Shown here: positions 1 through 64,000 of the stretch, in pieces
Position numbering within the stretch: position 1 is the stretch's first letter
Layout of the letters: each line of letters starts with the position of its first letter
Source of the DNA: an archaeon
GTDB taxonomy: Archaea > Iainarchaeota > Iainarchaeia > Iainarchaeales > JAAZKV01
NCBI GenBank assembly: GCA_041650735.1
Contig: JBAZKP010000001.1
Span: 240,786-304,785, forward strand
DNA length: 64,000 nucleotides
Reading direction: 5' to 3'
Notes under the pieces: generated by a model
What the model saw: the letters and a program-made list of their open reading frames with translations, nothing else
What the model was told of the DNA's origin: nothing
Database searches by the model: none
Translations under genes and position numbers: made by a program

Positions 1-749
1 GCTTTATCAATTTTTTCTGCAAACTCTTTCTTGCACATAATAACAGCACTTCTTGGACCGCGAAGAGTTTTATGAGTAGTTGTTGTTACTACATCAAAAA
101 AAGGAACCGGGTTCTCGTGAACCCCTGTAGCACACAACCCTCCAATATGAGAAATATCAGCAACACAAAAACAACCAGCTTCATCACAAATACTCTTAAA
201 TTCCTTAAAATCAATTTTCCTTGGATAAGCAGTGTAACCGGAAAGAACTAACTTTGGTTTTTCTTGAAGAACCTGCTTACGAATTATATCATAATCAAGC
301 ATCTCTGTCTCCTTGTCAACCCCATACTGAATGAAATTATATTGTTTACCTGAAAAATTAACTTTGTGCCCGTGAGTTAAGTGCCCGCCCTCAGTAAGTT
401 TCAAAGCCATTGCTTTATCGCCTAGCTGCATAAGAGCAGAGTACATAGCCATATTTGCAGGAGAACCGGAATTAGGTTGAACATTAGCATGCTCCGCACC
501 AAACAATTGCTTCAATCTATCAATAGCTAACTGCTCAATCTTGTCAATAACTTCATTTCCTCCATAATACCTATGCCCTGGATAACCTTCAGCATATTTG
601 TTTGTAGGATAAGAACCAAGGGCTTCAAGAACAGCAGGAGAAACAAGATTCTCGGAAGGAATTAATTCAATACCCTCTATTTGGCGCTGTTTTTCATCCA
701 AAATATACTTATAAATCTCAGGATCAAATTTCTTAATATTCTCAAACAT
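1..749 (-). CDS. glyA: Serine hydroxymethyltransferase, N-terminal 249 aa; gene runs off the window start
   Basis: Reverse translation from the ATG at 749 gives [23 protein letters not shown].. with HLTHGHK and [15 protein letters not shown]-site motifs typical of SHMT. It is absent from the ORF track because it is truncated. Confidence 0.85.
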
Positions 750-881
750 TCAAACCAACCCACACAAAAAAAGAACCATACTTTATATAAAAGATACAAA
801 CAAAGAATTTAAAAAAACAACAAAAGAAACTTAAAACCAACCAAGCTTAATTTAATAAGAAAGAAACAAGTAGGGAAAAAA

Positions 882-1301
882 ATGGAAACCTTTAATTTAG
901 GGGCAAAAGCCCTTATTGTTAATAAAGGAAAAATACTTTTAATCAAAAGAAGAACAACTGATGTGCACAAACCAGGGATATGGGAAATACCTGGAGGAAG
1001 AGTAACTCTTGAAGAAGACCCAACTAAAGGAGTGAAAAGAGAAGCAAAAGAAGAAACAGGATTGGATATAAATGTTATTTGCCCAATCAATACAAAACAT
1101 TTTGTGAGAGACGATGGGCAGGTAATCACCGCAATAAATTTTTACTGCAAATTAGAAGGAAAAAATACTGTTAGGTTAAGCGAAGAGCACACGGAATATT
1201 GTTGGGAAACAATTCCTAATGCAAAGAAAAAAATCTATTCAGGGTTTTTGGAAACAATTGAAAACTATGAAAAAATGAAGACAGGAGAAATGTTTAAGTA
1301 A
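882..1301 (+). CDS. NUDIX hydrolase
   Basis: Nudix box GGRVTLEEDPTKGVKREAKEETGL (GX5EX7REUXEEXGU). Confidence 0.7.
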   Translation: METFNLGAKALIVNKGKILLIKRRTTDVHKPGIWEIPGGRVTLEEDPTKGVKREAKEETGLDINVICPINTKHFVRDDGQVITAINFYCKLEGKNTVRLSEEHTEYCWETIPNAKKKIYSGFLETIENYEKMKTGEMFK

Positions 1302-1332
1302 ATATACGCACAAAAATTTCTGGGTTGGGAAA

Positions 1333-2721
1333 ATGGAACTAAAACTCGTGGAAACAAACAAAGAACAATTAATTGAACTAGAAAACTTTTTAGAAAAAAA
1401 AGAAAACCAAAACATTACTGAAGAAACCTTTTTTGAACTCGCAAAACAAATAAACTTTTCATTCTCTATAGAAGAATGCTCAAGACTCCTAAGCCACCAC
1501 CTTTGTGAATCACTTGATTCATACACTCAGCAAAGCCAAAGATATGTAAAAATGAATGAGGGGGCTTTTGTAATCCCACAAGAAATCAAAGAACTCGGAA
1601 AAGAAACTGAAAAAGAATACATTCAACTAAACAATGAAATTTTTGAATTTTACAACAGGATGACAAAAATCAAAGAAGGATTTGCAGGAAGAAAAGCACA
1701 AGAAAGCGACTATGTCCATGGAATAAAAATTGAAGACGGAAGATATATTCTGCCAATAAGCACAACAACAAACGTATTTCAAACAATGAATTTCTCAAAC
1801 ATCACAAGATTTTACAAAACAATGAACAATATAAAAATAAATGAAAGCAGAACGCTCCTTACTGAAGCTGACAAAGCAATTTCAAAAATAATGGGAAAAG
1901 AAACTGAAAAATGCCTTGTAATTAGAAAAATACATGAGTTTGCGGATAAAGGAACTGCGGATGAAACAAAGATAATGGGGCAATACCAAAAAAACTTTGA
2001 TAAAATCAGTGCTAAAAACAACTGTATTTTAATTAATTCATTTAACGAGCCAATTCTTAGGACAGGATTAGGGGCGCTTACCTCAACAAATGAAAAAACT
2101 CCTTCAGAAATACTTTCAACATGGGAAAAAGAAAACATACAATCAGAAAAAGCCAAAGGAGTAACTGAAAGAGTTACAGGGTATGGGCACACATCAATAA
2201 TAGAACATGCAAGAACAACCTTCGGGTTAATGATGACACTAACATGCTACCACCAATTTGAAAGACACAGGCTGCCAAGCAACATACGCGAAAGGCTTGA
2301 AATAATTCCTGCTGAAAGGGAAGTGCTTTTGCCTGAAAGCGTAAAAAGAAATACATTAATAGAACAAGAATTTAATGAAAAAGTAGAAAAAATAAAAAGA
2401 TTTAGGGCAAAACTAAAAGAAAAAGGAGAAATCGGAAAAAACGCACAAACATACCTGCTAATTAATGCTGATATGGTAAAAATAATTTCCTCAACAAATG
2501 CAAGAATGGATAAAGAAATTATGTCAGAGAGATTATGTAATAATGCCCAATGGGAAATAAGACACTTATATGAAAAAAAATTAGAGACATTGAAAAACAC
2601 CACTCCTTTAATCTATGATAAAATCGGGCCAGGATGCATACGCGGAGCGTGCCCAGAAGGCACACTAACCTGTGGAAAAATAATTGAAATGAGAGAAAAA
2701 TACAATTACAATACAAAATAA
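1333..2721 (+). CDS. Fused double ThyX-like (flavin-dependent thymidylate synthase family) protein with C-terminal Cys-rich tail
   Basis: First half carries LDSYTQQSQRY (ThyX SxxxxSxRY signature) but SHH/CES in place of RHR. Second half carries GHTSIIEHARTTF..ERHRLPS (HxSxxEH..TF..RHR) and NAR..AQWEI but no SxRY. Total 462 aa is about twice ThyX length. Confidence 0.55.
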   Translation: MELKLVETNKEQLIELENFLEKKENQNITEETFFELAKQINFSFSIEECSRLLSHHLCESLDSYTQQSQRYVKMNEGAFVIPQEIKELGKETEKEYIQLNNEIFEFYNRMTKIKEGFAGRKAQESDYVHGIKIEDGRYILPISTTTNVFQTMNFSNITRFYKTMNNIKINESRTLLTEADKAISKIMGKETEKCLVIRKIHEFADKGTADETKIMGQYQKNFDKISAKNNCILINSFNEPILRTGLGALTSTNEKTPSEILSTWEKENIQSEKAKGVTERVTGYGHTSIIEHARTTFGLMMTLTCYHQFERHRLPSNIRERLEIIPAEREVLLPESVKRNTLIEQEFNEKVEKIKRFRAKLKEKGEIGKNAQTYLLINADMVKIISSTNARMDKEIMSERLCNNAQWEIRHLYEKKLETLKNTTPLIYDKIGPGCIRGACPEGTLTCGKIIEMREKYNYNTK

Positions 2722-2854
2722 AACTAATTTCTACCGCCGGCATGGCACTTGGAAAAGGATTTATAACCAACCAAACATAATCCTATTGTTAATTGCGCAA
2801 AGGGTTTGCTCTTTTGCCGGAAAAAACTCAAAAAGCGCTTAACGAGGTGAAAAA

Positions 2855-3808
<954 letters not shown>

Positions 3809-3856
3809 AATATCAGAAACTAAAACTAACTTCTTGGGCGAAGTAAAAAACTTCGC

Positions 3857-4969
3857 TCATTTTTTATTTTTATAATTTAATTCAAACTCTTTCTTAAATT
3901 TCTCAAAATTATTTTCCTTAATCGCAACACGAATCTCTTTAATTAAATTAGCAATAAAAAAAGTATTGTGGTAAGAGAGAAGCATTAAACCATTTTGCTC
4001 GTAAGTTTTGAACAAGTGATGCAAATAAGATTTTGAATGGGATTTGCAAACAAAACAACCACATTCTGAATCAAGAGAAGAAAAATCTTCTTTGTATTTA
4101 CTACGATTAATCTGAACACAACCATTATGAGCAAAAATTTTTCCATGACGAGCCATTCTTGTAGGATAGGCTGAATCAAAAATGTCTACCCCGCGCTCAA
4201 CTAGATTTAGTATTTCAAGTGGAGAACCAACCCCCATCAAGTAAATAGGCCTTTCTTTTGAAACAAATTTCTTTGAAAATTCTGTAACATCATACATTGT
4301 TTTAGGATCCTCGCCAATACACAAACCGCCAAAAGCCAAACCATCAAAATTCATTGCCTCAAGAGCAATAGTGCTTTTTTTGCGAAGGTCAAGAAACGTT
4401 CCTCCTTGAGTAATACCAAAAAGCAATTGATTTGAATTTTTATGAGCTTCTTTGCATCTCAAAGCCCATTCAGTGGTGCGAACCATCGCATCAAAATAAT
4501 CCAAACGAGATTTACCGAAATGCAAAACATGATCAAGACACATAGCAACATCAGAGCCAAGAGAATTCTGAACCCGAACTGCATTTTCAGGAGTAATCAA
4601 ATGAACACTTTTATCAAAAGGATTTCTGAAAAAAACCCCTTTATCTGTTACATGATCAACAAAATCTTCTGAGAGGAGTTGAAATCCCCCTGAGTCAGTA
4701 AAAAGAGATTTATCCCAGCCAAAAAACTTGTGAATACCTCCTGCTTTTTTTATATGCTCAAGCCCGGGTTTTAAGTAATTAATAAAAGCATTAGAAATAA
4801 GGCAATCAACATTCATTTCATTTAACTGTGAATGGGAAACAAATTTTACCGCGCCCTTAGTTGCAACAGGCATAAAAAAAGGGGTTTCTAATTTACCATG
4901 CGCTGTTGAAAGAATACCTGCGCGAGCAAGAGAATTTTTGGATTCGTGAGTTAATTCAAAGCAAGACAT
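3857..4969 (-). CDS. tgtA: tRNA-guanine transglycosylase (archaeosine type, catalytic domain only)
   Basis: ETPFFMPVATKGAVKF and LMGVGSP motifs, Zn site CGCFVCKSH..H. Start reassigned to ATG 4969 (MSCFELTHES..) because the ORF-track extension to 5113 runs through the SRP RNA gene. Confidence 0.8.
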   Translation of the reverse strand: MSCFELTHESKNSLARAGILSTAHGKLETPFFMPVATKGAVKFVSHSQLNEMNVDCLISNAFINYLKPGLEHIKKAGGIHKFFGWDKSLFTDSGGFQLLSEDFVDHVTDKGVFFRNPFDKSVHLITPENAVRVQNSLGSDVAMCLDHVLHFGKSRLDYFDAMVRTTEWALRCKEAHKNSNQLLFGITQGGTFLDLRKKSTIALEAMNFDGLAFGGLCIGEDPKTMYDVTEFSKKFVSKERPIYLMGVGSPLEILNLVERGVDIFDSAYPTRMARHGKIFAHNGCVQINRSKYKEDFSSLDSECGCFVCKSHSKSYLHHLFKTYEQNGLMLLSYHNTFFIANLIKEIRVAIKENNFEKFKKEFELNYKNKK

Positions 4970-5020
4970 ACCAATTACTGAAACAAGTAGTCTTTTAATT
5001 ATTTCAAACCAAGAATATAT

Positions 5021-5292
5021 TGGACTAGGCCGGGCCGCCAGCGGTGGCTTGTAACCGGAAACCCGCTTCATGCCGGGGCCGAAGCTGGAAAAGAGGTTTT
5101 GATGTTTTTGCACTGAAAGTGCTGGTGGCGTCGAAGCTCTGTCCTTACAGGCCTTTCTGTGAAACGAACCCCGCCAGGGCAGGAATGCAGCAACGGTAAT
5201 TTTATTGAAGAGCGCTGAAGGGAAACGGAGTGGAGTTACTAGTACTCCAACAGTGCATTTACTAGAAATCCATTTCCCGGCACGTCCTTTTT
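5021..5292 (+). ncRNA. ffs: Signal recognition particle 7S RNA
   Basis: GC-rich island in an AT-rich genome. Helix-8 motif GCCAGGGCAGGAAUGCAGCAACGGUAA (GNAR-closed hairpin with AGG/AGCA loop). Alu-domain UGUAACCGGAAACCCG. Helix-6 hairpin GCACUGAAAGUGC. Ends in CCUUUUUC oligo-T with a TATA-like box upstream. Boundaries are approximate. Confidence 0.6.
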
Positions 5293-5428
5293 CTACATAA
5301 AGTGCTGCTAAACCCCTTCCTTTATCAGATTTAATTAATAATAAAAAAAGTTATGTTTAATCAATTTTTTTGGGGAAATGTTTATATATAAAAAAGGCGT
5401 TGTTCTAACATAAAATTGGTGTTACCAA

Positions 5429-5614
5429 ATGGTTTTTGAGAAAAAAATGTCCGTAAAAGACTTAATAGAACAAATGAGGGAAGAACTAAAAAAAGAGCAA
5501 GAAGAATCAAGAATGCTTGAAACCCCCTCAAGAAGAAAAAGCACAAAAAAAGCTTCAAAAACAAAAACTAAAGCAAAAAAGAAACAAAAAAAGAAAGGAA
5601 AAAAGAAAAAGTGA
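5429..5614 (+). CDS. Small lysine-rich hypothetical protein (61 aa)
   Basis: ORF preceded by TATA-like GTTTATATATAAAAAAGG about 40 nt upstream. Extremely K-rich C-terminus; no recognisable family. Confidence 0.3.
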   Translation: MVFEKKMSVKDLIEQMREELKKEQEESRMLETPSRRKSTKKASKTKTKAKKKQKKKGKKKK

Positions 5615-5623
5615 ACTATTAAT

Positions 5624-5938
5624 TCACTCTTTCTTATTGATTTCTTTGGAAATTTCTTTTTCAATCTTCTTCAAAACATTCTGAATCGTTTCAAGCAACT
5701 GCCAATCAACATACTCGGCAAAAAAACTCTTTCCATTAATAGTAAGCCTGGCATGAACTTCATGCTGAGCCCTCAAACCACCCTTCTTGTACTCCTTCAA
5801 GGATAATTGAAGCTCAGAATCGGAGCCAACCTTTTTGAAAAAATGCGTTAAAGCTTTTGAAACCAATGCCAAATCAACTTCATCAAGCTCAGGAAATTTT
5901 ATTAACTTCACATTAGGAAACTCTGACAAATTAACCAT
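5624..5938 (-). CDS. Ribosome hibernation factor-like protein (HPF/RaiA/YfiA fold)
   Basis: 104 aa. Pattern ..HEVHARLTINGKSFFAEYVDWQLLETIQNVLKKIEKEISK resembles the HPF core (..A.I...G..L.A....D.Y.AI....DKLERQL.K). Assigned by eye only. Confidence 0.45.
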   Translation of the reverse strand: MVNLSEFPNVKLIKFPELDEVDLALVSKALTHFFKKVGSDSELQLSLKEYKKGGLRAQHEVHARLTINGKSFFAEYVDWQLLETIQNVLKKIEKEISKEINKKE

Positions 5939-6015
5939 AAAACAAACACCTCAAAATACACACTATCTAATTAATGATTCAACGAGTTTAAAAAAAGATT
6001 TGGAACAAGGATGAT

Positions 6016-7776
6016 ATGGCAAATGAAGAAATAACACAATCAGAAATAAAACAAGTATTTGATTATGTTAGAGATAAAAGCAAAAAAAACGGGTTAGAAC
6101 AAACCGAAAGGATTACTGAAGAATTAAGAAAAAAAGACCTTCCAAAAGAATCCATCAAAGCAACAATCTTAATAAAAATACCTGAAGAAAAATTTAATGA
6201 AATAGAAATTAAAGAAAAATTTGGAGAAGAAACCCTCCAAATAATTAAAACAATAAAACAAATCAACACAGTGATAGAAAGAAATTTTGAAAAAATCCCC
6301 TCGGGAACATTAAGCTCAATATTACTCTCCTTATCTCAAAATTTTCAACCAATAATAATAAAAATCGCGCAAGTTACTGATGCACTAATAAACGAAGAAA
6401 ATGAGACAAAAAATAAAAAATTTATAAAACTTGCTGAAGAAATCTACGGGCCATTAGCAACAAAGCTCGGGCTAAATGATTTCGCATGGAAAATACAAGA
6501 TTACAGCTTTAAAATAACTAACCGAGAAGGGTGGGAAAAAATAAAAAAACTAGTGAACAAAACAAGGGCTGAGAGAGAAGCTTTTGTAGAAGAGGTAAAA
6601 AAAGAAGTTGAAACCCTGTTTAAGGACAAAATGAATGTACAAGTAACAGGCAGGCCAAAAAACTTTAAAGCAATATTTGAAAAACTAAAAAAAGTAAGCT
6701 TCCAAAAAATGAATGATATTTATGGAATAAGAATAATCTGCAACAAAGAAAAAGAATGCTATGAAGCACTTGGGTATGTACATTCAAAATATGACATAAT
6801 CCCTGAAGCATTTGATGATTACATCACAAAGCCAAAAACAAGCGGGTACAAAAGCATACACACAGCTGTGAAAAGAGGAAATGATATTATAGAAATACAA
6901 ATCAGAACATGGGAACAACATTTGCGAACATTAGGCGAAAATTACTGGGATTATAAAAGAATAAGAAAAGACAAAGAATTCGAAAAAGAACTCAGCTGGG
7001 AAAGGCAATTAATAGAATTACAGCAAAGCATAGGCAAAGATGCATTTGCAAAAAAAATAACTGGGAAAAAAATATTTGTGTTCACCCCAAAAAATGAAGC
7101 TATTGCACTACCTATAGGGGCAACAGTAATAGATTTTGCTTTTGCAGTACACACAGACATAGGAAAAAAAATGGAAAAAGCAAGAGTAAACTCAAAATTC
7201 GTGCCAATAGAAACAAAACTAAACAACCTTGACCAAGTGGAAATAATTATTGCAGAAAAACCACAATTAAAGAAAAACTGGCTGAACTTTGCTGTTTCGG
7301 ATAAAGCCAAAACAAAAATCAAAACATACTTTGGAATGAAAAAAACAACTTTAATTAAGAAAAATATTCAGCCAACTAATTTCAAAAAAATCAAAATGGC
7401 TGAATGCTGCCACCCCCTGCCGGGAGAAGATGTAATAGGGGTCAAAACAACAAAAAGGAAAATCGTTGTGCACAAAAAAGAATGCAAAAACATCCAAAAA
7501 ATAAGCAAAGACAAATTAATAGAAATCGGATTTGAGAGGGAAAAGGGAAAAACTGAAATAAAAATAACCGCTATTGACAGGCCGGGCTTATTGTCTGAAA
7601 TACTCGCAGAAATAAAACAAAGCAGCGCAACACTTACCAACACAAACTTTAAAATAAAAAAAACGGGCTATGCAGAAGCAATATTTGGGATAGAAATAAG
7701 CAGTTTAATGAAACTAGAACACTTAATAGACAAAATAGAAAAAATACCATCAGTGCAAAGTGCTGAAAGAATATAG
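6016..7776 (+). CDS. Long RelA/SpoT homologue (RSH) with degenerate HD domain, intact synthetase, TGS, CC and ACT domains
   Basis: Synthetase motifs GRPKNFKAIFEKL, DIYGIRII, YKSIHTAV, EIQIRTWEQH..ENYWDYK. TGS motif VFTPKNEAIALPIGATVIDFAFAVHTDIG. CCHPLPGEDVIGV. C-terminal ACT domain. The N-terminal region lacks the H..HD metal motif (RelA-like pseudo-hydrolase). Confidence 0.8.
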   Translation: MANEEITQSEIKQVFDYVRDKSKKNGLEQTERITEELRKKDLPKESIKATILIKIPEEKFNEIEIKEKFGEETLQIIKTIKQINTVIERNFEKIPSGTLSSILLSLSQNFQPIIIKIAQVTDALINEENETKNKKFIKLAEEIYGPLATKLGLNDFAWKIQDYSFKITNREGWEKIKKLVNKTRAEREAFVEEVKKEVETLFKDKMNVQVTGRPKNFKAIFEKLKKVSFQKMNDIYGIRIICNKEKECYEALGYVHSKYDIIPEAFDDYITKPKTSGYKSIHTAVKRGNDIIEIQIRTWEQHLRTLGENYWDYKRIRKDKEFEKELSWERQLIELQQSIGKDAFAKKITGKKIFVFTPKNEAIALPIGATVIDFAFAVHTDIGKKMEKARVNSKFVPIETKLNNLDQVEIIIAEKPQLKKNWLNFAVSDKAKTKIKTYFGMKKTTLIKKNIQPTNFKKIKMAECCHPLPGEDVIGVKTTKRKIVVHKKECKNIQKISKDKLIEIGFEREKGKTEIKITAIDRPGLLSEILAEIKQSSATLTNTNFKIKKTGYAEAIFGIEISSLMKLEHLIDKIEKIPSVQSAERI

Positions 7777-7837
7777 AAAAATCAAAAATAACTTATTTAA
7801 ATGCTTTCTAATTCAAATCTACAAGGAAGTGATAGAA

Positions 7838-9034
7838 ATGAAAGCAACACTAAAGGGACTAATGTTAATTATTTTACTTATATTATCAGTAAATGCTCTA
7901 GCAGCAAACCCCGAAATAACACAAGTAAGCTACAATCCAAGCCCCGCAGTACCGGGCGCAACAATAATAGTTCTAGTACAAACCGAAAACCAGGATTCTA
8001 TTGCATATGCTGATGTTACACTACAAGTTGAAAATCAATACCCTTTCACAGTAAAAACAACTGAAGGGTACCCTAATCCGAAAAATGTGGGGACAATCGA
8101 GGGATATGGAAATGCACTAACACAATTTATTATATACATTGATCCAACAGCGGAAAACAAAACATACTACCTTCCAATAACTATAACAACAAAACTCAAC
8201 CAAACAGGGAAAAAAATAAATCACCCAATTGTTATCAGCGGGCAAAACCCAGTAATAAAAGTAATTTCAATGTCAAATGACAAATTCCTTCCAGGGCAAG
8301 AAAAAGAAATAACTTTTACCCTACAAAATGTAGGAACAAGCCCAGCATATGATATAATATTAGAAATGCAAGAAGACCGAACAGTGACTGCAACAGGGAC
8401 TGTGGTTGAAAGAGACATAACTCCATTAGGAGCAGCAACCGCATACATATCCACAATTAATCCAGGAGAGAAAAAAGAAACAACACTCAAAATAAGTGTA
8501 ACAAACACTGCTACAATCAAAAACTATACACAACCAATACAAATTTCATACCGCGATGCATCAGGAGAAAGAACAACAGAAACATCATACATAGGATTAA
8601 AAGTATTTGGAACAGCTGATTTGGATGTAACTCTAAAAGAAAAAACAGGTTATATTGCACCAAGCCAAACAGCAAATATTACATTAGAATTATTCAACAA
8701 AGGGCTGGGAAAAGCTGAATTCACTTTAGTTGAATTAAAAATCAATGGAGGAACAATAGACAAACCAAAACAATTCATAGGAGCATTAGGCCCAAATGAT
8801 GTAGACACAATAAAAACAGATATTACATTCACTGCAGAGGAAGGAGAGAGAACAATTGAAGTAACCATAAACTACCAGGATTCTGATTCAACAATGAAAA
8901 CAAAAACAATACAAATACCACTAAAAACACAACAAGCAATAGCAGAAGGACCAAACATGCTATTAATACTAGTAATACTAGTAGTGATAGGAATAATTGT
9001 TTGGAACTTTTTCATTAAGAAAAAGAAAAAATAA
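7838..9034 (+). CDS. Secreted cell-surface protein with signal peptide, beta-rich repeat domains and C-terminal TM anchor plus poly-K tail
   Basis: Start set at ATG 7838 (MKATLKGLMLIILLILSVNALA) with AGGAAGTGA RBS. C-terminus is MLLILVILVVIGIIVWNFFIKKKKK. CARDB/DUF11-like composition. Confidence 0.5.
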   Translation: MKATLKGLMLIILLILSVNALAANPEITQVSYNPSPAVPGATIIVLVQTENQDSIAYADVTLQVENQYPFTVKTTEGYPNPKNVGTIEGYGNALTQFIIYIDPTAENKTYYLPITITTKLNQTGKKINHPIVISGQNPVIKVISMSNDKFLPGQEKEITFTLQNVGTSPAYDIILEMQEDRTVTATGTVVERDITPLGAATAYISTINPGEKKETTLKISVTNTATIKNYTQPIQISYRDASGERTTETSYIGLKVFGTADLDVTLKEKTGYIAPSQTANITLELFNKGLGKAEFTLVELKINGGTIDKPKQFIGALGPNDVDTIKTDITFTAEEGERTIEVTINYQDSDSTMKTKTIQIPLKTQQAIAEGPNMLLILVILVVIGIIVWNFFIKKKKK

Positions 9035-9086
9035 TAATTAAATAGCAAAGGGTAAAAAGTTTGCCCTTTGCAATAACTTTTTTTAA

Positions 9087-9821
9087 TTACAAATTATAAT
9101 CATCTTCAACTTTTCGAACAGTAATACCAGAATCAGAAATCTGTAAAGGATGCAAATCCTCGCTATGCTTAGTAGCACGCATCTTCCTAATATGCAAAGT
9201 CCTATTGCTTTGAGTGCCTATCCCCATGTAATGCAAAACAACAACCCCATCAGCAACAAACTCCTCAACCCCATACTTACCCAACTGCTTAGAATCCTCA
9301 TTAATTTCAGTTGTAAACATAGTTGTAACACCGGCACGGGAAAGCAAGTAAACCATTTTCAAAACAGCCTTCCTTATCTCGTGCTCATTATCAAAATTAA
9401 GCCCAAGCGCAGGAATAGAATCAATAACAACACGCTTAGCCTTAATTTTCTTAATAGCACGCATTAATTCAAGCAATAACTTATCTAAATCAAACCCGGT
9501 GGCAGGAAGAGAAAACTCTTCATCACTTGGGATACCAAGCTTAGCCATGGTGCCATCAACAACTTTCAACAACCCATCATCTTCTAATTTCCTTAAATTC
9601 CATCCAAAACGCAACATGTCCTCACGAATAAGCTCAGGTCTTTCATCAAGAGTCAAATAAACCCCGGGCTCATTAAACTTAGCCCCATTAACAAGAAACT
9701 GCATAGCAAAAATAGTCTTACCAGTACCAGTGCCCCCTGAAATCAAAAAACTTCTACCCTCAGGCAAGCCCCCCTCAACTAATTCATCAAAACCAAAAAT
9801 ACCAGTCTTAACACGATTCAT
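9087..9821 (-). CDS. KaiC-like single-domain RecA-superfamily ATPase
   Basis: GFDELVEGGLPEGRSFLISGGTGTGKT Walker A, 244 aa, KaiC/RadB-like. Confidence 0.7.
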   Translation of the reverse strand: MNRVKTGIFGFDELVEGGLPEGRSFLISGGTGTGKTIFAMQFLVNGAKFNEPGVYLTLDERPELIREDMLRFGWNLRKLEDDGLLKVVDGTMAKLGIPSDEEFSLPATGFDLDKLLLELMRAIKKIKAKRVVIDSIPALGLNFDNEHEIRKAVLKMVYLLSRAGVTTMFTTEINEDSKQLGKYGVEEFVADGVVVLHYMGIGTQSNRTLHIRKMRATKHSEDLHPLQISDSGITVRKVEDDYNL

Positions 9822-9928
9822 AAAACATCAATAGTAATAGGCAAAGGTTGATTATAAATCTTTCACCAGGCAACACAAAAATAGGGAGAACAAAAGAAAC
9901 AACTTTTTTTAAAAAAATAGAAAAAATA

Positions 9929-10002
9929 TGGGACTGGGGAGATTTGAACCCCCGACACCACGGTCTTCAGCCGTGTGCTCTCCCAGGCTGAGCTACAGTC
10001 CC
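9929..10002 (-). tRNA. tRNA-Phe (GAA)
   Basis: Reverse complement folds as a cloverleaf with anticodon loop CUGAAGA, T-loop GGUUCAAAUCC, 74 nt, no encoded CCA. Confidence 0.85.
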
Positions 10003-10069
10003 AGAGATAAATAAAAACTCCAAAGAAAAGCTTTTTAATTGAAGCATAGGAAAAAAGGCTTTTGAAGAA

Positions 10070-10435
10070 CTAACCCATCCTCTTTAATTCAGAGACATTA
10101 ACAAGAATGGCTCCTTTAGAAGGCAACCCTTTGTTTTCAGGAATATTTTTTACAAGTTCAAGATAAGAGCCTTTTGTGAAATACTGCGCAGCACCTTTCA
10201 GTTCAAACCCTGCTTCTCCAACAAAAAAAGATAAAGCAACAGAATTATTATTTTGAATATTTAAAATAGTCTCTTTCATAAAATTATCAGTAATCAACAC
10301 TTTGTCAGAATCCAGAACCTTTGCATACATTACACAAATTAAGTGAGGGTGATTCCCCTTATCAACTGTAGAAAGAGAAAGAATATTTTCTTCAATTAAT
10401 TTTTTTAAATCTAAAGAAATAACCATTTTTTTCAC
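10070..10435 (-). CDS. Pyridoxamine 5'-phosphate oxidase-like FMN-binding split-barrel protein
   Basis: 121 aa with general PNPOx-like fold composition; weak assignment. Confidence 0.4.
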   Translation of the reverse strand: MKKMVISLDLKKLIEENILSLSTVDKGNHPHLICVMYAKVLDSDKVLITDNFMKETILNIQNNNSVALSFFVGEAGFELKGAAQYFTKGSYLELVKNIPENKGLPSKGAILVNVSELKRMG

Positions 10436-10442
10436 CTAAAAG

Positions 10443-10515
10443 CGAGCCCGTAGGGAATCGAACCCTAGACACCCAGATTAAGAGTCTGGTGCTCTACCGA
10501 CTGAGCTACGGGCCC
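10443..10515 (-). tRNA. tRNA-Lys (CUU)
   Basis: GGGCCCGUAGCUCAGUCGGUAGAGCACCAGACUCUUAAUCUGG..GGUUCGAUUCC cloverleaf. Confidence 0.85.
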
Positions 10516-10664
10516 ACAATTAATTTAACACACCAAAATTTTATTTTGGGCACCTCGCGAAAGCAAGGCTTTTAGGTAATTACCAAATCATTTAGTAATT
10601 ACTGCATAAAAACACGCTTTTTTGCAACCTGCTTTTTCTTTTTTTGTAAAGAAAAAGCGGAAAG

Positions 10665-10736
10665 CGAGCCTGTAGGGAATCGAACCCTAGACACCTGGAT
10701 TAAAAGTCCAGTGCTCTACCTCTGAGCTACAGGCCC
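10665..10736 (-). tRNA. tRNA-Lys (UUU)
   Basis: GGGCCUGUAGCUCAGAGGUAGAGCACUGGACUUUUAAUCCAG..GGUUCGAUUCC cloverleaf. Confidence 0.85.
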
Positions 10737-10780
10737 ACCTATAGATTTGCTTTGAAAAACTTTATAAAGCTTCTAAATAC

Positions 10781-11407
10781 TCATTTCAGAGCAAGGATTT
10801 CTTTAACACGCCTCTTACCCATGCTAAGCACATAAAGATTATCTAATTTAGTTGTGGGGGATTTTATAAAAAAACGATCAATTGTTCCCTTATAATTCCT
10901 CATCTTTTCAGGCTCAACAATAATTTTTACTACAAACTTACCTAATTTAATTTGTTTCCTAAACCTAAAAAGAAATTCAGAAAAGAGGGCATCAGAAGGA
11001 TGCATCCCCAAAGATTTTTTTAACCCCTGCGAAACACGACTTTCATTAAATGCAGAGTGCCGCCACAACCCCTTATTTGAATAATAAGGCAAGTATTCAT
11101 TTCTAATCCTCTGAATATTTGAAACTAGAAGAACTCCTTTTGAAGGAGAAGAATATTCCAAAACAAAACGAGGAACCTTTTTTGAATCCATTAAAATTAA
11201 GTGAGGTTTTTTTGAAAACCCAGTCATTATACCATTGCTTACATTAAGATGCTTATCATCATAAACCCAGCTTTTTGAACGATGAACAGAAACCCCCTTA
11301 GAAGACAAAAGACTTTTTCTGACAGGAACCGTGCGTGTTTGTTCCCTTGAATGGAACCTTATATCTTTCATGCTAAAAGGAAAATCAACTCTTTTTGATA
11401 AAGGCAT
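10781..11407 (-). CDS. Hypothetical protein (start uncertain; ORF track extends to 11524)
   Basis: Long ORF with no recognisable motifs. Start moved to an internal Met so that it does not crowd the divergent trm56 promoter. Confidence 0.35.
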   Translation of the reverse strand: MPLSKRVDFPFSMKDIRFHSREQTRTVPVRKSLLSSKGVSVHRSKSWVYDDKHLNVSNGIMTGFSKKPHLILMDSKKVPRFVLEYSSPSKGVLLVSNIQRIRNEYLPYYSNKGLWRHSAFNESRVSQGLKKSLGMHPSDALFSEFLFRFRKQIKLGKFVVKIIVEPEKMRNYKGTIDRFFIKSPTTKLDNLYVLSMGKRRVKEILALK

Positions 11408-11452
11408 AACTAAGTTTATAACACAAACCATATTAAAATGAATTGTGGAAAA

Positions 11453-11989
11453 ATGGCACAACAAGAAATAATTATCATAAGATACGGCCACAGAGATGTA
11501 AGAGATTACAGAGTAACAGGGCACTGTGCACTAGTTTCAAGGGCATTTGGGGCAAAAAAAATAATTATCTGTGGAACAAAGGAAGAAAGTGTTGTTAATA
11601 CAATCCAAGGAGTAAACAAAACCTGGGGAGGAAACTTTAAAGTTGAATTCACGGATTCTTGGAAAGAAACTGTAATTAAATTGAAAAAAGAAAATTACTG
11701 TATTATACATCTAACAATGTACGGTCTTCCGGTACAAGAGGCAGGGGAAATGCTGACAGAAAAAAAGAAAATAGCTATTATTATAGGATCACAAAAAGTA
11801 GAAAGAGAAGTTTATGAAAAAGCAGATTATAATGTTGCTGTGACCACACAGCCACATAGCGAAATAGCTGCATTAGCAGTATTCATGGATAGAATTCAAA
11901 AGGGAAGAGAATTAGAGAAAGATTTCAAGGGAGGAAAATGCCAAATTATTCCTCAAGAACGCGGCAAAAAAGTAATTAATACAAAATAA
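11453..11989 (+). CDS. trm56: tRNA (cytidine56-2'-O)-methyltransferase, SPOUT family
   Basis: MAQQEIIIIRYGHRDVRDYRVTGHCALVSRAFGAKKIIICG matches the aTrm56 N-terminus ([28 protein letters not shown]). Confidence 0.75.
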   Translation: MAQQEIIIIRYGHRDVRDYRVTGHCALVSRAFGAKKIIICGTKEESVVNTIQGVNKTWGGNFKVEFTDSWKETVIKLKKENYCIIHLTMYGLPVQEAGEMLTEKKKIAIIIGSQKVEREVYEKADYNVAVTTQPHSEIAALAVFMDRIQKGRELEKDFKGGKCQIIPQERGKKVINTK

Positions 11990-12059
11990 AACCAATTTTT
12001 AGTGCTAAAAGAAACCTCCTTTGCTATAGTTTAAAAACACTTAGTAAAGTGAATATTTT

Positions 12060-12593
12060 ATGCCTTCTAAATCAATTGTGGATCTTGCGTTAGTTGGGGA
12101 TTTACTTGATACAATAGGGGGGCAGGATGTAATTAATTTAGTAAAAGTGTGTGAAAAAAAGAAAAAAATGGCTACGGATGAAGAGATATCTAAAAAAATG
12201 AAAAAAAAAGTAACTGAGGTCAGAGCTATGTTAAACAAGCTGCACTTCAGAGGAATAGCATGTTACCAAAAAACAAGAAATCAAAAAACAGGGTGGTATA
12301 ATTACACTTGGGAAATAAAAAAGGATAGAATAGCAGAAATTATAAGTGAAGAACAAAAAGAAAATTTAGAAAAATTAACCCAAAAAATGAATTTAGAAGC
12401 AGATTATAGTTTCTTTGATTGCGAAAAATGTAATCATAGAGAGGTATTTGAAGTTGCAGCAGAATATAATTTTCTATGCCCAACGTGTGGCGGAAGTATG
12501 ACTTCCGCTAATGACCCTAATAGGCAGAAAGAAATAAAAACTAGAATAAAAAAAATTGAAAAAGAGTTAGGAATATTAAACAAAACAAAGTAA
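12060..12593 (+). CDS. tfe: Transcription factor E (TFIIE-alpha homologue)
   Basis: Winged helix plus Zn ribbon. YQKTRNQKTGWYNYTW and FFDCEKCNHREVFEVAAEYNFLCPTCGGSMT parallel Sulfolobus TFE (YRKTRDKDSGWFIYYW; FICPQ..FKCLKCGSQLT). Confidence 0.85.
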   Translation: MPSKSIVDLALVGDLLDTIGGQDVINLVKVCEKKKKMATDEEISKKMKKKVTEVRAMLNKLHFRGIACYQKTRNQKTGWYNYTWEIKKDRIAEIISEEQKENLEKLTQKMNLEADYSFFDCEKCNHREVFEVAAEYNFLCPTCGGSMTSANDPNRQKEIKTRIKKIEKELGILNKTK

Positions 12594-12755
12594 AAACACA
12601 AAAACCAGGACATATTTAAAAGATGATGTTGAAGAGTATTAAAAACTAAAATAGTTTTTATAGCAAGAATAAAAGAAAAATAAGGATTTTAATTAAAAAA
12701 GCTTTGCAAAAAGAGCTTAATTAGTTAAAATTTACTGTATTTTTCTTTATTTTCT

Positions 12756-12830
12756 AGCGGGGTAGGGCAGCCTGGAGTGCCCGTCGGGCTCATAACCCGA
12801 AGGTCGGAGGTTCAAATCCTCTCCCCGCTA
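12756..12830 (+). tRNA. Initiator tRNA-Met (CAU)
   Basis: AGCGGGG..CCCCGCUA with the A1:U72 pair. Anticodon stem closes with three G-C pairs (UCGGG CUCAUAA CCCGA), the archaeal initiator signature. Confidence 0.8.
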
Positions 12831-13019
12831 TGAGTAAAAATGAGCGCTTTTTCTAAAACTTAACCCCCTTAGTTCCAGTACTGATACAAAGAACAAATAT
12901 TTAAATATTTCGGCAAACAACGAATTATTTAGAAATATTATTACTCTCTCAAATAAACAAAAAATTAATCCTGGCAAAGAAGCTAAAAAATTAACTGTTT
13001 TTGACCTATCACATTAAAC

Positions 13020-13215
13020 AAAAGCTAGTAATTACCAACCATAAAAACAATAAACTCTAAAAAAACTAGGCTCACTTGAAATTATTTACATAAAAAAAGT
13101 CAAAAAACCAAGTAAATACATATAATAATTAAAAATAAAGTAATTACTAGTAATTACAAGTAATTAAAATAATGATAACTCATTACAGTAAAGTATTTAA
13201 ATCATTACAGTCATT
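13020..13215. repeat. Cluster of palindromic (T)AGTAATTAC repeats and CATTACAGT direct repeats
   Basis: GTAATTAC at 13028, 13140, 13150 (variant at 13160); CATTACAGT at about 13183 and 13206. Lies between tRNA-iMet and the first gene of the AT-rich island. Confidence 0.5.
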
Positions 13216-13232
13216 ATATTAATGATGAAATA

Positions 13233-13661
13233 ATGGCAAGCATAATTGACTATATTAAACAAATATTAGGGTTCAAGGCTAAAGAGCAAGGAAAACCTCT
13301 TGCGACAAGCATAGTGAGTGAAACAAAAGTAAAGATAGAAATAAGATCTATATGGGATTTCCTCCAATTCAATGAACACACCCAGGCCTTTCATTTAGCA
13401 AGTGTTATAAGGTTTGATGAATGGGCTGCAATGGATGAAATAAGGAGAAGAATCTTTGAACTCTTCCAAATCGACTATGAAAATGAAAGGAGTTTATACC
13501 CTTATCTTAAAACCATGGTTGATATAGGGTTAATTGAGACTAACAATATAGGGGGAAAACGAAAATGGAGGAAGAAGGATTTACTAATAAAACTTGAAAA
13601 AGAAGAAAAAGAAGCTCAAAAACAAGAAGCTTTGGCAGAAGCTGCCCAAAAACAAGCTTAA
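13233..13661 (+). CDS. Hypothetical protein, possible winged-helix DNA-binding
   Basis: 142 aa ORF downstream of a GTAATTAC palindrome cluster; no family recognised. Confidence 0.35.
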   Translation: MASIIDYIKQILGFKAKEQGKPLATSIVSETKVKIEIRSIWDFLQFNEHTQAFHLASVIRFDEWAAMDEIRRRIFELFQIDYENERSLYPYLKTMVDIGLIETNNIGGKRKWRKKDLLIKLEKEEKEAQKQEALAEAAQKQA

Positions 13662-13878
13662 AATGCATAAAAAAGATAATTTTTACTTATTTTACTTTAA
13701 ATTAACTTAAAACTAAAGAATAAAATACTCAATTTCTTGGACACATGTTCTGGTAAGTAAAAAAGATTAAATTGGTTATTAGAGGCAGTATAACCTATTT
13801 AATTACAAAAATGAGTTATTAGATAGAGAAAATAAGGGAAAAAAACAAACTTATTAAAAAATTTTAATAAAAAAAAGT

Positions 13879-14520
13879 TTAATTTTGATTTAACCCTGGT
13901 TGCGGTAAAGGGGTTTGAGTTCCATTATGTTCAGTTTTCAATTTCTTATACAACTCATAAAACTCTAAAAGAACAGGAGATTGCTGGTAAACTTGTTTAA
14001 ACCAATCTAAATCAACTATACTTTGTGCTTCCTTAACAAAAGAAGCTTTGTAAGTAGGATTAGCTCCCTTTTCAACAATCCTTTTCATTTCAGAAGAAAA
14101 CTTAACTAACCCTTCCTCTCCTTCAACAAACTTCCTTGATAAAAGATTCTCCAGAGCAAGAATTACCTCTTTTTCCTGAATATCCTTTTCATTAAGGAAA
14201 TAAGTGCATTTCCACTCCCCTTTCTGCTGCCAATTATGAGTTGGATTATGGCCTGTTTTAAAAAACTCTTGTAAAGATTGAAAGGCACTAGGGGGAATAA
14301 TTACACAATTTTTGCCAGGCCTAATATAAGGAAAGGTAGAAAGAATACCATTTCTGTGATAATGATAATTTTTTCCTGATGTTTTATACACAGCTTGAGT
14401 ATAACCATAAATAGCTCTGAAAAGCTTTTGATAGGTATAAGAAGAATGTTTAATAGAATCAGGAATTATGAAACGATATTGAACAAAATAACCTCTAATA
14501 GCCACACCCAACACTTCCAA
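13879..14520 (-). CDS. Hypothetical protein
   Basis: 213 aa ORF in an AT-rich island; no family recognised. Confidence 0.35.
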   Translation of the reverse strand: MEVLGVAIRGYFVQYRFIIPDSIKHSSYTYQKLFRAIYGYTQAVYKTSGKNYHYHRNGILSTFPYIRPGKNCVIIPPSAFQSLQEFFKTGHNPTHNWQQKGEWKCTYFLNEKDIQEKEVILALENLLSRKFVEGEEGLVKFSSEMKRIVEKGANPTYKASFVKEAQSIVDLDWFKQVYQQSPVLLEFYELYKKLKTEHNGTQTPLPQPGLNQN

Positions 14521-14692
14521 TAATATGTTATTTAAAATTTTAAAAAATATCTTATGTATATATATTATACATATGTGTTTTTAAATTATAAATTTTTTAT
14601 GTTAATTTTAAATAATGTCCAAGAAATAGAGATAAAAATATTTTTTTTAATAAAAAAGGTTATTTAAAAAAATAAGAAAGTAAGGGGAGGCC

Positions 14693-15010
14693 TTACCTTC
14701 TATAATATTTATATCTTAATTGTGAAGATGTAGGTGCAGGTTCGTTTTTAGAATCATCTTCAACAGAAGGAACATCCCTACTCGAAACAATAACAATATC
14801 TTTAACAGATTTTACATTTCTATAAGGAATGCTTTTTTCGCTTAAAATCTTTTTAGCATCTGACTTTGTTTTTACTTTAAGAGGTTCTGTAGTAATTGTT
14901 TCTAATTTTCCTTTTTCAAGATTTATTATTATATCATAAACCTTACCCTTATAACCAGCCTCTATATCGTAAAGATCCATACCAAAAAGTTTTGACAATC
15001 TAATACTCAT
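14693..15010 (-). CDS. PRC-barrel domain protein
   Basis: MSIRLSKLFGMDLYDIEAGYKGKVYDIIINLEKGKLETI fits the archaeal PRC-barrel pattern. Confidence 0.5.
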   Translation of the reverse strand: MSIRLSKLFGMDLYDIEAGYKGKVYDIIINLEKGKLETITTEPLKVKTKSDAKKILSEKSIPYRNVKSVKDIVIVSSRDVPSVEDDSKNEPAPTSSQLRYKYYRR

Positions 15011-15263
15011 GTTAAATCCTCCCTTTTAATTATACAGGAAACAGCAAAGAAGTATATAAATCTATTCTTAAAAATAAAAAACTTCAAAACAGTTAGAAAA
15101 GCAAACTTATCAAAAATAATAAAGACTATACATAAACAAAGGGTTTCTCATTTAATTAATTTTATTTTTAAATAAAAAAAACCTTTATCTACATAACCTT
15201 TTTTGGGTTTGAATTCTCTTTTGAAGTAAAATTATTGGAAGTATGGAGTGTGTGCCATAGGAA

Positions 15264-16217
15264 TTAAAGCTTGTCCAAAGGGCTTACGACTTTTTTTAAC
15301 TGATCATTTGCAACGCTTGTATAAATTTGGGTTGTATTCAAGTTACTATGACCAAGTAGGGACTGAATATATCTAATATTTGTTCCTGCTTCAAGCAAAT
15401 GAGTGGCATAGCTGTGTCTTAAGCAGTGAGGAGTAACATGCTTGTTTATTCCTGCGTTCTCAGCAGCTTTTTTTACTATTCTCTGCACAGTATCTGTAGT
15501 AATGGATTTTCCATTTTTCTTTGAAAAAACATACTCTGATTTGATTTTTTTCTTATCAAGATATTTTTTTAAATCATGAATCCAATCTTTTGACAAAATA
15601 ATTATTCTATCCTTGTTTCCTTTCCCTGATTGGATTAAAGCTGTTCTCTCTTTCAAGTTTAGTTCCTCAACTTTTAGTTTTACCACTTCTGATACTCTAC
15701 ACCCTGAACCATACATAAATTGAAGCATTAATCTATTTCTTCCAAATTTAGTATTTTGAAACAAAGCACGTATTTCGTCCTTGCTAAGAACTTTTGGTAA
15801 ACTCTTTGCTTTTTTAGGAATTTTTATTTCTTCAAGAATATGCATTTTCAAGTGTTTCTTAAACATATATTCCATAGCAGCATGAACTAATGCTAGAGTG
15901 GCATTAGCACAACCCTCTTCTTTTTTTTTAGCCAAATAACCAATTATATCTTTCTTTTCAAGTGTCTGCACAGGTTTATTGATTGAGTAGAGAACATCCT
16001 TCCCATATAATAAATACATTTTTAGTGTTTTTGAAGAATACCCCTCAATAATTAGTTCCTGTTTAATTTCCTTTAAGAGATTCTCAAATTCAGGGTTCTC
16101 ATTTATAATTTCTTTTTCAAGGGGGTTGCTCTGCGCTAAGGGAGCAATATTACCGGAAGAAGGAAGGGGGGTAGGCAGGGGATGGGAAACATCAGATTCC
16201 TTGTTTTCTTCAGTCAT
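15264..16217 (-). CDS. xerA: Tyrosine recombinase, XerA/XerCD type
   Basis: LMLQFMYGSGCRVSEVVKLKVEEL (box I Arg) and HCLRHSYATHLLEAGTNIRYIQSLLGHSNLNTTQIYTSV (HxxR..Y catalytic box). Confidence 0.8.
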   Translation of the reverse strand: MTEENKESDVSHPLPTPLPSSGNIAPLAQSNPLEKEIINENPEFENLLKEIKQELIIEGYSSKTLKMYLLYGKDVLYSINKPVQTLEKKDIIGYLAKKKEEGCANATLALVHAAMEYMFKKHLKMHILEEIKIPKKAKSLPKVLSKDEIRALFQNTKFGRNRLMLQFMYGSGCRVSEVVKLKVEELNLKERTALIQSGKGNKDRIIILSKDWIHDLKKYLDKKKIKSEYVFSKKNGKSITTDTVQRIVKKAAENAGINKHVTPHCLRHSYATHLLEAGTNIRYIQSLLGHSNLNTTQIYTSVANDQLKKVVSPLDKL

Positions 16218-16300
16218 AACACACTTTAGTTTCTTAAACTTATATTAATTTCGTTAGGAGGCGGCAAGGTTTTTAAGCGCGACAGGGAATATTTCTGTAT

Positions 16301-16555
16301 ATGATGCGAAAACCACAGAAACCTTTAGAAGGAGCAAAGCTGAAAGACACAGCTGACATGGTTGCTTGGAGAAAAGAGTTTGAAAAAATGAAAACTGAGG
16401 ACCACATAAACAAGCTAGCTTCACTTGGGCTTGATGATGAAGACCTTGAAGAGTTCAAGGAAATGAAGTCCGGTAAGAGAAGCATTGAGCAAGAAATGCT
16501 TGGGGGAGAAGAAGTCCCTAGCGAAGAAGTACCAAAGAAAAAAGCAAAAAAATAA
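16301..16555 (+). CDS. Hypothetical acidic/K-rich small protein
   Basis: 84 aa ORF; no family recognised. Confidence 0.3.
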   Translation: MMRKPQKPLEGAKLKDTADMVAWRKEFEKMKTEDHINKLASLGLDDEDLEEFKEMKSGKRSIEQEMLGGEEVPSEEVPKKKAKK

Positions 16556-16618
16556 AAATCCAGGCAAAACTAGTTCTAGAGAGACCCCTGACTGCATTAT
16601 TATTAAAAAATATTTTAA

Positions 16619-17461
16619 TTATTTTTTTTGTGCTTTAATTCCTGAAGAATTTTTGTTATATTTACAATTAGAAAAACCAGCTTCTTCCAGACGCTTAATT
16701 AATAAAGGAAAAAACTCTTGTCCTTTTGTTTTCCCGGGATTAGGGCAGTAATGGTAAAGTAAAGCCCCGCGTTTCATAACCCTAAAAAGATCTAAGTAAA
16801 AGCTTTTTGAGTACAGTTCCTCCCCAAAACTAGTTGTAGGAGGATCATGAAGAACTCTATCAAAATAATTGTTTTCAAAAGATTTAATCCCTTCAAGAAT
16901 GCTGTTATTTACCAGTTCTATTTTGGGATTGTTAAATAGCTTTTTAGAATAAGGATTGTATTCAGCAATCCTCAGAACATTAGAATCCTTTTCAAAGGTA
17001 AAAACCTTTTCAGCCTCCTTTGACAATAATATTGAAGTATAACCAAGGCCGCAACAAGTATCTAAAATGAGGCCTTTCACAGGAGCAATTTCCTTAACCA
17101 TGAGCTCTGCACTTGTTTTTGGGCTTATTTGTTTAAATCGGTGCATAGGAACAGAAGATATTGTAAGAGTAGGCCAGTCATGAGTTGGTTTCAATTTATA
17201 ATAAAGATTAGTATCATTTGAGAAAAAATCTATTGATTTAAGAGTATTGTCTTCAGCAACATAAATAGTGTTTTCTTTTAATTTCTCAAGTTCTTTTAAC
17301 AAAATTTTTTGATTGCACAACAAAACAAAAGGAGGGGTTAAAATAACTTTTTCTTGGCTCTTACCCAAATCCAAACTCAGGAAAACCTGAGAATGTCCAA
17401 GATTTTGAGTGTTTATTATCTTTTCTGCTTCATTTTTTGTTAAAATAGCCCTATCCAACAC
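16619..17461 (-). CDS. Class I SAM-dependent methyltransferase with DPP motif (putative RNA/N6-adenine or m2G MTase)
   Basis: Motif I LDTCCGLGYTSILL; motif IV VLHDPPTTSFGEELY. Confidence 0.6.
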   Translation of the reverse strand: MLDRAILTKNEAEKIINTQNLGHSQVFLSLDLGKSQEKVILTPPFVLLCNQKILLKELEKLKENTIYVAEDNTLKSIDFFSNDTNLYYKLKPTHDWPTLTISSVPMHRFKQISPKTSAELMVKEIAPVKGLILDTCCGLGYTSILLSKEAEKVFTFEKDSNVLRIAEYNPYSKKLFNNPKIELVNNSILEGIKSFENNYFDRVLHDPPTTSFGEELYSKSFYLDLFRVMKRGALLYHYCPNPGKTKGQEFFPLLIKRLEEAGFSNCKYNKNSSGIKAQKK

Positions 17462-17561
17462 TAAAACCCAGGTATTTACCTTTAAAAAGGTTTAAATACT
17501 ACTTTTGCCGCAATATATACTGGAACTGCTTTTTTTAGAAGTTTCCAAAAACTTTGGATAG

Positions 17562-17792
17562 GTGAGCCAAGTGAGTCATGTATTGTTAAACGTAGGTGTC
17601 GATGAAGACTTAAGACTGCAGCTATTGGCTGAGGAACAGAAGATGAGATCTAAACAGCCAGAGGCATGGACTAAGACAAAATTCAGAAAATACGCTAATT
17701 TTGGAAGAAACAGGAAAAAAACTGCTGAAGAAATATTAGGCATAGAGCCAAAACAAGAAAGAAATGTTTCTAAAGTAGCTAAAAGAAAATAA
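17562..17792 (+). CDS. Hypothetical small basic protein
   Basis: 76 aa ORF; no family recognised. Confidence 0.25.
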   Translation: MSQVSHVLLNVGVDEDLRLQLLAEEQKMRSKQPEAWTKTKFRKYANFGRNRKKTAEEILGIEPKQERNVSKVAKRK

Positions 17793-17877
17793 CTTTTTCC
17801 TAAACATTTGATTTATTTATGCATGGGCACTTCATATGTGTCCTGCAATAAAAAATCACTTTTTTTATTAAAAAATT

Positions 17878-18168
17878 TTATTTAAGTACTTCAAGGCTTC
17901 CTTTTCGCCCAGCACTTATTTGGAGTTTCCCTTTGTATTCAGAAACCCATCCATTAGTAATTTTTATTTTATCCCCATCATTGACTTTTTTGTATTCATC
18001 ATTCCATAGGGTTAAGGAAACTTCCTCTCCTGTCTCATCTTTAACTGCCGCATTGCACACAGTTCCCTGTCCGCTTGCAGTAGCAAATGCCCGTGGCTCG
18101 CCTTTAGTGACAACCTCGACAGTAAGTTCATCAAAAGGCATTCTTGGTTTCAAATCTTTTATCATCAT
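17878..18168 (-). CDS. ssb: Single-OB-fold ssDNA-binding protein (Sulfolobus SSB type)
   Basis: IKDLKPRMPFDELTVEVVTKGEPRAF..GDETGEEVSLTLWNDEYKKVNDGDKIKITNGWVSEYKGKLQIS parallels SsoSSB (NLKPNMESVNVTVRVLE..GDETGRVKLTLWGKHAG..GQVYKIENVRVRTFSGGLELS). Confidence 0.65.
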   Translation of the reverse strand: MMIKDLKPRMPFDELTVEVVTKGEPRAFATASGQGTVCNAAVKDETGEEVSLTLWNDEYKKVNDGDKIKITNGWVSEYKGKLQISAGRKGSLEVLK

Positions 18169-18217
18169 TTATATCACTGTAAAAGCAAGACACAAAAACA
18201 TTAAAAAAGGGCTGTAT

Positions 18218-19183
18218 TTATAGCCCAGGAATTTTTCCAATAAGCCCCTTTATCTCACCCATACTTAACGAGTTCTTGTTGCGTTTTGTAAGAAAGATAC
18301 TTGTATTTGTTTTTTTAATCAGTCCATCTTCCTTAGCAAGCATCTTATGTGCATTAGCGAGAGTCTGGCTGTTTTCAGTCCTGAGGATTATTATTATTTC
18401 ATTTGACAAAGTAGTAAAAATATCCTGAATTTCCTTGTTTTTCATTAGTGACTTTATTATTTTTTCTTCTTTTCCAGGCACAGGCTTAATTAGTATAAAT
18501 GCTTTCAAACCCATTTTTATTTCATCATACCCTTTTTGAGTCATATCAGGTATTTCCTTTACAATAACTCCTTCTTTCCAGAGTTTGTTCCACCTGTTTG
18601 AAACAGTGTTCCTGTGAAATTTATATTTCTCGGCGATTTCTGAAAGGCTTATGCAAGGATTAGTGGTTTTTTCATATAAAATAGCACAATCTGTTTTGTT
18701 TAATTTGTAAGGGGGTTTCTTTTTTATTGGAAGGTAATGTCTTTTGTACTCAGTATTAGCAAAAAAAACAACAGTTTCAGTAATTGCCCCTTGAAAAATT
18801 TTTTCCATCATTAGCCCAAATGCGCTTATATTATTTATGCTTGGCCCAAAGACTTTTACCGCAATATCATTTTTCCCTGTGACATCAGCAACAGAAACAA
18901 CCTGGGTGAGGTCAAGCAGCTTTTTAACAAATTTTTCGTACTCAAAACCTTCCCAATTAATACTTAAAAAAACCCATGCAAATTTTCCGATCTTTAGCGC
19001 ATCAAGATTAAGATCATATTTTGTTTTTGAAAAATACCCATCTTTTCGCAATTTTTCCAAAGCATAGCTTACAGTGTTTTTTTTCAAATTCATTCTTTCG
19101 CAAAGAAGACCGTTCTTGCTTTCTAGCCCGCTAATATAAGCCTCTTCAAGAATTTTTTTTCTATGCCCATTAATTCCTTTCAT
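18218..19183 (-). CDS. Tandem-duplicated Lrp/AsnC-family transcriptional regulator
   Basis: Two HTH plus RAM-like units. The C-terminal unit is canonical (LNKTDCAILYEKTTNPCISLSEIAEKYKFHRNTVSNRWNKLWKEGVI); the N-terminal unit is divergent. Confidence 0.55.
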   Translation of the reverse strand: MKGINGHRKKILEEAYISGLESKNGLLCERMNLKKNTVSYALEKLRKDGYFSKTKYDLNLDALKIGKFAWVFLSINWEGFEYEKFVKKLLDLTQVVSVADVTGKNDIAVKVFGPSINNISAFGLMMEKIFQGAITETVVFFANTEYKRHYLPIKKKPPYKLNKTDCAILYEKTTNPCISLSEIAEKYKFHRNTVSNRWNKLWKEGVIVKEIPDMTQKGYDEIKMGLKAFILIKPVPGKEEKIIKSLMKNKEIQDIFTTLSNEIIIILRTENSQTLANAHKMLAKEDGLIKKTNTSIFLTKRNKNSLSMGEIKGLIGKIPGL

Positions 19184-19381
19184 AACAAACTTCTGCTTTT
19201 TTAGTTAAAAAGGCTTTCTTTTACATGCACAAAAGATTAACTATTAATAGTTAATAAAAAAAGCAATATTTAAGGATATTTATTTGTTTGCACATTTTTT
19301 TAAAATAAACATGTGCATTGAGAAAAGAGGTTTAATTAATTTCGGGCGTATCAATATTATTAGGTATGGGAGGTGTTGTAA

Positions 19382-19672
19382 GTGGAACAAAATGTAATGA
19401 AAGGAGTTGCGCTGTTCGCGACGCTCATTGGCGTATACCAATGGCTTGGCCAAGAGGCTAGCCTTTACGATATCATGGTAATTTTGTTTGCAACAGCTCT
19501 CATAGTAAGTATTGAGCTGGAACAAAAACATGATATAAAGAAAAATAATGCACCGGGTGATAACCCTACCCAGAAAGGTTTTTTTTGGAGGATAACGCAC
19601 CCCTTAAGTAAAATGATAGTGCGAGGATACTCTCGCCCTAGTTTGCAACCTTTATATTTATTTTCTCACTAA
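19382..19672 (+). CDS. Small putative membrane protein (two hydrophobic helices)
   Basis: ORF in a locally GC-richer region; weak. Confidence 0.25.
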   Translation: MEQNVMKGVALFATLIGVYQWLGQEASLYDIMVILFATALIVSIELEQKHDIKKNNAPGDNPTQKGFFWRITHPLSKMIVRGYSRPSLQPLYLFSH

Positions 19673-19678
19673 AATTCT

Positions 19679-20299
19679 TTGATTTATATGGGTTTTCTCT
19701 TTTTAGATATAGAGTCTTTTGTTGATCCAGAGGATACTTTTTCCGGGCTGAATCCTTTTCACGAAAAAAGCAAAGTTTTAGTCATAGCTTATAATTATTA
19801 TTCTTCTTCAAGCGCACCAAAACCAGAGCATGTAAAAGAACCGTGTTTTTTATTTGAATGGGAAGCGGGGGAGGAAAAAAAAATTCTCGAAGCATTTTTT
19901 TTAGAGTTAAAAGGAATTTACAAAAAAGATTCTTTGTTGAAAATAGTTGGATTTAATCATCTTGCTTATGATTTAAACTATTTATTTGCAAGAATGTTAA
20001 AACACAAAATTTCTTCCGAAAAAGAATTATTTCATATGCTTTTCACACAACCAAGGCACATCGATATGGCCCAACTAGGGATGGCGGTTTCAAAGGCAAC
20101 TAAACGCGATGAAGATTTTAGGACTATATCCCAAAAAACAATCAACTCTTATTTTGAGATTCCTATAAAAGAAGCAACAGGAAAAGATGTTTCAATATTT
20201 TATTCAAAAAAACAGTACGAGAAAATAAAAAAATATTGCAAAGAAGAATTTACTTTTGAATTATTATACCAAAGCTTGTTAATGTCATTTTTACACTAA
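19679..20299 (+). CDS. Stand-alone DEDD/RNase H-like 3'-5' exonuclease-like protein (PolB-exo/YprB-like)
   Basis: FLDIESF (Exo I DxE) and VGFNHLAYDLNYLF (Exo II N..FD..YL). The Exo III YxxxD motif is not evident. Confidence 0.45.
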   Translation: MIYMGFLFLDIESFVDPEDTFSGLNPFHEKSKVLVIAYNYYSSSSAPKPEHVKEPCFLFEWEAGEEKKILEAFFLELKGIYKKDSLLKIVGFNHLAYDLNYLFARMLKHKISSEKELFHMLFTQPRHIDMAQLGMAVSKATKRDEDFRTISQKTINSYFEIPIKEATGKDVSIFYSKKQYEKIKKYCKEEFTFELLYQSLLMSFLH

Positions 20300-20625
20300 A
20301 AATTAAGGTAATTTTTGGGCGGATTTATTTTTTTAATATTTTTTCATTAAATTATAAGCATTGTCCAAGTTTTTGTTCTAGTTGGTAAAGTATTTATATC
20401 CCTTTAACTCTTATATGCAGGATGATAGTAATGCCTAAAGGTATTGAATTTTCTTGCCAGGAAAGAGAAGTTGTTTTATGCAAAACCCTATGCTCAAAAG
20501 GAAAATGTTTTGACAATGAAAGCGTTGCTTTTGCAAAAAATTTTAAACAATAATTTTTCTGCCTGCATATTTTTTCTTAATTTTAGTAAATCTTGTTTTA
20601 ATTCTTTTCGACATAAGAATATTAT

Positions 20626-21111
20626 ATGAAATTACTGATTACAGGCACCCCTGGCTGCGGGAAAACAACTCTTGCAAAAAAACTTGGGCAAAAGTTAGGA
20701 TTAAGAGTCATTAATGAAAAAGAATTTGCTTTAAACAATGCAATAGGCAAATTTAATGATGAAAATGAGTTGGAAATTCCTTTGAAAGATATTGAGAAAA
20801 AAATTAATTCTTTTTTAAAAAAAAATAAGAATATTATTCTTGAAGGACACGTTCTTTGTGAAACAAAGCTTAAAGTGGATGCAGTGATATTAGTCACAAT
20901 TAGTCCTGAAGATTTGGAAATGCGATTAGAAAAAAGAAATTATTCAACACAGAAGATAATGGATAATGTTTTTTGCGAAGGAATTGATTATTGCAAAAAA
21001 CATGTGGAGAGAAATTATCCTAAAAGCAAAATAATAAGGGTTGTTTCTTCAAACAATCCTTTAAGCACCTTTACTAAAACCCTTAAAAAACTTGAAATGC
21101 ACGCTAAGTAA
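20626..21111 (+). CDS. Fap7/AK6-like nucleoside monophosphate kinase (adenylate kinase isoenzyme 6 homologue)
   Basis: LITGTPGCGKTTLAKKLGQKLGLRVIN..ILEGHV matches the AK6/Fap7 N-terminus (LLTGTPGVGKTTLGKELA..). Confidence 0.7.
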   Translation: MKLLITGTPGCGKTTLAKKLGQKLGLRVINEKEFALNNAIGKFNDENELEIPLKDIEKKINSFLKKNKNIILEGHVLCETKLKVDAVILVTISPEDLEMRLEKRNYSTQKIMDNVFCEGIDYCKKHVERNYPKSKIIRVVSSNNPLSTFTKTLKKLEMHAK

Positions 21112-21191
21112 GTGCTTTTTGGTTTTTTTTGGCTTCTTGTGAATGTTTTAAAACTTATTTTAATACTAATGCTTTTGAATAGAGTGATAAA

Positions 21192-22358
21192 ATGGCTGTT
21201 TTGAGGATTTATTGTATTCTACTGCTTATTATCCTGTTTTTGACTGTAGGGTTTGCTTATGAAAAACCCTTGTCAGAATTTGGGTTTTCAGGGTTAACCC
21301 TTGAAAAAGAGAATACTAAGGAATGCAACGAAATTAATGTTTTGTTGCCAGAATTAGCAATAGCTGAAAAAGGAGCAGGAATCCTTTCCTTAGATGTGAA
21401 TTTTACAGAATACCAAGATGACAGTTCGTATGTAACTGTTTCAATTAATGACTCTACAGAAAAAGTATTGTGGCCTGAGAACTTTTCCTGCACCCAAAAT
21501 TGTTGGGCAAGAATATTTATTCCTGATATTAAGGAGAAAGAAACAAAAATAAAGTTATGTGCGGTTCTTGGAGGGCTAACAAAAAAATTAGAAATTACCT
21601 CAAACACTTTTATAGGAATTTATGACACCCCTATACTAAGCATAGAAAATGAATCCCCTTCAGAGATATTTTTAGGGGATAGAGCAAAAATGAGTATTAT
21701 TGTATCAAACACAGGCACAAAAGCATCAAGTATAATGGTTCAGTTTGTTCACCCTGATACAAGAGCAAAAGTAGAAATAACAAGCTTTGACATAGTTGAA
21801 GGGGATTCAAGTGCCTCAACCATTATTAATCCAGGAGAAACAAAACAATTTGATTATTACATTAAACCAACAGTCATAAGCTCTTATAACTTGCCCTCTG
21901 CAGCATTATTTTTTACAAATGTTTTTGGGGAAAAACAAACAATAATCAGCAATCATCCTCAAATGAATGTTGTAAAATTAACAAAAATAAATGTTTCAAT
22001 AGTGGCTATTTCAGAGCAAGAACCAGTTACATTTAAAGCAATAATAAAAAATAATTTGCCAGACCAGTTTAATGGAAATATAATTTTTGCCCCCCAAACA
22101 GCGTTTACTGAATCTGTAAGACAAGTAACAATACAAGGAAATAGTGAAAAAGAAGTAGTATTTGAAGCAAAAGACTTACAACCAGGGAAATATTCATTTT
22201 TTGCAACAATAAAGGATTCAAATGATATTTATTCTTCAAACAAAATAGAGTTAGAATTAAGACAAACAGGAATTCCTTTTGAAGTACTATTCGCAATTTT
22301 AGGAATAATCACAGGGGTAGTAATTTTTGCTTGGATATATTTTGTAAAAGAAAAATAA
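21192..22358 (+). CDS. Secreted surface protein with signal peptide, beta-rich domains and C-terminal TM anchor
   Basis: N-terminus MAVLRIYCILLLIILFLTVGFA. C-terminus GIPFEVLFAILGIITGVVIFAWIYFVKEK. Same architecture as the 7838–9034 gene. Confidence 0.5.
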   Translation: MAVLRIYCILLLIILFLTVGFAYEKPLSEFGFSGLTLEKENTKECNEINVLLPELAIAEKGAGILSLDVNFTEYQDDSSYVTVSINDSTEKVLWPENFSCTQNCWARIFIPDIKEKETKIKLCAVLGGLTKKLEITSNTFIGIYDTPILSIENESPSEIFLGDRAKMSIIVSNTGTKASSIMVQFVHPDTRAKVEITSFDIVEGDSSASTIINPGETKQFDYYIKPTVISSYNLPSAALFFTNVFGEKQTIISNHPQMNVVKLTKINVSIVAISEQEPVTFKAIIKNNLPDQFNGNIIFAPQTAFTESVRQVTIQGNSEKEVVFEAKDLQPGKYSFFATIKDSNDIYSSNKIELELRQTGIPFEVLFAILGIITGVVIFAWIYFVKEK

Positions 22359-25300
22359 TTACTCTTTCCATTCATCAAGGATTAGTTTTCTTTTTACGTC
22401 TTCTTCTTTTTCATTTTTTCCCATTTTTTGTTTTAACATAAACGCGACCAGTATTATAAGTATGACAGGAATAAATCCTGCAAAAGGTATTTTTTCAAAT
22501 AAATTTCCTTGTTTTGTGCTGTTTTCTGAAAGAAGCATTAACGCATCCACATATTTATTTGAATCAATAAATTCTTTCCCTTTTATTAGCAAGCCTTCAT
22601 TGTTTCCTTTATCTATTGCAGAATTATAACTTGTAATTGCCTGCTTTTTCAGATAGTTGAAAGCTTTTTGTAATTCATTTTGTATTTCTAATAGCTTTTC
22701 CAGCTTTTTTTCGTTAGTGTCACTTGAGTTTTTTATTTCTTCCGCCATTAACCTTAATTTTTTTAATCTGCTTTCTGTAATAGGGGCAATTATTTTTGCT
22801 TTAATTATTTCAGCTTCATTCGCCACTAGATTTTCTTCAAAATAATTTAATAATATAGTTATTTCTTCGTACGCTTTTTGTATGAGTGTTTGTATTTTTT
22901 TATCTTCGATAGCCTTGTTTTTATCAAGTGTTTCTTTAAACGAAATTATTTCTTCAAATTTATTATTTAATTGGATAAATTCTTTTTTTGCTGTAGCAGG
23001 GTCGTATGAAATGCTCTCATCAATTTTTTGTTTTATATTAAGAAAATCCTGTTTAAGATAATCTAGATCCTTATTTTCAGTATTTTTTGTTGCTTTGTTG
23101 ATTTTATCTAATAGTTCTTCAGCTCCTTCTTTTATTGAATCATCTGTACTAAACACGGCTTTTGTAATTAAATCAAAAGCTTTTGCTATTGAATTCTCAT
23201 TTTCATTTCCAAAAGAGAGAGCTTTATTTAGAGTATCTTCAATTTCTTTTGCTTGGTTGTCTATTCCAAGGTTTTTCAGTTCATTTTGTTTTTGTCTTAA
23301 TTCAGATATTTTTTCTAAAAGGGTATTTTTCATTAATTCTAATGAGATTTTTTCTTGCTTTTCTTTTTCAAGGGTAATTATCCTTAGTGAATTTTCTTCA
23401 ACGGCTTTTTGTAATTCCTTAAGGGTTGCCTCTTCGCCTTTTAAAATTAGTTCTTCTGTTTTTTGCGAATAGAAATCATTTTCTAAAAGAATAAAAACAT
23501 CTTTTTGTTTTTTTAGTTCTTCTAAATAGTACTCCTTGGCTGAATCAACATATATTTTTATGTAATATTTTTTTTGCTGCTTTGGTTCAAACTCTTGATT
23601 TTTTAGTATGAGCTTGTCATTAATGATATCAAAATTTTTTTTGGTATAATCTTCACTAAAAACATAATATTTTTCAGCAAATGAATTTATTGGCAGCAAA
23701 ATTGAAATTGTTGCGGTGGTCTTTTCGCCAAAGTTATTTGATGCAATTAATTCATATTCTAATAGGTCTTTTCCTAATTCTTCTGTTTTACCAATAAACT
23801 TTGTTAAAGTGGTTATGGCGCCTGAAATATAAAAGAAAATATTTATTTTTGTGTTTGAGTTTGCTTTTTCTAAAGCAAATATTGTTCTGTCTTTATTATC
23901 ATCAAAATTTAAAATTTCTAAACCATTTGATAAAACAATTACTTTTTCAGTATTTAATGGTTTTTTTGTTGTTATTAATATTTTTTGGATTTCAGTGCTG
24001 TTGCTTAATTCAATTGTTCTTTTTAAAAGGCTTGTTTCATTAGAGACAAATATAAATTGGTCTTTTTCTTTTGAATAAATTTGTTTAGATAAAATAAAAT
24101 TTGTGCTTGTTGATCCGTATGGCAAACATTCTAGCCAGATTACTATTGTGTTTGAGTCTTTTTGGTTAATTTCGCTAATACAAGGATCTTTTTCAATCAC
24201 TTTAGTGAGTGTTGAATGAATTTCTATATAGAATGAAGAAGTTATTTTATGGAAAGGATTTGGTATAATAATTTTGGTTTCGGATTCAAAAGGAATATTA
24301 ACTTCAGCGATTTTTTCGTTTAAATAAATAATTTTTGTGTTTTGGCGCGCATAATCTATAATACTGTTTTCTGAAAGTATTTGTGCTTCTTGAAGAGAAT
24401 TTTTTATTGTTTCTTTTAAAAAATCTTTTATTGGCAGTGCTTCGCTATAATTAACTTCGTTTTCAGTAAAGTATTTCGCATATGATATGACTTTGTTTTT
24501 TAATAAATTTATTTTTTCTTCAAGAGAAGAGTCTGTGTTATAAGAGTTTATTTTTTCTAGTTCTTCTATAGTTTTTGTTAATTCAAAAAAATCTTTTTTA
24601 AAACTATTTAATTCTTCATCATAATTTAGCTCATTATCAACTTGCTGTTTTATTAAGTTGCAATTTTCTTCAAATGTTAATAGGTTTTCTTTAGAAATTT
24701 CGGTTTGTTTTAAGTTTTCAAATAAAATTTTCAATTCCTCAAATTCTTCTTCTTTAAATATTTTTTCTAAGTAAGCAATACAATCTTTTGCCGATTCTTT
24801 TTTTATCGCTTCGAGTTTTGAATAGTCTGCTATTGCTTCTTCAAGAGTTTTATTGTTAATTACCATTTCATAACAATAATCTAGTTTTTCGATTCCTTCT
24901 ACTGAACTTGTTTTTGAAGCGTAATATAGGGTTTCTTGAATTAGTTTGTCTATTGATTCATTTGTTGAAGAATAGTTGTTATTCTTTATCTGCGAAGCTC
25001 GTGAATTGCATGCTTGTCCTAGTTTTTGTGTCACTTCTTTATCTTCCCATTCTAGTGCTTTTTTTATTTTAATAAATGAGTTTAGTAATTCTTTTGTTTT
25101 GTACAATTCTTCTCCAAGTGTCAGGGTGCCTCTGCTTTTTTCTTCTCTTAATGTGATTAGTAATGTTACCTTTTCATTGAAATTTTCTGACGAGGTTTCA
25201 TTACTTGTTAAAACCACTGTGTTGAGTTCTTTTGATAATTCTTCATATTTTTCATTATATTTATTTTTTTCTAGTAGTCTTTCGCAAGCTGTTTTCTCTG

Positions 25301-26303
25301 CTTCTAGTTGTTTTAGATTTTCTTTTGCTGTATTTTGAGCTATTTCAAGATTTTTGCTTTCTTTGTTTATTAAGTCTGAAAATCTTTTAAGAGATGAATT
25401 ATTATTCCCTCCTAAATCAGAGTAGAGTTTCATGAAATCAAAAATAGGGAAATTTTGCAGGGCTGCAAGACCTTGTTTTGTATAGAATCTTGACTCAAAA
25501 TAATTAATTGCGTTTCTTAATGCCGTGCTTAAAAAAGGGAAATAGCCTTTGTTAGTCATTCCGAGTTTTTCAAGCACTGCTCCTTCAACGTACTCAAAGT
25601 TCTTAATCCAAAAAGGGGTGTTTTCAATAAGGGTTTCACGAAGTTTACTTGCGTTGGACTTATTGAAAGAATCCGCTTTTTTTAAATAATATGAAACATA
25701 GCTGTCTGAGTTTGTTGCCCCGTTATTTAATTCAGACAATATTTGCCTAAATTCGACCAATGAATCATAAATAGGTTCTTCTTTTATCATATCGACTTTT
25801 TGCTCTGTAAGAAATTTTTCTTCAGCTGCAATAATAGAAAAACTTTTTTCCATTGCTTGGTCAAGCTCAAGAAAGGAATTGTCTATGTAATTTGATGCCT
25901 GATTTATTGAGCCTGATAGTGCTGAATAATCTCCTGATTTGCATTCTTCAGATATTTTTTTTGTTTCAGTTATTGCTTTATTATAAAAAAACCAGCTTCT
26001 CCCGATTTCGTTTTTTAATGAATATAATTCACTTTCTTGAGCATAACTTAATTTTGTTTTGAATAGTTCATTTACTTTTTCAAAACAACTTTTTTCTGTT
26101 TCGCAATAAGGGATGTAAGCATAGCTTTTACTAGCCATAGAATAACAGAGATTTTTTTCTGCTCTTGTCATTTCGCCCGTGCAACCAAAAAATAAAACAA
26201 ATAAGAGGAGACTTGTAATAAGAAAAATTTTACAGGGGCTTATTCTTTGCCTAGAATTTAATTTATTTCTTTTATTATTTGTAAACCTACTTTTAGCAAG
26301 CAT
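22359..26303 (-). CDS. Giant (1314 aa) coiled-coil cell-surface protein with N-terminal lipobox-like signal and C-terminal TM anchor
   Basis: N-terminus KIFLITSLLLFVLFFGCTG. Heptad-rich E/K/L composition throughout. C-terminus IPFAGFIPVILIILVAFMLKQKMGKNEKEE. Confidence 0.6.
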   Translation of the reverse strand: MLAKSRFTNNKRNKLNSRQRISPCKIFLITSLLLFVLFFGCTGEMTRAEKNLCYSMASKSYAYIPYCETEKSCFEKVNELFKTKLSYAQESELYSLKNEIGRSWFFYNKAITETKKISEECKSGDYSALSGSINQASNYIDNSFLELDQAMEKSFSIIAAEEKFLTEQKVDMIKEEPIYDSLVEFRQILSELNNGATNSDSYVSYYLKKADSFNKSNASKLRETLIENTPFWIKNFEYVEGAVLEKLGMTNKGYFPFLSTALRNAINYFESRFYTKQGLAALQNFPIFDFMKLYSDLGGNNNSSLKRFSDLINKESKNLEIAQNTAKENLKQLEAEKTACERLLEKNKYNEKYEELSKELNTVVLTSNETSSENFNEKVTLLITLREEKSRGTLTLGEELYKTKELLNSFIKIKKALEWEDKEVTQKLGQACNSRASQIKNNNYSSTNESIDKLIQETLYYASKTSSVEGIEKLDYCYEMVINNKTLEEAIADYSKLEAIKKESAKDCIAYLEKIFKEEEFEELKILFENLKQTEISKENLLTFEENCNLIKQQVDNELNYDEELNSFKKDFFELTKTIEELEKINSYNTDSSLEEKINLLKNKVISYAKYFTENEVNYSEALPIKDFLKETIKNSLQEAQILSENSIIDYARQNTKIIYLNEKIAEVNIPFESETKIIIPNPFHKITSSFYIEIHSTLTKVIEKDPCISEINQKDSNTIVIWLECLPYGSTSTNFILSKQIYSKEKDQFIFVSNETSLLKRTIELSNSTEIQKILITTKKPLNTEKVIVLSNGLEILNFDDNKDRTIFALEKANSNTKINIFFYISGAITTLTKFIGKTEELGKDLLEYELIASNNFGEKTTATISILLPINSFAEKYYVFSEDYTKKNFDIINDKLILKNQEFEPKQQKKYYIKIYVDSAKEYYLEELKKQKDVFILLENDFYSQKTEELILKGEEATLKELQKAVEENSLRIITLEKEKQEKISLELMKNTLLEKISELRQKQNELKNLGIDNQAKEIEDTLNKALSFGNENENSIAKAFDLITKAVFSTDDSIKEGAEELLDKINKATKNTENKDLDYLKQDFLNIKQKIDESISYDPATAKKEFIQLNNKFEEIISFKETLDKNKAIEDKKIQTLIQKAYEEITILLNYFEENLVANEAEIIKAKIIAPITESRLKKLRLMAEEIKNSSDTNEKKLEKLLEIQNELQKAFNYLKKQAITSYNSAIDKGNNEGLLIKGKEFIDSNKYVDALMLLSENSTKQGNLFEKIPFAGFIPVILIILVAFMLKQKMGKNEKEEDVKRKLILDEWKE

Positions 26304-26365
26304 GTAGAAGGCTTGCTTTAGTTTATTTAAAAATCTTCATTAAAATTCGACGATTGACTATTTTG

Positions 26366-26707
26366 TTAGTCACTTTCTTCATTGTAGTCTTTTGCAGTTG
26401 TGTTTTGTTTTTCAATAAATTTTTGGGCTGCGCATTCCTGGGAAACGTTTTTATCAGGAAGAAGAGAGTATAGGCATTCATTTTCTTGATTGAGTAATTC
26501 TTTTGAGTATGTGCAATCTTGGCAGGTATTTCCTTGAATAGTATTAATGAGCGGGTTTATCCAAAAGAGTTGGATTAGTATTCCAAGGAGTATTCCTACA
26601 ATAAACAGAATAAAGTAGGGTTTGTATTTTTTAACAGATTTTCCTAAGAAATTGTTTCTTTCAGGAACAAGTTCTTCGTATTCATCGTCAGGATCTTTCA
26701 AGGACAT
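26366..26707 (-). CDS. Small membrane protein with Cys-containing extracytoplasmic tail
   Basis: TM segment YFILFIVGILLGILIQLFWI; same strand and immediately upstream of the giant gene. Confidence 0.35.
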   Translation of the reverse strand: MSLKDPDDEYEELVPERNNFLGKSVKKYKPYFILFIVGILLGILIQLFWINPLINTIQGNTCQDCTYSKELLNQENECLYSLLPDKNVSQECAAQKFIEKQNTTAKDYNEESD

Positions 26708-26980
26708 GCAAAGAATAAAGCTTTTGTGAAATATAAAACTTATTGAAACAAAAATTAGTCATTTTTTTGAAAACTTACTCAATATTGTTGTTTATTTGCA
26801 AATCTTAGCAAGTATACATAAGCCTAACTTTTCTTTTTCTTGCCACCGTTCATTCTTTATTTTGTTTTTAGAAAAAATTTTTAAATATACATAATGCGTT
26901 TTGGTTTGTTTTTTGTAAGGGAAACGTTTATAAAGAAGTTCGGCTTTTTATCTGTTAAAGTTTTTTTGTAGGTGTTATAA

Positions 26981-27256
26981 ATGTACAAATACACAATTGC
27001 GAGACAGTTGGCATCAAAGAGGGTAATCACTAATAGGGGGGACGAGGTTGGCAAATTAATTGACTTAATCGTTTCTGAAGTTGGTGGAGACGTAGAGTAC
27101 TTGGTAGTAGAAGTAGACAGAAACTCCCGATTATTGTCAAAACTAGGGAAAGTAGACAAATTGGTAGAAATACCTTATGCGTCCGTAACAGCAGTGAGCG
27201 ATGTGTTCATTGTTGATGAAAGAGAAATCCTAGAAGACATTCAGAAGAAGGAATAG
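26981..27256 (+). CDS. PRC-barrel domain protein
   Basis: RVITNRGDEVGKLIDLIVSEVGGDVEYLVVEV pattern. Confidence 0.5.
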   Translation: MYKYTIARQLASKRVITNRGDEVGKLIDLIVSEVGGDVEYLVVEVDRNSRLLSKLGKVDKLVEIPYASVTAVSDVFIVDEREILEDIQKKE

Positions 27257-27400
27257 TTTCTATTTTCAAACCAGGTGCTTGCCGGGTTAAAGCGCGGCAA
27301 GTCTGGGCTTATTTGCCTTGGTATTCTTGTCCTAATTTTTTGTTTTAGCCTTTAGAAAAGGCATATTTTTGCTTGAGCGGGCTTCGCTTTTTTTTAAACA

Positions 27401-28510
27401 TTAAATTTCAATAACAAGAGTATTTTTTTTAAAATCAAGTTCCTTTATTATGGGTTTTAAGGAGTTTATTTTTGAAATGATTTCTTTTTCAATTAACCCT
27501 TTTTGTTTTCCTTTTTCAATTGCTGAAAGGACTTCTTTTATTTCTTGATATTTAATAAAAATTTCTTCTCCTTTTTGCTGGGCTTCTTTTTCCTGTACTC
27601 CTAAGCCTTCTATTTGTTTATTTTTTGCTTCAATATGTTTTTCCTGCTTTTCTTTCTTTTTTGTTTCCTCCTTTGAAGGTCCTTTAATTACGATTTGGGT
27701 TTTAATTTTTCCATTCAAGAGAATAGTATTGAGTGCAGCTTGAATACTTTCAAATTCCTTTTCTTTTTCTTGTTTTATTTCTGTTGAATAAATAACCCCT
27801 TTATTTAGGAACACTTTTCCTTCTTTTGAAGAATAAATTTCTTTTACCTTTTCAAGCAGTCTTTTTGATTCTTTTGCTGTTGCTTCTTTAGAATTCTTTT
27901 TTTTGTCAAGTTTCAGTTCATCAAAAGCGAATTCAAGTATTGTTGGGGAAGCATTTAGGGTATCTACACATGCCCCAAAAAAAGTTTTAACATTTTGTGC
28001 AAGTTTTTTTTCAAAATCTTTTTCGTTTTCTTCCAAAGGATTTATTCCTTTAGAACTGGGAAACTTGTATTGTTCTCCCTGTTCAAGTTTCCTGTCTTTC
28101 CATTCTTCTTTTCGCATAGCCCTGATTATTTTCATTTCCTTATCACACAAAACAATGTTTCCTTTGGCGAATAGTTCTAAAATTATGACTACTTCAGGAA
28201 AATCTATGATGGCAATTCTATCTGCCCCGCGCTGAGCAAGAGAAACAATTCTTTGGTTGTTCAGGTATTTTTTTAGCAGTGCTGAAAATCCCCCCGGATT
28301 TTGTTTTGCCGCTAGTGAAGAATTTGAAACAAATAAAGAATTTGGAGTTAAAATCAGTTGTTTGTCTCCAAATTGTTTTGTATGCACTTTCATCTTTATC
28401 CAGTTGTTTTCAAGGGTCTGTACATTATTTACAAACCCATTTTCAATAAATTTGAGTTCTTCAATAAGGTGTTTTAAGGCGAGGTTGCTTAATTGAATTT
28501 CCATAAACAA
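27401..28510 (-). CDS. NFACT-N domain protein (Rqc2/NEMF/FbpA family), apparently lacking the NFACT-R/DUF814 part
   Basis: N-terminus MFMEIQLSNLALKHLIEELK..NNWIKMKVHTK..QLILTPNSLFVS..GGFSALLKKYLNNQRIVSLAQRGADRIAIIDF, followed by a coiled coil. Confidence 0.5.
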   Translation of the reverse strand: MFMEIQLSNLALKHLIEELKFIENGFVNNVQTLENNWIKMKVHTKQFGDKQLILTPNSLFVSNSSLAAKQNPGGFSALLKKYLNNQRIVSLAQRGADRIAIIDFPEVVIILELFAKGNIVLCDKEMKIIRAMRKEEWKDRKLEQGEQYKFPSSKGINPLEENEKDFEKKLAQNVKTFFGACVDTLNASPTILEFAFDELKLDKKKNSKEATAKESKRLLEKVKEIYSSKEGKVFLNKGVIYSTEIKQEKEKEFESIQAALNTILLNGKIKTQIVIKGPSKEETKKKEKQEKHIEAKNKQIEGLGVQEKEAQQKGEEIFIKYQEIKEVLSAIEKGKQKGLIEKEIISKINSLKPIIKELDFKKNTLVIEI

Positions 28511-28553
28511 TTAGTGTTTAGTTCAAAATAAAAACTTGCTTTACGCAGAGGGT

Positions 28554-29771
28554 TTAGAAATATTTCATCATTATTTTTATTAAACCAGGGCGTTTAATTA
28601 GTTTCTTAGTAAAAAGAATTGCTTTTTCAGTTTTATTCAAGCTTCCGTCCCCTATTTTTAAGGCATCATCCATTGAAATGCTTTCAGCTAAATAATTAAA
28701 ATCATCATCGCTTAATTGTTCAAGCAAATGCCTTGATTTCAATCTGCGTTTTAATTCATTTCCCCTCAAATCAAACCATTCTTTTGTATAAGTTCCAATA
28801 AAATCATCAGTAAATTTATTTGCTTTTATTGCTCTTAGTGCAACTTGGGCAGCTAATCTACCGCCTTCCATTGCTATCCCTATTCCTCCACCGTGAATAG
28901 GATCAACCATGTGCCCTGCGTCGCCCGCAACAAGCAAATTATCAGCAGTCATTTTTTCAAGGAATCCTCCAACAGGTATTCCTCCTGCATTAACCTCTAT
29001 TATTGAGCCATTTTTCAGTCCTGGTTGTTGTTCAATCCATCTATCAAGGTAGTCTTTTGCAGTTAATTTTGTTTGTGATGAAACATACGCTCCTATCCCT
29101 ATTCCTACATTTGCTGTTCCGCCTCTTTTAGGAAAAATCCAGATATACCCTCGTGGAGCAACTTCAGTTCCAAAATATAAATGCAAACAGTTTTCATCAT
29201 ACCCTGAAATGCCTGTCATTTCATATTGGTATCCTGAATCAGTGTCATTCAAATTATTTTTTGTATTCAATCCGAGCATTCTTGCAGCAAGAGAATCAAT
29301 TCCGTCGCAGGCAAGAATAATTTTTCCTTTGAATTCTTTTATCTGATTATTAACTTCTACTTTTAATGTAACAATTCCATTTTCTCTTTTTGCTTCTATT
29401 ACTTGGTGTTTTAGCAGGATTTTAGCCCCTTTTTTTACTGCTTCTATAGCAAGATTTTTTTCAAACATTTTTCTTTCAAGAACATATCCCAGGATTTTTT
29501 TTTCTTTCATTTTTACTTCTTTCCCTTTAGGGCTATATAACACAGCTCCTTTGATCTCTTGTACTGCCCATTCAGGTGTTGGCTTTAAATTCATTATTCC
29601 AAACCAGCGGTTGCTTAGCCCTTCAGCACATCTTTTTGGGCATCCGATTTCCTGTTTTCTGTCAAGAATAAGCACATTTGCTTTTCCTTCTGCGAGTTCA
29701 AGTCCTGCCGCTAACCCTGATGGCCCAGCCCCTATGAGGATAGCATCGTAAATGATTTCTTTTCCAGCCAT
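28554..29771 (-). CDS. Geranylgeranyl reductase (digeranylgeranylglycerophospholipid reductase), FAD-dependent
   Basis: MAGKEIIYDAILIGAGPSGLAAGLELA dinucleotide-binding N-terminus; GDAGHMVDPIHGGGI. Start set at ATG 29771 because the upstream region encodes the ferredoxin in another frame. Confidence 0.8.
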   Translation of the reverse strand: MAGKEIIYDAILIGAGPSGLAAGLELAEGKANVLILDRKQEIGCPKRCAEGLSNRWFGIMNLKPTPEWAVQEIKGAVLYSPKGKEVKMKEKKILGYVLERKMFEKNLAIEAVKKGAKILLKHQVIEAKRENGIVTLKVEVNNQIKEFKGKIILACDGIDSLAARMLGLNTKNNLNDTDSGYQYEMTGISGYDENCLHLYFGTEVAPRGYIWIFPKRGGTANVGIGIGAYVSSQTKLTAKDYLDRWIEQQPGLKNGSIIEVNAGGIPVGGFLEKMTADNLLVAGDAGHMVDPIHGGGIGIAMEGGRLAAQVALRAIKANKFTDDFIGTYTKEWFDLRGNELKRRLKSRHLLEQLSDDDFNYLAESISMDDALKIGDGSLNKTEKAILFTKKLIKRPGLIKIMMKYF

Positions 29772-29784
29772 TCTTTCACCAGGA

Positions 29785-29964
29785 TTACTTTTTTTCAAGT
29801 TGCATTGCTCCAACAGGGCAAATATTTGTGCATGCTCCGCATGAAATACATTTTTTTTCATCAACAAAAATTCTTGTATCTTTCAAGACTATTGCTTGAA
29901 CAGGGCACACTCCAACGCATGCTCCGCAATATAAGCACTTATTTGAATTGTTTTTTACAACCAT
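29785..29964 (-). CDS. 2x[4Fe-4S] ferredoxin (59 aa), not in ORF track
   Basis: MVVKNNSNKCLYCGACVGVCPVQAIVLKDTRIFVDEKKCISCGACTNICPVGAMQLEKK carries two CxxCxxCxxxCP motifs. Its stop lies 13 nt upstream of the GGR start. Confidence 0.7.
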   Translation of the reverse strand: MVVKNNSNKCLYCGACVGVCPVQAIVLKDTRIFVDEKKCISCGACTNICPVGAMQLEKK

Positions 29965-30052
29965 TTTTTCACCAGTTTTTAATAAAGAAAATTCTTGTTA
30001 GTAGAATTTAAAAACCTGCTTTGCCTACCCTAATTTTAGAATTTTTTATTTG

Positions 30053-30637
30053 CTATTCCAGGAATTGCTCATATTTTTCATAATTAAACCTGTAAAGGAA
30101 GCGTTTGATTTTTTGTTTTTGGAAGGAATATTTTTTTATTATCTCTGCTTTCTTTCCTTTGTATTCATTAAACTCATGTTCTTGTGTGGGGTCAAGAAGC
30201 AGGGAATCTTCCCCTAATTCAGTAAGAACAAATGCGTGTGTTTTCAGGTTATCTAATTCAGCAATAATTACTTCTACCTTGTTATCTCCTAATGATTTCA
30301 TTGTTGCGCATAAAAAAACCGCTAAATCTTCATCATCTGCAACTTTTATTTCTAGAATTTCTCTTGGTGCGAGCCAGTAATTTATATTTAGGTCTGCATC
30401 AACAAAGGAAATATCTTTTTTTACAAAATCAAATGTTTCTTGCAAGACTTTTTCATAGTCTTTTTCAAAGGAATAATCGGGGCTTTTGAAATCCTCTACA
30501 AAGGATTGTACTGACAAATCAGAGCCATCAACAAGGGTTTTTATTTCCCCTATGGTGCGTTTTTCCCTTTCATTGATAATATCAGAGTATTTCTCAAGCA
30601 AGTACTTGCACAGCTTAATTTCCTTTTCCAAACCCAT
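30053..30637 (-). CDS. Hypothetical acidic protein
   Basis: 194 aa ORF; no family recognised. Confidence 0.35.
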   Translation of the reverse strand: MGLEKEIKLCKYLLEKYSDIINEREKRTIGEIKTLVDGSDLSVQSFVEDFKSPDYSFEKDYEKVLQETFDFVKKDISFVDADLNINYWLAPREILEIKVADDEDLAVFLCATMKSLGDNKVEVIIAELDNLKTHAFVLTELGEDSLLLDPTQEHEFNEYKGKKAEIIKKYSFQKQKIKRFLYRFNYEKYEQFLE

Positions 30638-30743
30638 AATATCTATACATAATTTAATGGGAAAGGCTTAAAAAAAAGCTTGTTAAATTTAAGGAATATT
30701 GCTTGTTAGGCTTCTTTGCCAAGGGTAAAAAGCCGTGCTTTTG

Positions 30744-32072
30744 TTAATATGCTTCCTCTTCAAATAAAACAGTTTTTCCTAAACACTTTTCAGTAAATTC
30801 TTTTATTTTAGAAAAATCTTTTTCAATTTCTATTTTTATAATGGATTTGGATTTCTGAATTCCCTCAATCTCTTCTTTTGCTTTATCAAGTTCGTGTTCA
30901 AATTCCTTTAACTTGATTTCTTCTTTTTCCAAATCCTTTTTTGCAACATTTTTTTCAAGTTCTTTGTTAATTTCGGTTTGCTTTTTTTGTATTTCATTCA
31001 TTTTCCAGAAAACCTTTCCGAAAAAATCAAAATTAATTATTTCCTGTAATGCCTCGAGTCGTTTTTCCCTTTCTTTATCCTTCAGTTCAACCATATTATC
31101 TTCAATTGCTTTTTTTATTTCCACAAGGACCTTTTTGAATAACTCTGCTTTCGGATCTTTTTTTAGGGCAATTATTGGGTTAACCAAGAATTGCTCAAGC
31201 ATTTCTTTTTCTTCTCTTGAAATCTTCCACCTTCCTGAATCAACAAGCTGTTTAAATCTTTGAAGAGGCCTGTCGATGTTCAAAAGAAGGGCAGAGATTT
31301 CTGTTTTAACTTCTTGTTTTTTGTTCATCAAATTAGTTATTTCTTCTTCAAGATGTTTAATCTCAACCATTTCTTTCCCGGTTTTTTTCTGCAACACTCT
31401 TTCCTTTTGTTCAAGAATCCGTTTTTCTTTTTCAGTTAATTTATTTATGAGCTCTTTTTCCTGGTTCTCTAGCACTAAATAATCTTTCTTCTTTTTTATA
31501 GCCAAACCTACTTTTTCTTTTATTTTTTCAAATTCAAATAATTCTTTTTCTTTTGAGAAAGTTTTGTTCATTTCATTAAAAATATTTAGTATTTCTTGCA
31601 ATGTTTCCCCGAGCTCTTTCATTTCTTCTTTGAAATAAAAACTTGTATAAATAATGTTTTTTCTGAATGCAATTATTTCTCCCGTGAGTATTGAATAGCT
31701 TTCCCCTGAATACTGCCTTGCTTCATCCAGAGTTTTTCCTTTGTCTTTAGGATCAAGTTTTTCAATAAGTCTTTTTAGCTGTGTTTCAAGCTGCTTTTTT
31801 GATGTGAGGGCAGCTTTGTTAAACCGTTCATTTTCTTTTCCTTGCAACTCTTTTCCCGAAATGACTTTTAATAAATTAGTGCTTTTGCTATGTAAATATT
31901 TGACTTCAGAAATTTTTTTTCCTGAAAAATTTTCAAGTTCTCTTTTCTTTAGTATAAATTCCTTTTCTATAAGCAAAGGCACATCCTCAATCCTTATTCT
32001 TATTACCGCGTGCTCTTTTTTGAATAATCCTTTGACGGTTTTAGGAATTTTTGCAATTAAGGAAAAAACCAT
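30744..32072 (-). CDS. Coiled-coil hypothetical protein (start set at internal ATG; track start 32174)
   Basis: E/K-rich heptad sequence; no family recognised. Confidence 0.35.
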   Translation of the reverse strand: MVFSLIAKIPKTVKGLFKKEHAVIRIRIEDVPLLIEKEFILKKRELENFSGKKISEVKYLHSKSTNLLKVISGKELQGKENERFNKAALTSKKQLETQLKRLIEKLDPKDKGKTLDEARQYSGESYSILTGEIIAFRKNIIYTSFYFKEEMKELGETLQEILNIFNEMNKTFSKEKELFEFEKIKEKVGLAIKKKKDYLVLENQEKELINKLTEKEKRILEQKERVLQKKTGKEMVEIKHLEEEITNLMNKKQEVKTEISALLLNIDRPLQRFKQLVDSGRWKISREEKEMLEQFLVNPIIALKKDPKAELFKKVLVEIKKAIEDNMVELKDKEREKRLEALQEIINFDFFGKVFWKMNEIQKKQTEINKELEKNVAKKDLEKEEIKLKEFEHELDKAKEEIEGIQKSKSIIKIEIEKDFSKIKEFTEKCLGKTVLFEEEAY

Positions 32073-32190
32073 GTTTAGATTAGGGATTAAATGTTTATAA
32101 AAGTGTACCAGCACGAGTCTTTTTTCGCAGATACTTCGCCGGCATTTTGCCCAAATAATGTTTATAACCTCCACTAAATAATTATTCTTT

Positions 32191-33642
32191 ATGTATTGCT
32201 CAGGACCAACAGGGGAAAGAAATGAAGAAGCGTTTTTTCAAATGCTTGACTTAATGGCCATTGAGATAAAAAAACGTGATGATTTTGTAGTTGTTTTTCA
32301 TCATGATGCTGATGGTTGTGCTGCAGGAGCTATTGCAGTAAAAGCTTTGCAAAGGGAAGGAAAAAAAGTTTTAAATATTTGCTTAAAACAGCTTTACAAG
32401 GAAAATATTTCCGAGATAAAGGCGCTCGGAAAAAATTTTTTATTTGTTGATTTTGGCTCGGGTCAGCTTGATTATTTAATAGAAGCTTTTGATGATAATT
32501 TTTTTGTTTTAGATCACCATCAACCCCCTGCTTTGCATGAAACTCTTATTAAGAGCCGGAGGCATGTGAATCCAATGCTTTTTGGTATTAACGGGGGAAC
32601 AGAACTAAGCGGAGCAGGAGTAACCTTTTTTTTTGCTCTCGCACTTAACAAAAAGAATTTTGATTTAAGCGTTCTTGCAGTGATAGGCGCTCTTGGGGAT
32701 ATGCAGGATTTTAATGCAAACTCAGAACTTATTGGCTTAAACAAGAAAGCGCTTGATATTGCGGTCAAAAACAAGCTAATTGAAGTAAAAAAAGATTTAC
32801 GGTTATACGGAAGAGTTTCCAGGCCCCTTGTTTCTTTTCTTGTTTTTTCTTCAAATCCAGTGCTTCCAGGATTAACCGCAAATGAAGATAATTGCAAAGC
32901 TTTTTTTCAGCAGTTAAGTATTCCTCTTAAAGATTCATTTACTGATCGCTGGCTTTCATACAATGATTTAAGTGAAGAGCATAGACGCGAATTAACCTCA
33001 GCATTAATTCTTTTATTAGCGGAAAATAATATGCCTGAATGGAAAATAAAAGAATTGGTTGGGGATGTTTATACTTTTAAAAAAGAAAATCCCTTAAGTC
33101 CGTTAAGTGATGGGAAAGAATTTGCAACTCTTCTCAATGCGTGCGGAAGAAACAAGCGTTCAGACATAGCGTTAGCAGTTTGTATGGGTAACAGAAAAGA
33201 GGCTTATTTTGAAGCCTTGTCCTTAATGGACCAACATAGAGAAAATTTGCGTAAAGGAATACAATTTATTCAGCAAAATGGTATTGAAGAAAAAAAAAGT
33301 TATTATTTTTTTGACGCAAAAGAAACAATTGATGAATCAATTGTTGGGATAATTGCAGGAATGCTTTACGGATCAATGTTGGAAGAAAATAAACCCATAA
33401 TTGCCTTAGCAAGGAACCATGACGGCACGGTAAAAGCTTCTGGAAGAGCAACATCAGCATTAGTACGCAGGGGGCTGAATTTAGGTAAAGCATTCAAAGA
33501 AATAGGATTGGAAATTGAAGGAGTTGAAGGAGGGGGGCACAGAATTGCAGGGGGCGCAAAAATCCCTTTAGAAAAAATAAATCTTTTTCTTAAGTTGCTT
33601 GAAAAAAAATTTGAAGAACAATTAAATATTTCTACTATTTGA
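32191..33642 (+). CDS. DHH-family phosphoesterase with DHHA1 domain (RecJ/Cdc45/GAN-like)
   Basis: DHH motif VVVFHHDADGCAAGAIA, DHHA1 motif GGGHRIAGGAKI, 483 aa. Confidence 0.6.
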   Translation: MYCSGPTGERNEEAFFQMLDLMAIEIKKRDDFVVVFHHDADGCAAGAIAVKALQREGKKVLNICLKQLYKENISEIKALGKNFLFVDFGSGQLDYLIEAFDDNFFVLDHHQPPALHETLIKSRRHVNPMLFGINGGTELSGAGVTFFFALALNKKNFDLSVLAVIGALGDMQDFNANSELIGLNKKALDIAVKNKLIEVKKDLRLYGRVSRPLVSFLVFSSNPVLPGLTANEDNCKAFFQQLSIPLKDSFTDRWLSYNDLSEEHRRELTSALILLLAENNMPEWKIKELVGDVYTFKKENPLSPLSDGKEFATLLNACGRNKRSDIALAVCMGNRKEAYFEALSLMDQHRENLRKGIQFIQQNGIEEKKSYYFFDAKETIDESIVGIIAGMLYGSMLEENKPIIALARNHDGTVKASGRATSALVRRGLNLGKAFKEIGLEIEGVEGGGHRIAGGAKIPLEKINLFLKLLEKKFEEQLNISTI

Positions 33643-34052
33643 ATTCCCCTCTATGAATGGGTCTTATTGATTCAATTATTCTGCCGCATCGCAGGCAGCG
33701 AAAACTATCTGTTTGCACAATCCATTGCTCGTTTTTTCTCCAGTTTTCAAAAGATTCTATGGGCCCCCCACATTCCTTGCAACAAAGAACCCCCACACAA
33801 TCACAATTTTAATTTTAGTAAAGTTCAAAAAGGTCTTTAGCTTTAAAAATCTTTTGGGATGATTTTTTCAAAAAATAAATTTTAATTATATTAAATTATT
33901 GTATTAGTTATCAAAGGTTGGTTTTAAGGCAAGGCATTTTCCCAAGCAAAGCCTTTTTAACAAAATCATTGTAATTGTTATTAATTAAAAGCTTTGATTA
34001 TTAAGGATTAATTTTTTGAGGGGATAAGTTGGTTTCAGATAAGGAAGCAGAA

Positions 34053-35114
34053 ATGAGCATAAAAGATTTTTTGAAATTGAAGGTTCCTGAGGTAGAAAAA
34101 GAAATAGAAAAATATATTCCGCGAAAAGCCACAAAGAACTGGATAGAAAGTGCGTTAGGTAAAACGATTTTTGAACTTGATTTGGAAGCATATACTAAAG
34201 GAGTCAATAATCCTATATGGGATTTGCTTGATCGCGGGGGGAAAAGATTCAGACCAATAATGGCTTGCATTTGTGCAGAAGCGGTAGGCGGAAAATGGGA
34301 AGATGCTTTGAAATTAGCCCCAATGGTTGAACTAATCCATAATGGAACTTTGATGCAGGATGATGTTGAAGATGATTCAATTGCAAGAAGAGGAAAACCT
34401 TGTACTCACAAAATATTTGGCATTGATACAGCAGTTAATACAGGAACGATAATGTATTATTGGCCGCTTGCAAAAATAATGAATGATGAATTTAATATTG
34501 GAAAAGAAAAGAAAATAATGATTTATGATTTATATGCGCGGGAATTATTGCGCGTTTGTTCAGGTCAAGCATGGGACATTGAGTGGCACCATGGAGGATA
34601 TGTTCCAACAGAAGAACAGTACTTGAACATGTGCTTATCAAAAACAGGGGTGCTAACAAGATTTGCTTGCCAGCTCGGAGCAATAACAGGTAACGCAACA
34701 AAAAAACAATATGAAGCCCTTGGGGATTTTGGTCAAATAGTTGGGGTGGGGTTCCAAATACAAGATGATATATTGGAGTTAACGGAAAGTTCTTTTAAAG
34801 AAAAAAAAGGGAGTATTGGTGGAGACATTCACGAAGGAAAAAGAACACTTATTGTAATAAGAACATTACAAAAAGCAACAGAACAAGACAAAAAGCGTTT
34901 AATAGAAATACTTGATTCACACACAAGTGACGAAAAAATAATTGCAGAAGCGCTTAGTATAATAAATAAATATGATGGGATTCCTTATGCAAAAAAACGT
35001 GCTGAAGAATTAGTGCTTGAAGCATGGAAGAAAGTTGACAAAGTTCTTCCTATTAGCAATGCAAAAAAAACTTTGAAGAGCTTTGCAGAATATCTTGTTG
35101 ACAGAAAAATATAA
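34053..35114 (+). CDS. idsA: Geranylgeranyl diphosphate synthase (short-chain trans-prenyltransferase)
   Basis: FARM LMQDDVEDDSIARRGKP and SARM GFQIQDDILE. ATG 34053 has an AGGAAG RBS; the track start 34029 is TTG. Confidence 0.8.
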   Translation: MSIKDFLKLKVPEVEKEIEKYIPRKATKNWIESALGKTIFELDLEAYTKGVNNPIWDLLDRGGKRFRPIMACICAEAVGGKWEDALKLAPMVELIHNGTLMQDDVEDDSIARRGKPCTHKIFGIDTAVNTGTIMYYWPLAKIMNDEFNIGKEKKIMIYDLYARELLRVCSGQAWDIEWHHGGYVPTEEQYLNMCLSKTGVLTRFACQLGAITGNATKKQYEALGDFGQIVGVGFQIQDDILELTESSFKEKKGSIGGDIHEGKRTLIVIRTLQKATEQDKKRLIEILDSHTSDEKIIAEALSIINKYDGIPYAKKRAEELVLEAWKKVDKVLPISNAKKTLKSFAEYLVDRKI

Positions 35115-35158
35115 ACTATGAATAAAGTATAGGGTAATAAGGTTGTTTGGGTGTTCAA

Positions 35159-36205
35159 ATGGTTTCAGTGATTGAAAAAAGAAAAATAGAGCACATAGAA
35201 TTATGCTCGAAAAAAAATGTTTCTTTTACTAAGAAGACAACTTTGCTTGAGGATGTTGAATTAAATTACAAAGCCCTTCCTGAATTGGATTTTAAAGAAG
35301 TGAATTTGGGTACAGATTTTCTAGGAAAGAAATTTTCTTTCCCTTTTATTGTATCAGCAATAACCGGGGGTGCGCAGGAATCAAAAAAAATTAATCTTGA
35401 TATTGCGCAGGCTTGCCAGGAAACAGGAATAGGGATGGGTTTAGGGAGCATGAGAGCAATGCTTCAGCATCCTTCGCTTACAGAAACTTACTTTGTGAGA
35501 GATGCAGCTCCAGATATTTTTCTTGCAGGAAATATTGGGGCAGCACAATTAAAGCAATTTACTATTGAACAGGTGAATGAAGCGCTTCAAGCGCTTGAAG
35601 TGGATGCGCTTGCAATTCATGTTAATGCTGCGCAGGAAGCAGTGCAACCCGAAGGAGACACTGATTTTACAGGAGTAATATCCAAGATAGGGGAGTATGC
35701 AGAAAAAATTACTGTCCCTGTTTATGTAAAAGAGGTGGGGCACGGAATTAGTTATGAACTTGCAATGGCTTTAAAGGAAACAAAAATAAAAGCAATTGAT
35801 GTACAAGGCGCAGGAGGCACTTCCTGGACAACAGTTGATGCAATGAGGCACAAAAACAGTTATGGATTGACTTTTAGTGAATTTGGTATCCCTACAGCAG
35901 TTTCGCTAATTGAAACAAAAAATGCTTTGCAGGGCGCTGATAAAAAAATAATTGCTTCAGGGGGAATACGCACAGGGATAGATGCTGTGAAATCAATTAT
36001 ATTAGGGGCTGATATTGCGGGGGCGGCTTTGCCAATAATAAAAGCGCAACAAAAAAAAGGAGTTAAAGGAATTACTGCTTATTTAAGGACTATTAAAAAA
36101 GAAATGGAAATAACTTCCTTCTTGGTTGGGTGCAAAGATATTAATGAATTGCATCAAGAAAAACCTATTATTTTAGGAAAACTTAAAGATTGGCTCAATC
36201 AATAA
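35159..36205 (+). CDS. fni: Isopentenyl-diphosphate delta-isomerase, type 2 (FMN-dependent)
   Basis: RKIEHIELC N-terminus and the GAGGTSW FMN-site motif. Track start 35147 is TTG. Confidence 0.8.
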   Translation: MVSVIEKRKIEHIELCSKKNVSFTKKTTLLEDVELNYKALPELDFKEVNLGTDFLGKKFSFPFIVSAITGGAQESKKINLDIAQACQETGIGMGLGSMRAMLQHPSLTETYFVRDAAPDIFLAGNIGAAQLKQFTIEQVNEALQALEVDALAIHVNAAQEAVQPEGDTDFTGVISKIGEYAEKITVPVYVKEVGHGISYELAMALKETKIKAIDVQGAGGTSWTTVDAMRHKNSYGLTFSEFGIPTAVSLIETKNALQGADKKIIASGGIRTGIDAVKSIILGADIAGAALPIIKAQQKKGVKGITAYLRTIKKEMEITSFLVGCKDINELHQEKPIILGKLKDWLNQ

Positions 36206-36272
36206 AAAATTGAGTATGCTGGTTTGAAAATATTTCTAAAAAACAAAACACTTCGTTGTTTGCCGAACCCCT

Positions 36273-36307
36273 GTTCGTCTTTTTGGAAAGGTTTTTATAT
36301 TCCCTTC
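36273..36307 (+). promoter_or_regulatory. Copy A of duplicated promoter-like element (TTCGTCTTTTTGGAAAGGTTTTTATATTCC)
   Basis: 30-nt identity with 40500–40533. Contains BRE/TATA-like GGAAAGG-TTTTTATATT. Lies upstream of the GltD-like/HMGR operon. Confidence 0.45.
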
Positions 36308-36392
36308 CCCACAAATGTTGTTTGCGCTGGTGAGCGTTTGGGCTTGCCTTTGGAAGAACAATTTCAAAACAAATTAAAAATATGGTGTTTAA

Positions 36393-37739
36393 ATGAAGGT
36401 TCCATTGCTCTCATTAAATGAAAGAAAAGATACTTTCAAGGAGGTTGAAACAGGTTTTACTGCAGAACAAGCCCTGTCAGAAGCAAATAGGTGTCTTCAA
36501 TGTTCTTCTCCGAAATGCATTGAAGGATGTCCTGCAAGAGTAAATATTCCTGGTTTCATTAAAGCCTTTAGGGAAGGAGATATAGTAAAAGCAGTAGGCA
36601 TTATTAGAGAAAAAAACTTTTTCCCAAGTATCTGCGGCAGAATATGTCAACAAGAAAAACAATGCGAGGGTTCATGTATCTTATCAAAGACTCCTACTGG
36701 AGCAGTATGCATAGGAGGAATAGAACGATTTATAGGGGATAATTCTCCTTATCCTCCAAGACGCAATTTAGTTGGAAAAAAAATTGCAATAATAGGTTCT
36801 GGGCCATCAGGTTTAGCAACTGCAGCATTCCTTTCACAAATAGGGATGCATGTGATAGTATTTGAAGGCACAAATTCTTTTGGAGGAGTAATGAAATATG
36901 GGGTTCCGGATTTTAGACTTCCAAAAGAAGTAGTTGCTCGTGAACTCTCAGGCTTGCATTCATTAGGAATAGATTTTGAGCCAAACTCAAAAGTAGGGGA
37001 AGAGTCTCTGGAAAATATTTCAAAAAAATTTGATGCAGTATTTATTGGCACAGGGGTTGGAAAATCACGTTTACTTGATGTGCCTGGTTCGGGGCTTAAG
37101 GGGGTAATGTCAGCAATGAAATTTTTGGTAAACCTTAACCAGAGCAATATTCCAATGATATCTAAAGGAGAAAAAGTTGTTATAGTAGGCGCAGGCTATG
37201 TAGGCGTTGATGCAGCAAGAAGCGCAATAAGATTAGGGGGCGAGGTAACCTGTGTAACAATAGCTCCAGAAAAAGATGCTTTCAAAAGTGTTTCACCAAA
37301 AGATTACGAAGAAGCAAGGGAAGAAGGAGTAAAATTTATTTTTGAAGCAAAAGTAAAAGAAATACAAGGAAAAGAAAAAGTCGAAAAAGTAATTTACTCA
37401 AATCATACTGAAGGAGCAATTGAATGCACAAAAGTAATATGCGCAATAGGTCAGCAACACGATGAAGATTCATTAAAAGCGCCAATAAGAACAGGAAAAA
37501 CAGGTTGTATAGAAATTAACGAAAATTTTCAAACAACAATCCCAAATGTTTTTGCTGCTGGTGACTGCGTGCATGGACCAAAAACAGTAATACATGCAAT
37601 AGATACAGGTAGAAAAGCATCCCAAGCCATAGTAAAATATTTAGATAAAAGAATTGCTAACGAAGCAATGGGAATAAAAAATGTAGAGGAAAGTCAAAAA
37701 GTTGTTCCAAAAATCGACCATTCAAATAAAGATATTTAA
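36393..37739 (+). CDS. GltD/SudA/NfnB-like NAD(P)H-dependent FAD/Fe-S oxidoreductase (glutamate synthase small-chain family)
   Basis: N-terminal Fe-S helical domain CLQCSSPKCIEGCPARVNIPGFI. Dinucleotide folds IAIIGSGPSGLATAAFL and VVIVGAGYVGVDAA. Confidence 0.65.
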   Translation: MKVPLLSLNERKDTFKEVETGFTAEQALSEANRCLQCSSPKCIEGCPARVNIPGFIKAFREGDIVKAVGIIREKNFFPSICGRICQQEKQCEGSCILSKTPTGAVCIGGIERFIGDNSPYPPRRNLVGKKIAIIGSGPSGLATAAFLSQIGMHVIVFEGTNSFGGVMKYGVPDFRLPKEVVARELSGLHSLGIDFEPNSKVGEESLENISKKFDAVFIGTGVGKSRLLDVPGSGLKGVMSAMKFLVNLNQSNIPMISKGEKVVIVGAGYVGVDAARSAIRLGGEVTCVTIAPEKDAFKSVSPKDYEEAREEGVKFIFEAKVKEIQGKEKVEKVIYSNHTEGAIECTKVICAIGQQHDEDSLKAPIRTGKTGCIEINENFQTTIPNVFAAGDCVHGPKTVIHAIDTGRKASQAIVKYLDKRIANEAMGIKNVEESQKVVPKIDHSNKDI

Positions 37740-37798
37740 GATCAAAGGATAAAAATTATTTTATAAAAAAAGGTTTATTGAAAATTAAGGGTGAAAAA

Positions 37799-39085
37799 AT
37801 GAATTCAAAATCATTTCAAGGGTTTTACAAAAAAAGCATTGCAGAAAGACAAGAAATAGTTGCAAAAGAATTTGCGTTAAATGAACAAGAAAAAGCTTTA
37901 TTGAAAAAAGAAGGGCCTTTACCATTTGCTGTTGCTGGTAGGATGGTTGAAAATGTAATAGGCACGATGCCTTTGCCTTACGGATTAGCAACAAATTTTG
38001 TTATAGATGGAAAAGAATACATTATTCCTTTTGCGATTGAAGAACCAAGTGTTGTTGCGGCAGCAAGTAATGCAGCAAAACTCTCAAATGGATTCGAAAC
38101 CTCTGCTGATGAGCCCGTAATGATTGGATTAATACAAATAGTAAAATGCACGAACGCAACAGATTCATTAATAAAAATACTTTCAAAGAAAAAAGAGCTC
38201 CTTGAAGAAATGCAAAAAATAGATCCAATACTGGTTAAATTTGGAGGGGGGCCCAGAGAGATAAAAGGGGAAGTACTCAAGACAAGCAGGGGCGAAATGA
38301 TTTCATTACAAGTACTTGTTGATGTTAGAGATGCAATGGGTGCAAATGCGATTAATACTATGACTGAAAAAATTTCTCCAAAAGTACAGGAAATTTCTGG
38401 CGGGGAAGTCAGGGTAAGAATAGTTTCGAATCTCGCAATTCATAGAAAAGCGAGGGCAAAAACCATGTGGACAAAGGAAAAACTTGAGGAAAGCACTAAT
38501 GGAGAGATGAATGGAGAAGAAATAGTTGAAAGAATACTTGATGCTTATGAATATGCAGTTGCAACTCAATTCAGGGCAGCAACCCACAATAAAGGAATAA
38601 TGAATGGAGTGGATGCACTCACAATAGCAACAGGGAATGATTTTCGTGGAGTAGAAGCCGGCGCGCATTCATTCGCTGCTTATAACCATCCTTATCAATC
38701 ATTGACAAAATACTATAAAGATGAAAAAGGAAATTTGGTTGGCGAAATAGAAATGCCAATGGTGCTAGCAACAATCGGCGGAACAATGAAATCAAACCCA
38801 ATGGCACAACTCTCACTTAAAATCCTTGGGATAAAAACTTCAGGCGAATTAGCCCGAATAGGTGCCGCAGTAGGGTTGGCACAAAACTTTGCTGCTTTAT
38901 GTGCACTAGCTACAACAGGAATACAAGCAGGGCACATGAAGTTACACGCAAAAAGCCTTGCAGTACAAGCAGGTGCGCAAGAAAATGAAATTGATTTACT
39001 TGCTCAAAAAATGATTGAGGCAAAAGAAATAAACCAGTTAAAAGCAGAACAAATACTAAAAGAAATTCGTGAAAACAAAAAATAG
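37799..39085 (+). CDS. hmgA: HMG-CoA reductase, class II
   Basis: ENVIGTMPLPYGLATNFVIDGKEYIIPFAIEEPSVVAAASNAAKL parallels P. mevalonii class II HMGR ([45 protein letters not shown]). GGTRF-type region is present. Confidence 0.85.
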   Translation: MNSKSFQGFYKKSIAERQEIVAKEFALNEQEKALLKKEGPLPFAVAGRMVENVIGTMPLPYGLATNFVIDGKEYIIPFAIEEPSVVAAASNAAKLSNGFETSADEPVMIGLIQIVKCTNATDSLIKILSKKKELLEEMQKIDPILVKFGGGPREIKGEVLKTSRGEMISLQVLVDVRDAMGANAINTMTEKISPKVQEISGGEVRVRIVSNLAIHRKARAKTMWTKEKLEESTNGEMNGEEIVERILDAYEYAVATQFRAATHNKGIMNGVDALTIATGNDFRGVEAGAHSFAAYNHPYQSLTKYYKDEKGNLVGEIEMPMVLATIGGTMKSNPMAQLSLKILGIKTSGELARIGAAVGLAQNFAALCALATTGIQAGHMKLHAKSLAVQAGAQENEIDLLAQKMIEAKEINQLKAEQILKEIRENKK

Positions 39086-39121
39086 TTTTTAGAATTTGAT
39101 GAGTAAGATTTGTAAAAAGAA

Positions 39122-39622
39122 TTAAATTGTTTTTCGCAGTTCTTTTAAAACTTTTTTTGTGTCATCTACATATCTTTGTTGTCTTTCTGCTTCAGCCATA
39201 TGATGGCTTTTTAAGAGACTTATCCTTGTTGTTTTGGAAATATATTTGCTGGCATTAGCTTCTCTTTGTTTATCCCTTATTGCTCTAAGAGAAACTTTCC
39301 TACCAGGGGCATTTTTGAGCAAAATTAGTTTCTCTTTTCTCTTCGTTCTGGCTCTAGCCTTAATGATTGTTTTTAATGGAGCACGTTGTTTTCTTAGAGT
39401 GTTTTTGTGATGGTTAGCTATTCTTTGTAAAGTATTTGCCAAATGAATTTCTTGTTTGCTTAGAGTAGGATTAAAGCGCTGATTCTTTTTAGCTGAAGCC
39501 AAATTAGCTCTAACCGCATTCTGCACTGCGCTAATTGTTTTAAGCGATTCTTTCCTCTGAGGGCTTGCTTTAATTCGCTCTGCCCGTATTTTTCTAACCC
39601 ATCTTATTGGAGGCATTTTCAT
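39122..39622 (-). CDS. Highly basic hypothetical protein
   Basis: 166 aa, K/R-rich. A W..RIRA.R stretch faintly recalls L19e, but the order and context do not fit. Confidence 0.3.
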   Translation of the reverse strand: MKMPPIRWVRKIRAERIKASPQRKESLKTISAVQNAVRANLASAKKNQRFNPTLSKQEIHLANTLQRIANHHKNTLRKQRAPLKTIIKARARTKRKEKLILLKNAPGRKVSLRAIRDKQREANASKYISKTTRISLLKSHHMAEAERQQRYVDDTKKVLKELRKTI

Positions 39623-39676
39623 AGTAAGTAATAAAGTCCCTTTGAAGCTTTTAATTCTTCTGGTTTGTTGGATTTT

Positions 39677-40441
39677 TTATTCAATCAAAAGCAGAGAAGC
39701 CATTATTGTTATCCCAAGAACAATGAAAAATATTTGCACCAAAGCCTGTTTTTTTGAAAATTTTTTGTGCAATTGAGGTAGCAAATCTGTTCCCGCAATA
39801 TAAATAAAACTACCTGCCGCAAAAGCAATAAAAAAATTTGTTAAGCCAGAAATGGATGAGCCTAAAATTACTGCTACAATTGCGCCTAAAAAAGAGGTTA
39901 ATGAAATAATAAAATTAAAAATAAGAGCTTTTTTTTTCGTGAAACCGCTTTTAAGAAGAATCCCAAAATCCCCTATCTCTTGAGGCAATTCATGTAAAAA
40001 AATTGCTATTGCTGTAGAAAACCCTACAACAGGGTTAACAAGAAAAGCTCCTCCTAGAATAAGCCCATCAATAATATTATGAAGCGCGTCCCCTGTAAGA
40101 CTCATGTAGCCAAAAGATTCACAGGACTTTTCATGCTTCAAATGATGGCAATGGTGCCAATGAATAATTTTTTCCAAAACAAAAAAAGTAACCATTCCTA
40201 AAAGAATTGTAACTGAAATTTCGGTAGAAAAACCTGTTTCCCCTAGTTCGGGAATCAAGTGAATAAATACATCTCCTAAGAGGGCGCCTGCTGCAAAAGC
40301 AACCATTGCTTCCAAGTACTTTTCAATTTTCTTATTGCTTATTCCTAGAGTAAAAACCCCTATAAAAGAAGCAAGAGAAATAATTCCAAGGCAAAGAAAA
40401 AGTTCAATTAACATTAAATCCACTTTCAACAACAAGAACAC
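39677..40441 (-). CDS. ZIP-family metal (zinc) transporter
   Basis: HHCHHLKHE..LTGDALHNIIDGLILGGAF and multiple TM helices. Confidence 0.7.
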   Translation of the reverse strand: MFLLLKVDLMLIELFLCLGIISLASFIGVFTLGISNKKIEKYLEAMVAFAAGALLGDVFIHLIPELGETGFSTEISVTILLGMVTFFVLEKIIHWHHCHHLKHEKSCESFGYMSLTGDALHNIIDGLILGGAFLVNPVVGFSTAIAIFLHELPQEIGDFGILLKSGFTKKKALIFNFIISLTSFLGAIVAVILGSSISGLTNFFIAFAAGSFIYIAGTDLLPQLHKKFSKKQALVQIFFIVLGITIMASLLLIE

Positions 40442-40499
40442 TTCTTTTTAAATTAGTTCCTAAAGAAAAAGAAATCGAACGTCAATCAACGAATTTAAC

Positions 40500-40533
40500 T
40501 TCGTCTTTTTGGAAAGGTTTTTATATTCCTTCC
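40500..40533 (+). promoter_or_regulatory. Copy B of duplicated promoter-like element
   Basis: Same 30-mer as copy A; upstream of the 109-aa ORF/HMGCS/thiolase/DUF35/MVK operon. Confidence 0.45.
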
Positions 40534-40702
40534 TTTGAGAAATGTTTGTGCTGGCTTCTGGCAAGCACTAGTTTTTATTTAACAAATGAATTAATTAAGT
40601 GGTGATGGGGGGTAAAGAGAGATTACCGAAAACCTTAGGAATAAAAGGGGTTAAGACAAGAATGAGATTAAGTGTTTTGAAAAAAAAGAGTATGATAATA
40701 TT

Positions 40703-41032
40703 ATGGGTGTTAAAACTATTAATGCTGGGGCGGCTATAAAGGCAAGAGCAGAACGCTTTAAGAAAAATAGAGTGTTAGTTGCTAAAGAACTTAGTGGGGC
40801 AAGCGCTTCAGAATATGCTTTAAGAAAAAGAACTGCCGAGTTAATTAAGGAAATGAGGAAAGCTAAAATACCAGTTAGTTCAGAAAATCTGTCCCTTATC
40901 TCAAAAGCAGTTTCAAGTGAAGTATCGGATGAAGCAATATATAGGACTAGTGCTAGTGTCACTGGACCACACTCCTGGGGCGGTGCGGCAAGAAAGATAA
41001 TTGAGGAATTAAAATTAATGAGGAAATTTTGA
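40703..41032 (+). CDS. Hypothetical protein (A/K/S/R-rich, 109 aa)
   Basis: ORF preceded by a duplicated promoter-like element; the antisense ORF 40651–40962 is considered spurious. Confidence 0.35.
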   Translation: MGVKTINAGAAIKARAERFKKNRVLVAKELSGASASEYALRKRTAELIKEMRKAKIPVSSENLSLISKAVSSEVSDEAIYRTSASVTGPHSWGGAARKIIEELKLMRKF

Positions 41033-41048
41033 AAGTTGAGTTGATTTT

Positions 41049-42086
41049 ATGAGTGGAATAGTAGGATGGGGAGCATACATACCAAAGTACAGAATTACTG
41101 TAGAAGAAATAGCCATGGTTCAGCACGCTAACGCTTCCTCAATAAAAGAAGGATTAGGATTAGTGGAAAAAAGTGTTCCCGGAAAAGATGAGGACACTGC
41201 AACAATTTCTGTGGCTGCGGCAAGAAATGCTTTAGCTAGAGCAGAAATAAATAGAAAAGAAATAGGGGCAGTATATGTTGGTTCCGAGTCTCATCCATAT
41301 GCAGTAAAACCAACGTCATCAATTGTAGGTGAAGCGCTTGACATTGGAAATTCTTACACCGCACTTGACACACAATTCGCATGCAAAGCAGGAAGCGCAA
41401 CAATTCAAATTAATTCAGGGCTAGTTGACTCAAAAATGGTTAAATATGGGTTAAGCATCGGAGCAGATACAAGCCAAGCAGAACCAGGAAATGCATTAGA
41501 ATACAGTGCAGCAGCAGGTGGAGCAGCATTCATTATAGGTTCGAACAAAGAATCTGTAGCAACAATAGATTATACTTGTTCATTCACAACAGATACTCCC
41601 GATTTTTGGAGAAGAGCACTACAACCTTATCCTTCTCATGCAGGAAGATTCACAGGAGAACCAGCATACTTCAAACATGTGGTAAGCTCAACAAAAATGA
41701 TTTTGGAAAAAAGTGGAATGCAAATAACGGATTTTAAGTACGTTGTATTCCACATGCCTAATGGAAAATTTCCTTTACGCGTAGCAAAAATATTTGGGGT
41801 AACAAAAGAACAAATAACACCAGGATTAATTGTAACAAAAATCGGCAACACATACTCAGGTTCATCAATATTAGGGTTAGCATCAGTACTGGATATAGCA
41901 AAACCAGGTGATAAAATACTGGTTACTTCTTATGGTTCAGGTTCCGGCTCGGATTCATTTATTCTTACCTGCACAGAAAAAATAGTGGAAGCGCAAAAAA
42001 AAGCAAAAACAACAAATGATTACGTTGCAAGAAAAGAATATTTAACTTACCCCGAATATGTAGCGCATATGGAAGAAATACATTAG
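41049..42086 (+). CDS. hmgB: HMG-CoA synthase (archaeal type)
   Basis: MSGIVGWGAYIPKYRI.. N-terminus and thiolase-fold condensing enzyme; 345 aa. Confidence 0.85.
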   Translation: MSGIVGWGAYIPKYRITVEEIAMVQHANASSIKEGLGLVEKSVPGKDEDTATISVAAARNALARAEINRKEIGAVYVGSESHPYAVKPTSSIVGEALDIGNSYTALDTQFACKAGSATIQINSGLVDSKMVKYGLSIGADTSQAEPGNALEYSAAAGGAAFIIGSNKESVATIDYTCSFTTDTPDFWRRALQPYPSHAGRFTGEPAYFKHVVSSTKMILEKSGMQITDFKYVVFHMPNGKFPLRVAKIFGVTKEQITPGLIVTKIGNTYSGSSILGLASVLDIAKPGDKILVTSYGSGSGSDSFILTCTEKIVEAQKKAKTTNDYVARKEYLTYPEYVAHMEEIH

Positions 42087-42094
42087 GTGAAAAA

Positions 42095-42772
42095 ATGAGG
42101 AAAATAATAACCAAAGGAAATTACTCTGAAGAAGCTGCAGTAGTGCTTAAAAAAGCAGGGCACCTCTCGTTAGCGCAAAGATTATTTTCAAAAGAAGCAA
42201 GGCAAAAACATGCAGTTGCCCAGAAATTAGCGCAATATTTAATTGAAGCGGATTTAAAGAGAAATCCAGGAATGAGACAACAAGTTATTGATTCCAAAAA
42301 GTCAAGACTTGTGATGAATTCTGCTGGAGAACTCGTTGCTACAAGTGGGGTTGAGCTCGGAGCAACAGTAATACCAACAAAAAGAGTTTTTGGAAAAATG
42401 ATGCCTCAAGTACAAGAGGTGTCGTTAAAAAATATTGAAAAAGGAAAACCCCCTTTTTCATGGAGTATGATTGAAGCAGAGCAAGAAATAAAAGCAGGCA
42501 GGAAAAGCCCCGCAAAAAAACAAAAAAAAGCAATAGGGATTTACGGGCAAGATTTTATAATAGAAGAATATGCAAAACGGGTTTTAAGTGCAGGAGGGAA
42601 GCCACAGATAGAGCGAACAATAATAAACAAAAAAGAGGTTAAAGCATTTAAAGTAACAAATGTTTCTTTGTCAGGCAAAAAAAGAGTTTCAATGAAACTA
42701 AAAAACGGGAAAACACTTCACTTTATAGTTAATGAGAAATTTGCAGAAAAATTAAAAGAATTTTTTAAGTGA
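42095..42772 (+). CDS. Hypothetical protein inserted between HMGCS and thiolase (225 aa)
   Basis: AGGTGA RBS. 9-nt and 6-nt gaps to its neighbours imply co-transcription. No family recognised. Confidence 0.45.
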   Translation: MRKIITKGNYSEEAAVVLKKAGHLSLAQRLFSKEARQKHAVAQKLAQYLIEADLKRNPGMRQQVIDSKKSRLVMNSAGELVATSGVELGATVIPTKRVFGKMMPQVQEVSLKNIEKGKPPFSWSMIEAEQEIKAGRKSPAKKQKKAIGIYGQDFIIEEYAKRVLSAGGKPQIERTIINKKEVKAFKVTNVSLSGKKRVSMKLKNGKTLHFIVNEKFAEKLKEFFK

Positions 42773-42778
42773 TAAAAA

Positions 42779-43936
42779 ATGAAAGTTGGAATATTAGGAA
42801 TTGGGATTACCAAGTTCGGTGAAATCTGGGACAGAGGCTTACGCGAGCTTCTCCTTGATGCACAACTACGTGCACTAAACGATGCAAAAATAGCTCCACA
42901 ACAAATAGATTCCTTATTTACTGGAAACATGTGCGGAGACTCACTCTCAGGGCAATTACACATAGGAGCAATGGCTACAGAAAATCTGAACATTGACAAA
43001 CCAAGTCTAAGAGTAGAAGGAGCATGCGCCTCAGGTTCATTAGCATTACGCCAAGGAATACAAGCAATCGAAAGCGGAGCAGCAGAAATAGTAATGGTTT
43101 CAGGCGTAGAAAAAATGACTGATGTTTCAACAGAACAAGTAACCACAACATTAATGGGAGCAGGAGATGAAGAGCTAGAAGGATTCAATGGATTAACCTT
43201 TCCGGGATTATATGCTTTGCTTGCAAATGCTTACCTCTCCAAGTACCCAAAATTATCAAGAGACTTATTAGCTGATGTATCAGTAAAAAATCATTTCCAC
43301 GGCGCAAGAAATTCTTATTGCCAATTCAAAAACGAAATAACAAAAGAAACAGTGTTAAATGCTCCAATGGTTGCAAACCCACTGACTTTATTTGATTGCT
43401 CTCCAATTACAGATGGAGCAGCTTCAATAATAATTGCAAATGAAAAAATTTCTAAAAAAATGAATTCAGAAGTTTATATTACTGGTTCAGGCTTAGCAAC
43501 AGATTCATTATCTTTAGCAAGAAGAAGCACTTTAACTTCAATTCCTGCGGGAAAAAAAGCTGCAGAACAAGCATATGCGCAAGCAGGAATAACAGTAAAA
43601 GATGTTTCATTTGCAGAAGTGCATGACTGTTTTACAATAGCAGAAATAATGGCAGTAGAAGCACTAGGCTTTGCAAAAGAAGGAGAAGCATACAAGTTAT
43701 ATGAAAACAAAGAAACTTACTTTGACAGTAAACACCCAATAAATACTTCTGGGGGATTAAAAGCATGCGGACACCCTGTGGGGGCAACAGGAATAAAACA
43801 AGCAGTAGAAGCAACAATGCAATTAAGAGGAGAAGCAAAAGGAAGACAAGTAACAAACGCAAAAATAGGGGTAACACATAATGTTGGAGGAAGCGGAGCA
43901 ACAGCTTGCATACACGTATTCAGGAAAATGAAATAA
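42779..43936 (+). CDS. Acetyl-CoA C-acetyltransferase (archaeal thiolase)
   Basis: Thiolase fold with active-site Cys in VEGACASGS and C-terminal NVGGSGATA. Confidence 0.85.
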   Translation: MKVGILGIGITKFGEIWDRGLRELLLDAQLRALNDAKIAPQQIDSLFTGNMCGDSLSGQLHIGAMATENLNIDKPSLRVEGACASGSLALRQGIQAIESGAAEIVMVSGVEKMTDVSTEQVTTTLMGAGDEELEGFNGLTFPGLYALLANAYLSKYPKLSRDLLADVSVKNHFHGARNSYCQFKNEITKETVLNAPMVANPLTLFDCSPITDGAASIIIANEKISKKMNSEVYITGSGLATDSLSLARRSTLTSIPAGKKAAEQAYAQAGITVKDVSFAEVHDCFTIAEIMAVEALGFAKEGEAYKLYENKETYFDSKHPINTSGGLKACGHPVGATGIKQAVEATMQLRGEAKGRQVTNAKIGVTHNVGGSGATACIHVFRKMK

Positions 43937-43958
43937 AATTTATAAAAAAGGTGAAAAT

Positions 43959-44171
43959 ATGACAAGGGTATTTGAAAAATTAAAAAACATTTTTGGTGGA
44001 AAAGAAGAGCAAGTAGAAGAAAATCCACAAAGACTAGGTTGTACAAAAAAAAGAGAAGAACAGGAAGAAAGTGAAGTAGGGCAAAGATGGAAAATTGCAA
44101 AAAAGTGGAGAGAAAATAAACAAATGCAAGAATCACTAATAAAAAGAAACAATTTTAAGAAAAAAATTTAA
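43959..44171 (+). CDS. Small hypothetical charged protein (70 aa)
   Basis: AAAGGTGAAA RBS; sits between the thiolase and DUF35 genes. Confidence 0.3.
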   Translation: MTRVFEKLKNIFGGKEEQVEENPQRLGCTKKREEQEESEVGQRWKIAKKWRENKQMQESLIKRNNFKKKI

Positions 44172-44205
44172 TTATTAATACTGGTTACTTAATGGAGTGA
44201 AAAAA

Positions 44206-44604
44206 ATGTTTCGAGAAAGCCCAATAATAAGATGGAGAAATTACAATGATAGATACAAACTGAAAGGGTATAAATGCACTAAATGTGGTGCAACCTTTTT
44301 TGAAAAAAAAGGGTTATGCCCGTGCGGAAACCTAGACTTTGCTGAAATGGATTTCAGTGGAAAAGGAAAAATAGTTTCTTTTACCCAAATACATGCCGGC
44401 CCAGAAGTATTTGCAAGCCAAACCCCTTATTGTATAGCAATAATTGATTTAGTTGAAGGGGCTCGCATAACAGGACAAATAGTTGACTGCAAATACGAAG
44501 ACTTAAAACAAGGAATGGAAGTAGAAGGAGTATTTAGGAAATTTTATAAAAGTGGGGAAAAAGGAATAATACACTACGGAACAAAATTTATTCCAAAATT
44601 TTAA
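44206..44604 (+). CDS. DUF35 OB-fold/Zn-ribbon protein (thiolase–HMGCS scaffold subunit)
   Basis: Zn ribbon CTKCGATFFEKKGLCPCG followed by an OB-fold segment. Track start 44197 is GTG. Confidence 0.75.
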   Translation: MFRESPIIRWRNYNDRYKLKGYKCTKCGATFFEKKGLCPCGNLDFAEMDFSGKGKIVSFTQIHAGPEVFASQTPYCIAIIDLVEGARITGQIVDCKYEDLKQGMEVEGVFRKFYKSGEKGIIHYGTKFIPKF

Positions 44605-44620
44605 TTCTTGAGGCTCAAAA

Positions 44621-44884
44621 ATGAATTTAAGTACAATAAAAAATACTATTCTTCGAACATTCCTTGCACTAATATTATTTTTCATAGCCTATCTTCCTTT
44701 ATTTGCCACAACCCCCTGCGATTGTTTAGCTAGTACTTGTGCTGCAGGAAAAATGAGAGGATTTTTTTTATGCAACGCATGCAACTGCCTAACAATACAA
44801 GATGCATTAATTCAATTCTTCTTATATGGGGTAACGCCATTTATAGTATTTTTCATAATAGCATATTTTTTGATTAGAGATTAA
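44621..44884 (+). CDS. Small Cys-rich two-helix membrane protein
   Basis: Loop TPCDCLASTCAAGKMRGFFLCNACNC between two hydrophobic helices. Confidence 0.4.
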   Translation: MNLSTIKNTILRTFLALILFFIAYLPLFATTPCDCLASTCAAGKMRGFFLCNACNCLTIQDALIQFFLYGVTPFIVFFIIAYFLIRD

Positions 44885-44901
44885 TTTTATTGGTGAAATG
44901 G

Positions 44902-45843
44902 ATGTCTGTGGTAGGGAAAGGGTATGCAAAAGTGATTCTTTTTGGGGAGCACTTTGTCGTTTATGGTTTGCCGGGGATAGCATCTGCACTGGATAAATTT
45001 GTTCAAGTAGAAGTACAAAAAGTAAAGGATTCTGATGATGTTGTTTTTGATGACAAAGTATTCAAAGAAAAAGTATCGATGAAAGAAAATTCAGAACACA
45101 TAAAATGCAAGTTATTCAATGCGATGTTTAAAGAAGAAGAATTTGTTCAAAAAAAAGGAATAAAATTTATGATAAACTCAACTTTTTCCCCTGGTGGTGG
45201 AATGGGTTACTCAGCAGCCCTAAATGTAGGAATAGCAAGAGCAATGAATAATTTGTTTGAGTTAGGTTGGAAGGATGAAAAAATAAATGAAGTAGGATAC
45301 AAAGGAGAATGCATCTCACACGGTGCCCCATCAGGAATAGATAATACTTGTGCAACATACGGTTCATTAGTGTGGTTTGAAAAAAATATGGAAGGTGGAA
45401 AAAACAAAATAAAGCCTTTCAAAACAGGGAAACCATTATTGTTAGTTATTGTGGACACAGGAATAAAGCACGACACGAAGGAGGCTGTTGCAGGGGTAAA
45501 AAAAAGGAAAGAAGAAAATCCTGAAGAGTATAAGAAAATTTTTTCTGAAGCAAAAAAAATTGTCGCAAAAGCAAAAAAAGAATTAAGTTATGGGGGAATA
45601 CAAGAAATAGGAAAACTAATGAACCAAAACCAAGAATTACTTAAAAAAATAGGGGTTTCAAGTCCAGAAATAGAACAAATAATAAAAATTTCTTTATATG
45701 AAGGGGCATTAGGAGCGAAACTAACCGGTGCTGGGTGCGGAGGAAATGTTTTGGTTCTATGCGAAAATGAAGCACAACAAAACAAAATAATTGTTTCACT
45801 GCAAACAAAAGGGTTCAGAGCAATAAAAGCAAAAATAAATTAG
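44902..45843 (+). CDS. mvk: Mevalonate kinase (GHMP family)
   Basis: GKVILFGEHFVVYG N-terminus and GHMP motif SPGGGMGYSAA. Track start 44890 is TTG. Confidence 0.8.
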   Translation: MSVVGKGYAKVILFGEHFVVYGLPGIASALDKFVQVEVQKVKDSDDVVFDDKVFKEKVSMKENSEHIKCKLFNAMFKEEEFVQKKGIKFMINSTFSPGGGMGYSAALNVGIARAMNNLFELGWKDEKINEVGYKGECISHGAPSGIDNTCATYGSLVWFEKNMEGGKNKIKPFKTGKPLLLVIVDTGIKHDTKEAVAGVKKRKEENPEEYKKIFSEAKKIVAKAKKELSYGGIQEIGKLMNQNQELLKKIGVSSPEIEQIIKISLYEGALGAKLTGAGCGGNVLVLCENEAQQNKIIVSLQTKGFRAIKAKIN

Positions 45844-45886
45844 TTTTTTTTAAAACAAATTAAAAAATAGTTTTTTTGTTGATTTT

Positions 45887-46450
45887 ATGAAAATAATTGT
45901 TGCTGTAACAGGGGCTTCAGGGGCAAATTATGCGCTCGCCTTACTCAAGGAGCTTAAAGAAAAAAAAGTTGAGGTACACTTAGTTATAAGCGAATGGGCG
46001 GGAGAAGTATTTAAAGAAGAAACAGGCAAGAAAATTTCTTTACTAAAAAAATTTGCGAAAAAAACTTATTCAAACAAAGACTTAGCGACGAGCATTTCTT
46101 CAAGTTCTTTTCTAGTTGATGGAATGATAATAATTCCTGCAAGCATAAAAACTTGTTCAGAAATAGTGCATGCGCACACAAGTACATTAATCACAAGATG
46201 TGCGGACAATATGTTAAAAACAAAAAAACCATTAGTAATAGGGGTAAGAGAAACCCCATTAAGCGGGCCAGCGCTTGAAAACCTGTGGAAGCTAAGCTTA
46301 TACGGTGCAATAATTTTCCCACTAAGCCCAGGGTTTTACCACAAACCAAAAAAAATATCTGACATAGAGGACTTTATTACAGGGAAAGCATTAGACTTAT
46401 TAGGGATTACCAATAATACATTCGTACGCTGGGAAAGCAAAAAAAGGTGA
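45887..46450 (+). CDS. ubiX: UbiX-like flavin prenyltransferase (prenyl-FMN synthase)
   Basis: MKIIVAVTGASGANYALALLKELK.. flavoprotein fold; 187 aa. Confidence 0.8.
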   Translation: MKIIVAVTGASGANYALALLKELKEKKVEVHLVISEWAGEVFKEETGKKISLLKKFAKKTYSNKDLATSISSSSFLVDGMIIIPASIKTCSEIVHAHTSTLITRCADNMLKTKKPLVIGVRETPLSGPALENLWKLSLYGAIIFPLSPGFYHKPKKISDIEDFITGKALDLLGITNNTFVRWESKKR

Positions 46451-46454
46451 TTTT

Positions 46455-47729
46455 ATGAGTTTCCGTGATTTTGTAGCAAAAACAGATTATGTAATAAGTA
46501 AGCCCGTGTCAAAAAACTTGGAAGCAAGCGGAATAATTTACTCCGCAGGCGACAAAAGTATAATGTTTAACAAAATAAAAGAATCCCAAAATAGGGTTGT
46601 GGCAAATGTTTTTGCCTCGAAAGAAAAGGTGGCAAAGTACCTTGGTTGTGAAGTGAAAGACCTTGTTCCAAAAATGATTAAAGCACTAAATAATCCGACA
46701 AAACCACAAATTGTTTCAAAAACTGATCACACAGAGATTGAAGTTGATTTGGAAAAATTACCAATTTTAGTTCACACTGAGAAAGACGGTGGACCTTATG
46801 TTTCGAGCGGAATAGTAATAGTAAGGGATGCAACAATAGGGCAAAATGTCTGCTACCATAGAGGAATGGTAATAGGAAAAAATAAACTTGCATTTAGAAT
46901 ACTTGAAAGAAACACAATGGAATTACTCAAGAAAAATAATGGACAAATGAAAGCAGCTTACTGCATTGGGATTGGTGGAGAAACAGCTTTAGCAGCAGCA
47001 ATGGCTCCAACATTAGGGGTAAATGAATTAGAAATAGCAAACTCCATTCAGTCAATAGACACAGTAAAAGCAAAATTGTTTGATGCATTGCTTCCTGCAG
47101 ATGCAGAAGTAATAATGGAAGGCGCCCTAAATTTAAATGAAAAACATTCTGAAGGTCCATTCGTTGACTTAACGGGCACTTCAGACATAATAAGGCAAGA
47201 ACCAGTATTCACTGTAGAAAAAATTTATGTAAGACCAAATTATATTTGGCACGCACTCTTACCAGGAGGATTTGAACACAAAATCCTGATGGGGATGCCA
47301 AGAGAACCAACAGTATTTAATGAAGTAAAAAAAGCAGGAGTAGATGTAATTGATGTAAGTGTTAACCCGGGCGGGAGCGCATGGTTCCACGTAATAATAA
47401 AAATTAATAAGAAAAATGAGGAAGACGGAAAGAAAACAATTGATGCGGCAATGAAAGGGCACACCTCAGGAAAACACTTCTTTGTTGTAGACAATGACAT
47501 AGATATTTACAATCCATTGGAAGTGGAATGGGCAATGGCAACAAGATTCCAAGCTGACAAGAACCTGTACATATTTACAAAACAAAAGGGATCCTCACTT
47601 GATGCAAGCGCAGACCAAATAACAAGAGAAACCGCAAAAGCAGGATTCGATTTAACAATGTGTCTAGACAAAGTACAAAAAATGACGAGAACAAAATTTC
47701 CTGAATTTGATATAAAAAAATATTTATGA
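46455..47729 (+). CDS. UbiD-family decarboxylase (candidate trans-anhydromevalonate 5-phosphate decarboxylase)
   Basis: UbiD fold. Positioned between ubiX and the acnX genes, as in the archaeal alternative MVA pathway. Confidence 0.75.
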   Translation: MSFRDFVAKTDYVISKPVSKNLEASGIIYSAGDKSIMFNKIKESQNRVVANVFASKEKVAKYLGCEVKDLVPKMIKALNNPTKPQIVSKTDHTEIEVDLEKLPILVHTEKDGGPYVSSGIVIVRDATIGQNVCYHRGMVIGKNKLAFRILERNTMELLKKNNGQMKAAYCIGIGGETALAAAMAPTLGVNELEIANSIQSIDTVKAKLFDALLPADAEVIMEGALNLNEKHSEGPFVDLTGTSDIIRQEPVFTVEKIYVRPNYIWHALLPGGFEHKILMGMPREPTVFNEVKKAGVDVIDVSVNPGGSAWFHVIIKINKKNEEDGKKTIDAAMKGHTSGKHFFVVDNDIDIYNPLEVEWAMATRFQADKNLYIFTKQKGSSLDASADQITRETAKAGFDLTMCLDKVQKMTRTKFPEFDIKKYL

Positions 47730-47746
47730 AAATGGTAGGGTTTTAT

Positions 47747-48931
47747 ATGGATTTAACTAAACAAGAAAAGGAAATGCTTGAGGGAAAACAAGGTAGTGCA
47801 GTAAAAAAATCCATGGAGATTTTGGTTGCATTAGGAGAAATTTATAATGCAAAAAAACTGGTTGATGTGGAAAGCGTGCAAATAGCAGGAGTAAGTTATG
47901 ACAACCTTGGTGACGCAGGATTAGAATTTTTAAGTGAATTAGCAAAAGATGGAAAAGTAAAAGTGCTCACAACACTAAACCCGGCAGGAATGGATTTAGA
48001 AAATTACAAAACACTAGGAATTTCGGAAGAATTTGCAGTAAAACAAAGAATGGTAATTGAAGCATTTGCAAAAATGGGAATAATTACTACCTGCACCTGT
48101 ACACCTTATTTAGTAGGAAATTCTCCTCACTTCAACCAGCATATTGCTTGGAGCGAAAGCAGTGCAGTTGCTTACGCAAATTCAGTTTTAGGGGCAAGGA
48201 CAAATAGAGAAGGCGGGCCAAGCGCATTAGCAGCAGCCCTTACAGGAAAAACTCCTTTGTATGGAATGCAATTAGATGAAAACAGACAAGCAAGAATAAA
48301 AGTAATGGTTAAAGGACTTGGAAGAGGAACAGAAAGATTTGGTGCACTCGGAAAAGCAATTGGGGAAAAAATCAAAGACAAACCAGCGTACATAGTAGGA
48401 GTGAAAGAAGCAACCATTGAGGAATTAAAAAGCCTTTCAGCAAGCATTGCTACTTACGGCGGAGCAGCAATTTTTCATATGAAAGGAATAACTCCAAACA
48501 AAACAAAAGCCCCAAAAGAAAAAATTATTATAACAAAAGAAGATATTGAAAACGCATTAAAATCAATGAACGATGACTGCGAAGTAGATTTTGTGAGTGT
48601 GGGGTGCCCGCACGCAAGCATAAAAGAAATAGCAAAACTAGCGGAATTATTGAAAGGAAAAAAAGTCAAGAAAGAATTTTGGGTAACAACAGCAAGGCCG
48701 ACAAAAAGAATTGCTGATGCTGTGGGCTACTCAAAAACAATTGAAGAAGCTGGGGCAAAATTCGCTGCAGACACATGTTGTGTCGTTGCGCCAATAAAAG
48801 GAAGATTCAAGTGTTTAGCAACAGATTCAGCAAAAGGGTGCTATTATGCAGCAGCAAAAAACAAATTTAAAATAAAAATAATGCCGGTAGAGAAAATTGT
48901 AGAAGAAGCATGCAAGGAGATGAAACAATGA
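47747..48931 (+). CDS. Aconitase X large subunit (candidate mevalonate 5-phosphate dehydratase, large subunit)
   Basis: AcnX family. Translationally coupled to the small subunit through an ATGA overlap. Confidence 0.75.
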   Translation: MDLTKQEKEMLEGKQGSAVKKSMEILVALGEIYNAKKLVDVESVQIAGVSYDNLGDAGLEFLSELAKDGKVKVLTTLNPAGMDLENYKTLGISEEFAVKQRMVIEAFAKMGIITTCTCTPYLVGNSPHFNQHIAWSESSAVAYANSVLGARTNREGGPSALAAALTGKTPLYGMQLDENRQARIKVMVKGLGRGTERFGALGKAIGEKIKDKPAYIVGVKEATIEELKSLSASIATYGGAAIFHMKGITPNKTKAPKEKIIITKEDIENALKSMNDDCEVDFVSVGCPHASIKEIAKLAELLKGKKVKKEFWVTTARPTKRIADAVGYSKTIEEAGAKFAADTCCVVAPIKGRFKCLATDSAKGCYYAAAKNKFKIKIMPVEKIVEEACKEMKQ

Positions 48932-49320
48932 CTACACTCAACGGAAGAAAAATTTGTGCAGGAAAAGCAGAAGGAGAAGCGCTTGTGTCAAAACAAGGAA
49001 TCTCTTTTTTTGGAGGAGTTGACCCTGACACAGGAAAAGTGGCAGAAGCGGGTCATGAGCTTGAAGGCCAGTCAATAACAGGAAAAATACTTGTTTTTCC
49101 CCAAGGGAAAGGTTCAACAGTAGGAAGCTATGCGTTGTACAGAATGAAAAAACAAGGCACAGCCCCAAAAGCAATAATCAATTCCGAATGCGAAACAATA
49201 GTTGCAGTAGGCGCAATAATATCAGAGATACCTTGTGTAGACAAAATAGATATAACACAAATCAAAACAGGGCAAAAGATGAAAGTCGACGGAGACAAAG
49301 CAATTGTTGAAATTCAATAA
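48928..49320 (+). CDS. Aconitase X small subunit (candidate mevalonate 5-phosphate dehydratase, small subunit)
   Basis: GKAEGEALVS..ISFFGGVDPDTGKV..GKILVFPQGKGSTVGSY motifs; AAGGAG RBS. Confidence 0.7.
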   Translation: MTTLNGRKICAGKAEGEALVSKQGISFFGGVDPDTGKVAEAGHELEGQSITGKILVFPQGKGSTVGSYALYRMKKQGTAPKAIINSECETIVAVGAIISEIPCVDKIDITQIKTGQKMKVDGDKAIVEIQ

Positions 49321-49352
49321 TTTTTTTATTTAATCTTTCCTAAGGCGATTGA

Positions 49353-50153
49353 ATGACTGACTTGTTTGTAGTTAAATTTGGGGGTTCTTCCATAACCAAA
49401 AAAGCGGACAACAAATTTGAGATAAATAAAGAGATACTTAAACAATGTGCAAAAGAACTTGCGAGTGCGATGAAGAAAAAACAAATGAAAGTTGCTTTAG
49501 TTTGTGGGGTAGGACCATTCGGGCACACAAACGTAAAAATGTACAATTTGAATAATGGGATAACAACGGAAGAACAAATGAAAGGAGTGGAAAAAACAAA
49601 CAAAGATTGCAATTTTGTGGGGCAATCAGTTGCAAAAGCACTTGAGAAAGAAGGAGTAAAAACAAAACTCATTCCAGGTTACGAAGTTTGCGAACAAAGC
49701 GATAAAAAAATAATTAAATTTGATTTTACTCTTTATGAGAAAGCGTTGAATGAAGGAAGTGTTCCAATAACAACAGGAATAATGGTAAAAGATGATAACC
49801 TCAAGTGGAGTGTAATGAGCGGAGACAAAGTAATTGCTCAATTAGCAAAACATTTCAAACCAAAAAAAGTATTAATGGGCACTGATGTTGATGGAATATT
49901 TACCGTAGATCCAAAAGTTGATGCAAAAGCCGAACTAATTGAAGAAATAACAAGAGGAAACGTTCCAAAAATCCTTGAAAAAGTAGGCGAATCAAAATCC
50001 GTTGATGTAACTGGTGGAATGAAAGGAAAACTAGAACAACTTTCTGAACAATTAAATGGAACGCCAGCGGAAATATTTAATTTATTCACAAAAGGAAACA
50101 TAGAAAAAGTTTTGACAGGAAAAAATGTTAAAGATACAAAAATAAAGCTTTAA
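49353..50153 (+). CDS. ipk: Isopentenyl phosphate kinase (amino-acid kinase family)
   Basis: VVKFGGSSIT, GHT.., MGTDVDGIFTVDP, VDVTGGM. Confidence 0.75.
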   Translation: MTDLFVVKFGGSSITKKADNKFEINKEILKQCAKELASAMKKKQMKVALVCGVGPFGHTNVKMYNLNNGITTEEQMKGVEKTNKDCNFVGQSVAKALEKEGVKTKLIPGYEVCEQSDKKIIKFDFTLYEKALNEGSVPITTGIMVKDDNLKWSVMSGDKVIAQLAKHFKPKKVLMGTDVDGIFTVDPKVDAKAELIEEITRGNVPKILEKVGESKSVDVTGGMKGKLEQLSEQLNGTPAEIFNLFTKGNIEKVLTGKNVKDTKIKL

Positions 50154-50222
50154 GAGTGCTTTTTGCACAAGCACGTTTTTAAACATTGAAATTCACAGTT
50201 TTTACAGGTTGATAGTGGTTAA

Positions 50223-50756
50223 ATGAAACAAATAATTTTTTTAGGAAGAGGGGGGCAGGGCGCGGTTACTAGTGCGCAGGTTCTTGCAATAGCGGCTTTC
50301 AAGGACGGCAAACACTCACAAGCATTCCCAAATTTTGGAGTAGAACGAATGGGGGCGCCGGTAAAGAGTTACTGCAGAATAGATGAAAAAGTAATTAATT
50401 TGAGAGAACAAGTGTACGAAGCGGATTATGCAATAATACTTGATTCAACTTTACTCAAAAACCTTGACCAGGAAATAAAAGAAATGATAATAATTAATTC
50501 AAACAAAAAATCATGCGAAGTTTCATTGAACACGAAAGCAAAAATAAAGTGCATTGACATCACATCAATTGCTTTGAAAACAATAGGAAAACCATTTGTG
50601 AATATAGCTTCATTAGGTGCGTTTGCAGCACTAACAAAAGAAGTTTCATTAAAAGGATTAGAAGAGGCAATACAACAACAAATGGGCTCAAAAGGACCTT
50701 TAGTTGAAAAAAATATTAACGCAATAAGAGAAGTATATGAAAATGCAAAGAAATGA
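50223..50756 (+). CDS. porG: 2-oxoacid:ferredoxin oxidoreductase, gamma subunit
   Basis: FLGRGGQGAVTSAQVLA.. N-terminus. Confidence 0.8.
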   Translation: MKQIIFLGRGGQGAVTSAQVLAIAAFKDGKHSQAFPNFGVERMGAPVKSYCRIDEKVINLREQVYEADYAIILDSTLLKNLDQEIKEMIIINSNKKSCEVSLNTKAKIKCIDITSIALKTIGKPFVNIASLGAFAALTKEVSLKGLEEAIQQQMGSKGPLVEKNINAIREVYENAKK

Positions 50757-51055
50757 TTTTTATGACAAAAAAAGAAATTAAGATAGGAGGTATTCAAATA
50801 ACTAAAGGAGCAGTTATTTCAAATCCTGGTTCAACAAAAAATTATAAGACAGGGGAGTGGAGAACATTCAAACCGAGTATTGATCAGGCAAAATGTATTA
50901 AGTGTGCAAAATGTTGGATGACTTGCCCTGATGCCGCAGTATACAAAGATAAAGAAGGAAGATTTCAAGTAAATTATGATTATTGTAAAGGATGTTTGCT
51001 TTGTGAAAAAGAATGTCCTGTAAAAGCAATAAGCCACAAAGTGGAGGAAAAATAA
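50753..51055 (+). CDS. porD: 2-oxoacid:ferredoxin oxidoreductase, delta (ferredoxin) subunit
   Basis: Two Cys clusters, CIKCAKCWMTCPD and CKGCLLCEKECP. Confidence 0.8.
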   Translation: MIFMTKKEIKIGGIQITKGAVISNPGSTKNYKTGEWRTFKPSIDQAKCIKCAKCWMTCPDAAVYKDKEGRFQVNYDYCKGCLLCEKECPVKAISHKVEEK

Positions 51056-51115
51056 ATTAGTTTAGTGAGGCAAGTTAAGTTAATTTGAAGTTATTTGTTA
51101 AGTTATGTGATTGTT

Positions 51116-52261
51116 ATGGTAAAAAAAGTTGTGATTTCTGGAGCAGATGCGATTGCAAATGCAGTAAAGTTGTGCAGGCCGAAAGTGCTGCCAATGTATC
51201 CAATAACTCCAAGCACACTTGTTCCGGAAAGATTAGCAGAGTACGTGTTTAATGGCGAATTAGATGCAGAAATGATTCATGTTGAATCAGAGCACAGTGC
51301 CGCAAGTGCACTATATGGTGTTTATGCAATGGGGTTAAGGAGTTTTACTGCAACAGCATCACAAGGATTAGCATTAATGCACGAAATTTTGCCAATAATC
51401 TCTGCTTCAAGGTTTCCAGCAGTAATGGCAGTAGCAAACAGAACATTATCGGGACCGTTGAACATTTGGAATGATCATTCAGATGCGATGAGCGAAAGAG
51501 ACCAAGGCTGGATACAGCTTTACTGTGAATCAGCACAAGAAGCATTTGATACAACAATAATGGCGTACAAAATAGCAGAAACTGAAAAAGTCTGCTTGCC
51601 AGTAATGGTGTGCATAGATGGGTTCTCATTATCCCATGTATATGAGCCATTACAAATAGAAGACCAGGAAAAAGTTGATTTATTCCTGCCAGAATACAAA
51701 CCACACGATTTCTTGGACATATCTTCGCCTAAAAGTTTTGGCGCATTTGCAACCCCTGCAACTTACTTTGAGTTCAAAGAACAATACCAGGAAGCAATGG
51801 ATGAATCGCTTAAAATAATTTCCCAAGTGCATGAAGAATTTGCGAAAAAATTTGGGAGAACCTATGGAAACGGATTAATGGAATTAGTTGAAATGAAAGA
51901 TGCCGAATATGCATTACTTGCGGTTGGTACAGCAGCAGGCACAACGCGTGTTGTGATAGAAGAATTGCGCAAAAAAGGAAAAAAAGTTGGTCTAATAAAG
52001 TTGAAAACAATAAGGCCGTTCCCTGTAGAAGAAATAAAAAAAGCATGCAAAAATCTCAAAGCATTAGGAGTAATTGACAGGCACGTATCTTTAGGATATG
52101 AGGGGGCATTAACAATTGATGTAAAAGCCGCACTGAAAGAAGAAAAAGTAAAAGTAGAGGGATTCGTTGCGGGATTAGGCGGAAGAGACATTGACAGAAA
52201 AAGAATTTTATTTGCATTTGAAGCACTAATGCAGGGAAAAAAAGGGTTTTGGTTAAAGTGA
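51116..52261 (+). CDS. porA: 2-oxoacid:ferredoxin oxidoreductase, alpha subunit
   Basis: ISGADAIANAVKLCRPKVLPMYPITPST N-terminus. Track start 51095 is TTG. Confidence 0.8.
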   Translation: MVKKVVISGADAIANAVKLCRPKVLPMYPITPSTLVPERLAEYVFNGELDAEMIHVESEHSAASALYGVYAMGLRSFTATASQGLALMHEILPIISASRFPAVMAVANRTLSGPLNIWNDHSDAMSERDQGWIQLYCESAQEAFDTTIMAYKIAETEKVCLPVMVCIDGFSLSHVYEPLQIEDQEKVDLFLPEYKPHDFLDISSPKSFGAFATPATYFEFKEQYQEAMDESLKIISQVHEEFAKKFGRTYGNGLMELVEMKDAEYALLAVGTAAGTTRVVIEELRKKGKKVGLIKLKTIRPFPVEEIKKACKNLKALGVIDRHVSLGYEGALTIDVKAALKEEKVKVEGFVAGLGGRDIDRKRILFAFEALMQGKKGFWLK

Positions 52262-52266
52262 TTTTT

Positions 52267-52746
52267 ATGGATAAAAAAATTGGGTTCGGAGTAATTTTAG
52301 TATTACTTGTGTTTTTAGTGGCTGTTATTATCTGGCAGCAAAACTTTGCGCAAAACAATTCAGCAGATGGAAAACAAAATATTCTTGTAGATACAAATAA
52401 ATCAATTGATTCTGCGATGAATGCTTTTTGCGGGATTAATTTTGCCAGCGGGCTTGTTGAATCAGTTACACAATGTGATTTGAATGGGGAAAAAATATAT
52501 GTTCAGAATTATGAATTTCTTGCAGAAGACCAACCCATAGAATTTTATGATGCAAACAAGCAGCTATTGTTTGATTGCGGAGGAATGCCAACGCCTTACC
52601 AGCAAGAAGATGATGTAAGATGCACAATTGTTGACTGCAAAGACAAATTTACACATACTTGCAAGTACACAGATCCAAGCATTTGCGAAATATATTCACA
52701 ATACCCTGCAAGTAAAGAAAAATGTTTAGGCAAAATAAATGAATGA
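52267..52746 (+). CDS. Membrane-anchored Cys-rich extracytoplasmic protein inserted between porA and porB
   Basis: N-terminal anchor KIGFGVILVLLVFLVAVIIW followed by a domain with 9 Cys. Confidence 0.4.
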   Translation: MDKKIGFGVILVLLVFLVAVIIWQQNFAQNNSADGKQNILVDTNKSIDSAMNAFCGINFASGLVESVTQCDLNGEKIYVQNYEFLAEDQPIEFYDANKQLLFDCGGMPTPYQQEDDVRCTIVDCKDKFTHTCKYTDPSICEIYSQYPASKEKCLGKINE

Positions 52747-52760
52747 TTTGAGTTGATGAT

Positions 52761-53084
52761 ATGGGTTATGTAAATCAAAGAAGGATTCCATTAAGCGGGC
52801 AGGTGCGCAGCGTTGCAGAGCAAGAAAAATTAGAAAGATTACTGAGAAAAAACCTGTTGAATAAAAAAGAACTAAAAGAAGCATACGAAAAGGGACGAGA
52901 GACAAAGTATTTGAAATTTCTTACAGGGAAGACTAAAGATTTCCCAAGTCCAACGGAATTTTCCAAAGCAGGAAGAGGGGCAGTAAAAGGGGCTATTGCA
53001 ACAAGGCAGTACAAAGCAGCAAAATTAATTGATAAACGAGAAGGTAAAAGACTTAAGTTCAGGAGAATAAAAAAAAGTATGTAA
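52761..53084 (+). CDS. Small basic hypothetical protein inserted between porA and porB
   Basis: 107 aa, K/R-rich; no family recognised. Confidence 0.35.
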   Translation: MGYVNQRRIPLSGQVRSVAEQEKLERLLRKNLLNKKELKEAYEKGRETKYLKFLTGKTKDFPSPTEFSKAGRGAVKGAIATRQYKAAKLIDKREGKRLKFRRIKKSM

Positions 53085-53099
53085 AGGGATTGTGAAAAA

Positions 53100-54008
53100 A
53101 TGGCGATACTTGGGATAGAAGAAAAAGAATTTTTTGCTTCAGGACACAGGGCTTGTGCAGGATGCGGAGAAGCAATTGCATTAAGACACATAATGAAAGC
53201 GGCGGGTGCTGATACAATAGTTGTTGAAGCAACAGGATGCATGGAAGTAATTTCAACCCAGTATCCTGAAACAGCATGGGAATTACCTTGGGTGCACTGT
53301 GCATTTGAGAATGCGGCAGCAGTAGCAAGCGGAGTAAGAGCCTCGCTTAACATGAAAGGAGACAAAAAAACAAATGTAATCTCAATAGGGGGAGACGGTT
53401 CCGTGTTTGATATAGGATTCGGTGCACTAAGCGGCTCACTGGAAAGAGGGCACAAAATACTGCACATAGTAACTGATAATGAAGCTTATATGAATACAGG
53501 AATACAGAGAAGTGGAGCAACCTTTCCTTATGCAAACACAACAACAAGCCCTGCTGGGAAAGTAATTCCTGGAAAACAACAACCAAAAAAACCTTTGCCT
53601 TTTATTGTTGCTGCGCACGGAGCAAAGTATGTTGCAAGTGCAAGCGTAGCAAATTTATTTGATTTAAAAATGAAAGTACAAAAAGCATTGAACACAGAGG
53701 GCCCTTCATTTTTACACATAATGGTTCCTTGTATTCCTGGGTGGAAAATAGATTCCTCCTCTACAATGGATGTTGCACGAAAAGCAATGGACACAAATGT
53801 ATTCCCTTTGTATGAAATAGAAAATGGGGTGCTTAAATTCAATTACAAGCCAGCAGAGAAAAAACCTGTTGAAGAATACTTAATGATTCAAGGAAGATTC
53901 AAGCACCTTACTCCAGAAATAATAAAGAAGATACAAGAATATGTTGATGCACGCTATTCTTTTATGGAAAGCATAGAAGGAAAAAAAACCTTTGATGTGT
54001 TATTTTAA
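53100..54008 (+). CDS. porB: 2-oxoacid:ferredoxin oxidoreductase, beta (TPP-binding) subunit
   Basis: GHRACAGCGEAIALRH and GGDGSVFDIGF TPP motifs. Confidence 0.8.
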   Translation: MAILGIEEKEFFASGHRACAGCGEAIALRHIMKAAGADTIVVEATGCMEVISTQYPETAWELPWVHCAFENAAAVASGVRASLNMKGDKKTNVISIGGDGSVFDIGFGALSGSLERGHKILHIVTDNEAYMNTGIQRSGATFPYANTTTSPAGKVIPGKQQPKKPLPFIVAAHGAKYVASASVANLFDLKMKVQKALNTEGPSFLHIMVPCIPGWKIDSSSTMDVARKAMDTNVFPLYEIENGVLKFNYKPAEKKPVEEYLMIQGRFKHLTPEIIKKIQEYVDARYSFMESIEGKKTFDVLF

Positions 54009-54043
54009 TTTCCGAAGCATTTAACTATTTTTTGGAATAAATC

Positions 54044-54601
54044 TTGTTTATGGTGCTCTATTTTATTACCGGAAGCAAATACAAGTTTGCCCAAGTAAAG
54101 GACATTCTTGCTCCAGAAATAAAAATTGAGCAATTAGAAATAGATTTAAATGAAATTCAGGAAATTGATTTTGCCAAAGTGTTAGAGCACAAGCTAAAAG
54201 AAGCACAATCTAAACACAAAGGAGAATTTTTAGTTGAAGACACTTCCTTGTACATTGATGCATTTGGCCAATTACCAGGCCCATTAATTAAATGGTTCAT
54301 TAAAGGCTGGGGTCTTGAAGAAATCTACAATGCAACGCAAAAACTAGGTAAAACTTCTGCAAAAGGTAAATGTATTTTTGCTTATTCTAATGGAAAGCAA
54401 ATAAAGTTTTTTGAAGGAGAAATGTTAGGAGATATAGCAAAACCTGGTAAGAATGATGGTTTTGGTTGGAACCCGATTTTTAAGCCAAAAGGATTTGACA
54501 AAGTGTTATCAGAAATGACTCACGAAAAAAAAATAGAAATAGGGATGAGAAAAAAAGCTCTTGCAAAATTCAAGGAATATTACCTGAAAAGAAATGAATA
54601 A
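54044..54601 (+). CDS. Non-canonical purine NTP pyrophosphatase (Ham1/RdgB/ITPase)
   Basis: FITGSKYK..VEDTSLYIDAF..PGPLIKW..GFGWNPIFKPKG..EM..EKKIEIGMRKKAL motifs. Confidence 0.75.
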   Translation: MFMVLYFITGSKYKFAQVKDILAPEIKIEQLEIDLNEIQEIDFAKVLEHKLKEAQSKHKGEFLVEDTSLYIDAFGQLPGPLIKWFIKGWGLEEIYNATQKLGKTSAKGKCIFAYSNGKQIKFFEGEMLGDIAKPGKNDGFGWNPIFKPKGFDKVLSEMTHEKKIEIGMRKKALAKFKEYYLKRNE

Positions 54602-54613
54602 AAAAATTGAATT

Positions 54614-55393
54614 TTATTTCAACAAGGTTTGCACACGCTGAAAAGGCAAATCAGTTTTTTTGCACAACTCAACCATGCGTTCTTTATTTTCTTTTAATCC
54701 TTTCCAATCCAAAATAATTTCCTGTGCACCACTCTTTACAATCATTTGTTTCAACAAGTCCTTGTTAAGATTCTCTAACTGGTGTTTAGGGCAAATATGT
54801 CCAAATGAATAAGGTTGACGGAGCACAAGTTTCGAAAAATCAGGGGAATAATGCCCCCCACCAAGCCCAACAACTATTTTATCATTATTTTCTTTAAGTG
54901 TTTCATTAACTACCGTTTCAGCAATAATTTCTGCGGCCAACTCATTTTTCCAATCAGCAGGAGTGCTGCCAATTTCAATGAACAAACATTTTTTGTTAGA
55001 AAAAGGGCCGTGGTGAGTAACCTCCATAGTTACAACAAATCCTTGCTTTACCAGTCCTGAAGAAACATTTTTTTCATTTAATGTCCTCAAATAATTCGCA
55101 CAAACCTTTGGCATTGCCCCGCATAATTCTCTTGCTTTTCCGCCAAATTTTGCTTCTCCAAAATTACCTATTGAATGAACTGTAAGACTTTTTGTTCCTG
55201 ATTCACTTTGGTGGCGGGACAAAAAAATAATCTCTTTTTCCTTTATTTTCTCAGGATTAATAAAAATTATATCCTCTTCAAAACAATAAAATTCTGCCCA
55301 ATCTGGCTTTCCTATTTCCTCAATCTTTTTTGCAACCAGCACACCAGCAGGGTCTTTGATAGAATAAGCTAAAGCAATTCTCTGGTTTTCCAT
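54614..55393 (-). CDS. dtdA: D-aminoacyl-tRNA deacylase, archaeal type
   Basis: 259 aa with MENQRIALAYSIKDPAGV.. N-terminus and GLGGGHYSP motif typical of DtdA. Confidence 0.7.
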   Translation of the reverse strand: MENQRIALAYSIKDPAGVLVAKKIEEIGKPDWAEFYCFEEDIIFINPEKIKEKEIIFLSRHQSESGTKSLTVHSIGNFGEAKFGGKARELCGAMPKVCANYLRTLNEKNVSSGLVKQGFVVTMEVTHHGPFSNKKCLFIEIGSTPADWKNELAAEIIAETVVNETLKENNDKIVVGLGGGHYSPDFSKLVLRQPYSFGHICPKHQLENLNKDLLKQMIVKSGAQEIILDWKGLKENKERMVELCKKTDLPFQRVQTLLK

Positions 55394-55641
55394 GATTAAA
55401 TTAAGGGTACAAATATTTAAGTACTTTTTTAAGGTTTTGCAAATAAATTTGTATAATAAGGTGGTTTAATGGTAGTAGAATACGGTGAATTCAAAGGAAA
55501 CAAATTAATAATCCTGAAAAGAACTGAAGCAGATAATTTTCCGTTTCAATTTGGGAAAGGCAAAGCAAAACTCATTGTGGAAAACTTTGATGCTATTAAG
55601 AAATTTGCTGAAGAAGAGTAATCCTTTTTCTATTATTCAAA

Positions 55642-55712
55642 TGGACTTGGCGGGAGTTGAACCCGCATCCCGCCCATGCGAAGGGCGTATTCTACCGCTA
55701 TACTACAAGCCC
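55642..55712 (-). tRNA. tRNA-Ala (CGC)
   Basis: GGGCUUGUAGUAUAGCGGUAGAAUACGCCCUUCGCAUGGGCG..GGGUUCAACUCCCGCCAAGUCCA; G3:U70 identity pair is present. Confidence 0.8.
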
Positions 55713-55789
55713 TTTTAGTGCTGGTATTTACCCAGCCCCATTATTCTTTATCAGAAAACATTTTAATACTCTTAATGTGTTAGTTCTTC

Positions 55790-57841
55790 ATGGCAAGAAA
55801 GTTAGTTCCTTTTGAATTAGATAAGATGTTTAATCCTCGAAGTGTGGCAGTCATTGGAGCATCAAATAATCCCGGAAAAGTGGGATATGCAATAATAAAG
55901 AATCTCGCCGAAGCAGATTTTTCCGGTGAAGTATATCCAGTTAATTTAAATGAAAAAAAAATTCAAGGAATAAATGCGTATCCATTTGTTTCAAAAATCA
56001 ATAAACCTGTTGATGTTGCAATAATATGCGTGCCTGCAAAATTTGCCCCCTCTATTTTGAAAGAGTGTGCTCAAAAAGGAATAAAAAATGCAGTAATAAT
56101 AACTGCTGGTTTCTCAGAAACAGGAGTGGAGGGAAAAAAACTTGAAGAAGAAATGAGAAAAATAATTGAAGAAAACAATATGGCGGTTGTGGGGCCGAAT
56201 ACTTTAGGGATAATAAATACAGAGGACGGCTTTAATGGTTCATTTTCAGCAACTTTTCCTCAACAAGGAAATATTGCGGTTGTTTCACAATCAGGGGCCT
56301 TATGCACAGCAATTCTTGATTGGGCAAGGCAAGAAAAAATAGGTTTCAGCAAATTTATTTCAACAGGAAACAAATCTTTCCTAAGCGAAGCGAGTTATTT
56401 TTCTTATCTTGCAAAAGATCCTCGAACAAAATCTGTTTTCGTTTACATGGAGTCAGTAAAAAATGCAGAATTATTTTTAAAAGAAGCAGCAAAACTCGCA
56501 AAGAAAAAACCCGTTGTTTTGATAAAAGCAGGCAGATCAGCTGAAGGACAAAAAGCAGCATCATCACACACCGGTGCATTAAGTGTTGATGATAATATTT
56601 TTAGCGTGGCATGCAAAAAAGCGAATATAATCAGGATAAATTCAATAGAAGGGTTTTTTGACATGGCAAAACTTCTTTCGAAATTAAGGCGAGTTAAAGG
56701 ATTCAAGCTTGCAGTTGTAACAAACGCTGGAGGGCCAGGGGTAATTGTTGCGGATTCAGCATCAGTACATAAATTTGAATTGCCTACTTTTAGTGAAAAA
56801 ACATTTGAGGCAGTAAAACAAATAAACCCTCATCCCTCAAACCCGCTTGATTTGATTGGAGATGCAAAGCCTATTGATTATAGGACCGCATTAAAAATGC
56901 TTCAAAGTGATCCAGCAATAGATATTGTTTATACTTTGCTTACCCCTCAAAGCATGACTAACCCTGAAAGAGTTGCGGATATAGTTGCAGCATTGAACAA
57001 ACACAAACCTATAATATGCTCTTTTTTAGGGGGTACAGCAGTAGCAAACCCTCGGCGTTATTTGAAAGAGCATGATGTGGTTGATTTTGAAACCCCTGAA
57101 AGAGGAATAAAGGCATTATCAAGATTAAAAGAATATTATGATAGTAAACCTGTAAAAAAAGCGTTTGAGCAAAAAATAATAATTGATAAAAGCATAAAAA
57201 AAATTCTTCGTGGGAAAAAACAGTTAACCCTTGAAGAATCTTTTTCATTATTAAAAAATTCAGGAATTCTTGTCCCTAAAACAATTTTCTTTGAAAAAAA
57301 AGAAGAATTGGATTTTTCGCAAATAAATTATCCCGTTGCATTAAAAACAGCAACAGGGCTGGCGCATAAAACAGATTATGGGTTGGTAAAAGCAAATATC
57401 AAGAACAGGACCGAGCTTGAAAAATATATTGATTTAATGGCTGTAAAAACAAATGAATTAAAAATTTCTCCTTCCTTAGCCGTTCAAGAAATGATTTTTG
57501 GGCAAGAAGTTCTTGTTTCAGCAATAACAACAGAGTTTGGGAAAGTAATTACTTATGGTCTTGGAGGAATATTTGTAGAAATAATGAAAGACATATCGCA
57601 AAAAATAGCGCCTATTAATGATTCTGATTTGAATGAAATGATGGAGGAAGTAAAAGGAACAAAACTCCTTCAAGGATACAGAACAAAAAAGAAATATGAC
57701 TTAGAATCACTGAAAAAAATAATCAAACTGCTTTCATCCATTGTACATAATTATCCTGAAATAAAGGAAATTGAATTTAACCCAGTGATTGTAACAGAAA
57801 ACGGTTGTTATGCAGTTGATGCTGTAATAACTTTGAATTAA
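55790..57841 (+). CDS. acd: Acetyl-CoA synthetase (ADP-forming), fused alpha and beta domains
   Basis: N-terminal CoA-binding SVAVIGASNNPGKVGY, a succinyl-CoA synthetase-like domain and a C-terminal ATP-grasp; 683 aa. Confidence 0.8.
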   Translation: MARKLVPFELDKMFNPRSVAVIGASNNPGKVGYAIIKNLAEADFSGEVYPVNLNEKKIQGINAYPFVSKINKPVDVAIICVPAKFAPSILKECAQKGIKNAVIITAGFSETGVEGKKLEEEMRKIIEENNMAVVGPNTLGIINTEDGFNGSFSATFPQQGNIAVVSQSGALCTAILDWARQEKIGFSKFISTGNKSFLSEASYFSYLAKDPRTKSVFVYMESVKNAELFLKEAAKLAKKKPVVLIKAGRSAEGQKAASSHTGALSVDDNIFSVACKKANIIRINSIEGFFDMAKLLSKLRRVKGFKLAVVTNAGGPGVIVADSASVHKFELPTFSEKTFEAVKQINPHPSNPLDLIGDAKPIDYRTALKMLQSDPAIDIVYTLLTPQSMTNPERVADIVAALNKHKPIICSFLGGTAVANPRRYLKEHDVVDFETPERGIKALSRLKEYYDSKPVKKAFEQKIIIDKSIKKILRGKKQLTLEESFSLLKNSGILVPKTIFFEKKEELDFSQINYPVALKTATGLAHKTDYGLVKANIKNRTELEKYIDLMAVKTNELKISPSLAVQEMIFGQEVLVSAITTEFGKVITYGLGGIFVEIMKDISQKIAPINDSDLNEMMEEVKGTKLLQGYRTKKKYDLESLKKIIKLLSSIVHNYPEIKEIEFNPVIVTENGCYAVDAVITLN

Positions 57842-57888
57842 CTAGAATAAGTGGTTTTGTTTTAAAACTTCTTTTACTTATTTTTACT

Positions 57889-58839
57889 ATGAAAAACATA
57901 GGGTCTTTGAAGCTTGATGGAGAGTTGTTCCTCGCGCCAATGGCAGATTATACTAATCTTGCATTCCGCACCCTCTGTAAGGAATATGGTGCAGCGCTTG
58001 TTTATACTGAACTCATTTCAGCAAAGGCCTTGGTTATGAAAAATAAAAAAACAGAGGCAATGCTTAAAGTAAATAAAAAAGAAAAACCTGTGTTTCTTCA
58101 GTTATTCGGCTCCAATCCAGAGGATTTTGGGAAAGCAATTGAGTTTGTTGAAAAAAAATTTCCTGAAAACTTTGCAGGGTATGATCTTAACTGTGGGTGT
58201 GCAGTACCAAAAGCACTAAAAGGCAAATACGGCTGTTCCATAATGAATAATCCAATAATTATAGGAAAAATTTTGTGCACAATGAAAAAGCAGACTAAGA
58301 AGCCTGTTACATTAAAGATGCGACTTGGAATGAATGATGAAAATTTTTTGCTTGTTGCGGAACAGGCTGAAGCAGCAGAGATAGATGCTATTGCGCTTCA
58401 CCCAAGACTTGGAAATCAAGGGTACTCAGGGAAAGCAAATTGGGCAAAAATTGCTGAATTAAAAGAAAAAGTTTCAGTGCCAGTTATTGGTAATGGGGAC
58501 ATTAAGGTTCCTGAAGATGTTTTCATGATGAAGAAAGAAACTAATTGTGATTTTGAAATGATTGGGCGCGCATCAATTGGCAACGCATTTTTTTTCAAAC
58601 AAGCAGAATGCGCACTTGGCAGGAAAAAAATTCCTGAACGTACTACAAAAGAGGCTGTAAAAGAAGCAACAAAATTTTTTGAACTTGTAAAAGAATTTAA
58701 TTTGAAACCTAATGATACGAGGCCTTATTTAATAGGATTTGCAAAAGGATTTCCTCATGCAGCCGAGCTAAGAAACAAATTTGGGTTAAGCAAAACAATT
58801 GAAGAAATGGAAGCTCATTTCTCCAAGTATTTTGTGTAA
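57889..58839 (+). CDS. dus: tRNA-dihydrouridine synthase
   Basis: FLAPMADYTNLAFRTLCKEYGAALVYTELISAKAL..; TIM-barrel FMN enzyme. Confidence 0.75.
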   Translation: MKNIGSLKLDGELFLAPMADYTNLAFRTLCKEYGAALVYTELISAKALVMKNKKTEAMLKVNKKEKPVFLQLFGSNPEDFGKAIEFVEKKFPENFAGYDLNCGCAVPKALKGKYGCSIMNNPIIIGKILCTMKKQTKKPVTLKMRLGMNDENFLLVAEQAEAAEIDAIALHPRLGNQGYSGKANWAKIAELKEKVSVPVIGNGDIKVPEDVFMMKKETNCDFEMIGRASIGNAFFFKQAECALGRKKIPERTTKEAVKEATKFFELVKEFNLKPNDTRPYLIGFAKGFPHAAELRNKFGLSKTIEEMEAHFSKYFV

Positions 58840-58843
58840 AAAC

Positions 58844-59002
58844 CTAAATTTCAGGTGCATAGATTTTTCTTTGAGTGTTCCCTTTTTTTATATACCCCAA
58901 AGAGGACTCTTGAAATAATTTTTCACATTTAGTTGAACAAAATTTTTGCCCGTTATTTTGAGCCTCAAATATTACTCCGCATCTCGCACAGAGTTTCTTC
59001 AT
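58844..59002 (-). CDS. Small zinc-ribbon protein (52 aa), not in ORF track
   Basis: MKKLCARCGVIFEAQNNGQKFCSTKCEKLFQESSLGYIKKGNTQRKIYAPEI with CxxC..CxxxC; verified codon by codon. Confidence 0.35.
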   Translation of the reverse strand: MKKLCARCGVIFEAQNNGQKFCSTKCEKLFQESSLGYIKKGNTQRKIYAPEI

Positions 59003-59166
59003 TTTCCCACCATCCGCCCGCCAGTATTAACAGAGCATGATTGCTCCCCAGCATAGGAATTGGTTATGTGAATAATTTAAAACACAATCTCTTGCATATG
59101 CTTTGCGCTGCTTGCACAGGATTTTACCAACAGCAAGGTTAAAAATAATAAACACTATTATATGTC

Positions 59167-59757
59167 ATGCCTGAATGCACTGATCAGTCCAAAAAAATTG
59201 CTCGAGAAGCTGAAGAATGGGCTGCAAAGCAAAAGCTCCTTCAATTATCTGAAATAAGCCTTGTTCTTGATACTTATGATGATATATTTTCAGATTTTGA
59301 TCCCCGAACATTTGATAAAAGGGCACTTTCAGATGACTTTTTAGTTGAAATAAAAAGAGCTACACGAGAAAAAAAATCAGGGTTAATAGAAATTAATTTT
59401 TTAATTCCTTTGGAAAAAAAGAAAGAAGAAACTGAAGCCAAAATAAGGAAGCGACTTAGGGACCATTTTAAGAGACACTATGACTTAACAAAAAAAGAAG
59501 TGGATAAGGTAAGAGGAGGAGGAATGTTAATGGTTGCAGTAGGGTTTGTACTCTCCATACTTGCAGCAGTTTTTATTTATCCTAATGAGAGCAACAATAT
59601 TCTAAATAACATAATTCTTGTTCTTATAGAGCCTGCTGCATGGTTCACTATCTGGGAAGGAGCAAACAAAATATTTGATACATGGAAAGATCTTGAACCT
59701 GATTTAGAGTTTTATAGAAAAATGACTAAATGCGAAGTAAGCTTTACTGCATATTAA
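59167..59757 (+). CDS. Hypothetical protein with C-terminal hydrophobic helices
   Basis: 196 aa ORF; no family recognised. Confidence 0.35.
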   Translation: MPECTDQSKKIAREAEEWAAKQKLLQLSEISLVLDTYDDIFSDFDPRTFDKRALSDDFLVEIKRATREKKSGLIEINFLIPLEKKKEETEAKIRKRLRDHFKRHYDLTKKEVDKVRGGGMLMVAVGFVLSILAAVFIYPNESNNILNNIILVLIEPAAWFTIWEGANKIFDTWKDLEPDLEFYRKMTKCEVSFTAY

Positions 59758-59788
59758 GCATATTTCTTCATACTGGGTGAAAGAGTTA

Positions 59789-60409
59789 TTAGTTTTCCTC
59801 AAACCCTATTTGTGAATCAATTTCTTCAGCAGCTTTTTTTAACTGGGAAAAAATTCTTTCAATATCTTCCTCTATTTCCTCAATAGTACGTTTCATGCTC
59901 CTGCTTCTTGATGAATAAAATTTTCCGTTTTTTTCAATTAATCCTGAGTGCAGCAAATTATTGAGATGATTAATTACTGCTCCGCGACTCATACCTATTC
60001 TTTCAGCGAGAGCAGTACTGCTTAAAGCTTCCCCTTTTTCTGTTGAAAGAACAATTTCTTTGAAAACAGCCGCAGCATTCTTGTCCTTGTCAATTGGTTC
60101 AAAAAAACCTAATGAAGAGCAAATCCAGGTTAATTGGTGTTCAAAATCATCTTTGAAAGGGCGTTCAACTTTTCTTACAACAACCTTGAATTTTGATCTT
60201 TTCGTAGAAACATGTTTAACAGAACCCTTCATTATGGGTAAGGAGTAAACCTGCATAACCTCGCTATTACTTATTTTATTTTGTACTTGTTTTGTTTTAG
60301 TTTTTGATTTGCTTTTCAAAGGTCTTAATTTATCCAAGTGATTTGTGATTTCAGGTCTATAAATATCAGGTAATTTTTCTTCAGAAAAAAGTGCTTTCTT
60401 CTTTACCAT
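59789..60409 (-). CDS. Winged-helix (HTH) transcriptional regulator
   Basis: LSSTALAERIGMSRGAVINHLNNLLHSGLIEKNG HTH; divergent from grpE. Confidence 0.5.
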   Translation of the reverse strand: MVKKKALFSEEKLPDIYRPEITNHLDKLRPLKSKSKTKTKQVQNKISNSEVMQVYSLPIMKGSVKHVSTKRSKFKVVVRKVERPFKDDFEHQLTWICSSLGFFEPIDKDKNAAAVFKEIVLSTEKGEALSSTALAERIGMSRGAVINHLNNLLHSGLIEKNGKFYSSRSRSMKRTIEEIEEDIERIFSQLKKAAEEIDSQIGFEEN

Positions 60410-60514
60410 TGTTCCACACAGTGATTTTCAACTAGTTTATTTTGTTCTAAGAAACCTTTAAAAACCCTTTGTCTAAAGAATATCATTATTGTTCAAACAG
60501 TTTGGACAAAGCAA

Positions 60515-61195
60515 GTGTTTGGTGTCTTAATGGTGGCTTTCAACAATCCCTTTAATAGTAATAATGAGGGAGTACAGAAAAATGAGGGTGCCTCAAGCGC
60601 GGAAACAGAAGAGAAAAGGAGTGTTGCTGAAAACAATGCTAAAAAGTTAGTTGGACAAGACAATCAAGAGAAGCAAACAGGGTATGAATCCAGAATTAAA
60701 GAACTTACAGAAACATTGCAAAGACTTCAAGCGGAATTCGAGAACTACCAAAAAAGAAGCACTAGACAGAATGAAGAGTACAGAGTTTTTGCAAATGCAA
60801 AACTCATTGAAGAATTATTGCCAGTGCTCGATGCGCTTGAACAAGGAATGCAACACAACAAAGAATTGGTATTAATGCATGAACAATTGTTTGGTATTTT
60901 GAAGAAAAATGGATTGCAAAAAATTCAAATTAAAGAAGGGCAAATGTTTGATCATGACAAAATGGAGTGCCTCTTGCAGGAAAAAAACGAGAAGTTTTGT
61001 GATGGAGCCATAGCAAGTATTTTACTTAACGGTTATTTGTTGAATGGAAAAATATTGCGACTGGCAAAAGTAAGTGTTAATATTAAGGAAAAGAAAGAAA
61101 AGGAAAAAACAAAAAATGAAAAACAAGAAACGACTGAACCAAAAAAAGAAGGGGTAACAAAAGTAGATTATGTAATAACAAAAATGGAGGAATAA
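60515..61195 (+). CDS. grpE: Nucleotide exchange factor GrpE
   Basis: LQRLQAEFENYQKRSTRQNEE..AKLIEELLPVLDALEQ core. Confidence 0.8.
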   Translation: MFGVLMVAFNNPFNSNNEGVQKNEGASSAETEEKRSVAENNAKKLVGQDNQEKQTGYESRIKELTETLQRLQAEFENYQKRSTRQNEEYRVFANAKLIEELLPVLDALEQGMQHNKELVLMHEQLFGILKKNGLQKIQIKEGQMFDHDKMECLLQEKNEKFCDGAIASILLNGYLLNGKILRLAKVSVNIKEKKEKEKTKNEKQETTEPKKEGVTKVDYVITKMEE

Positions 61196-61252
61196 TTCTT
61201 TCATTAAAAATAATTAATTTATATTTGGAGTAAAAAATTGGGGTGTGAAATT

Positions 61253-63106
61253 ATGGCTAAAATAATAGGAATAGATTTAGGAACAAGCAATAGTGCAGCA
61301 GCAGTTTTGGAAGGAGGAAAGCCAAAAATAATCCCTTCAGCAGAAGGAAACACAGTTTATGGAAAAGCTTTTCCAAGTTACGTGGCATTTTCCAAAGACG
61401 GAAAATTACTTGTAGGCGAACCCGCAAGAAGACAAGCAGTAACAAATCCTGACAGAACAATTACTAAAGCAAAAAGAAAAATAGGTACTGACTACAAATA
61501 TAAGATTGATAATAAAGAATACACTCCACAACAAATAAGTGCATTTATACTCCAAAAAATAAAACGCGATGCAGAAGCATTCTTAGGCGACAAAGTAGAA
61601 AAAGCAGTGATAACAGTTCCTGCCTATTTTGATGACAACCAAAGACAAGCGACAAAAGATGCAGGGCAAATAGCAGGATTAGAAGTTGTAAGAATAATAA
61701 ACGAGCCAACAGCAGCCTCACTAGCATATGGTTTAGATAAAAAAAATAAGGATTCAAAAATAATGGTTTTTGATTTAGGTGGAGGAACACTTGATGTAAC
61801 CATAATGGAATTAGGTTCAGGTGTTTTTGAAGTAAAATCAACTTCAGGGGATACGCAACTCGGCGGAACAGACATGGATGAAATAATGTTGAAATATATT
61901 GCTGATGAATTTAAGAAAAACCAAGGCTCAGATTTAATGAAAGATTCAATGGCGGTTCAAAGAGTAAGAGAAGCTGCAGAAAAAGCAAAAATAGAGCTCT
62001 CAACAGTTCTTGAAACAGAGATAAACCTTCCTTATATTACAGCTGATTCGACAGGACCAAAACACTTAGTAATGAAAATAAATCGTGCAAAATTAGAAGA
62101 ATTAATTCAACCACTTGTAAAAAGATGTGAAAAACCAATAACACAAGCACTTGCAGATGCAAAACTAGCTTCAGCCGATTTAGATAAAGTAATTCTTGTA
62201 GGAGGTCCAACAAGAATGCCGGTTATTTATGAATATGTAAAAAAAGTAACAGGATTAGAACCTGAAAGAGGAATTGACCCCATGGAATGTGTAGCAATGG
62301 GTGCGGCAGTACAAGGAGGAGTACTATCAGGAGAAGTAAAAGATGTTCTCTTGTTAGATGTAACTCCGCTAAGCCTCGGAATAGAAACTCTTGGGGGGGT
62401 GTTCACGAAATTAATTGATAGGAACACAACTATCCCTACAAAAAAATCACAAGTATTTTCAACAGCAGCTGATAACCAAACAGCAGTTGATATTCACGTG
62501 CTTCAAGGAGAAAGACCGCTTGCACGCGACAACAAAACATTAGGAAGATTCCAATTAATGGGAATCCTGCCTGCACCAAGAGGAATGCCTCAGATAGAAG
62601 TAATATTTGATATTGATGCAAATGGAATAGTGCATGTAACAGCAAAAGACAAAGGAACAGGAAAAGAAACAAGCATAAAAATAATTGCAACACAAAAACT
62701 TGATGAAGCTGAAATAGAAAGAATGAAAAAAGAAGCTGAATCACACGCAGATGAAGACAAAAAAGTAAAAGAAGAAATAGAAATCTTCAATAATGCGGAT
62801 GCGGCAGTTTACTCTACAGAAAAAATGCTTGAAGAACTAAAAGATAAATTAAATGAAGGGCAAAAGAAAAAAGTCCAGGACAGCCTTGAAGAGTTGAAAA
62901 AAGAACTTGCAAAGGAAGACAAAAAAGCATCTGAAATAAAAGCAAAAATGGATTTAATGAACAAAGCCCTTCAGGAAATAGGCTCGGAAGTATATGGAAA
63001 AATGAATCCTCAAGGAGAAGAAAACACAAACAATAATAAAGAACAAAGCAATAATGATGACAATGTGGTAGATGCGGAGTTTGAGGAAAAAGATAAGAAA
63101 AAATAA
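61253..63106 (+). CDS. dnaK: Chaperone DnaK (Hsp70)
   Basis: [19 protein letters not shown] and other Hsp70 signatures. Track start 61238 is TTG. Confidence 0.9.
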
Positions 63107-63346
63107 AAGGTGTTTAAGATAGAAGAAAAAATATTTGGTGAAAAATCCTCTGTTTTGAAAAATATTTCAAAACAGCAGGAAAAAATATTGCCTAATTCAA
63201 AGTCATCTAAAAAGCATGTTGTAAAGAATGCTGAAATATGGTATGCAAGCTAAGGGCAAGTAAAAAATCCAAACAAATATAAAATGAAAAGAAAATAAAT
63301 GTTTATTGGTGATTAATTGGCGCGAAACTTAAGTTTTTTTCAAAAA

Positions 63347-63580
63347 ATGAGGAGAAAAGTTTCTGGCGCAAGAATAAACTGGCTAAGCACAAGCGCCAGA
63401 CTTGCAGCAAATGAAGAATCAATGCAAAATGCTCTCTTGAGAACAGGTAAAGGGGATGTAGATAAAGTTATTTCTGCGCAAAAAAGGGCTCAAAAAGCTT
63501 CTGAAAAATATAAAAATGCGCGTTCAAATGAATTATTTCGAAGATTAAAAGAAAATGGCAGAGCCAAAAGAGGAAATTGA
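63347..63580 (+). CDS. Hypothetical small basic protein between dnaK and dnaJ
   Basis: ORF containing an 8-bp inverted repeat (TCTGGCGC..GCGCCAGA); may instead be a structured leader. Confidence 0.25.
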   Translation: MRRKVSGARINWLSTSARLAANEESMQNALLRTGKGDVDKVISAQKRAQKASEKYKNARSNELFRRLKENGRAKRGN

Positions 63581-63597
63581 GTTACTAAGTGATTCAG

Positions 63598-64000
63598 ATG
63601 GCTGATTATTATGAACTCCTCGGGCTCAAGAAAGGAGCTTCTCTTGATGAAATAAAAAAAGCTTACAAAGAAATGGCAAAAAAATATCATCCTGATGTTT
63701 CAAAAGAACCTGAGGCTGAAAAAAAATTCAAGGAAATAAATGAAGCTTACTCAGTTTTATCTGACCCTGAAAAGAAAGAAAACTATGATAATTACGGTGA
63801 AGCATACAAAGGATTTTCAGGTTACCAACAACAAGGCTTTGGCCAAGGAATGGATTTTGATTTTGAGGATTTGTTTAACCAATTCGGTTTTGGAAGCTTT
63901 TCAGGATTCTCTGACTTAAACGAAATGTTCGGTTCAGGTTCAAGAAAACAAAAACGCGACACAGGCTCAAACATAAAATTAAATTTATCCTTATCCTTTG
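63598..64000 (+). CDS. dnaJ: Chaperone DnaJ, N-terminal part; gene continues past the window end
   Basis: J-domain [35 protein letters not shown] followed by a G/F-rich region. Confidence 0.8.

Follow-up and report, generated by a model that had tools for sequence, protein, structure and literature searches.

A 64-kb stretch of archaeal DNA (64,000 nt; hereafter the window, to which all coordinates refer) carries a gene whose double-length product is probably a working flavin-dependent thymidylate synthase (ThyX), derived by tandem duplication and fusion of a ThyX with a cysteine tail, and with its active-site residues divided between the two halves of one polypeptide. The protein belongs to a widespread natural ThyX variant that bears the database label of an ordinary ThyX and is described in no paper that we found. 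ThyX is an alternative thymidylate synthase that is essential in many microbes and that humans lack; it is also a drug target. The gene and its two domains are located as follows.

1333–2721, + strand: complete fused double ThyX gene (ATG start, 462 aa plus stop; from the ORF list)
1333–2022, + strand: half 1 (residues 1–230), a degenerate ThyX domain with a predicted dUMP-loop (‘subunit C’) role only (from PF02511, hhalign and the structure model)
2023–2718, + strand: half 2 (residues 231–462), a ThyX domain with predicted ‘subunit A and B’ roles and a four-cysteine (Cys4) tail (from PF02511, hhalign and phmmer)

As the initial annotation had proposed, the product is about twice as long as ThyX and is built from two ThyX-like halves, and all motifs quoted there were found in the ORF where it had placed them. 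A profile search with PF02511 aligned the full 462-aa protein in two stretches (155.5 bits), and each half matched the profile separately at E ~1e-22, namely half 1 alone with E=1.4e-22 over profile positions 47–165 of 191 and half 2 alone with E=2.6e-23 over positions 30–190. phmmer matches to the ThyX proteins of M. tuberculosis and T. maritima span residues 262–428. The full protein barely passed the TIGR02170 thyX model (88.4 bits at a cut-off of 87.9, a margin of 0.5 bit), and an identical database protein (P0001) is labelled ‘FAD-dependent thymidylate synthase [archaeon]’. AlphaFold2 returned a confident model of the full-length monomer (pLDDT 93.8, pTM 0.90) that matched only ThyX chains among known structures (TMt ~0.7); for half 1 modelled alone, too, ThyX structures were the sole matches (TM 0.5–0.64, probability 1.00). 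The ThyX fold, a four-stranded sheet flanked by helices, is predicted both in the full model and in half 1 alone.

For both halves, the closest profile match was a clade of single-domain ThyX proteins with a cysteine tail (hhalign E=9.6e-34 for half 1 and 2.9e-55 for half 2). Members of this clade measure 228–247 aa and occur in Trichlorobacter lovleyi, Geobacter, Nitrospirae, Planctomycetota, Haliovirga and Micrarchaeota; judged by sequence, the fused form probably descends from this clade. Direct comparison of the two halves gave only a weak profile match (probability 5.9%), their kinship being recognisable only through ThyX profiles.

Conservation was assessed in a close set of 54 homologues and in a set of 124 sequences reaching down to ~20% identity, in which most of the positions invariant among the 54 were still conserved to at least 90%. 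Half 1 consists of a core (residues ~38–165) and a poorly conserved helical linker (residues 166–230): identity to near relatives is 0.67 in the core and 0.30 in the linker, and identity to bacterial relatives 0.40 and 0.17. The half 1 core is conserved as strongly as that of half 2, for which the corresponding values are 0.63 and 0.46. Four elements of half 1 are relevant to the active site.

1483–1485, + strand: R51, equivalent to Arg87 of M. tuberculosis ThyX; invariant in the 54 homologues and aligned with R71, which is invariant in the single-domain clade
1504–1512, + strand: C58-E59-S60 (CES), where half 1 lost its FAD-binding RHR (hhalign mapping)
1519–1545, + strand: S63–Y71 (SYTQQSQRY), the retained SxxxxSxRY dUMP/carbinolamine loop (hhalign against T. 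maritima ThyX)
1732–1743, + strand: E134-D135-G136-R137 (EDGR), corresponding to E144 and R147 of T. maritima; retained by half 1, lost from half 2

Half 1 had been said to keep SxxxxSxRY and to lose RHR, and the residues CES (58–60) and SYTQQSQRY (63–71) bear this out; the half has neither an RHR motif nor an equivalent of R174. Within the loop, S63, S68, R70 and Y71 correspond to T. maritima S83, S88, R90 and Y91. Residues R51, S63, Y64, Q66, Q67, S68, R70, Y71, E134, D135 and R137 are invariant in the 54 homologues, as are C58 and E59 at the site of the lost motif, and across the 124 diverse sequences S68 remains invariant while R70 and Y71 are kept in at least 94%. The counterparts in half 2 are the following.

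2188–2205, + strand: H286-T-S288-I-I-E291 (HTSIIE), corresponding to H53, T55 and E58 of T. maritima (hhalign)
2263–2271, + strand: R311-H312-R313, the retained RHR motif; R311 is invariant in the 124 sequences
2497–2505, + strand: N389-A-R391, corresponding to N163 and R165 of T. maritima (hhalign)
2530–2559, + strand: R400-L-C402-N-N-A-Q-W-E-I409 (RLCNNAQWEI), with R400 equivalent to T. maritima R174 (hhalign, 124-sequence conservation)

Half 2 indeed keeps the ERHR, NAR and AQWEI motifs ascribed to it (RHR at 311–313, NAR at 389–391, RLCNNAQWEI at 400–409) and is without an SxRY loop: its RHR is followed by LPSNIRERLEI, not by SxxxxSxRY, and an equivalent of R147 is lacking. Its invariant residues in the 54 homologues include H286, E291, H307, Q308, R311, H312, R313, N389, R391, R400, C402, C435, C440 and C447. 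Secondary residues deviate even in this half, with Asn in place of H178, Glu in place of N169, and His or Gln at the position of H59.

The contiguous motif RHRxxSxxxxSxR(Y) is found in neither half and exists only divided across both. By hhalign, 17 of the positions conserved within the single-domain clade are retained by half 1 alone, 29 by half 2 alone and three by both. The complementary motif loss, first noticed in a single protein, is conserved across the 54 and the 124 homologues and is not peculiar to one sequence.

Known ThyX enzymes are tetramers whose sites are built by three subunits (PMC6514825, PMC3498832). In M. tuberculosis numbering, subunit A supplies the RHR motif and R199 (R174 in T. 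maritima), subunit B supplies S71, a contact of the FAD phosphate, and R190, a further FAD contact (T55 and R165 in T. maritima), and subunit C supplies R87, which contacts dUMP, together with S105, R107 and Y108 (PMC6514825). RHR contacts the phosphate, ribityl and isoalloxazine moieties of FAD and also dUMP (PMC6514825); in PBCV-1 ThyX, one monomer provides Q75 and R182 and a different one S88–R90 (PMC3498832). R174 of T. maritima activates dUMP; the subunit of origin of E144 and R147 of the same enzyme was not found in the ThyX papers searched. When these roles are mapped onto the fused protein, residues with A and B roles are invariant or nearly so only in half 2, and those with the C role only in half 1. 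The predicted FAD-binding set (R311-H312-R313, S288 and R391) occurs only in half 2, where it is conserved, and the set that binds or activates dUMP is invariant or nearly so, with R51, S68, R70, Y71 and R137 lying in half 1 and R400 in half 2.

We propose that a single-domain ThyX with a cysteine tail was tandemly duplicated and then fused, and that the residues of the composite active site were subsequently parted between the two copies. Half 2 would have retained the roles of subunits A (R311-H312-R313; R400) and B (S288, R391), i.e. FAD binding and dUMP activation, and half 1 the role of subunit C only, through R51, the loop residues S63, S68, R70 and Y71, and E134/D135/R137. Two fused chains would pair via their half-2 domains, re-creating the A–B interface with two FADs face to face; in the resulting pseudo-tetramer, two active sites would be complete and two dead, with, as we infer, one FAD per chain. 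Which half 1 and half 2 of this assembly are covalently joined can likewise only be inferred. The published subunit roles, taken together with the residue split, point to such a dimer of fused chains, which by symmetry reasoning from the published homotetramer descriptions should have two live sites. The models lend soft support to contact between the halves, as the pLDDT of loop 61–80 drops from 87/86 in the full-length model to 58/76 in half 1 alone, which suggests that the loop packs on half 2.

A pseudo-dimer with fewer, asymmetric active sites had been suggested initially. The role-consistent split favours a tandem-fusion pseudo-oligomer with fewer, asymmetric sites; the working unit should, however, be a dimer of fused chains rather than a lone pseudo-dimer, as an FAD site would draw its residues from two half-2 domains. 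It appears unlikely that a fused chain is active as a monomer, a pseudo-dimer whose single composite site would do without a second chain. The monomer model is very confident, and the A and C roles could both come from the two halves of one chain, but half 2 has kept S288 almost invariant and R391 invariant. These are the B-role residues, whose part is to bind the neighbouring subunit's FAD, and their conservation would be expected only of a protein in which two half-2 domains come together; moreover, all known ThyX enzymes are tetramers with three-subunit sites.

The genomic surroundings of the gene bear on its function. Two adjoining genes of the window are listed here.

1–749, − strand: 5′ part of a serine hydroxymethyltransferase (SHMT) gene running off the window start (PF00464 match to the gene at 8179–9417 of locus L001)
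882–1301, + strand: NUDIX hydrolase gene directly upstream, 31 nt from the thyX start (ORF list, locus annotation)

Together with a dCMP deaminase, a dNMP-kinase-like gene, NrdG and NrdD, these make up a neighbourhood that is held in related archaeal genomes: SHMT is syntenic in the related archaeal loci L004–L012, and the NUDIX gene recurs at L004 and L008. SHMT supplies CH2-H4folate. In Heliorestis, the fused gene lies inside a cysS-mrnC-[thyX]-rlmB-sigH housekeeping locus. tblastn searches of the 64-kb window with E. coli ThyA and T. maritima ThyX (approximate query sequences) returned only the gene itself as a thymidylate synthase, and the same approximate E. coli ThyA query found no thyA in the flanks of 83 homologue loci. 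Since SHMT, dCMP deaminase and NrdD lie near the gene in close archaeal relatives, the fused protein is most likely a real thymidylate synthase, as far as activity can be predicted from genomic context.

The context also weighs against readings in which the protein does something else. One of them takes the protein for an active flavin-dependent methylase that has the ThyX fold but whose substrate or product differs from that of ThyX, being for example UMP, dCMP or some other pyrimidine nucleotide; we consider it very doubtful. ThyX-like enzymes of nucleoside-antibiotic pathways do act on other substrates or products, and the strong remodelling of half 1, with its 65-residue helical linker, and the second-shell changes of E86 to Gln, N169 to Glu and H178 to Asn would suit such a function. 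However, the dUMP-contact set (R51, S68, R70, Y71, R137, R311 and R400) does not differ from that of characterised ThyX or of the single-domain clade, that clade already carries Gln in place of E86, the adjoining genes supply dUMP as well as CH2-H4folate, and the Bacillota gene resides in a housekeeping locus, not a biosynthetic cluster.

The initial annotation had also offered a non-catalytic paralogue, which would be, for example, a nucleotide- or flavin-binding regulator or scaffold with two inactive halves, dTMP being made through a separate thyA or thyX at another place in the genome. We regard this as highly unlikely, although the contiguous RHRxxSxxxxSxRY is absent from each half and the TIGR02170 threshold was passed only marginally: every known catalytic or binding residue is kept in exactly one half and conserved across archaea and bacteria, the half 1 core is well conserved, and a role-consistent split is not expected from random decay. 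Furthermore, the gene stands in conserved synteny with the dTMP-related neighbours SHMT, dCMP deaminase and NrdDG, and neither another thymidylate synthase in the window nor a thyA in the 83 flanks was found. The reading of the long ORF as an artefact, in which assembly or sequencing errors joined two adjacent thyX genes, has nothing but the unusual length in its favour and can be dismissed, as the same continuous ORF recurs on independent contigs, samples and assemblies in hundreds of species, isolates and closed genomes included, and the single chain folds confidently in AlphaFold2.

The fused ThyX family, of which the window's gene is one member, comprises ~180 clusters at 50% identity from at least 412 species genomes, and its hosts are DPANN archaea and anaerobic Bacillota. 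The fused ORF is present in isolates and closed genomes, such as those of several Clostridium species, Dehalobacter and Heliorestis convoluta. This is no rare form, and its routine annotation is ‘FAD-dependent thymidylate synthase’. The initial annotation knew of no description of a fused ThyX, and none turned up in our full-text searches or in ThyX reviews and phylogeny papers, which does not prove absence. Chlamydial ThyX proteins are unusually long and might be fused. One paper describes chlamydial ThyX as very divergent and says no more of it. Among ten long members of the fused family (488–524 aa, plus two of 440 and 449 aa), those with names stem from Clostridium, Clostridiales and Coatesbacteria, and none from Chlamydia.

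The C terminus of half 2 holds a further conserved element.

2635–2676, + strand: cysteine tail C435-x4-C440-P-E-G-x3-C447-G (CIRGACPEGTLTCG, residues 435–448; from conservation)

The CxxxxCxxxxxxC tail reported initially is present and has a fourth partner in C402, an invariant cysteine two residues past R400. C402, C435, C440 and C447 each occur in at least 121 of the 124 fused sequences, and in the single-domain clade the aligned positions are the invariant cysteines C170, C203, C208 and C215; as the same motif is invariant there, the tail predates the fusion, judging by the alignment. The four cysteines may constitute a metal or Fe-S site, for which they are candidates; no solved ThyX structure covers the tail, and none of the solved structures belongs to the single-domain clade. 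Tentatively, Cys4 could bind a [4Fe-4S] or similar cluster by the flavin, and ferredoxin-type one-electron donors, not NAD(P)H, could reduce this lineage, single-domain and fused forms alike. Full-text literature searches found no report of a ThyX with an Fe-S cluster. The named organisms carrying a Cys4 ThyX are, as far as known, anaerobes. If the Fe-S reading were true, it would define an Fe-S-dependent class of ThyX and bear on what reduces ThyX in anaerobes, and a redox-active Cys4 would change the view of flavin reduction in the ThyX enzymes of these organisms.

The fused enzyme keeps Cys4 only in the predicted FAD-bearing half, as would be expected of a redox partner of the flavin.

The natural sorting of residues into two non-equivalent domains provides a confirmation of the three-subunit ThyX active site that is independent of experiment. 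It also makes fused ThyX a clean example of duplication, fusion and complementary function loss inside one active site, and a ready-made asymmetric scaffold in which a mutation in one half touches one role, something hard to achieve in a homotetramer. The plain ‘ThyX’ label on proteins of 440–520 aa conceals both the predicted halving of the number of sites and the conserved Cys4.

Compared with canonical homotetrameric ThyX (T. maritima TM0449, M. tuberculosis Rv2754c, and the H. pylori and PBCV-1 enzymes), both halves have the same fold, and their combined FAD- and dUMP-binding residues equal the canonical set; the chemistry expected from sequence (dUMP + CH2-H4folate -> dTMP) and the substrate-supplying neighbours would be alike as well. 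The fused form differs in having two domains per chain, neither with a contiguous RHRxxSxxxxSxRY, two predicted sites per pseudo-tetramer instead of four, and, as extras, the 65-residue helical linker and a Cys4 tail that is absent from solved ThyX. With the single-domain clade it has in common the strings SYSQQSQRYV, EDARY.LP and R.C..AQWEIR and the tail GP.C..G.CPEG...CG, but members of that clade are unfused and carry the full active-site set in each subunit, whereas in the fused family the set is divided over two copies. An analogy is offered by the monomeric herpesvirus dUTPase, which arose from a duplicated and fused trimeric dUTPase and has its motifs spread over two domains: in this enzyme of nucleotide metabolism, too, duplication, fusion and complementary motif loss led to fewer active sites, although fold and chemistry are unrelated to those of ThyX and the likeness goes no further. 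Leduc et al. in 2004 reportedly engineered ThyX heterotetramers from differently inactivated subunits; the principle is the same, but where those heterotetramers were mixed in the laboratory, complementation in fused ThyX evolved within one polypeptide.

The fused thyX gene occupies positions 1333..2721 of the window on the + strand, starts with ATG and encodes 462 aa. The Pfam Thy1/ThyX profile PF02511 matched the whole protein in two stretches (155.5 bits) and also each half searched separately, namely half 1 (residues 1–230; E=1.4e-22, profile positions 47–165 of 191) and half 2 (residues 231–462; E=2.6e-23, profile positions 30–190). This bears out the two ThyX-like halves proposed in the initial annotation, whose quoted motifs were all found where it had placed them. 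The NCBIfam equivalog profile for thyX, TIGR02170, was narrowly passed (88.4 bits; cut-off, 87.9). An assembly artefact behind the long open reading frame (ORF) could be excluded, as the fused gene recurs across genomes.

A single-chain AlphaFold2 model built from a 54-sequence alignment was very confident (mean pLDDT 93.8, pTM 0.90), and its order of secondary-structure elements repeats between residues 1–187 and 231–423. Foldseek searches of this model against the PDB returned ThyX structures only, with TM-scores of ~0.7 when normalised to the target vs. ~0.35 when normalised to the query, implying that each alignment spans one half only. Modelled separately, residues 1–230 (pLDDT 88.8) again matched ThyX structures exclusively (probability 1.00, TM 0.5–0.64). 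With both models matching nothing else, a ThyX fold is predicted for both halves, half 1 being the more diverged. The half-1 loop at residues 61–80, with a pLDDT of 87/86 in the full-length model vs. 58/76 in the half-1-only model, provides a weak hint that it packs on half 2.

Residues were mapped by profile–sequence alignment to T. maritima ThyX, whose sequence agreed with the fragments in database matches (fused ThyX residue first, T. maritima residue second):

Half 1, equivalents: S63=S83, Y64=Y84, Q66=E86, S68=S88, R70=R90, Y71=Y91, E134=E144, R137=R147
Half 1, losses: C58-E59-S60 in place of R78-H79-R80; M164 in place of R174
Half 2, equivalents: H286=H53, S288=T55, E291=E58, Q308=Q75, R311-H312-R313=R78-H79-R80, N389=N163, R391=R165, R400=R174
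Half 2, losses: R319, E320, R321, L322 in place of S88, G89, R90, Y91; T373 in place of R147

The complementary motif loss described initially is thus correct and reaches further than noted, to the E144/R147 pair, R165 and R174.

In the ThyX enzymes of M. tuberculosis and H. pylori, three subunits build each active site: subunit A provides the FAD-binding RHR motif and Arg199 (T. maritima R174); subunit B provides Ser71 and Arg190 (T55, R165) for binding the phosphates of the subunit-A FAD, the FADs of A and B facing one another; and subunit C binds dUMP through Arg87, Ser105, Arg107 and Tyr108 (T. maritima S88, R90, Y91 for the last three) (PMC6514825). Similarly, Q75 and R182 of PBCV-1 ThyX come from one monomer and S88–R90 from another (PMC3498832), and S88, R90, Y91 and R174 are important for ThyX catalysis (PMC8316439, PMC11940539). 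For the subunit supplying T. maritima E144 and R147, no source was found in the ThyX literature searched. When the alignment is set against these published roles, the A-role and B-role residues of fused ThyX are all kept in half 2 only, and the C-role residues, including R51 (aligned with M. tuberculosis Arg87), in half 1 only.

In a 222-symmetric tetramer, the subunits forming the four sites would be (A,B,C), (B,A,D), (C,D,A) and (D,C,B). If half-2 domains took positions A and B and half-1 domains took C and D, the first pair of sites would be complete, and the last two would be without the RHR motif, R174, R165 and the Ser-Arg-Tyr loop. Most economically, we infer a homodimer of fused chains, a pseudo-tetramer in which two sites would be live and two dead. 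By predicted fold and aligned residues, the protein is a true ThyX, its number of sites presumably halved. A monomeric enzyme with one site, though possible, is disfavoured by the retention of the B-role residues S288 and R391. Activity on another substrate is unlikely, since characterised ThyX and a clade of unfused, single-domain ThyX with a cysteine tail have the same dUMP-contact set.

The mapped residues were invariant or nearly so in 54 homologues from archaea and Bacillota. Among 124 representatives (identity down to ~20%), S68 and R311 were invariant, and conservation of at least 90% was seen for R70, Y71, Y107, E134, D135 and R137 of half 1 and for E291, H312, R313, N389, R400, C402, Q406, E408, C435, C440, E442 and C447 of half 2. 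Relative to the window protein, the half-1 and half-2 cores had identities of 0.67 and 0.63, respectively, in near relatives and of 0.40 and 0.46 in bacterial ones; the linker (residues 166–230) was not conserved (0.30 in near relatives, 0.17 in bacterial ones). Judged by these sequences, the half-1 core is conserved like the half-2 core, pointing to a half 1 under selection rather than decaying. In distant fused proteins, half 1 often carries Arg at the R165-equivalent position (window residue 155; 53/124), and in half 2 Arg replaces H286 in 30/124 and S288 in 44/124. This variation at residues 155, 286 and 288 suggests subfamilies with differing degeneration.

Directly upstream of fused thyX, L001 (a longer fetched piece of the source contig) encodes a dCMP deaminase, a dNMP-kinase-like P-loop protein, NrdG, NrdD (a 49-aa fragment plus a 667-aa protein), SHMT and a NUDIX hydrolase; fused thyX follows these deoxynucleotide genes, and then RadA. 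The features are as follows (window position = L001 position − 8668):

L001 3571–9417, just left of the window: deoxynucleotide-metabolism gene group beside fused thyX
Window 1–749, −: SHMT 5′ end
2855–3808: RadA
3857–5113, −: longest ORF of the archaeosine tRNA-guanine transglycosylase (called gene 3857–5071)
5018–5291, +: archaeal SRP RNA (127.7 bits)
6016–7776, +: full-length long RelA/SpoT homologue, 586 aa (HD_4, RelA_SpoT, TGS, RelA_RIS, ACT)
22359–26303, −, and 30744–32174, −: ORFs of 1313 and 475 aa with no Pfam match at E≤1e-5
28554–29867, −: geranylgeranyl reductase
36393–37739, +: GltD/NfnB-like protein (Fer4_20 + Pyr_redox_2)
37778–39085, 46455–47729 and 47726–48931, +: HMG-CoA reductase, UbiD-family protein and aconitase X

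The set of NrdD, SHMT, thyX, RadA and dCMP deaminase is also present in the genomes of archaeal relatives (loci L004–L012). As dCMP deaminase is a source of dUMP and SHMT one of CH2-H4folate, the neighbours are suppliers of thymidylate synthase substrates. The initial annotation had also considered a non-catalytic paralogue, which is unlikely because all catalytic residues are retained consistently with their subunit roles and the context is conserved. Heliorestis convoluta, a bacterium, carries the fused gene between mrnC and rlmB, in a cysS...sigH-rpmG-secE-nusG housekeeping region.

The SRP RNA, RadA and the archaeosine tRNA-guanine transglycosylase mark the window (GC content ~34%) as archaeal. 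The SRP RNA overlaps the longest transglycosylase ORF at its 5′ end and also the called gene, the latter by ~54 nt, so the real start codon probably lies further downstream. The RelA/SpoT homologue, in an apparent DPANN host, is also found beside thyX in L010 and L011; such long enzymes are, to our knowledge, uncommon in archaea. The genes for HMG-CoA reductase, the UbiD-family protein and aconitase X are near one another, a combination known from the archaeal-type mevalonate pathway.

The nearest relatives of fused ThyX are from uncultured DPANN-type archaea (Ca. Forterrea, 71%; Ca. Ainarchaeum, 56–59%; Woesearchaeota and Nanoarchaeota, ~43%). When one genome per species was scanned by pattern, relatives were found in 412 species, the best 80 of which comprised DPANN archaea and numerous Bacillota, both cultured and uncultured, closed genomes included. 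Their source annotation is plainly 'FAD-dependent thymidylate synthase'. Chlamydial ThyX proteins are also long and might be fused. The initial annotation knew of no described fused form; likewise, neither this architecture nor its split active site was found in the literature searched, ThyX reviews and phylogenies included, although absence is not proven.

Essentially no variation was seen at C402, C435, C440 and C447 in either the fused family or the single-domain clade. C402, encoded within window positions 2530–2559, lies two residues past the R174 equivalent, and the other three are encoded within 2635–2676; all four are lost from half 1. The C-x4-C-x6-C spacing with its Cys-Pro is closer to Fe–S ligand sets than to zinc knuckles, and the named carriers (Clostridia, Peptococcaceae, Dehalobacter, Desulfosporosinus, Halanaerobiales, Negativicutes, Geobacter, DPANN archaea) are, as far as is known, anaerobes. 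These cysteines may hold a metal or Fe–S cluster near the flavin, an Fe–S cluster specifically being possible but less likely than not. The literature searched yielded no metal or Fe–S site tied to ThyX, nor any account of the cysteine site of the single-domain clade. The GltD/NfnB-like protein, possibly part of an NADPH:ferredoxin oxidoreductase, would bear on ThyX only if the Cys4 site takes electrons from ferredoxin.

An exhaustive profile search returned 5184 ThyX-related cluster representatives (50% identity) at E≤0.001 and 180 at E≤1e-30; most of the best 150 listed were 420–520 aa long. The matches also included single-domain ThyX of 228–247 aa, which form a large cysteine-tail clade (Trichlorobacter lovleyi, Geobacter, Nitrospirae, Planctomycetota, Haliovirga, Micrarchaeota; e.g. 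the homologues P0295, P0330, P0373 and P0244, with four invariant cysteines). Common to clade and fused family are the strings ASYSQQSQRYV, EDARY.LPNA and LRCC.RAQWEIR and the tail GP.C..G.CPEG...CG. Invariant in 55 clade members are H53, S55, E58, R71, R79, R81, S84, Q87, S89, R91, E138, D139, R141, N157, R159, R168, C170, C203, C208, E210 and C215. Profile–profile alignment matched the clade to half 1 (E=9.6e-34) and half 2 (E=2.9e-55), and of its positions conserved to at least 90%, half 1 alone keeps 17, half 2 alone 29 and both halves 3. This makes the fused family look like a descendant of the clade that arose by duplication and fusion. Two homologues resemble single halves: P0195 (220 aa) is half-2-like, with RHR kept, a degenerate Ser-Arg-Tyr loop and the cysteine tail, and P0170 (241 aa) is half 1 only. 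Truncated gene calls could account for them, or they could be real unfused two-gene versions, which would imply a heterotetrameric ThyX.

The cysteine tail is absent from solved ThyX structures, alignments to PDB chains ending before it; at its position, M. tuberculosis ThyX has 'MRASEHADVEIR', whereas the cysteine-tail clade has 'LRCCERAQWEIR'. In contrast to the single-domain members of that clade, which are unfused and carry a complete RHRxxSxxxxSxRY motif, the fused family appears to divide one active-site set between its two copies.

Follow-up and report, generated by a model that had tools for sequence, protein, structure and literature searches.

A compact long RSH protein encoded back to back with a standalone HPF/RaiA-like protein in a DPANN archaeon

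Introduction

The closest described relatives of the two proteins considered here are the long RSH proteins of bacteria, the RelA/SpoT and HibA/AHA proteins of archaea, and the short HPF/RaiA proteins of bacteria. Among the long RSHs, the bifunctional Rel proteins (RelSeq, and the Rel of B. subtilis or T. thermophilus) have a hydrolase (HD) domain with its metal-binding and catalytic residues, a synthetase domain with an RFKD motif, and an AH domain. RelA of E. coli (744 aa; hS) combines a pseudo-hydrolase with an active synthetase of the acidic xFDD type, and further has a TGS domain, the AH domain (residues 485-580), a RIS zinc finger and an ACT domain; its residues P411/K412 and H432 hold the CCA end of the tRNA (PMC4974054). 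For bacteria, a synthetase is toxic when no hydrolase accompanies it (PMC3153485), and transcription of bacterial hpf responds to (p)ppGpp by induction (PMC12934967).

The stringent response of archaea is a long-standing question. For RelA/SpoT, the published frequencies are 69% in Diapherotrites, 41.7% in Woesearchaeota, 21.3% in Pacearchaeota and 19% in Nanoarchaeota, and lateral gene transfer (LGT) from bacteria has been predicted for the DPANN RelA/SpoT [Li et al. 2021; PMC8407392]. That paper gives presence and percentages only; the domain state of the proteins and their linkage to a hibernation factor come from the present analysis.

Archaeal HPF/RaiA-like proteins, both fused (HibA/AHA, i.e., four CBS domains plus an HPF/RaiA-like domain) and standalone, were published in 2025-26 (PMC13324472, PMC12934967). 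HibA binds the 30S subunit, inhibits translation and preserves 70S ribosomes, and an archaeal-specific insertion between the second and third strands of its HPF domain contacts uS12 (PMC13324472). The standalone HPF/RaiA-like proteins, which are mostly from DPANN archaea, were interpreted in 2026 as derivatives of HibA that lack the CBS module (PMC13324472).

The locus described here has one gene of each kind, and offers a concrete, cloneable test case for the question of an archaeal stringent response. Its best explanation, to which we would give a probability of about 0.55, is that a compact RSH derived from bacteria and an archaeal HibA-type factor stand back to back, as two starvation-type ribosome factors of different origins. 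What seems to be new is the conserved pairing, the lysine-rich mini-protein that flanks it, and the AH-less build of the RSH; both kinds of gene had already been reported in these archaea.

The locus and its host

The window (the whole 64-kb stretch of DNA that was analysed) has an archaeal signal recognition particle (SRP) RNA and genes for RadA, archaeal TGT, aTrm56 and TFE-alpha. The host is a DPANN archaeon of the Iainarchaeota (Diapherotrites), in agreement with the sequence-only reading, an earlier interpretation of this DNA made from its letters alone, which had taken the organism for an archaeon. Contamination of the contig by bacterial DNA was considered and excluded, as the archaeal SRP RNA, RadA, aTrm56 and TFE-alpha lie on the same contig. 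All the sequences are from metagenome-assembled genomes.

Both open reading frames of the pair are present, at the coordinates first given for them, and are transcribed divergently across a short gap (Table 1). A TATA-like element precedes the RSH gene and a Shine-Dalgarno sequence precedes the HPF-like gene; both were found again in the orthologous intergenic regions, which are 61-171 bp long, and the TATA-like element is a putative promoter.

Table 1. Features of the RSH and HPF/RaiA-like locus, in coordinates of the window.
Feature	Position	Strand	Basis or remark
Archaea_SRP RNA	5018..5291		127.7 bits
Lysine-rich mini-protein, 61 aa, conserved	5429..5614	+	Convergent with the HPF-like gene
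Standalone HPF/RaiA-like protein, 104 aa, CBS-less HibA-type	5624..5938	-	AF2 topology, Foldseek, profile relatives, match to HibA of locus L099
Divergent intergenic region, 77 bp	5939..6015	.	Sequence
Shine-Dalgarno GAGGTG	5947..5952	-	8 nt upstream of the HPF-like ATG
TATA-like gtttaaaaaaag	5986..5997		~25 nt upstream of the RSH ATG
Long RSH, 586 aa: pseudo-hydrolase, synthetase, TGS, RIS and ACT, without AH	6016..7776	+	Pfam, NCBIfam, PDB match, AF2 model
Pseudo-hydrolase (HD-like), residues 8-202, all-helical	6037..6621	+	HD_4, motif table, AF2 model; least conserved domain
(p)ppGpp synthetase domain (predicted), residues 209-313	6640..6954	+	RelA_SpoT; GRPK, D..G.R, AFDD (acidic EXDD-type), PK..GY.S.HT, E.QIRT
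TGS domain, residues 352-412	7069..7251	+	Alignment to E. coli RelA
Short linker in place of AH, residues 413-457	7252..7386	+	RelA alignment, spacing, model
RIS/zinc finger, residues 458-490 (C464, C465, H486, C490)	7387..7485	+	Alignment to RelA 609-644; most conserved domain
ACT/RRM domain, residues 511-585	7546..7770	+	ACT_4; alignment to RelA residues 609-740

A long RSH with a degenerate hydrolase

Pfam searches of the RSH detected RelA_SpoT (PF04607; residues 212-315, E=2e-28), TGS (residues 353-411, E=4.5e-16), ACT_4 (residues 512-585, E=7e-15) and, weakly, HD_4 (residues 27-153; 35.2 bits against a cut-off of 27.2), and the N-terminal domain matched a local HD HMM with E=1.7e-17. PF28438 (RelA_RIS) was detected on homologues of the RSH, and the protein's own RIS motif, CC..P.PG..H...C (with CCHPLPGED at residues 464-472), aligns to the RIS region of RelA. 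The score against NCBIfam TIGR00691 (spoT_relA) was 358.3 bits, under the trusted cut-off of 499.2; by this measure the RSH is clearly homologous, yet divergent and shortened. Its top sequence match in the PDB (phmmer) was RelA, with E=9e-71. The AF2 model (pLDDT 82.1) had RelA, Rel and SpoT as its top Foldseek matches, and the catalytic half matched bifunctional Rel with a TM of up to 0.76, the overall fold of the N-terminal domains and the domain order being alike.

The likeness to bifunctional Rel does not extend to the hydrolase residues. The pseudo-HD region is confidently helical in the AF2 model (pLDDT ~88), but in an alignment to bifunctional bacterial Rel Y..HP is replaced by LEQT, LHDVVEDT by LIK-IPEE and KLADRLHNMRT by KIAQVTDALIN; every metal-binding or catalytic residue of the hydrolase (H, HD, ED, D..HN) is substituted, and the HD motifs are unconserved across the clade. 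The synthetase motifs that had been picked out by the sequence-only reading were all found, at residues 212-217 (GRPKNF), 234-241 (DIYGIRII), 277-283 (GYKSIHT), 292-298 (IEIQIRT) and 310-314 (YWDYK), and in the alignment GRPK, D..G.R, PK..GY.S.HT and E.QIRT are all present, with AFDD in the place of the RFKD of bifunctional Rel. In 112 archaeal homologues, conservation is at least 90% for the motifs of the synthetase, TGS and RIS but not for those of the HD, and mean identity per domain is 81% for RIS, 68% for both the synthetase and TGS, 56% for ACT and 40% for the pseudo-HD. This is an archaeal long RSH in which the motifs for synthesis, for binding of the tRNA CCA end and for anchoring on the ribosome are strongly constrained and the hydrolase has decayed.

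The protein can therefore be described as a long RSH whose hydrolase is degenerate and whose synthetase is intact, and it resembles E. coli RelA, with its pseudo-hydrolase and its acidic xFDD-type synthetase (active in RelA, predicted to be so here), in function only. With a dead hydrolase and an intact synthetase of the xFDD type, the RSH is expected to work one way, synthesising (p)ppGpp, the hydrolase half serving as a catalytically dead scaffold. Against this stands the lack of an evident (p)ppGpp hydrolase in the window, given the toxicity of a lone synthetase in bacteria.

Might the product be something else? The RSH could make a nucleotide of the (p)ppApp type, pyrophosphorylate tRNA in the manner of toxSAS/CapRel enzymes, or bind the ribosome without catalysis. 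Near the acceptor-nucleotide site, the Asn of PKxNGY is Ser (PKTSGYKS as opposed to PKxNGYQS) and AAHWxYK is ENYWDYK, with a deletion of two residues; there is no partner hydrolase in the window, as an HMM search of the 64 kb found no other RSH-type HD or synthetase and none of 20 further window ORFs annotated with Pfam was an HD, Nudix or PPX candidate; and CapRel is among the distant structural matches. However, the Asn position varies in bona fide bacterial Rel too (e.g. ESLYQS in the Rel of locus L015), the catalytic core (GRPK, D..G.R, E.QIRT and the Y and H of GY.S.HT) is kept in at least 90% of the 112 homologues, and the top matches by structure and by sequence are long Rel/RelA, not toxSAS. 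A product or role of this other kind is thus quite improbable.

A compact build without the AH domain

The sequence-only reading had credited the RSH with all the domains of a long RSH. That stands for the pseudo-HD, synthetase, TGS, RIS and ACT domains and fails for AH, which is absent by alignment: residue 440 corresponds to RelA residue 497 and residue 461 to RelA residue 609, such that ~111 residues of RelA (498-608) have been reduced to 20. The spacing from the TGS His to the CC of the RIS is 91 aa in the window RSH and 90-107 aa in archaeal RSHs, compared with 161-210 aa in 64 bacterial proteins, and PF19296 is absent from the archaeal RSH homologues. In the model, the linker stretch comprises two short helices and a disordered segment. 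The protein also differs from E. coli RelA in its shorter N-terminus. The compact, AH-less build, which by these comparisons is common to all sampled DPANN RSHs, seems to be new.

The residues that hold tRNA in RelA have been retained. By alignment, P358/K359 correspond to RelA P411/K412 and H379 to RelA H432; T357-P358-K359 and H379 are kept in the window RSH, and H379, T357 and P358 are invariant in A2. The likeness to RelA thus includes the CCA-binding His and TPK of the TGS domain, the RIS zinc finger and ACT. As in RelA, the TGS domain would hold uncharged tRNA by its 3' CCA, and the protein would be anchored at the A-site finger/uS19 bridge by its RIS zinc finger and ACT, on ribosomes that in this host are archaeal. 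Sensing of deacylated tRNA on the ribosome has most likely been retained by the RSH, and would operate without AH, the domain which in bacteria packs against the tRNA body. A naturally AH-less RSH can be seen as nature's own test of how little of RelA suffices for ribosome and tRNA sensing.

Ancestry of the archaeal RSHs

Long RSHs had been thought by the sequence-only reading to be very rare in archaea. This does not agree with the proportion of Diapherotrites cited above (69%; PMC8407392), nor with the more than 110 clusters of full-length archaeal RSHs recovered here.

In a neighbour-joining (NJ) tree, 16 archaeal RSHs were monophyletic in 199/200 bootstrap replicates, and within them the subgroup linked to HibA/HPF was monophyletic in 200/200. 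The archaeal clade is nested among bacterial Rel; judged by the tree, the RSH is of bacterial ancestry, and all sampled DPANN RSHs seem to form one clade, which also seems to be new. The origin from bacteria was likewise proposed by Li et al. for the DPANN RelA/SpoT, which belong to the same gene family and the same phyla. The archaeal RSH that sits basal in the tree has an intact HD: in this basal DPANN relative (L012, Woesearchaeota), the HD motifs and RFKD are intact. The RelA-type proteins L016 and L059 fall outside the archaeal clade, and the window RSH is not in the proteobacterial RelA subgroup. As the archaeal RSHs form a clade of their own, the decay of their hydrolase was independent of that in proteobacterial RelA. 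No bacterial group was singled out as donor: the nearest NJ neighbours are a mixture of Aquificota, Deferribacteres-like and deltaproteobacterial sequences, with identities of only 28-35%.

A standalone HPF/RaiA-like protein of the HibA type

The 104-aa neighbour matched PF02482 with E=0.0023 and 19.1 bits (gathering cut-off 23.7) and TIGR00741 with E=0.017. Its profile found nothing significant by sequence in the PDB (the best matches were bromodomain proteins, E=0.05, and RaiA 8rd8_D had E=0.77); that search being uninformative, only comparison of folds settled the identity of the protein. The AF2 model (pLDDT 83.9) has the HPF/RaiA fold, and its top 31 Foldseek matches in the PDB are all HPF/YfiA/RaiA/pY proteins (TM 0.55-0.73). 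The neighbour is thus an HPF/RaiA-fold protein, as had been proposed; the expected S30AE profile match falls short of the Pfam threshold and the expected fold is there. A chance open reading frame was excluded by 17 close clusters, 190 profile relatives and the confident fold. A pattern scan of metagenomes for the protein returned 6 loci only.

The nearest relatives of the protein are the C-terminal domains of archaeal CBS-HPF (HibA) proteins, with E-values of 1e-9 to 1e-13, and its profile matches 58 CBS-fused HibA-type proteins at their C-termini. Among 149 profile relatives, 73 match S30AE at E<0.01 (best E-value 6.6e-7), and none is a canonical bacterial HPF. BLASTP against the HibA of locus L099 gave 30% identity over HibA residues 273-372 (E=1e-19), so that the HPF/RaiA-like domain is homologous to that of HibA/AHA at E-values of 1e-13 to 1e-19. 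Pfam found no CBS match in the 104-aa protein, which without a CBS module is without the AMP sensor and the 50S contacts of HibA/AHA. The loop between β2 and β3 (Y50-KKGGLRAQ-H59; KKGGLRAQHE) is conserved; at the same place, matched by strand position, P. abyssi HibA has KFRGVHL. Bacterial short HPF/RaiA proteins (YfiA, PF02482) are likewise of a single domain, of similar size and of the same fold, but the window protein lies under their Pfam threshold and carries a loop that may be of the archaeal type.

Judged by these relatives, the 104-aa protein falls in the class of standalone HPF/RaiA-like proteins set out in PMC13324472, i.e., CBS-less proteins of the HibA type. An HPF partner in archaea had been supposed to be undescribed; for the class of protein this is incorrect (PMC13324472, PMC12934967), although its pairing with an RSH is absent from those papers. 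By analogy with HibA and bacterial RaiA, the protein, having lost the AMP-sensing CBS module, should plug the decoding centre and the mRNA/tRNA channel of the 30S subunit, thereby storing idle ribosomes.

Conservation and history of the pairing

The RSH gene neighbours an HPF-like or HibA gene, and is divergent from it, in 20/20 informative loci (the window, L001-L006, L081, L084, L086-L092, L094, L096 and L098/L099), all of one monophyletic lineage. Thus, throughout one lineage of DPANN archaea the genes for an RSH and for the archaeal hibernation factor HibA stay linked. No HPF-like gene was found within 6 kb of the RSH genes of more distant DPANN archaea (L007-L012, L023, L036), and standalone HPF-like genes outside the lineage sit in other contexts. 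No paper linking RSH to HibA/HPF in archaea was found in a coverage of the literature that is incomplete, and in which absence is not proof.

In L099, the position opposite the RSH gene is occupied by a full HibA (4xCBS-HPF), which thus takes the place held in the window by the 104-aa protein; this is positional evidence for the proposed origin of standalone HPF/RaiA-like proteins by loss of the CBS module. On the strength of this comparison, the pairing is older than the loss. In clade B and in L099, a TIM gene lies between the two genes. The arrangement goes back to an RSH gene divergent from TIM-HibA (RSH <-> TIM-HibA), in which the CBS module was lost first and the TIM gene relocated afterwards, to give the present pair with its 77-bp gap.

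The sequence-only reading had seen here a module of alarmone synthesis and ribosome hibernation acquired jointly from bacteria by lateral transfer. The RSH clade is of bacterial type, LGT from bacteria was predicted for DPANN RelA/SpoT by Li et al. (PMC8407392), and the HPF fold is found in bacteria too. The small protein does not share this ancestry: its E-value is 2e-3 against the bacterial-based Pfam model as opposed to 1e-9 to 1e-13 against archaeal CBS-HPF, its relatives include no canonical bacterial HPF and reach S30AE with no more than the E-value given above, and at its position in L099 there is a 4xCBS-HPF HibA, an architecture specific to archaea. Moreover, the basal archaeal RSHs have no HPF-like neighbour, and an HPF profile, of the archaeal type only, had no match in at least 64 bacterial rel loci. 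With the RSH nested in bacterial Rel and its neighbour nearest to archaeal HibA, joint acquisition is hardly credible.

Does the pairing reflect a link between the two proteins, or the inheritance of gene order in a compact genome? Under the latter explanation both genes are genuine, and neither regulation nor mechanism connects the RSH with the hibernation factor; the finding would be one of two already reported gene families that are chance neighbours. A wider block (RadA, SRP RNA, KaiC-like ATPase, aTrm56, TFE-alpha) is syntenic in the same loci, and stays so where RSH identity is down to 36-40%; therefore adjacency alone is no proof of coupling. The TIM gene that separates the pair in clade B and L099 is a housekeeping gene, and the other DPANN RSH and standalone HPF-like genes are unlinked. 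Against this, the pair is kept in every informative locus and has outlasted two rearrangements around it (loss of TIM, and insertion of a CARDB gene between RSH and KaiC), and both families act at the A-site region of the ribosome under starvation. Inherited gene order as the whole explanation is possible, but we hold it to be doubtful.

Under the preferred explanation, of two starvation-type ribosome factors of different origins, coupling could take the form of a shared promoter region, or of expression or binding driven by the alarmone; perhaps there is also feedback, as a 30S subunit occupied by the hibernation factor would exclude A-site tRNA. A stronger proposal is that the RSH has been wired into the HibA pathway, with (p)ppGpp or a related nucleotide governing either the expression of the CBS-less HibA or its binding to ribosomes, and functionally standing in for the lost AMP sensor. 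This we consider unlikely; if true, it would be the first circuit resembling a stringent response in Archaea, from which recent papers call the system absent.

A conserved mini-protein beside the pair

The gene for the lysine-rich mini-protein (Table 1) is in the same position in 17 loci, and the conserved N-terminus of the protein is MVFEKKMSVKDLIEQMR.EL. No family match was found in Pfam or NCBIfam. Of its 54 small homologues, those that carry a name are labelled archaeon, Diapherotrites or Iainarchaeum. The mini-protein may belong to the cluster as its third member.

Two divergent genes in an archaeal genome

A RelA/SpoT homologue (RSH) and a small protein resembling ribosome hibernation factors are encoded by real ORFs at the positions called from sequence alone, in divergent orientation and with 77 bp between them. 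The window is archaeal, because it contains an Archaea_SRP RNA and encodes RadA, an archaeal-type TGT, a KaiC-like ATPase, aTrm56 and TFE-alpha. The HPF-like protein is identical to the NCBI entry "MAG: archaeon WC462_01495", and close relatives of both proteins carry the names Candidatus Forterrea (phylum Iainarchaeota, inside DPANN), Iainarchaeum or Diapherotrites.

Features of the window and KaiC-like ATPase genes of related loci
Feature	Sequence	Coordinates	Strand	Remarks
TGT ORF as mechanically called	window	3857..5113	-	418 aa, GTG start
Archaea_SRP RNA	window	5018..5291	+	archaeal marker
Lysine-rich ORF	window	5429..5614	+	61 aa, pI 10.4
HPF-like ORF	window	5624..5938	-	104 aa
RSH ORF	window	6016..7776	+	586 aa
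KaiC-like ATPase	window	9087..9821	-	
tRNA-Met	window	12755..12831		in possible integrated element
Tyrosine integrase	window	15264..16217	-	in possible integrated element
1314-aa ORF	window	22359..26303	-	no Pfam match; in possible integrated element
KaiC-like ATPase	L005	7686-8426		
KaiC-like ATPase	L096	1564-2304		
KaiC-like ATPase	L099	2515-3252		

The RSH: domains and constraint

The window RSH matches the Pfam families RelA_SpoT (E=2e-28), TGS, ACT_4 and, weakly, HD_4, and scores 358 bits against TIGR00691, under the 499-bit cut-off. Its best sequence match in the PDB is E. coli RelA (E=9e-71), and its AF2 model (pLDDT 82) matches structures of RelA, Rel and SpoT. The synthetase catalytic motifs are intact, as had been read from the sequence: GRPK (212-215), D234..G238.R239, PK..GY.S.HT (273-283) and E.QIRT (293-298) are present and at least 90% conserved in 112 full-length archaeal homologues. 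Alignment to bacterial Rel/RelA and to other RSHs of archaea shows that each of the three HD motifs has been substituted (LEQT, LIK-IPEE, KIAQVTDALIN), confirming the loss of the metal-binding residues, and these positions are unconserved across the archaeal clade. The charge motif is AFDD, of the acidic RelA type, as opposed to the RFKD of bifunctional Rel.

The sequence-only reading had listed all long-RSH domains, which does not hold: the alpha-helical (AH) domain is missing. RelA residues 498-608 correspond to 20 residues in the window RSH, and all archaeal RSHs have 90-107 aa from the TGS histidine to the CC of the zinc-finger (RIS) domain, as against 161-210 aa in 64 bacterial RSHs. The RIS residues C464, C465, H486 and C490 are retained, as are P358/K359 and H379 of TGS, equivalent to the RelA residues P411/K412 and H432 that hold the tRNA CCA end (PMC4974054). 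Mean identity to the window RSH is highest for RIS (81%), followed by the synthetase and TGS domains (68% each), ACT (56%) and the pseudo-HD domain (40%). Thus, the constrained parts are those for ribosome anchoring and catalysis.

In a neighbour-joining tree (83 sequences, 686 columns, 200 bootstraps), 16 archaeal RSHs are monophyletic (199/200). Basal in this clade is a Woesearchaeota RSH (L012) with intact HD motifs and RFKD. The archaeal clade fits one acquisition of a bifunctional Rel, followed by loss of AH and then decay of the hydrolase. An earlier study reported RelA/SpoT in 69% of Diapherotrites and proposed that it came from bacteria (PMC8407392).

The HPF-like protein: a relative of HibA

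The description of the neighbour as HPF/YfiA-like stands for the fold, the first 31 Foldseek matches in the PDB all being HPF, RaiA, YfiA or pY, but not at the Pfam S30AE threshold (19.1 bits, below 23.7). Searching 1.8 billion representatives with a profile yielded 190 relatives. Among the best 149 of these, none scored as canonical-bacterial-HPF-like, and in 58 the domain is preceded by four CBS domains, the architecture of the archaeal hibernation factor HibA (AHA). HibA is validated as such by cryo-EM, its C-terminal domain filling the tRNA/mRNA channel of the 30S subunit, and standalone "HPF/RaiA-like" proteins, mostly from DPANN, are already known and have been explained as HibA that has lost the CBS module (PMC13324472; PMC12934967). 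The conserved β2–β3 loop of the HPF-like protein, KKGGLRAQHE, probably lies at the site of the archaeal-specific insertion by which HibA contacts uS12 (PMC13324472).

Origin of the pairing

An RSH lies divergently beside the HPF-like gene in every locus that encodes this protein with enough flanking sequence (the window, L001-L006, L081, L084, L086-L092, L094 and L096). In clade A, where RSH identity is at least 50%, the intergenic gap measures 61-171 bp, with a recurrent TATA-like gtttaaaaaaag ahead of RSH and a recurrent GAGGTG Shine-Dalgarno ahead of the HPF-like gene. In clade B (RSH about 40% identical), they are separated by a triosephosphate isomerase (TIM) gene, co-directional with the HPF-like gene. 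In two further contigs, L098 and L099, the order is KaiC-RSH <-> TIM-HibA, and the HibA is a complete CBS-HPF protein of 377 aa; the L099 RSH is 36% identical to that of the window, and the C-terminal domain of its HibA 30% identical to the window HPF-like protein. All RSHs from linked loci group in a single clade (200/200), and therefore the pairing arose once, ahead of the loss of the CBS module. The window HPF-like gene is thus the positional descendant of a HibA, which refutes the proposal that the pair was acquired jointly by lateral transfer. This positional descent also independently supports the CBS-loss scenario already in print.

Plain inheritance of gene order could account for the adjacency itself: the surrounding block (RadA, SRP RNA, KaiC-like ATPase, aTrm56, TFE-alpha) keeps its synteny across the linked loci, none of the more distant DPANN RSHs has an HPF-like gene inside 6 kb, and standalone HPF-like genes outside the linked lineage are located elsewhere. 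Functional coupling of RSH with HPF-like/HibA is putative; plausible routes are a control region of 77 bp common to both genes, regulation through the alarmone, or mutual exclusion at the A-site.

Both families are already reported in DPANN. Searchable literature yielded no description of the DPANN RSH clade as AH-less and hydrolase-dead, of its conserved pairing with HibA/HPF-like genes from before the CBS loss, or of the lysine-rich mini-protein that accompanies the pair. These findings run counter to explicit statements that Archaea have no (p)ppGpp system (PMC12934967).

In L098, the RSH gene facing TIM-HibA (3356-5139) is broken into two ORFs (444 and 125 aa), while that of the near-identical L099 is intact (611 aa); the L094 RSH is likewise split (434 and 155 aa). 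Such splits reflect either frameshifts from assembly or ongoing pseudogene formation. L006 (JAFCCG010000019.1), deposited as "Chloroflexi bacterium", encodes RadA, a KaiC-like ATPase, TIM, an AH-less archaeal RSH, the HPF-like protein and the lysine-rich ORF, and looks like a mis-binned Iainarchaeota contig.

Proposed mechanism

The RSH would be a one-way alarmone synthetase, probably still docked by RIS and ACT at the A-site finger/uS19 bridge, with TGS probably reading the uncharged CCA end without AH contacting the tRNA body. [quoted passage not shown] The main gap is degradation: no (p)ppGpp hydrolase was found in the RSH itself or in the 64-kb window, and a synthetase without a hydrolase is not tolerated by bacteria (PMC3153485). 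On another contig (ENA ERZ27297570), a more distant standalone HPF-like gene (P0150) lies immediately downstream of two NUDIX hydrolase genes. In some bacteria, NUDIX enzymes can degrade (p)ppGpp, and these genes may be relevant to the missing hydrolase.

Neighbouring genes

The lysine-rich ORF is convergent with the HPF-like gene and ends 10 nt from it. Its product has a conserved N-terminus, MVFEKKMSVKDLIEQMR.EL, followed by a poly-lysine tail of variable length, and matches nothing in Pfam or NCBIfam. The ORF recurs at this position in 17 related loci, clade B included, and a profile search found 54 proteins of 51-79 aa, the named sources being archaeon, Diapherotrites or Iainarchaeum MAGs. 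The mini-protein may belong to the cluster as a third component that binds nucleic acid or the ribosome.

The RSH is always accompanied by a KaiC-like ATPase with a single domain (about 245 aa). In clade B and L099, RSH and ATPase may form an operon, because the ATPase gene immediately follows the RSH gene in the same direction, at a distance of 51-62 nt. In clade A, an inserted gene for a CARDB-domain surface protein separates the two, and the ATPase gene does not always have the same orientation.

The called TGT ORF and the SRP RNA gene overlap on opposite strands; the true start is probably an internal ATG near 4969, because some orthologues have only 377-378 aa. The region from about 12750 to 27000 is possibly an integrated element; its GC content is mostly 0.27-0.30 (0.34 at 16-20 kb), as against 0.34-0.37 for most other parts of the window.

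Follow-up and report, generated by a model that had tools for sequence, protein, structure and literature searches.

Gene content of the isoprenoid locus

The isoprenoid locus occupies positions 28554-50153 of a 64-kb window, the whole stretch of DNA that was analysed, from an Iainarchaeia (Diapherotrites, DPANN) MAG, and its features are collected in Table 1. All of the genes named in a first-pass annotation were found, in the order and within the bounds given there, and their family matches pass curated cutoffs, with structure matches in further support; the UbiD, AcnX and isopentenyl phosphate kinase (IPK) assignments all held in profile searches. The description of the genes as forming one locus stands insofar as every named gene is present, but they are not contiguous, being interspersed with nine unrelated or function-unassigned genes (u194, a 476-aa coiled-coil protein, RecJ, u166, a ZIP transporter, u109, u225, u70 and u87).

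Table 1. Positions of the genes and control elements in the window, with the matches that support them
Feature	Position	Strand	Support
Geranylgeranyl reductase (GGR), FAD enzyme	28554..29771	-	TIGR02032 229 bits (cutoff 159); Pfam GGR_cat 1e-24
59-aa 2x[4Fe-4S] ferredoxin	29785..29964	-	Pfam Fer4_7 5e-17
Three non-isoprenoid genes: u194 (-), 476-aa coiled-coil protein cc476 (-), RecJ (+)	30053..33642		
Archaeal RecJ nuclease	32191..33642	+	RecJ_archaeal 472 bits (cutoff 360)
Short-chain trans-prenyl diphosphate synthase, GGPPS/IdsA-like	34029..35114	+	PF00348 214 bits
Type 2 IPP isomerase (IDI2)	35147..36205	+	TIGR02151 388 bits (cutoff 281)
Promoter/operator copy 1	36253..36303	+	Degenerate palindrome 36253-36266; 30-nt exact repeat TTCGTCTTTTTGGAAAGGTTTTTATATTCC 36274-36303
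NfnB/SudA/GltD-like Fe-S flavoprotein, NADPH-dependent oxidoreductase	36393..37739	+	Pfam Fer4_20 and Pyr_redox_2
Class II HMG-CoA reductase (HMGR)	37799..39085	+	TIGR00532 419 bits (cutoff 260); PDB 1qax 4e-118
u166 (basic) and ZIP metal transporter	39122..40441	-	Pfam Zip 8e-41
Promoter/operator copy 2	40479..40529	+	Palindrome ACGTCAATCAACGA 40479-40492; identical 30-nt repeat 40500-40529
u109, small basic ORF, first cistron after promoter copy 2	40703..41032	+	
Archaeal HMG-CoA synthase (HMGS)	41049..42086	+	NF003274 523 bits (cutoff 244)
u225, lysine-rich protein between HMGS and thiolase	42095..42772	+	
Archaeal acetoacetyl-CoA thiolase	42779..43936	+	NF004720 500 bits (cutoff 420)
u70, small basic protein between thiolase and DUF35	43959..44171	+	
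DUF35 scaffold of thiolase/HMGS complex	44206..44604	+	Pfam OB_ChsH2_C and zinc ribbon; PDB 6esq_E 4e-28
u87, small hydrophobic Cys-rich ORF	44621..44884	+	Called gene on source contig
Mevalonate kinase (MVK)	44902..45843	+	TIGR00549 249 bits (cutoff 163)
UbiX flavin prenyltransferase, predicted prFMN maker for the UbiD enzyme	45887..46450	+	NF004685 206 bits (cutoff 188)
UbiD-family decarboxylase	46455..47729	+	TIGR00148 297 bits (cutoff 245)
AcnX type II large subunit (AcnX-L; phosphomevalonate dehydratase)	47726..48931	+	PF04412 485 bits; PDB 7cnr 2e-101
AcnX small subunit (AcnX-S)	48928..49320	+	NF003046 190 bits (cutoff 163)
Isopentenyl phosphate kinase (IPK)	49353..50153	+	NF040647 175 bits (cutoff 120)
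PorC, PorD, PorA, two function-unassigned ORFs, PorB	50223..54008	+	NCBIfam and Pfam matches

The ATGA overlap reported earlier between the two AcnX genes is real, the AcnX-L stop lying over the AcnX-S ATG at 48928-48931, and a second ATGA overlap links UbiD to AcnX-L at 47726-47729. In AcnX-L the three Fe-S cysteines (Cys110, Cys283 and Cys342) all align to PDB 7cnr. The 448-aa NfnB-like protein matches PDB 4ylf_B, 5jca_L and 5vj7 (5vj7_A) at about 1e-85; its position upstream of HMGR is kept in relatives, and no gene for an NfnA/SudB small-subunit partner is present in the window. The prenyl synthase scores below the IdsA/GGPPS equivalog cutoffs (248 bits against 468 for IdsA), and these equivalogs fix no chain length. 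The GGR, for which we took the ATG at 29771 as the start and set aside a long ORF beginning at TTG, carries the PxxYxWxFP motif as PRGYIWIFP. The ferredoxin gene lies 13 nt upstream of this ATG, a pairing kept in about 12 relatives, and its product is the probable electron donor to GGR.

[quoted passage not shown] A family scan that took in every ORF of at least 300 aa identified MVK as the sole GHMP-family protein in the window, with no second GHMP kinase or GHMP-type decarboxylase. The lipid-assembly genes for GGGPS, DGGGPS, CarS and G1PDH are also absent from the window.

Profile searches gave no convincing family match for u194 and cc476, and none for u109, u225 and u87. The u194, cc476 and RecJ genes hold the same position in relatives, with dN/dS values of 0.02-0.08 against the closest relative, L086; the corresponding values are 0.26 for u109 and 0.06 for u225. 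Divergent homologs of u225 occur at the same position in nine relatives, and its AlphaFold2 model (pLDDT 48.6) is too low in confidence for use. The u70 protein is 35-44% identical to same-position ORFs in L003 and L011. The u166/ZIP pair separates HMGR from HMGS as a variable insertion that some relatives have and others lack. Directly 3' of IPK are the genes of pyruvate:ferredoxin oxidoreductase (Por), an adjacency kept in L008, L009, L011 and L013-L015.

Conservation of gene order

The order GGR-Fdx-u194-cc476-RecJ-GGPPS-IDI2-NfnB-HMGR-HMGS-THL-DUF35 is kept in about 15 relatives whose GGPPS identity ranges from 73 to 96%, and the flanking genes are likewise conserved across close relatives. 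Core order is retained even in the distant Iainarchaeum loci L020, L024 and L083, at about 50% identity. In a wider synteny comparison, at least nine of the ten core genes lay no more than 10 kb from UbiD in 17 of 39 fully flanked species-representative loci; the sample, made up of the 80 best UbiD matches, over-represents DPANN, Asgard and Chloroflexota. The view of the clustering as exceptional is not supported: the same order occurs throughout the clade, equally complete clusters are found in Loki/Hod-type Asgard genomes, and mevalonate (MVA) gene clusters have been published.

A putative control element shared by two predicted transcription units

An exact 30-nt repeat whose core resembles a BRE/TATA element lies, with a palindrome close to ACGTCAATTGACGT ahead of it, 5' of exactly two units, the NfnB-like gene with HMGR and the genes from HMGS to IPK; the chance expectation for such a repeat is 0. 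With up to three mismatches allowed, its 17-mer core was found 5' of the NfnB-like gene in 15 of 20 relatives and 5' of HMGS in 12 of 22, and in none of 157 control regions upstream of nine other genes. A search of 516 kb gave 20 occurrences of the palindrome, compared with about 1.6 in shuffled sequence, and 19 of these occurrences across relatives are at the two promoters. In the present window the copy of the palindrome that precedes the NfnB-like gene is degenerate.

Proposed pathway and its alternatives

The gene set supports the proposed archaeal trans-anhydromevalonate-phosphate route from acetyl-CoA to IPP/DMAPP. Thiolase and HMGS, on the DUF35 scaffold, would convert three acetyl-CoA to HMG-CoA, which class II HMGR would reduce to mevalonate for phosphorylation by MVK. 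AcnX-L/S would then dehydrate mevalonate 5-phosphate to trans-anhydromevalonate 5-phosphate, and the UbiD-family enzyme, with prFMN made by UbiX, would decarboxylate this to isopentenyl phosphate. IPK would yield IPP, with IDI2 equilibrating IPP and DMAPP, and the trans-prenyl synthase would elongate the chain, leaving saturation to a later step by GGR with its own ferredoxin. The earlier view of the locus as an acetyl-CoA-to-saturated-GGPP set holds for the route to IPP/DMAPP, the prenyl synthase and the GGR-ferredoxin pair, but "saturated GGPP" is imprecise, because the substrates of characterised archaeal GGRs are DGGGP-type lipids (PMC10821996) and the lipid-assembly genes are absent from the window. 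Four transcription units are predicted: ferredoxin-GGR; prenyl synthase-IDI2; NfnB-like-HMGR; and u109-HMGS-u225-thiolase-u70-DUF35-u87-MVK-UbiX-UbiD-AcnXL-AcnXS-IPK, the last possibly reading on into PorCDAB. Por encoded downstream could supply acetyl-CoA and reduced ferredoxin.

We infer that the UbiD-family enzyme is a trans-anhydromevalonate-5-phosphate decarboxylase, an activity for which PDB and NCBIfam profile searches returned no solved structure or equivalog. It is very unlikely that the UbiX/UbiD pair instead serves an unrelated decarboxylation, of (hydroxy)aromatic acids or furandicarboxylate, with another enzyme acting after mevalonate phosphate. The best solved-structure match, 6h6v/6h6x, is labelled in the PDB only as a 3-polyprenyl-4-hydroxybenzoate decarboxylase relative and is, we assume, the furandicarboxylate decarboxylase HmfF; some sources name the homologs "2,5-furandicarboxylate decarboxylase", and the UbiD subfamily model is the only one passed. 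Against this, the UbiD gene overlaps AcnX-L and sits directly 5' of AcnX-L/S in about 70 loci of lineages as distant as DPANN, Asgard, Bathyarchaeia and Chloroflexota, where MVK and IPK are usually nearby, and the window has no GHMP-type decarboxylase to take its place. Published surveys also place the UbiD-type decarboxylase (AMPD) in most DPANN (PMC11052028). As to origin, the locus is very probably a chromosomal, vertically inherited Iainarchaeia gene cluster encoding this canonical archaeal pathway. The suggestion that it is a transferable cassette or genomic island, through which a reduced DPANN host acquired all of its lipid-precursor pathway, draws on the tight packing and mostly shared direction of the genes, on the slightly higher GC of cluster genes (0.365 against 0.339 elsewhere) and on UbiD-AcnX sub-clusters in Chloroflexota bacteria, which do mean that parts of the pathway crossed domains at some time. 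However, the GC excess, which RadA, PorA and PorB also show, falls on codon positions 1-2, whereas GC3 (0.252 in cluster genes, 0.262 elsewhere in the window; p = 0.26) and codon usage (distance test, p = 0.21) are native, matching the rest of the window. The only recombinase in the window is the housekeeping XerA, 12 kb from the locus, and neither flanking direct repeats nor an att copy or second tRNA-Met 3' end was found there. Unrelated housekeeping genes such as RecJ lie inside the locus and are conserved together with it, as are the flanks and, down to about 50% identity, the order. Nor do the gene trees indicate co-transfer: in these crude neighbour-joining reconstructions the clade is monophyletic for nine of ten genes, the exception being the duplicated MVK, and the outgroups closest to it belong to other Iainarchaeia or to DPANN. 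Delivery as a mobile cassette is accordingly highly improbable, but in the distant past the cluster may have been passed between DPANN, Asgard and Chloroflexota.

The regulatory reading is less secure. Since both have the conserved promoter, with a palindromic operator upstream of it, the NfnB-like-HMGR and HMGS-to-IPK units are probably co-regulated by one transcription factor, and the shared element points to a regulon of their own, to which a ferredoxin:NADP-type oxidoreductase belongs. The 30-nt element might otherwise be a strong generic promoter or a recent gene-conversion tract with no pathway-specific operator, and its core, GAAAGGTTTTTATA, does resemble a canonical archaeal BRE/TATA, while of the two upstream palindromes in the window one is weak and the other carries three mismatches. 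We nevertheless think this unlikely: no further site in the 64 kb has fewer than two mismatches to the 14-mer core; the 17-mer and palindrome are conserved at exactly these promoters although synonymous sites have diverged (dS 0.3-0.5 against L086); and three distant Iainarchaeum loci also have the half-site TTGACGAA upstream of HMGR.

Relation to known systems

This is an ordinary, well-annotated pathway locus whose regulatory novelty is modest. Pathway and clustering are already known in kind, and the sole new detail is the conserved control sequence before two operons. Published surveys describe clustered MVA genes, HMGR of class II and Diapherotrites that possess the archaeal set of genes (PMC6107057, PMC11052028, PMC8407392), with HMGR-II also occurring across DPANN, Asgard and TACK lineages (PMC6107057, PMC11052028). 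As in the published clusters of bacteria, CPR and archaea (Hoshino and Gaucher 2018, PMC6107057; PMC11052028), MVA genes are syntenic here with a trans-prenyl synthase; the cluster of this clade ranks with the most complete, having ten core genes and the prenyl synthase within about 16 kb, and those papers make no mention of an NfnB-like gene or a shared operator. The Loki/Hod-type Asgard clusters (for example L022, L059 and L078) have nine of the ten core genes, together with GGPPS and GGR, no more than 10 kb from UbiD, but in a different order, HMGS-HMGR-UbiD-AcnXLS-MVK-IPK-IDI2 followed by UbiX, GGPPS and GGR on the opposite strand; their HMGS is 25-30% identical to the one described here, and they are without thiolase/DUF35 or the NfnB-like gene.

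The locus shares MVK, a two-subunit AcnX type II, UbiD with UbiX, and IPK, together with the lack of PMK and DMD in the window, with the archaeal mevalonate pathway of Aeropyrum pernix, Methanosarcina mazei and Thermococcus kodakarensis, and the Fe-S ligands of the T. kodakarensis AcnX structure are conserved. It differs in that its genes form one block whereas theirs are dispersed, and its HMGR is class II, in contrast to the class I enzyme of most cultivated archaea. The ferredoxin-GGR pairing is known in Methanosarcina acetivorans (PMC10821996); here, too, a small 2x[4Fe-4S] ferredoxin gene lies directly 5' of GGR, in one predicted operon. The NfnB-like protein resembles the large subunit of the NADH-dependent ferredoxin:NADP+ oxidoreductase NfnAB/NfnI (SudAB) in its Fer4_20 and FAD/NADPH domains, and its gene differs in standing between IDI2 and HMGR, under the putative MVA operator and with no NfnA/SudB gene in the window. 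All three genes of the thiolase/HMGS/DUF35 channelling complex of Methanothermococcus thermolithotrophicus (PDB 6esq) are in one predicted operon, where the order differs, HMGS-u225-thiolase-u70-DUF35, through the insertion of two lineage-specific basic proteins, which show purifying selection or a conserved position.

Gene content of the mevalonate locus

ORF listing and profile searches recovered every gene that the first-pass annotation had assigned to the mevalonate pathway (MVA) locus, in the same order and within the same bounds (see the table). Its description needs correcting in that the block is not contiguous, unrelated or unknown ORFs being interspersed. The ATGA overlap that had been read between the AcnX large and small subunit genes is present in the sequence, and an overlap of the same type joins the UbiD and AcnX large subunit genes.

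Isoprenoid-precursor genes of the locus, with diagnostic search results
Gene product	Position	Strand	Remarks
GGR	28554-29771	-	passes TIGR02032; PxxYxWxFP motif
Ferredoxin, 59 aa, 2x[4Fe-4S]	29785-29964	-	13 nt upstream of GGR
Trans-prenyl synthase	34029-35114	+	
IDI2	35147-36205	+	
GltD/NfnB-like Fe-S flavoprotein	36393-37739	+	
Class II HMGR	37799-39085	+	P. mevalonii 1qax, 4e-118
Archaeal HMGS	41049-42086	+	
Thiolase	42779-43936	+	
DUF35	44206-44604	+	6esq_E, 4e-28
MVK	44902-45843	+	TIGR00549, 249 bits vs cutoff 163
UbiX	45887-46450	+	206 bits vs cutoff 188
UbiD-family decarboxylase	46455-47729	+	TIGR00148, 297 bits vs cutoff 245
AcnX large subunit	47726-48931	+	PF04412, 485 bits
AcnX small subunit	48928-49320	+	NF003046, 190 bits vs cutoff 163
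IPK	49353-50153	+	NF040647, 175 bits vs cutoff 120

Between GGR (geranylgeranyl reductase) and the prenyl synthase lie u194, a 476-aa coiled-coil protein (cc476) and an archaeal RecJ nuclease, and between HMGR and HMGS lie u166, a ZIP transporter and u109; u225 separates HMGS from thiolase, u70 separates thiolase from DUF35, and u87 precedes MVK (the u-numbers denote ORFs of unknown function). Comparison with the closest relative gave dN/dS values of 0.02-0.26 for u194, cc476, RecJ, u166, ZIP and u109 and of 0.06 for u225, and all of these are therefore real genes; u70 had no nucleotide match to that relative. The products of u225 (42095-42772) and u70 (43959-44171) are lysine-rich, and the two ORFs sit within the HMGS-thiolase-DUF35 operon in a position that is kept in a subclade. 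Homologues of u225 are only 26-29% identical despite its low dN/dS; a homology search with it returned two near-identical proteins and no others, and an AlphaFold2 model built from the resulting two-sequence alignment (pLDDT 48.6) was too poor for a fold search.

The PorCDAB genes (pyruvate:ferredoxin oxidoreductase, Por) directly follow IPK, and an ADP-forming acetyl-CoA synthetase is encoded further downstream. Two ORFs without a family match (165 and 107 aa; 52249-53084, plus strand) lie between PorA and PorB and have been called as genes on the source contig too. None of G1PDH, GGGPS, DGGGPS and CarS is encoded within the 64-kb window. The window, which is part of a metagenomic contig of 209 kb, encodes five tRNAs and an SRP RNA of archaeal type, and close homologues of the window UbiD are named Candidatus Iainarchaeum or Diapherotrites. 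The host is a DPANN archaeon of the Iainarchaeia.

Pathway assignment

Profile annotation of each gene supports assignment to the archaeal MVA pathway. The AcnX large subunit matches the phosphomevalonate dehydratase of T. kodakarensis (7cnr, 2e-101), with Cys110, Cys283 and Cys342 of the latter all aligned to cysteines, and the two AcnX subunits are accordingly predicted from sequence to form a phosphomevalonate dehydratase of type II whose Fe-S ligands are three cysteines. The adjacency of UbiD to AcnX is kept in about 70 loci. Searches of solved structures and of specific models for characterised trans-anhydromevalonate-5-phosphate decarboxylase (AMPD) placed UbiD at the family level only, at which level UbiD and UbiX are a putative AMPD pair. 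The MVK and IPK that the archaeal pathway requires are both identified by their profile scores. MVK is the sole GHMP-family protein encoded here, so that PMK, DMD, PMD and M3K are absent from these 64 kb; a scan of all ORFs of at least 300 aa found none of them, nor MBD, and the earlier statement that phosphomevalonate kinase and diphosphomevalonate decarboxylase are missing thus holds for the window. These enzymes are reported to be largely absent in Diapherotrites (PMC6107057).

The HMGR scores 419 bits against the class II model TIGR00532 (cutoff 260) versus 47 bits against the class I model, and so belongs by sequence to the class II (NAD(P)H) clade. An HMGR of this "degradative" type could be read as an enzyme of mevalonate catabolism, a reading that we reject, since the operon system to which it belongs also encodes HMGS, thiolase, MVK and IPK. 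A thiolase/HMGS/DUF35 complex is predicted from the genes, an archaeal thiolase, an archaeal HMGS and the DUF35 scaffold being encoded together. The combination of a GGR bearing the PxxYxWxFP motif with an adjoining small ferredoxin gene matches the pair in M. acetivorans, where GGR is known to have a cognate ferredoxin (PMC10821996), and the ferredoxin here is a probable electron donor. The prenyl synthase falls short of the equivalog cutoffs for both GGPPS and IdsA, so that it is a GGPP synthase only tentatively.

Conservation and inheritance of the cluster

Comparison loci were drawn from species-representative genomes by a UbiD alignment scan and from metagenome contigs by a prenyl synthase scan, and the window proteins were placed on all 132 loci by tblastn. 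About 15 relatives with a prenyl synthase identity of 73-96% possess the full order GGR-Fdx-u194-cc476-RecJ-GGPPS-IDI2-NfnB-HMGR-(variable)-HMGS-thiolase-DUF35-MVK-UbiX-UbiD-AcnXL-AcnXS-IPK-Por. The distant Iainarchaeum loci L020, L024 and L083, at about 50% identity, keep HMGR-HMGS-thiolase-DUF35-MVK-UbiX-UbiD-AcnXL-AcnXS-IPK(-IDI2), and L024 also retains RecJ and the NfnB-like gene upstream of this core. Other lineages have arrangements of their own: HMGS-HMGR-UbiD-AcnXLS-MVK-IPK-IDI2 in Loki/Hod-type Asgard archaea, with UbiX, GGPPS and GGR on the other strand; GGPPS-MVK-UbiD-AcnXLS-UbiX-IPK-IDI2 in Aenigmatarchaeota; and MVK/UbiD/AcnX sub-clusters in Thorarchaeia, Bathyarchaeia and Chloroflexota. 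At least nine of ten core genes fall within 10 kb of UbiD in 17 of 39 fully flanked loci, a count taken on the 80 best UbiD matches, a sample skewed to DPANN, Asgard and Chloroflexota and uninformative on Euryarchaeota. The first-pass annotation had stated that these genes are scattered in most archaea; the idea that the clustering here is exceptional is not supported by the Asgard clusters and the count just given.

Several individual loci deserve mention. On a 740-kb contig (L005, JGI 3300033153) with a UbiD 59% identical to that of the window, part of the cluster is scattered: what remains as one group is MVK-UbiX-UbiD-methyltransferase-AcnXLS, immediately followed by a gene for a TrmB-family regulator, and an AA_kinase-HAD fusion is encoded close by. 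Archaeal-type UbiD/AcnX genes were found on loci binned as Nanopelagicaceae, Thermodesulfobacteriota or Brevefilum (L051, L043, L056, L065 and L076). Among them, L051 is probably a mis-binned Asgard contig, since it carries a complete Loki-type MVA cluster. The Chloroflexota loci L081, L082 and L085 encode UbiD-AcnXLS(-UbiX).

It had also been proposed that the locus is a transferable cassette. Tests of composition, recombinases, repeats, synteny and trees were all negative, and the idea of a mobile cassette is clearly not supported. The cluster is not atypical in GC or codon usage: GC3 is 0.252 in cluster genes versus 0.262 elsewhere (p = 0.26), the codon-usage distance between the cluster and the rest of the window gives p = 0.21, and the small total-GC excess of the cluster genes sits at codon positions 1-2. 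The sole recombinase, 12 kb upstream, is XerA (247 bits vs cutoff 220), and neither an adjacent integrase or transposase nor att or terminal repeats were found. A search for direct or inverted flanking repeats over 24-58 kb returned only a 30-nt promoter repeat and low-complexity AT-rich matches. Neither patchy presence nor a variable insertion context is seen, order and flanks being the same in the group of about 15 relatives and core order persisting in the distant loci. In neighbour-joining trees the clade is monophyletic for nine of ten proteins, with other Iainarchaeia or DPANN as nearest outgroups, and the MVK tree fails monophyly because the relatives carry two paralogues. Clustering here is shared across the lineage and has been inherited vertically, and traits of this type have been described before.

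The recombinase gene at 15264-16217 (minus strand), together with a nearby tRNA gene and a low-GC patch, resembled an integrated element. An island bounded by it and tRNA-Met (12755-12831) was rejected, as the gene scores as archaeal XerA and no att-like second copy of the tRNA-Met 3' end was found in the window.

Tandem MVK paralogues occur in L008, L010, L011 and L012 and a single copy in L003 and L007, and both types pass TIGR00549. Type a is 56-69% and type b 37-42% identical to the window copy. The window has kept type a alone and L003 type b alone, a pattern suggestive of a duplication with later differential loss.

A putative shared promoter and the NfnB-like gene

A 30-nt exact direct repeat, TTCGTCTTTTTGGAAAGGTTTTTATATTCC, occurs before the NfnB-like gene (36274-36303) and before u109/HMGS (40500-40529), with none expected by chance. 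Its BRE/TATA-like 17-mer core, allowing up to three mismatches, is conserved: 15 of 20 relatives have it ahead of the NfnB-like gene and 12 of 22 ahead of HMGS, versus 0 of 157 control regions taken from upstream of PorC and of eight other cluster genes. Promoter alignment revealed an upstream palindrome near ACGTCAATTGACGT and, directly next to the core, a TTCGTC half-site. With up to two mismatches the palindrome occurs 20 times in the 516 kb of 46 close-clade loci versus about 1.6 times in shuffles, and 19 of the 20 sites precede the NfnB-like gene or HMGS by 70-225 nt. The window copies are less regular, that at 40479-40492 having three mismatches and that near 36253-36266 being degenerate. 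The half-site TTGACGAA lies upstream of HMGR as well in the three distant Iainarchaeum loci. A site upstream of BRE/TATA is, from the general behaviour of archaeal promoters, indicative of activation, and its placement here suggests a putative activator site. In the long leaders that follow the shared promoter, Rfam detected no RNA family, either with the gathering threshold on the whole window or with the E-value threshold on 36150-41100.

The best solved relatives of the NfnB-like protein are NfnB, NfnI-L and NfnII (about 1e-85). The NfnAB bifurcating transhydrogenase needs both NfnB and NfnA/SudB, whereas the window has the NfnB-like protein alone, no NfnA/SudB small subunit being found among the scanned ORFs. 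The position of the gene between IDI2 and HMGR is conserved, and this context together with the shared operator ties it to the pathway. In L003 (1239-2036) and L024 (3533-4564) an NAD kinase gene separates the NfnB-like gene from HMGR; the L024 kinase is fused to a C-terminal winged-helix (wHTH) domain, and the window has no such gene in that position. It is plausible that the NfnB-like protein is a ferredoxin:NADP+ oxidoreductase that would feed HMGR from Por-reduced ferredoxin.

We present a tentative model, which we consider rather unlikely as a whole, in which the MVA genes of Iainarchaeia form a dedicated regulon. A single transcription factor would bind the palindrome (about ACGTCAATTGACGT) just upstream of the shared BRE/TATA and co-control two units, the NfnB-like gene with HMGR and the genes from HMGS to IPK. 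The NfnB-like Fe-S flavoprotein would be a pathway-dedicated ferredoxin:NADP+ oxidoreductase, ancestrally accompanied by an NAD kinase as in L003 and L024, and electrons would pass from the adjoining pyruvate:ferredoxin oxidoreductase through it to HMGR. Synthesis from pyruvate to saturated isoprenoid would thereby be redox balanced, with three ferredoxin electron pairs per C5 made, two going to HMGR and one to GGR.

Relation to published work

Hoshino and Gaucher (2018; PMC6107057) tabulated MVA synteny, noted archaeal synteny with trans-prenyl synthases, and reported that HMGR-II occurs in TACK, Asgard and DPANN and that Diapherotrites have the archaeal gene set but not PMVK or DPMD. A 2024 survey (PMC11052028) found MVA genes to be usually clustered and the archaea-type route to be present in most DPANN, and in another study 39.7% of Diapherotrites genomes had the pathway. 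The anabolic repertoire of Iainarchaeota is reported to be sufficient for a free-living existence. Publications thus already cover the pathway and its occurrence in Diapherotrites/Iainarchaeota, the class II HMGR of DPANN and MVA clustering, and the locus mainly confirms that the lineage is able to make its own isoprenoid precursors and need not take them from a host. What is new at this locus is a modest regulatory lead. The literature searched yielded only eukaryotic work on a transcription factor of the pathway and no description of a cis-regulatory element for the archaeal one, and almost no regulators of archaeal lipid-precursor synthesis are known; the conserved operator/promoter and the HMGR-linked NfnB-like gene offer an entry point to its regulation and reductant supply. 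The compact, co-directional and near-complete archaeal MVA operon is also a possible template for pathway engineering.

Other features of the window

A long RelA/SpoT homologue with HD, RelA_SpoT, TGS and ACT domains is encoded at 6016-7776 (plus strand; TIGR00691, 358 bits, below cutoff); in archaea, long RSH proteins are not common and are usually regarded as acquired from bacteria. A 1314-aa ORF without a Pfam match (22359-26303, minus strand) lies where the GC content of the window is lowest (0.26-0.29), adjoined by ORFs of 388 and 113 aa that have no matches either. At the right end, 60515-63106 (plus strand) encodes a GrpE-DnaK pair, a chaperone system that is regarded as bacterial-derived in archaea.
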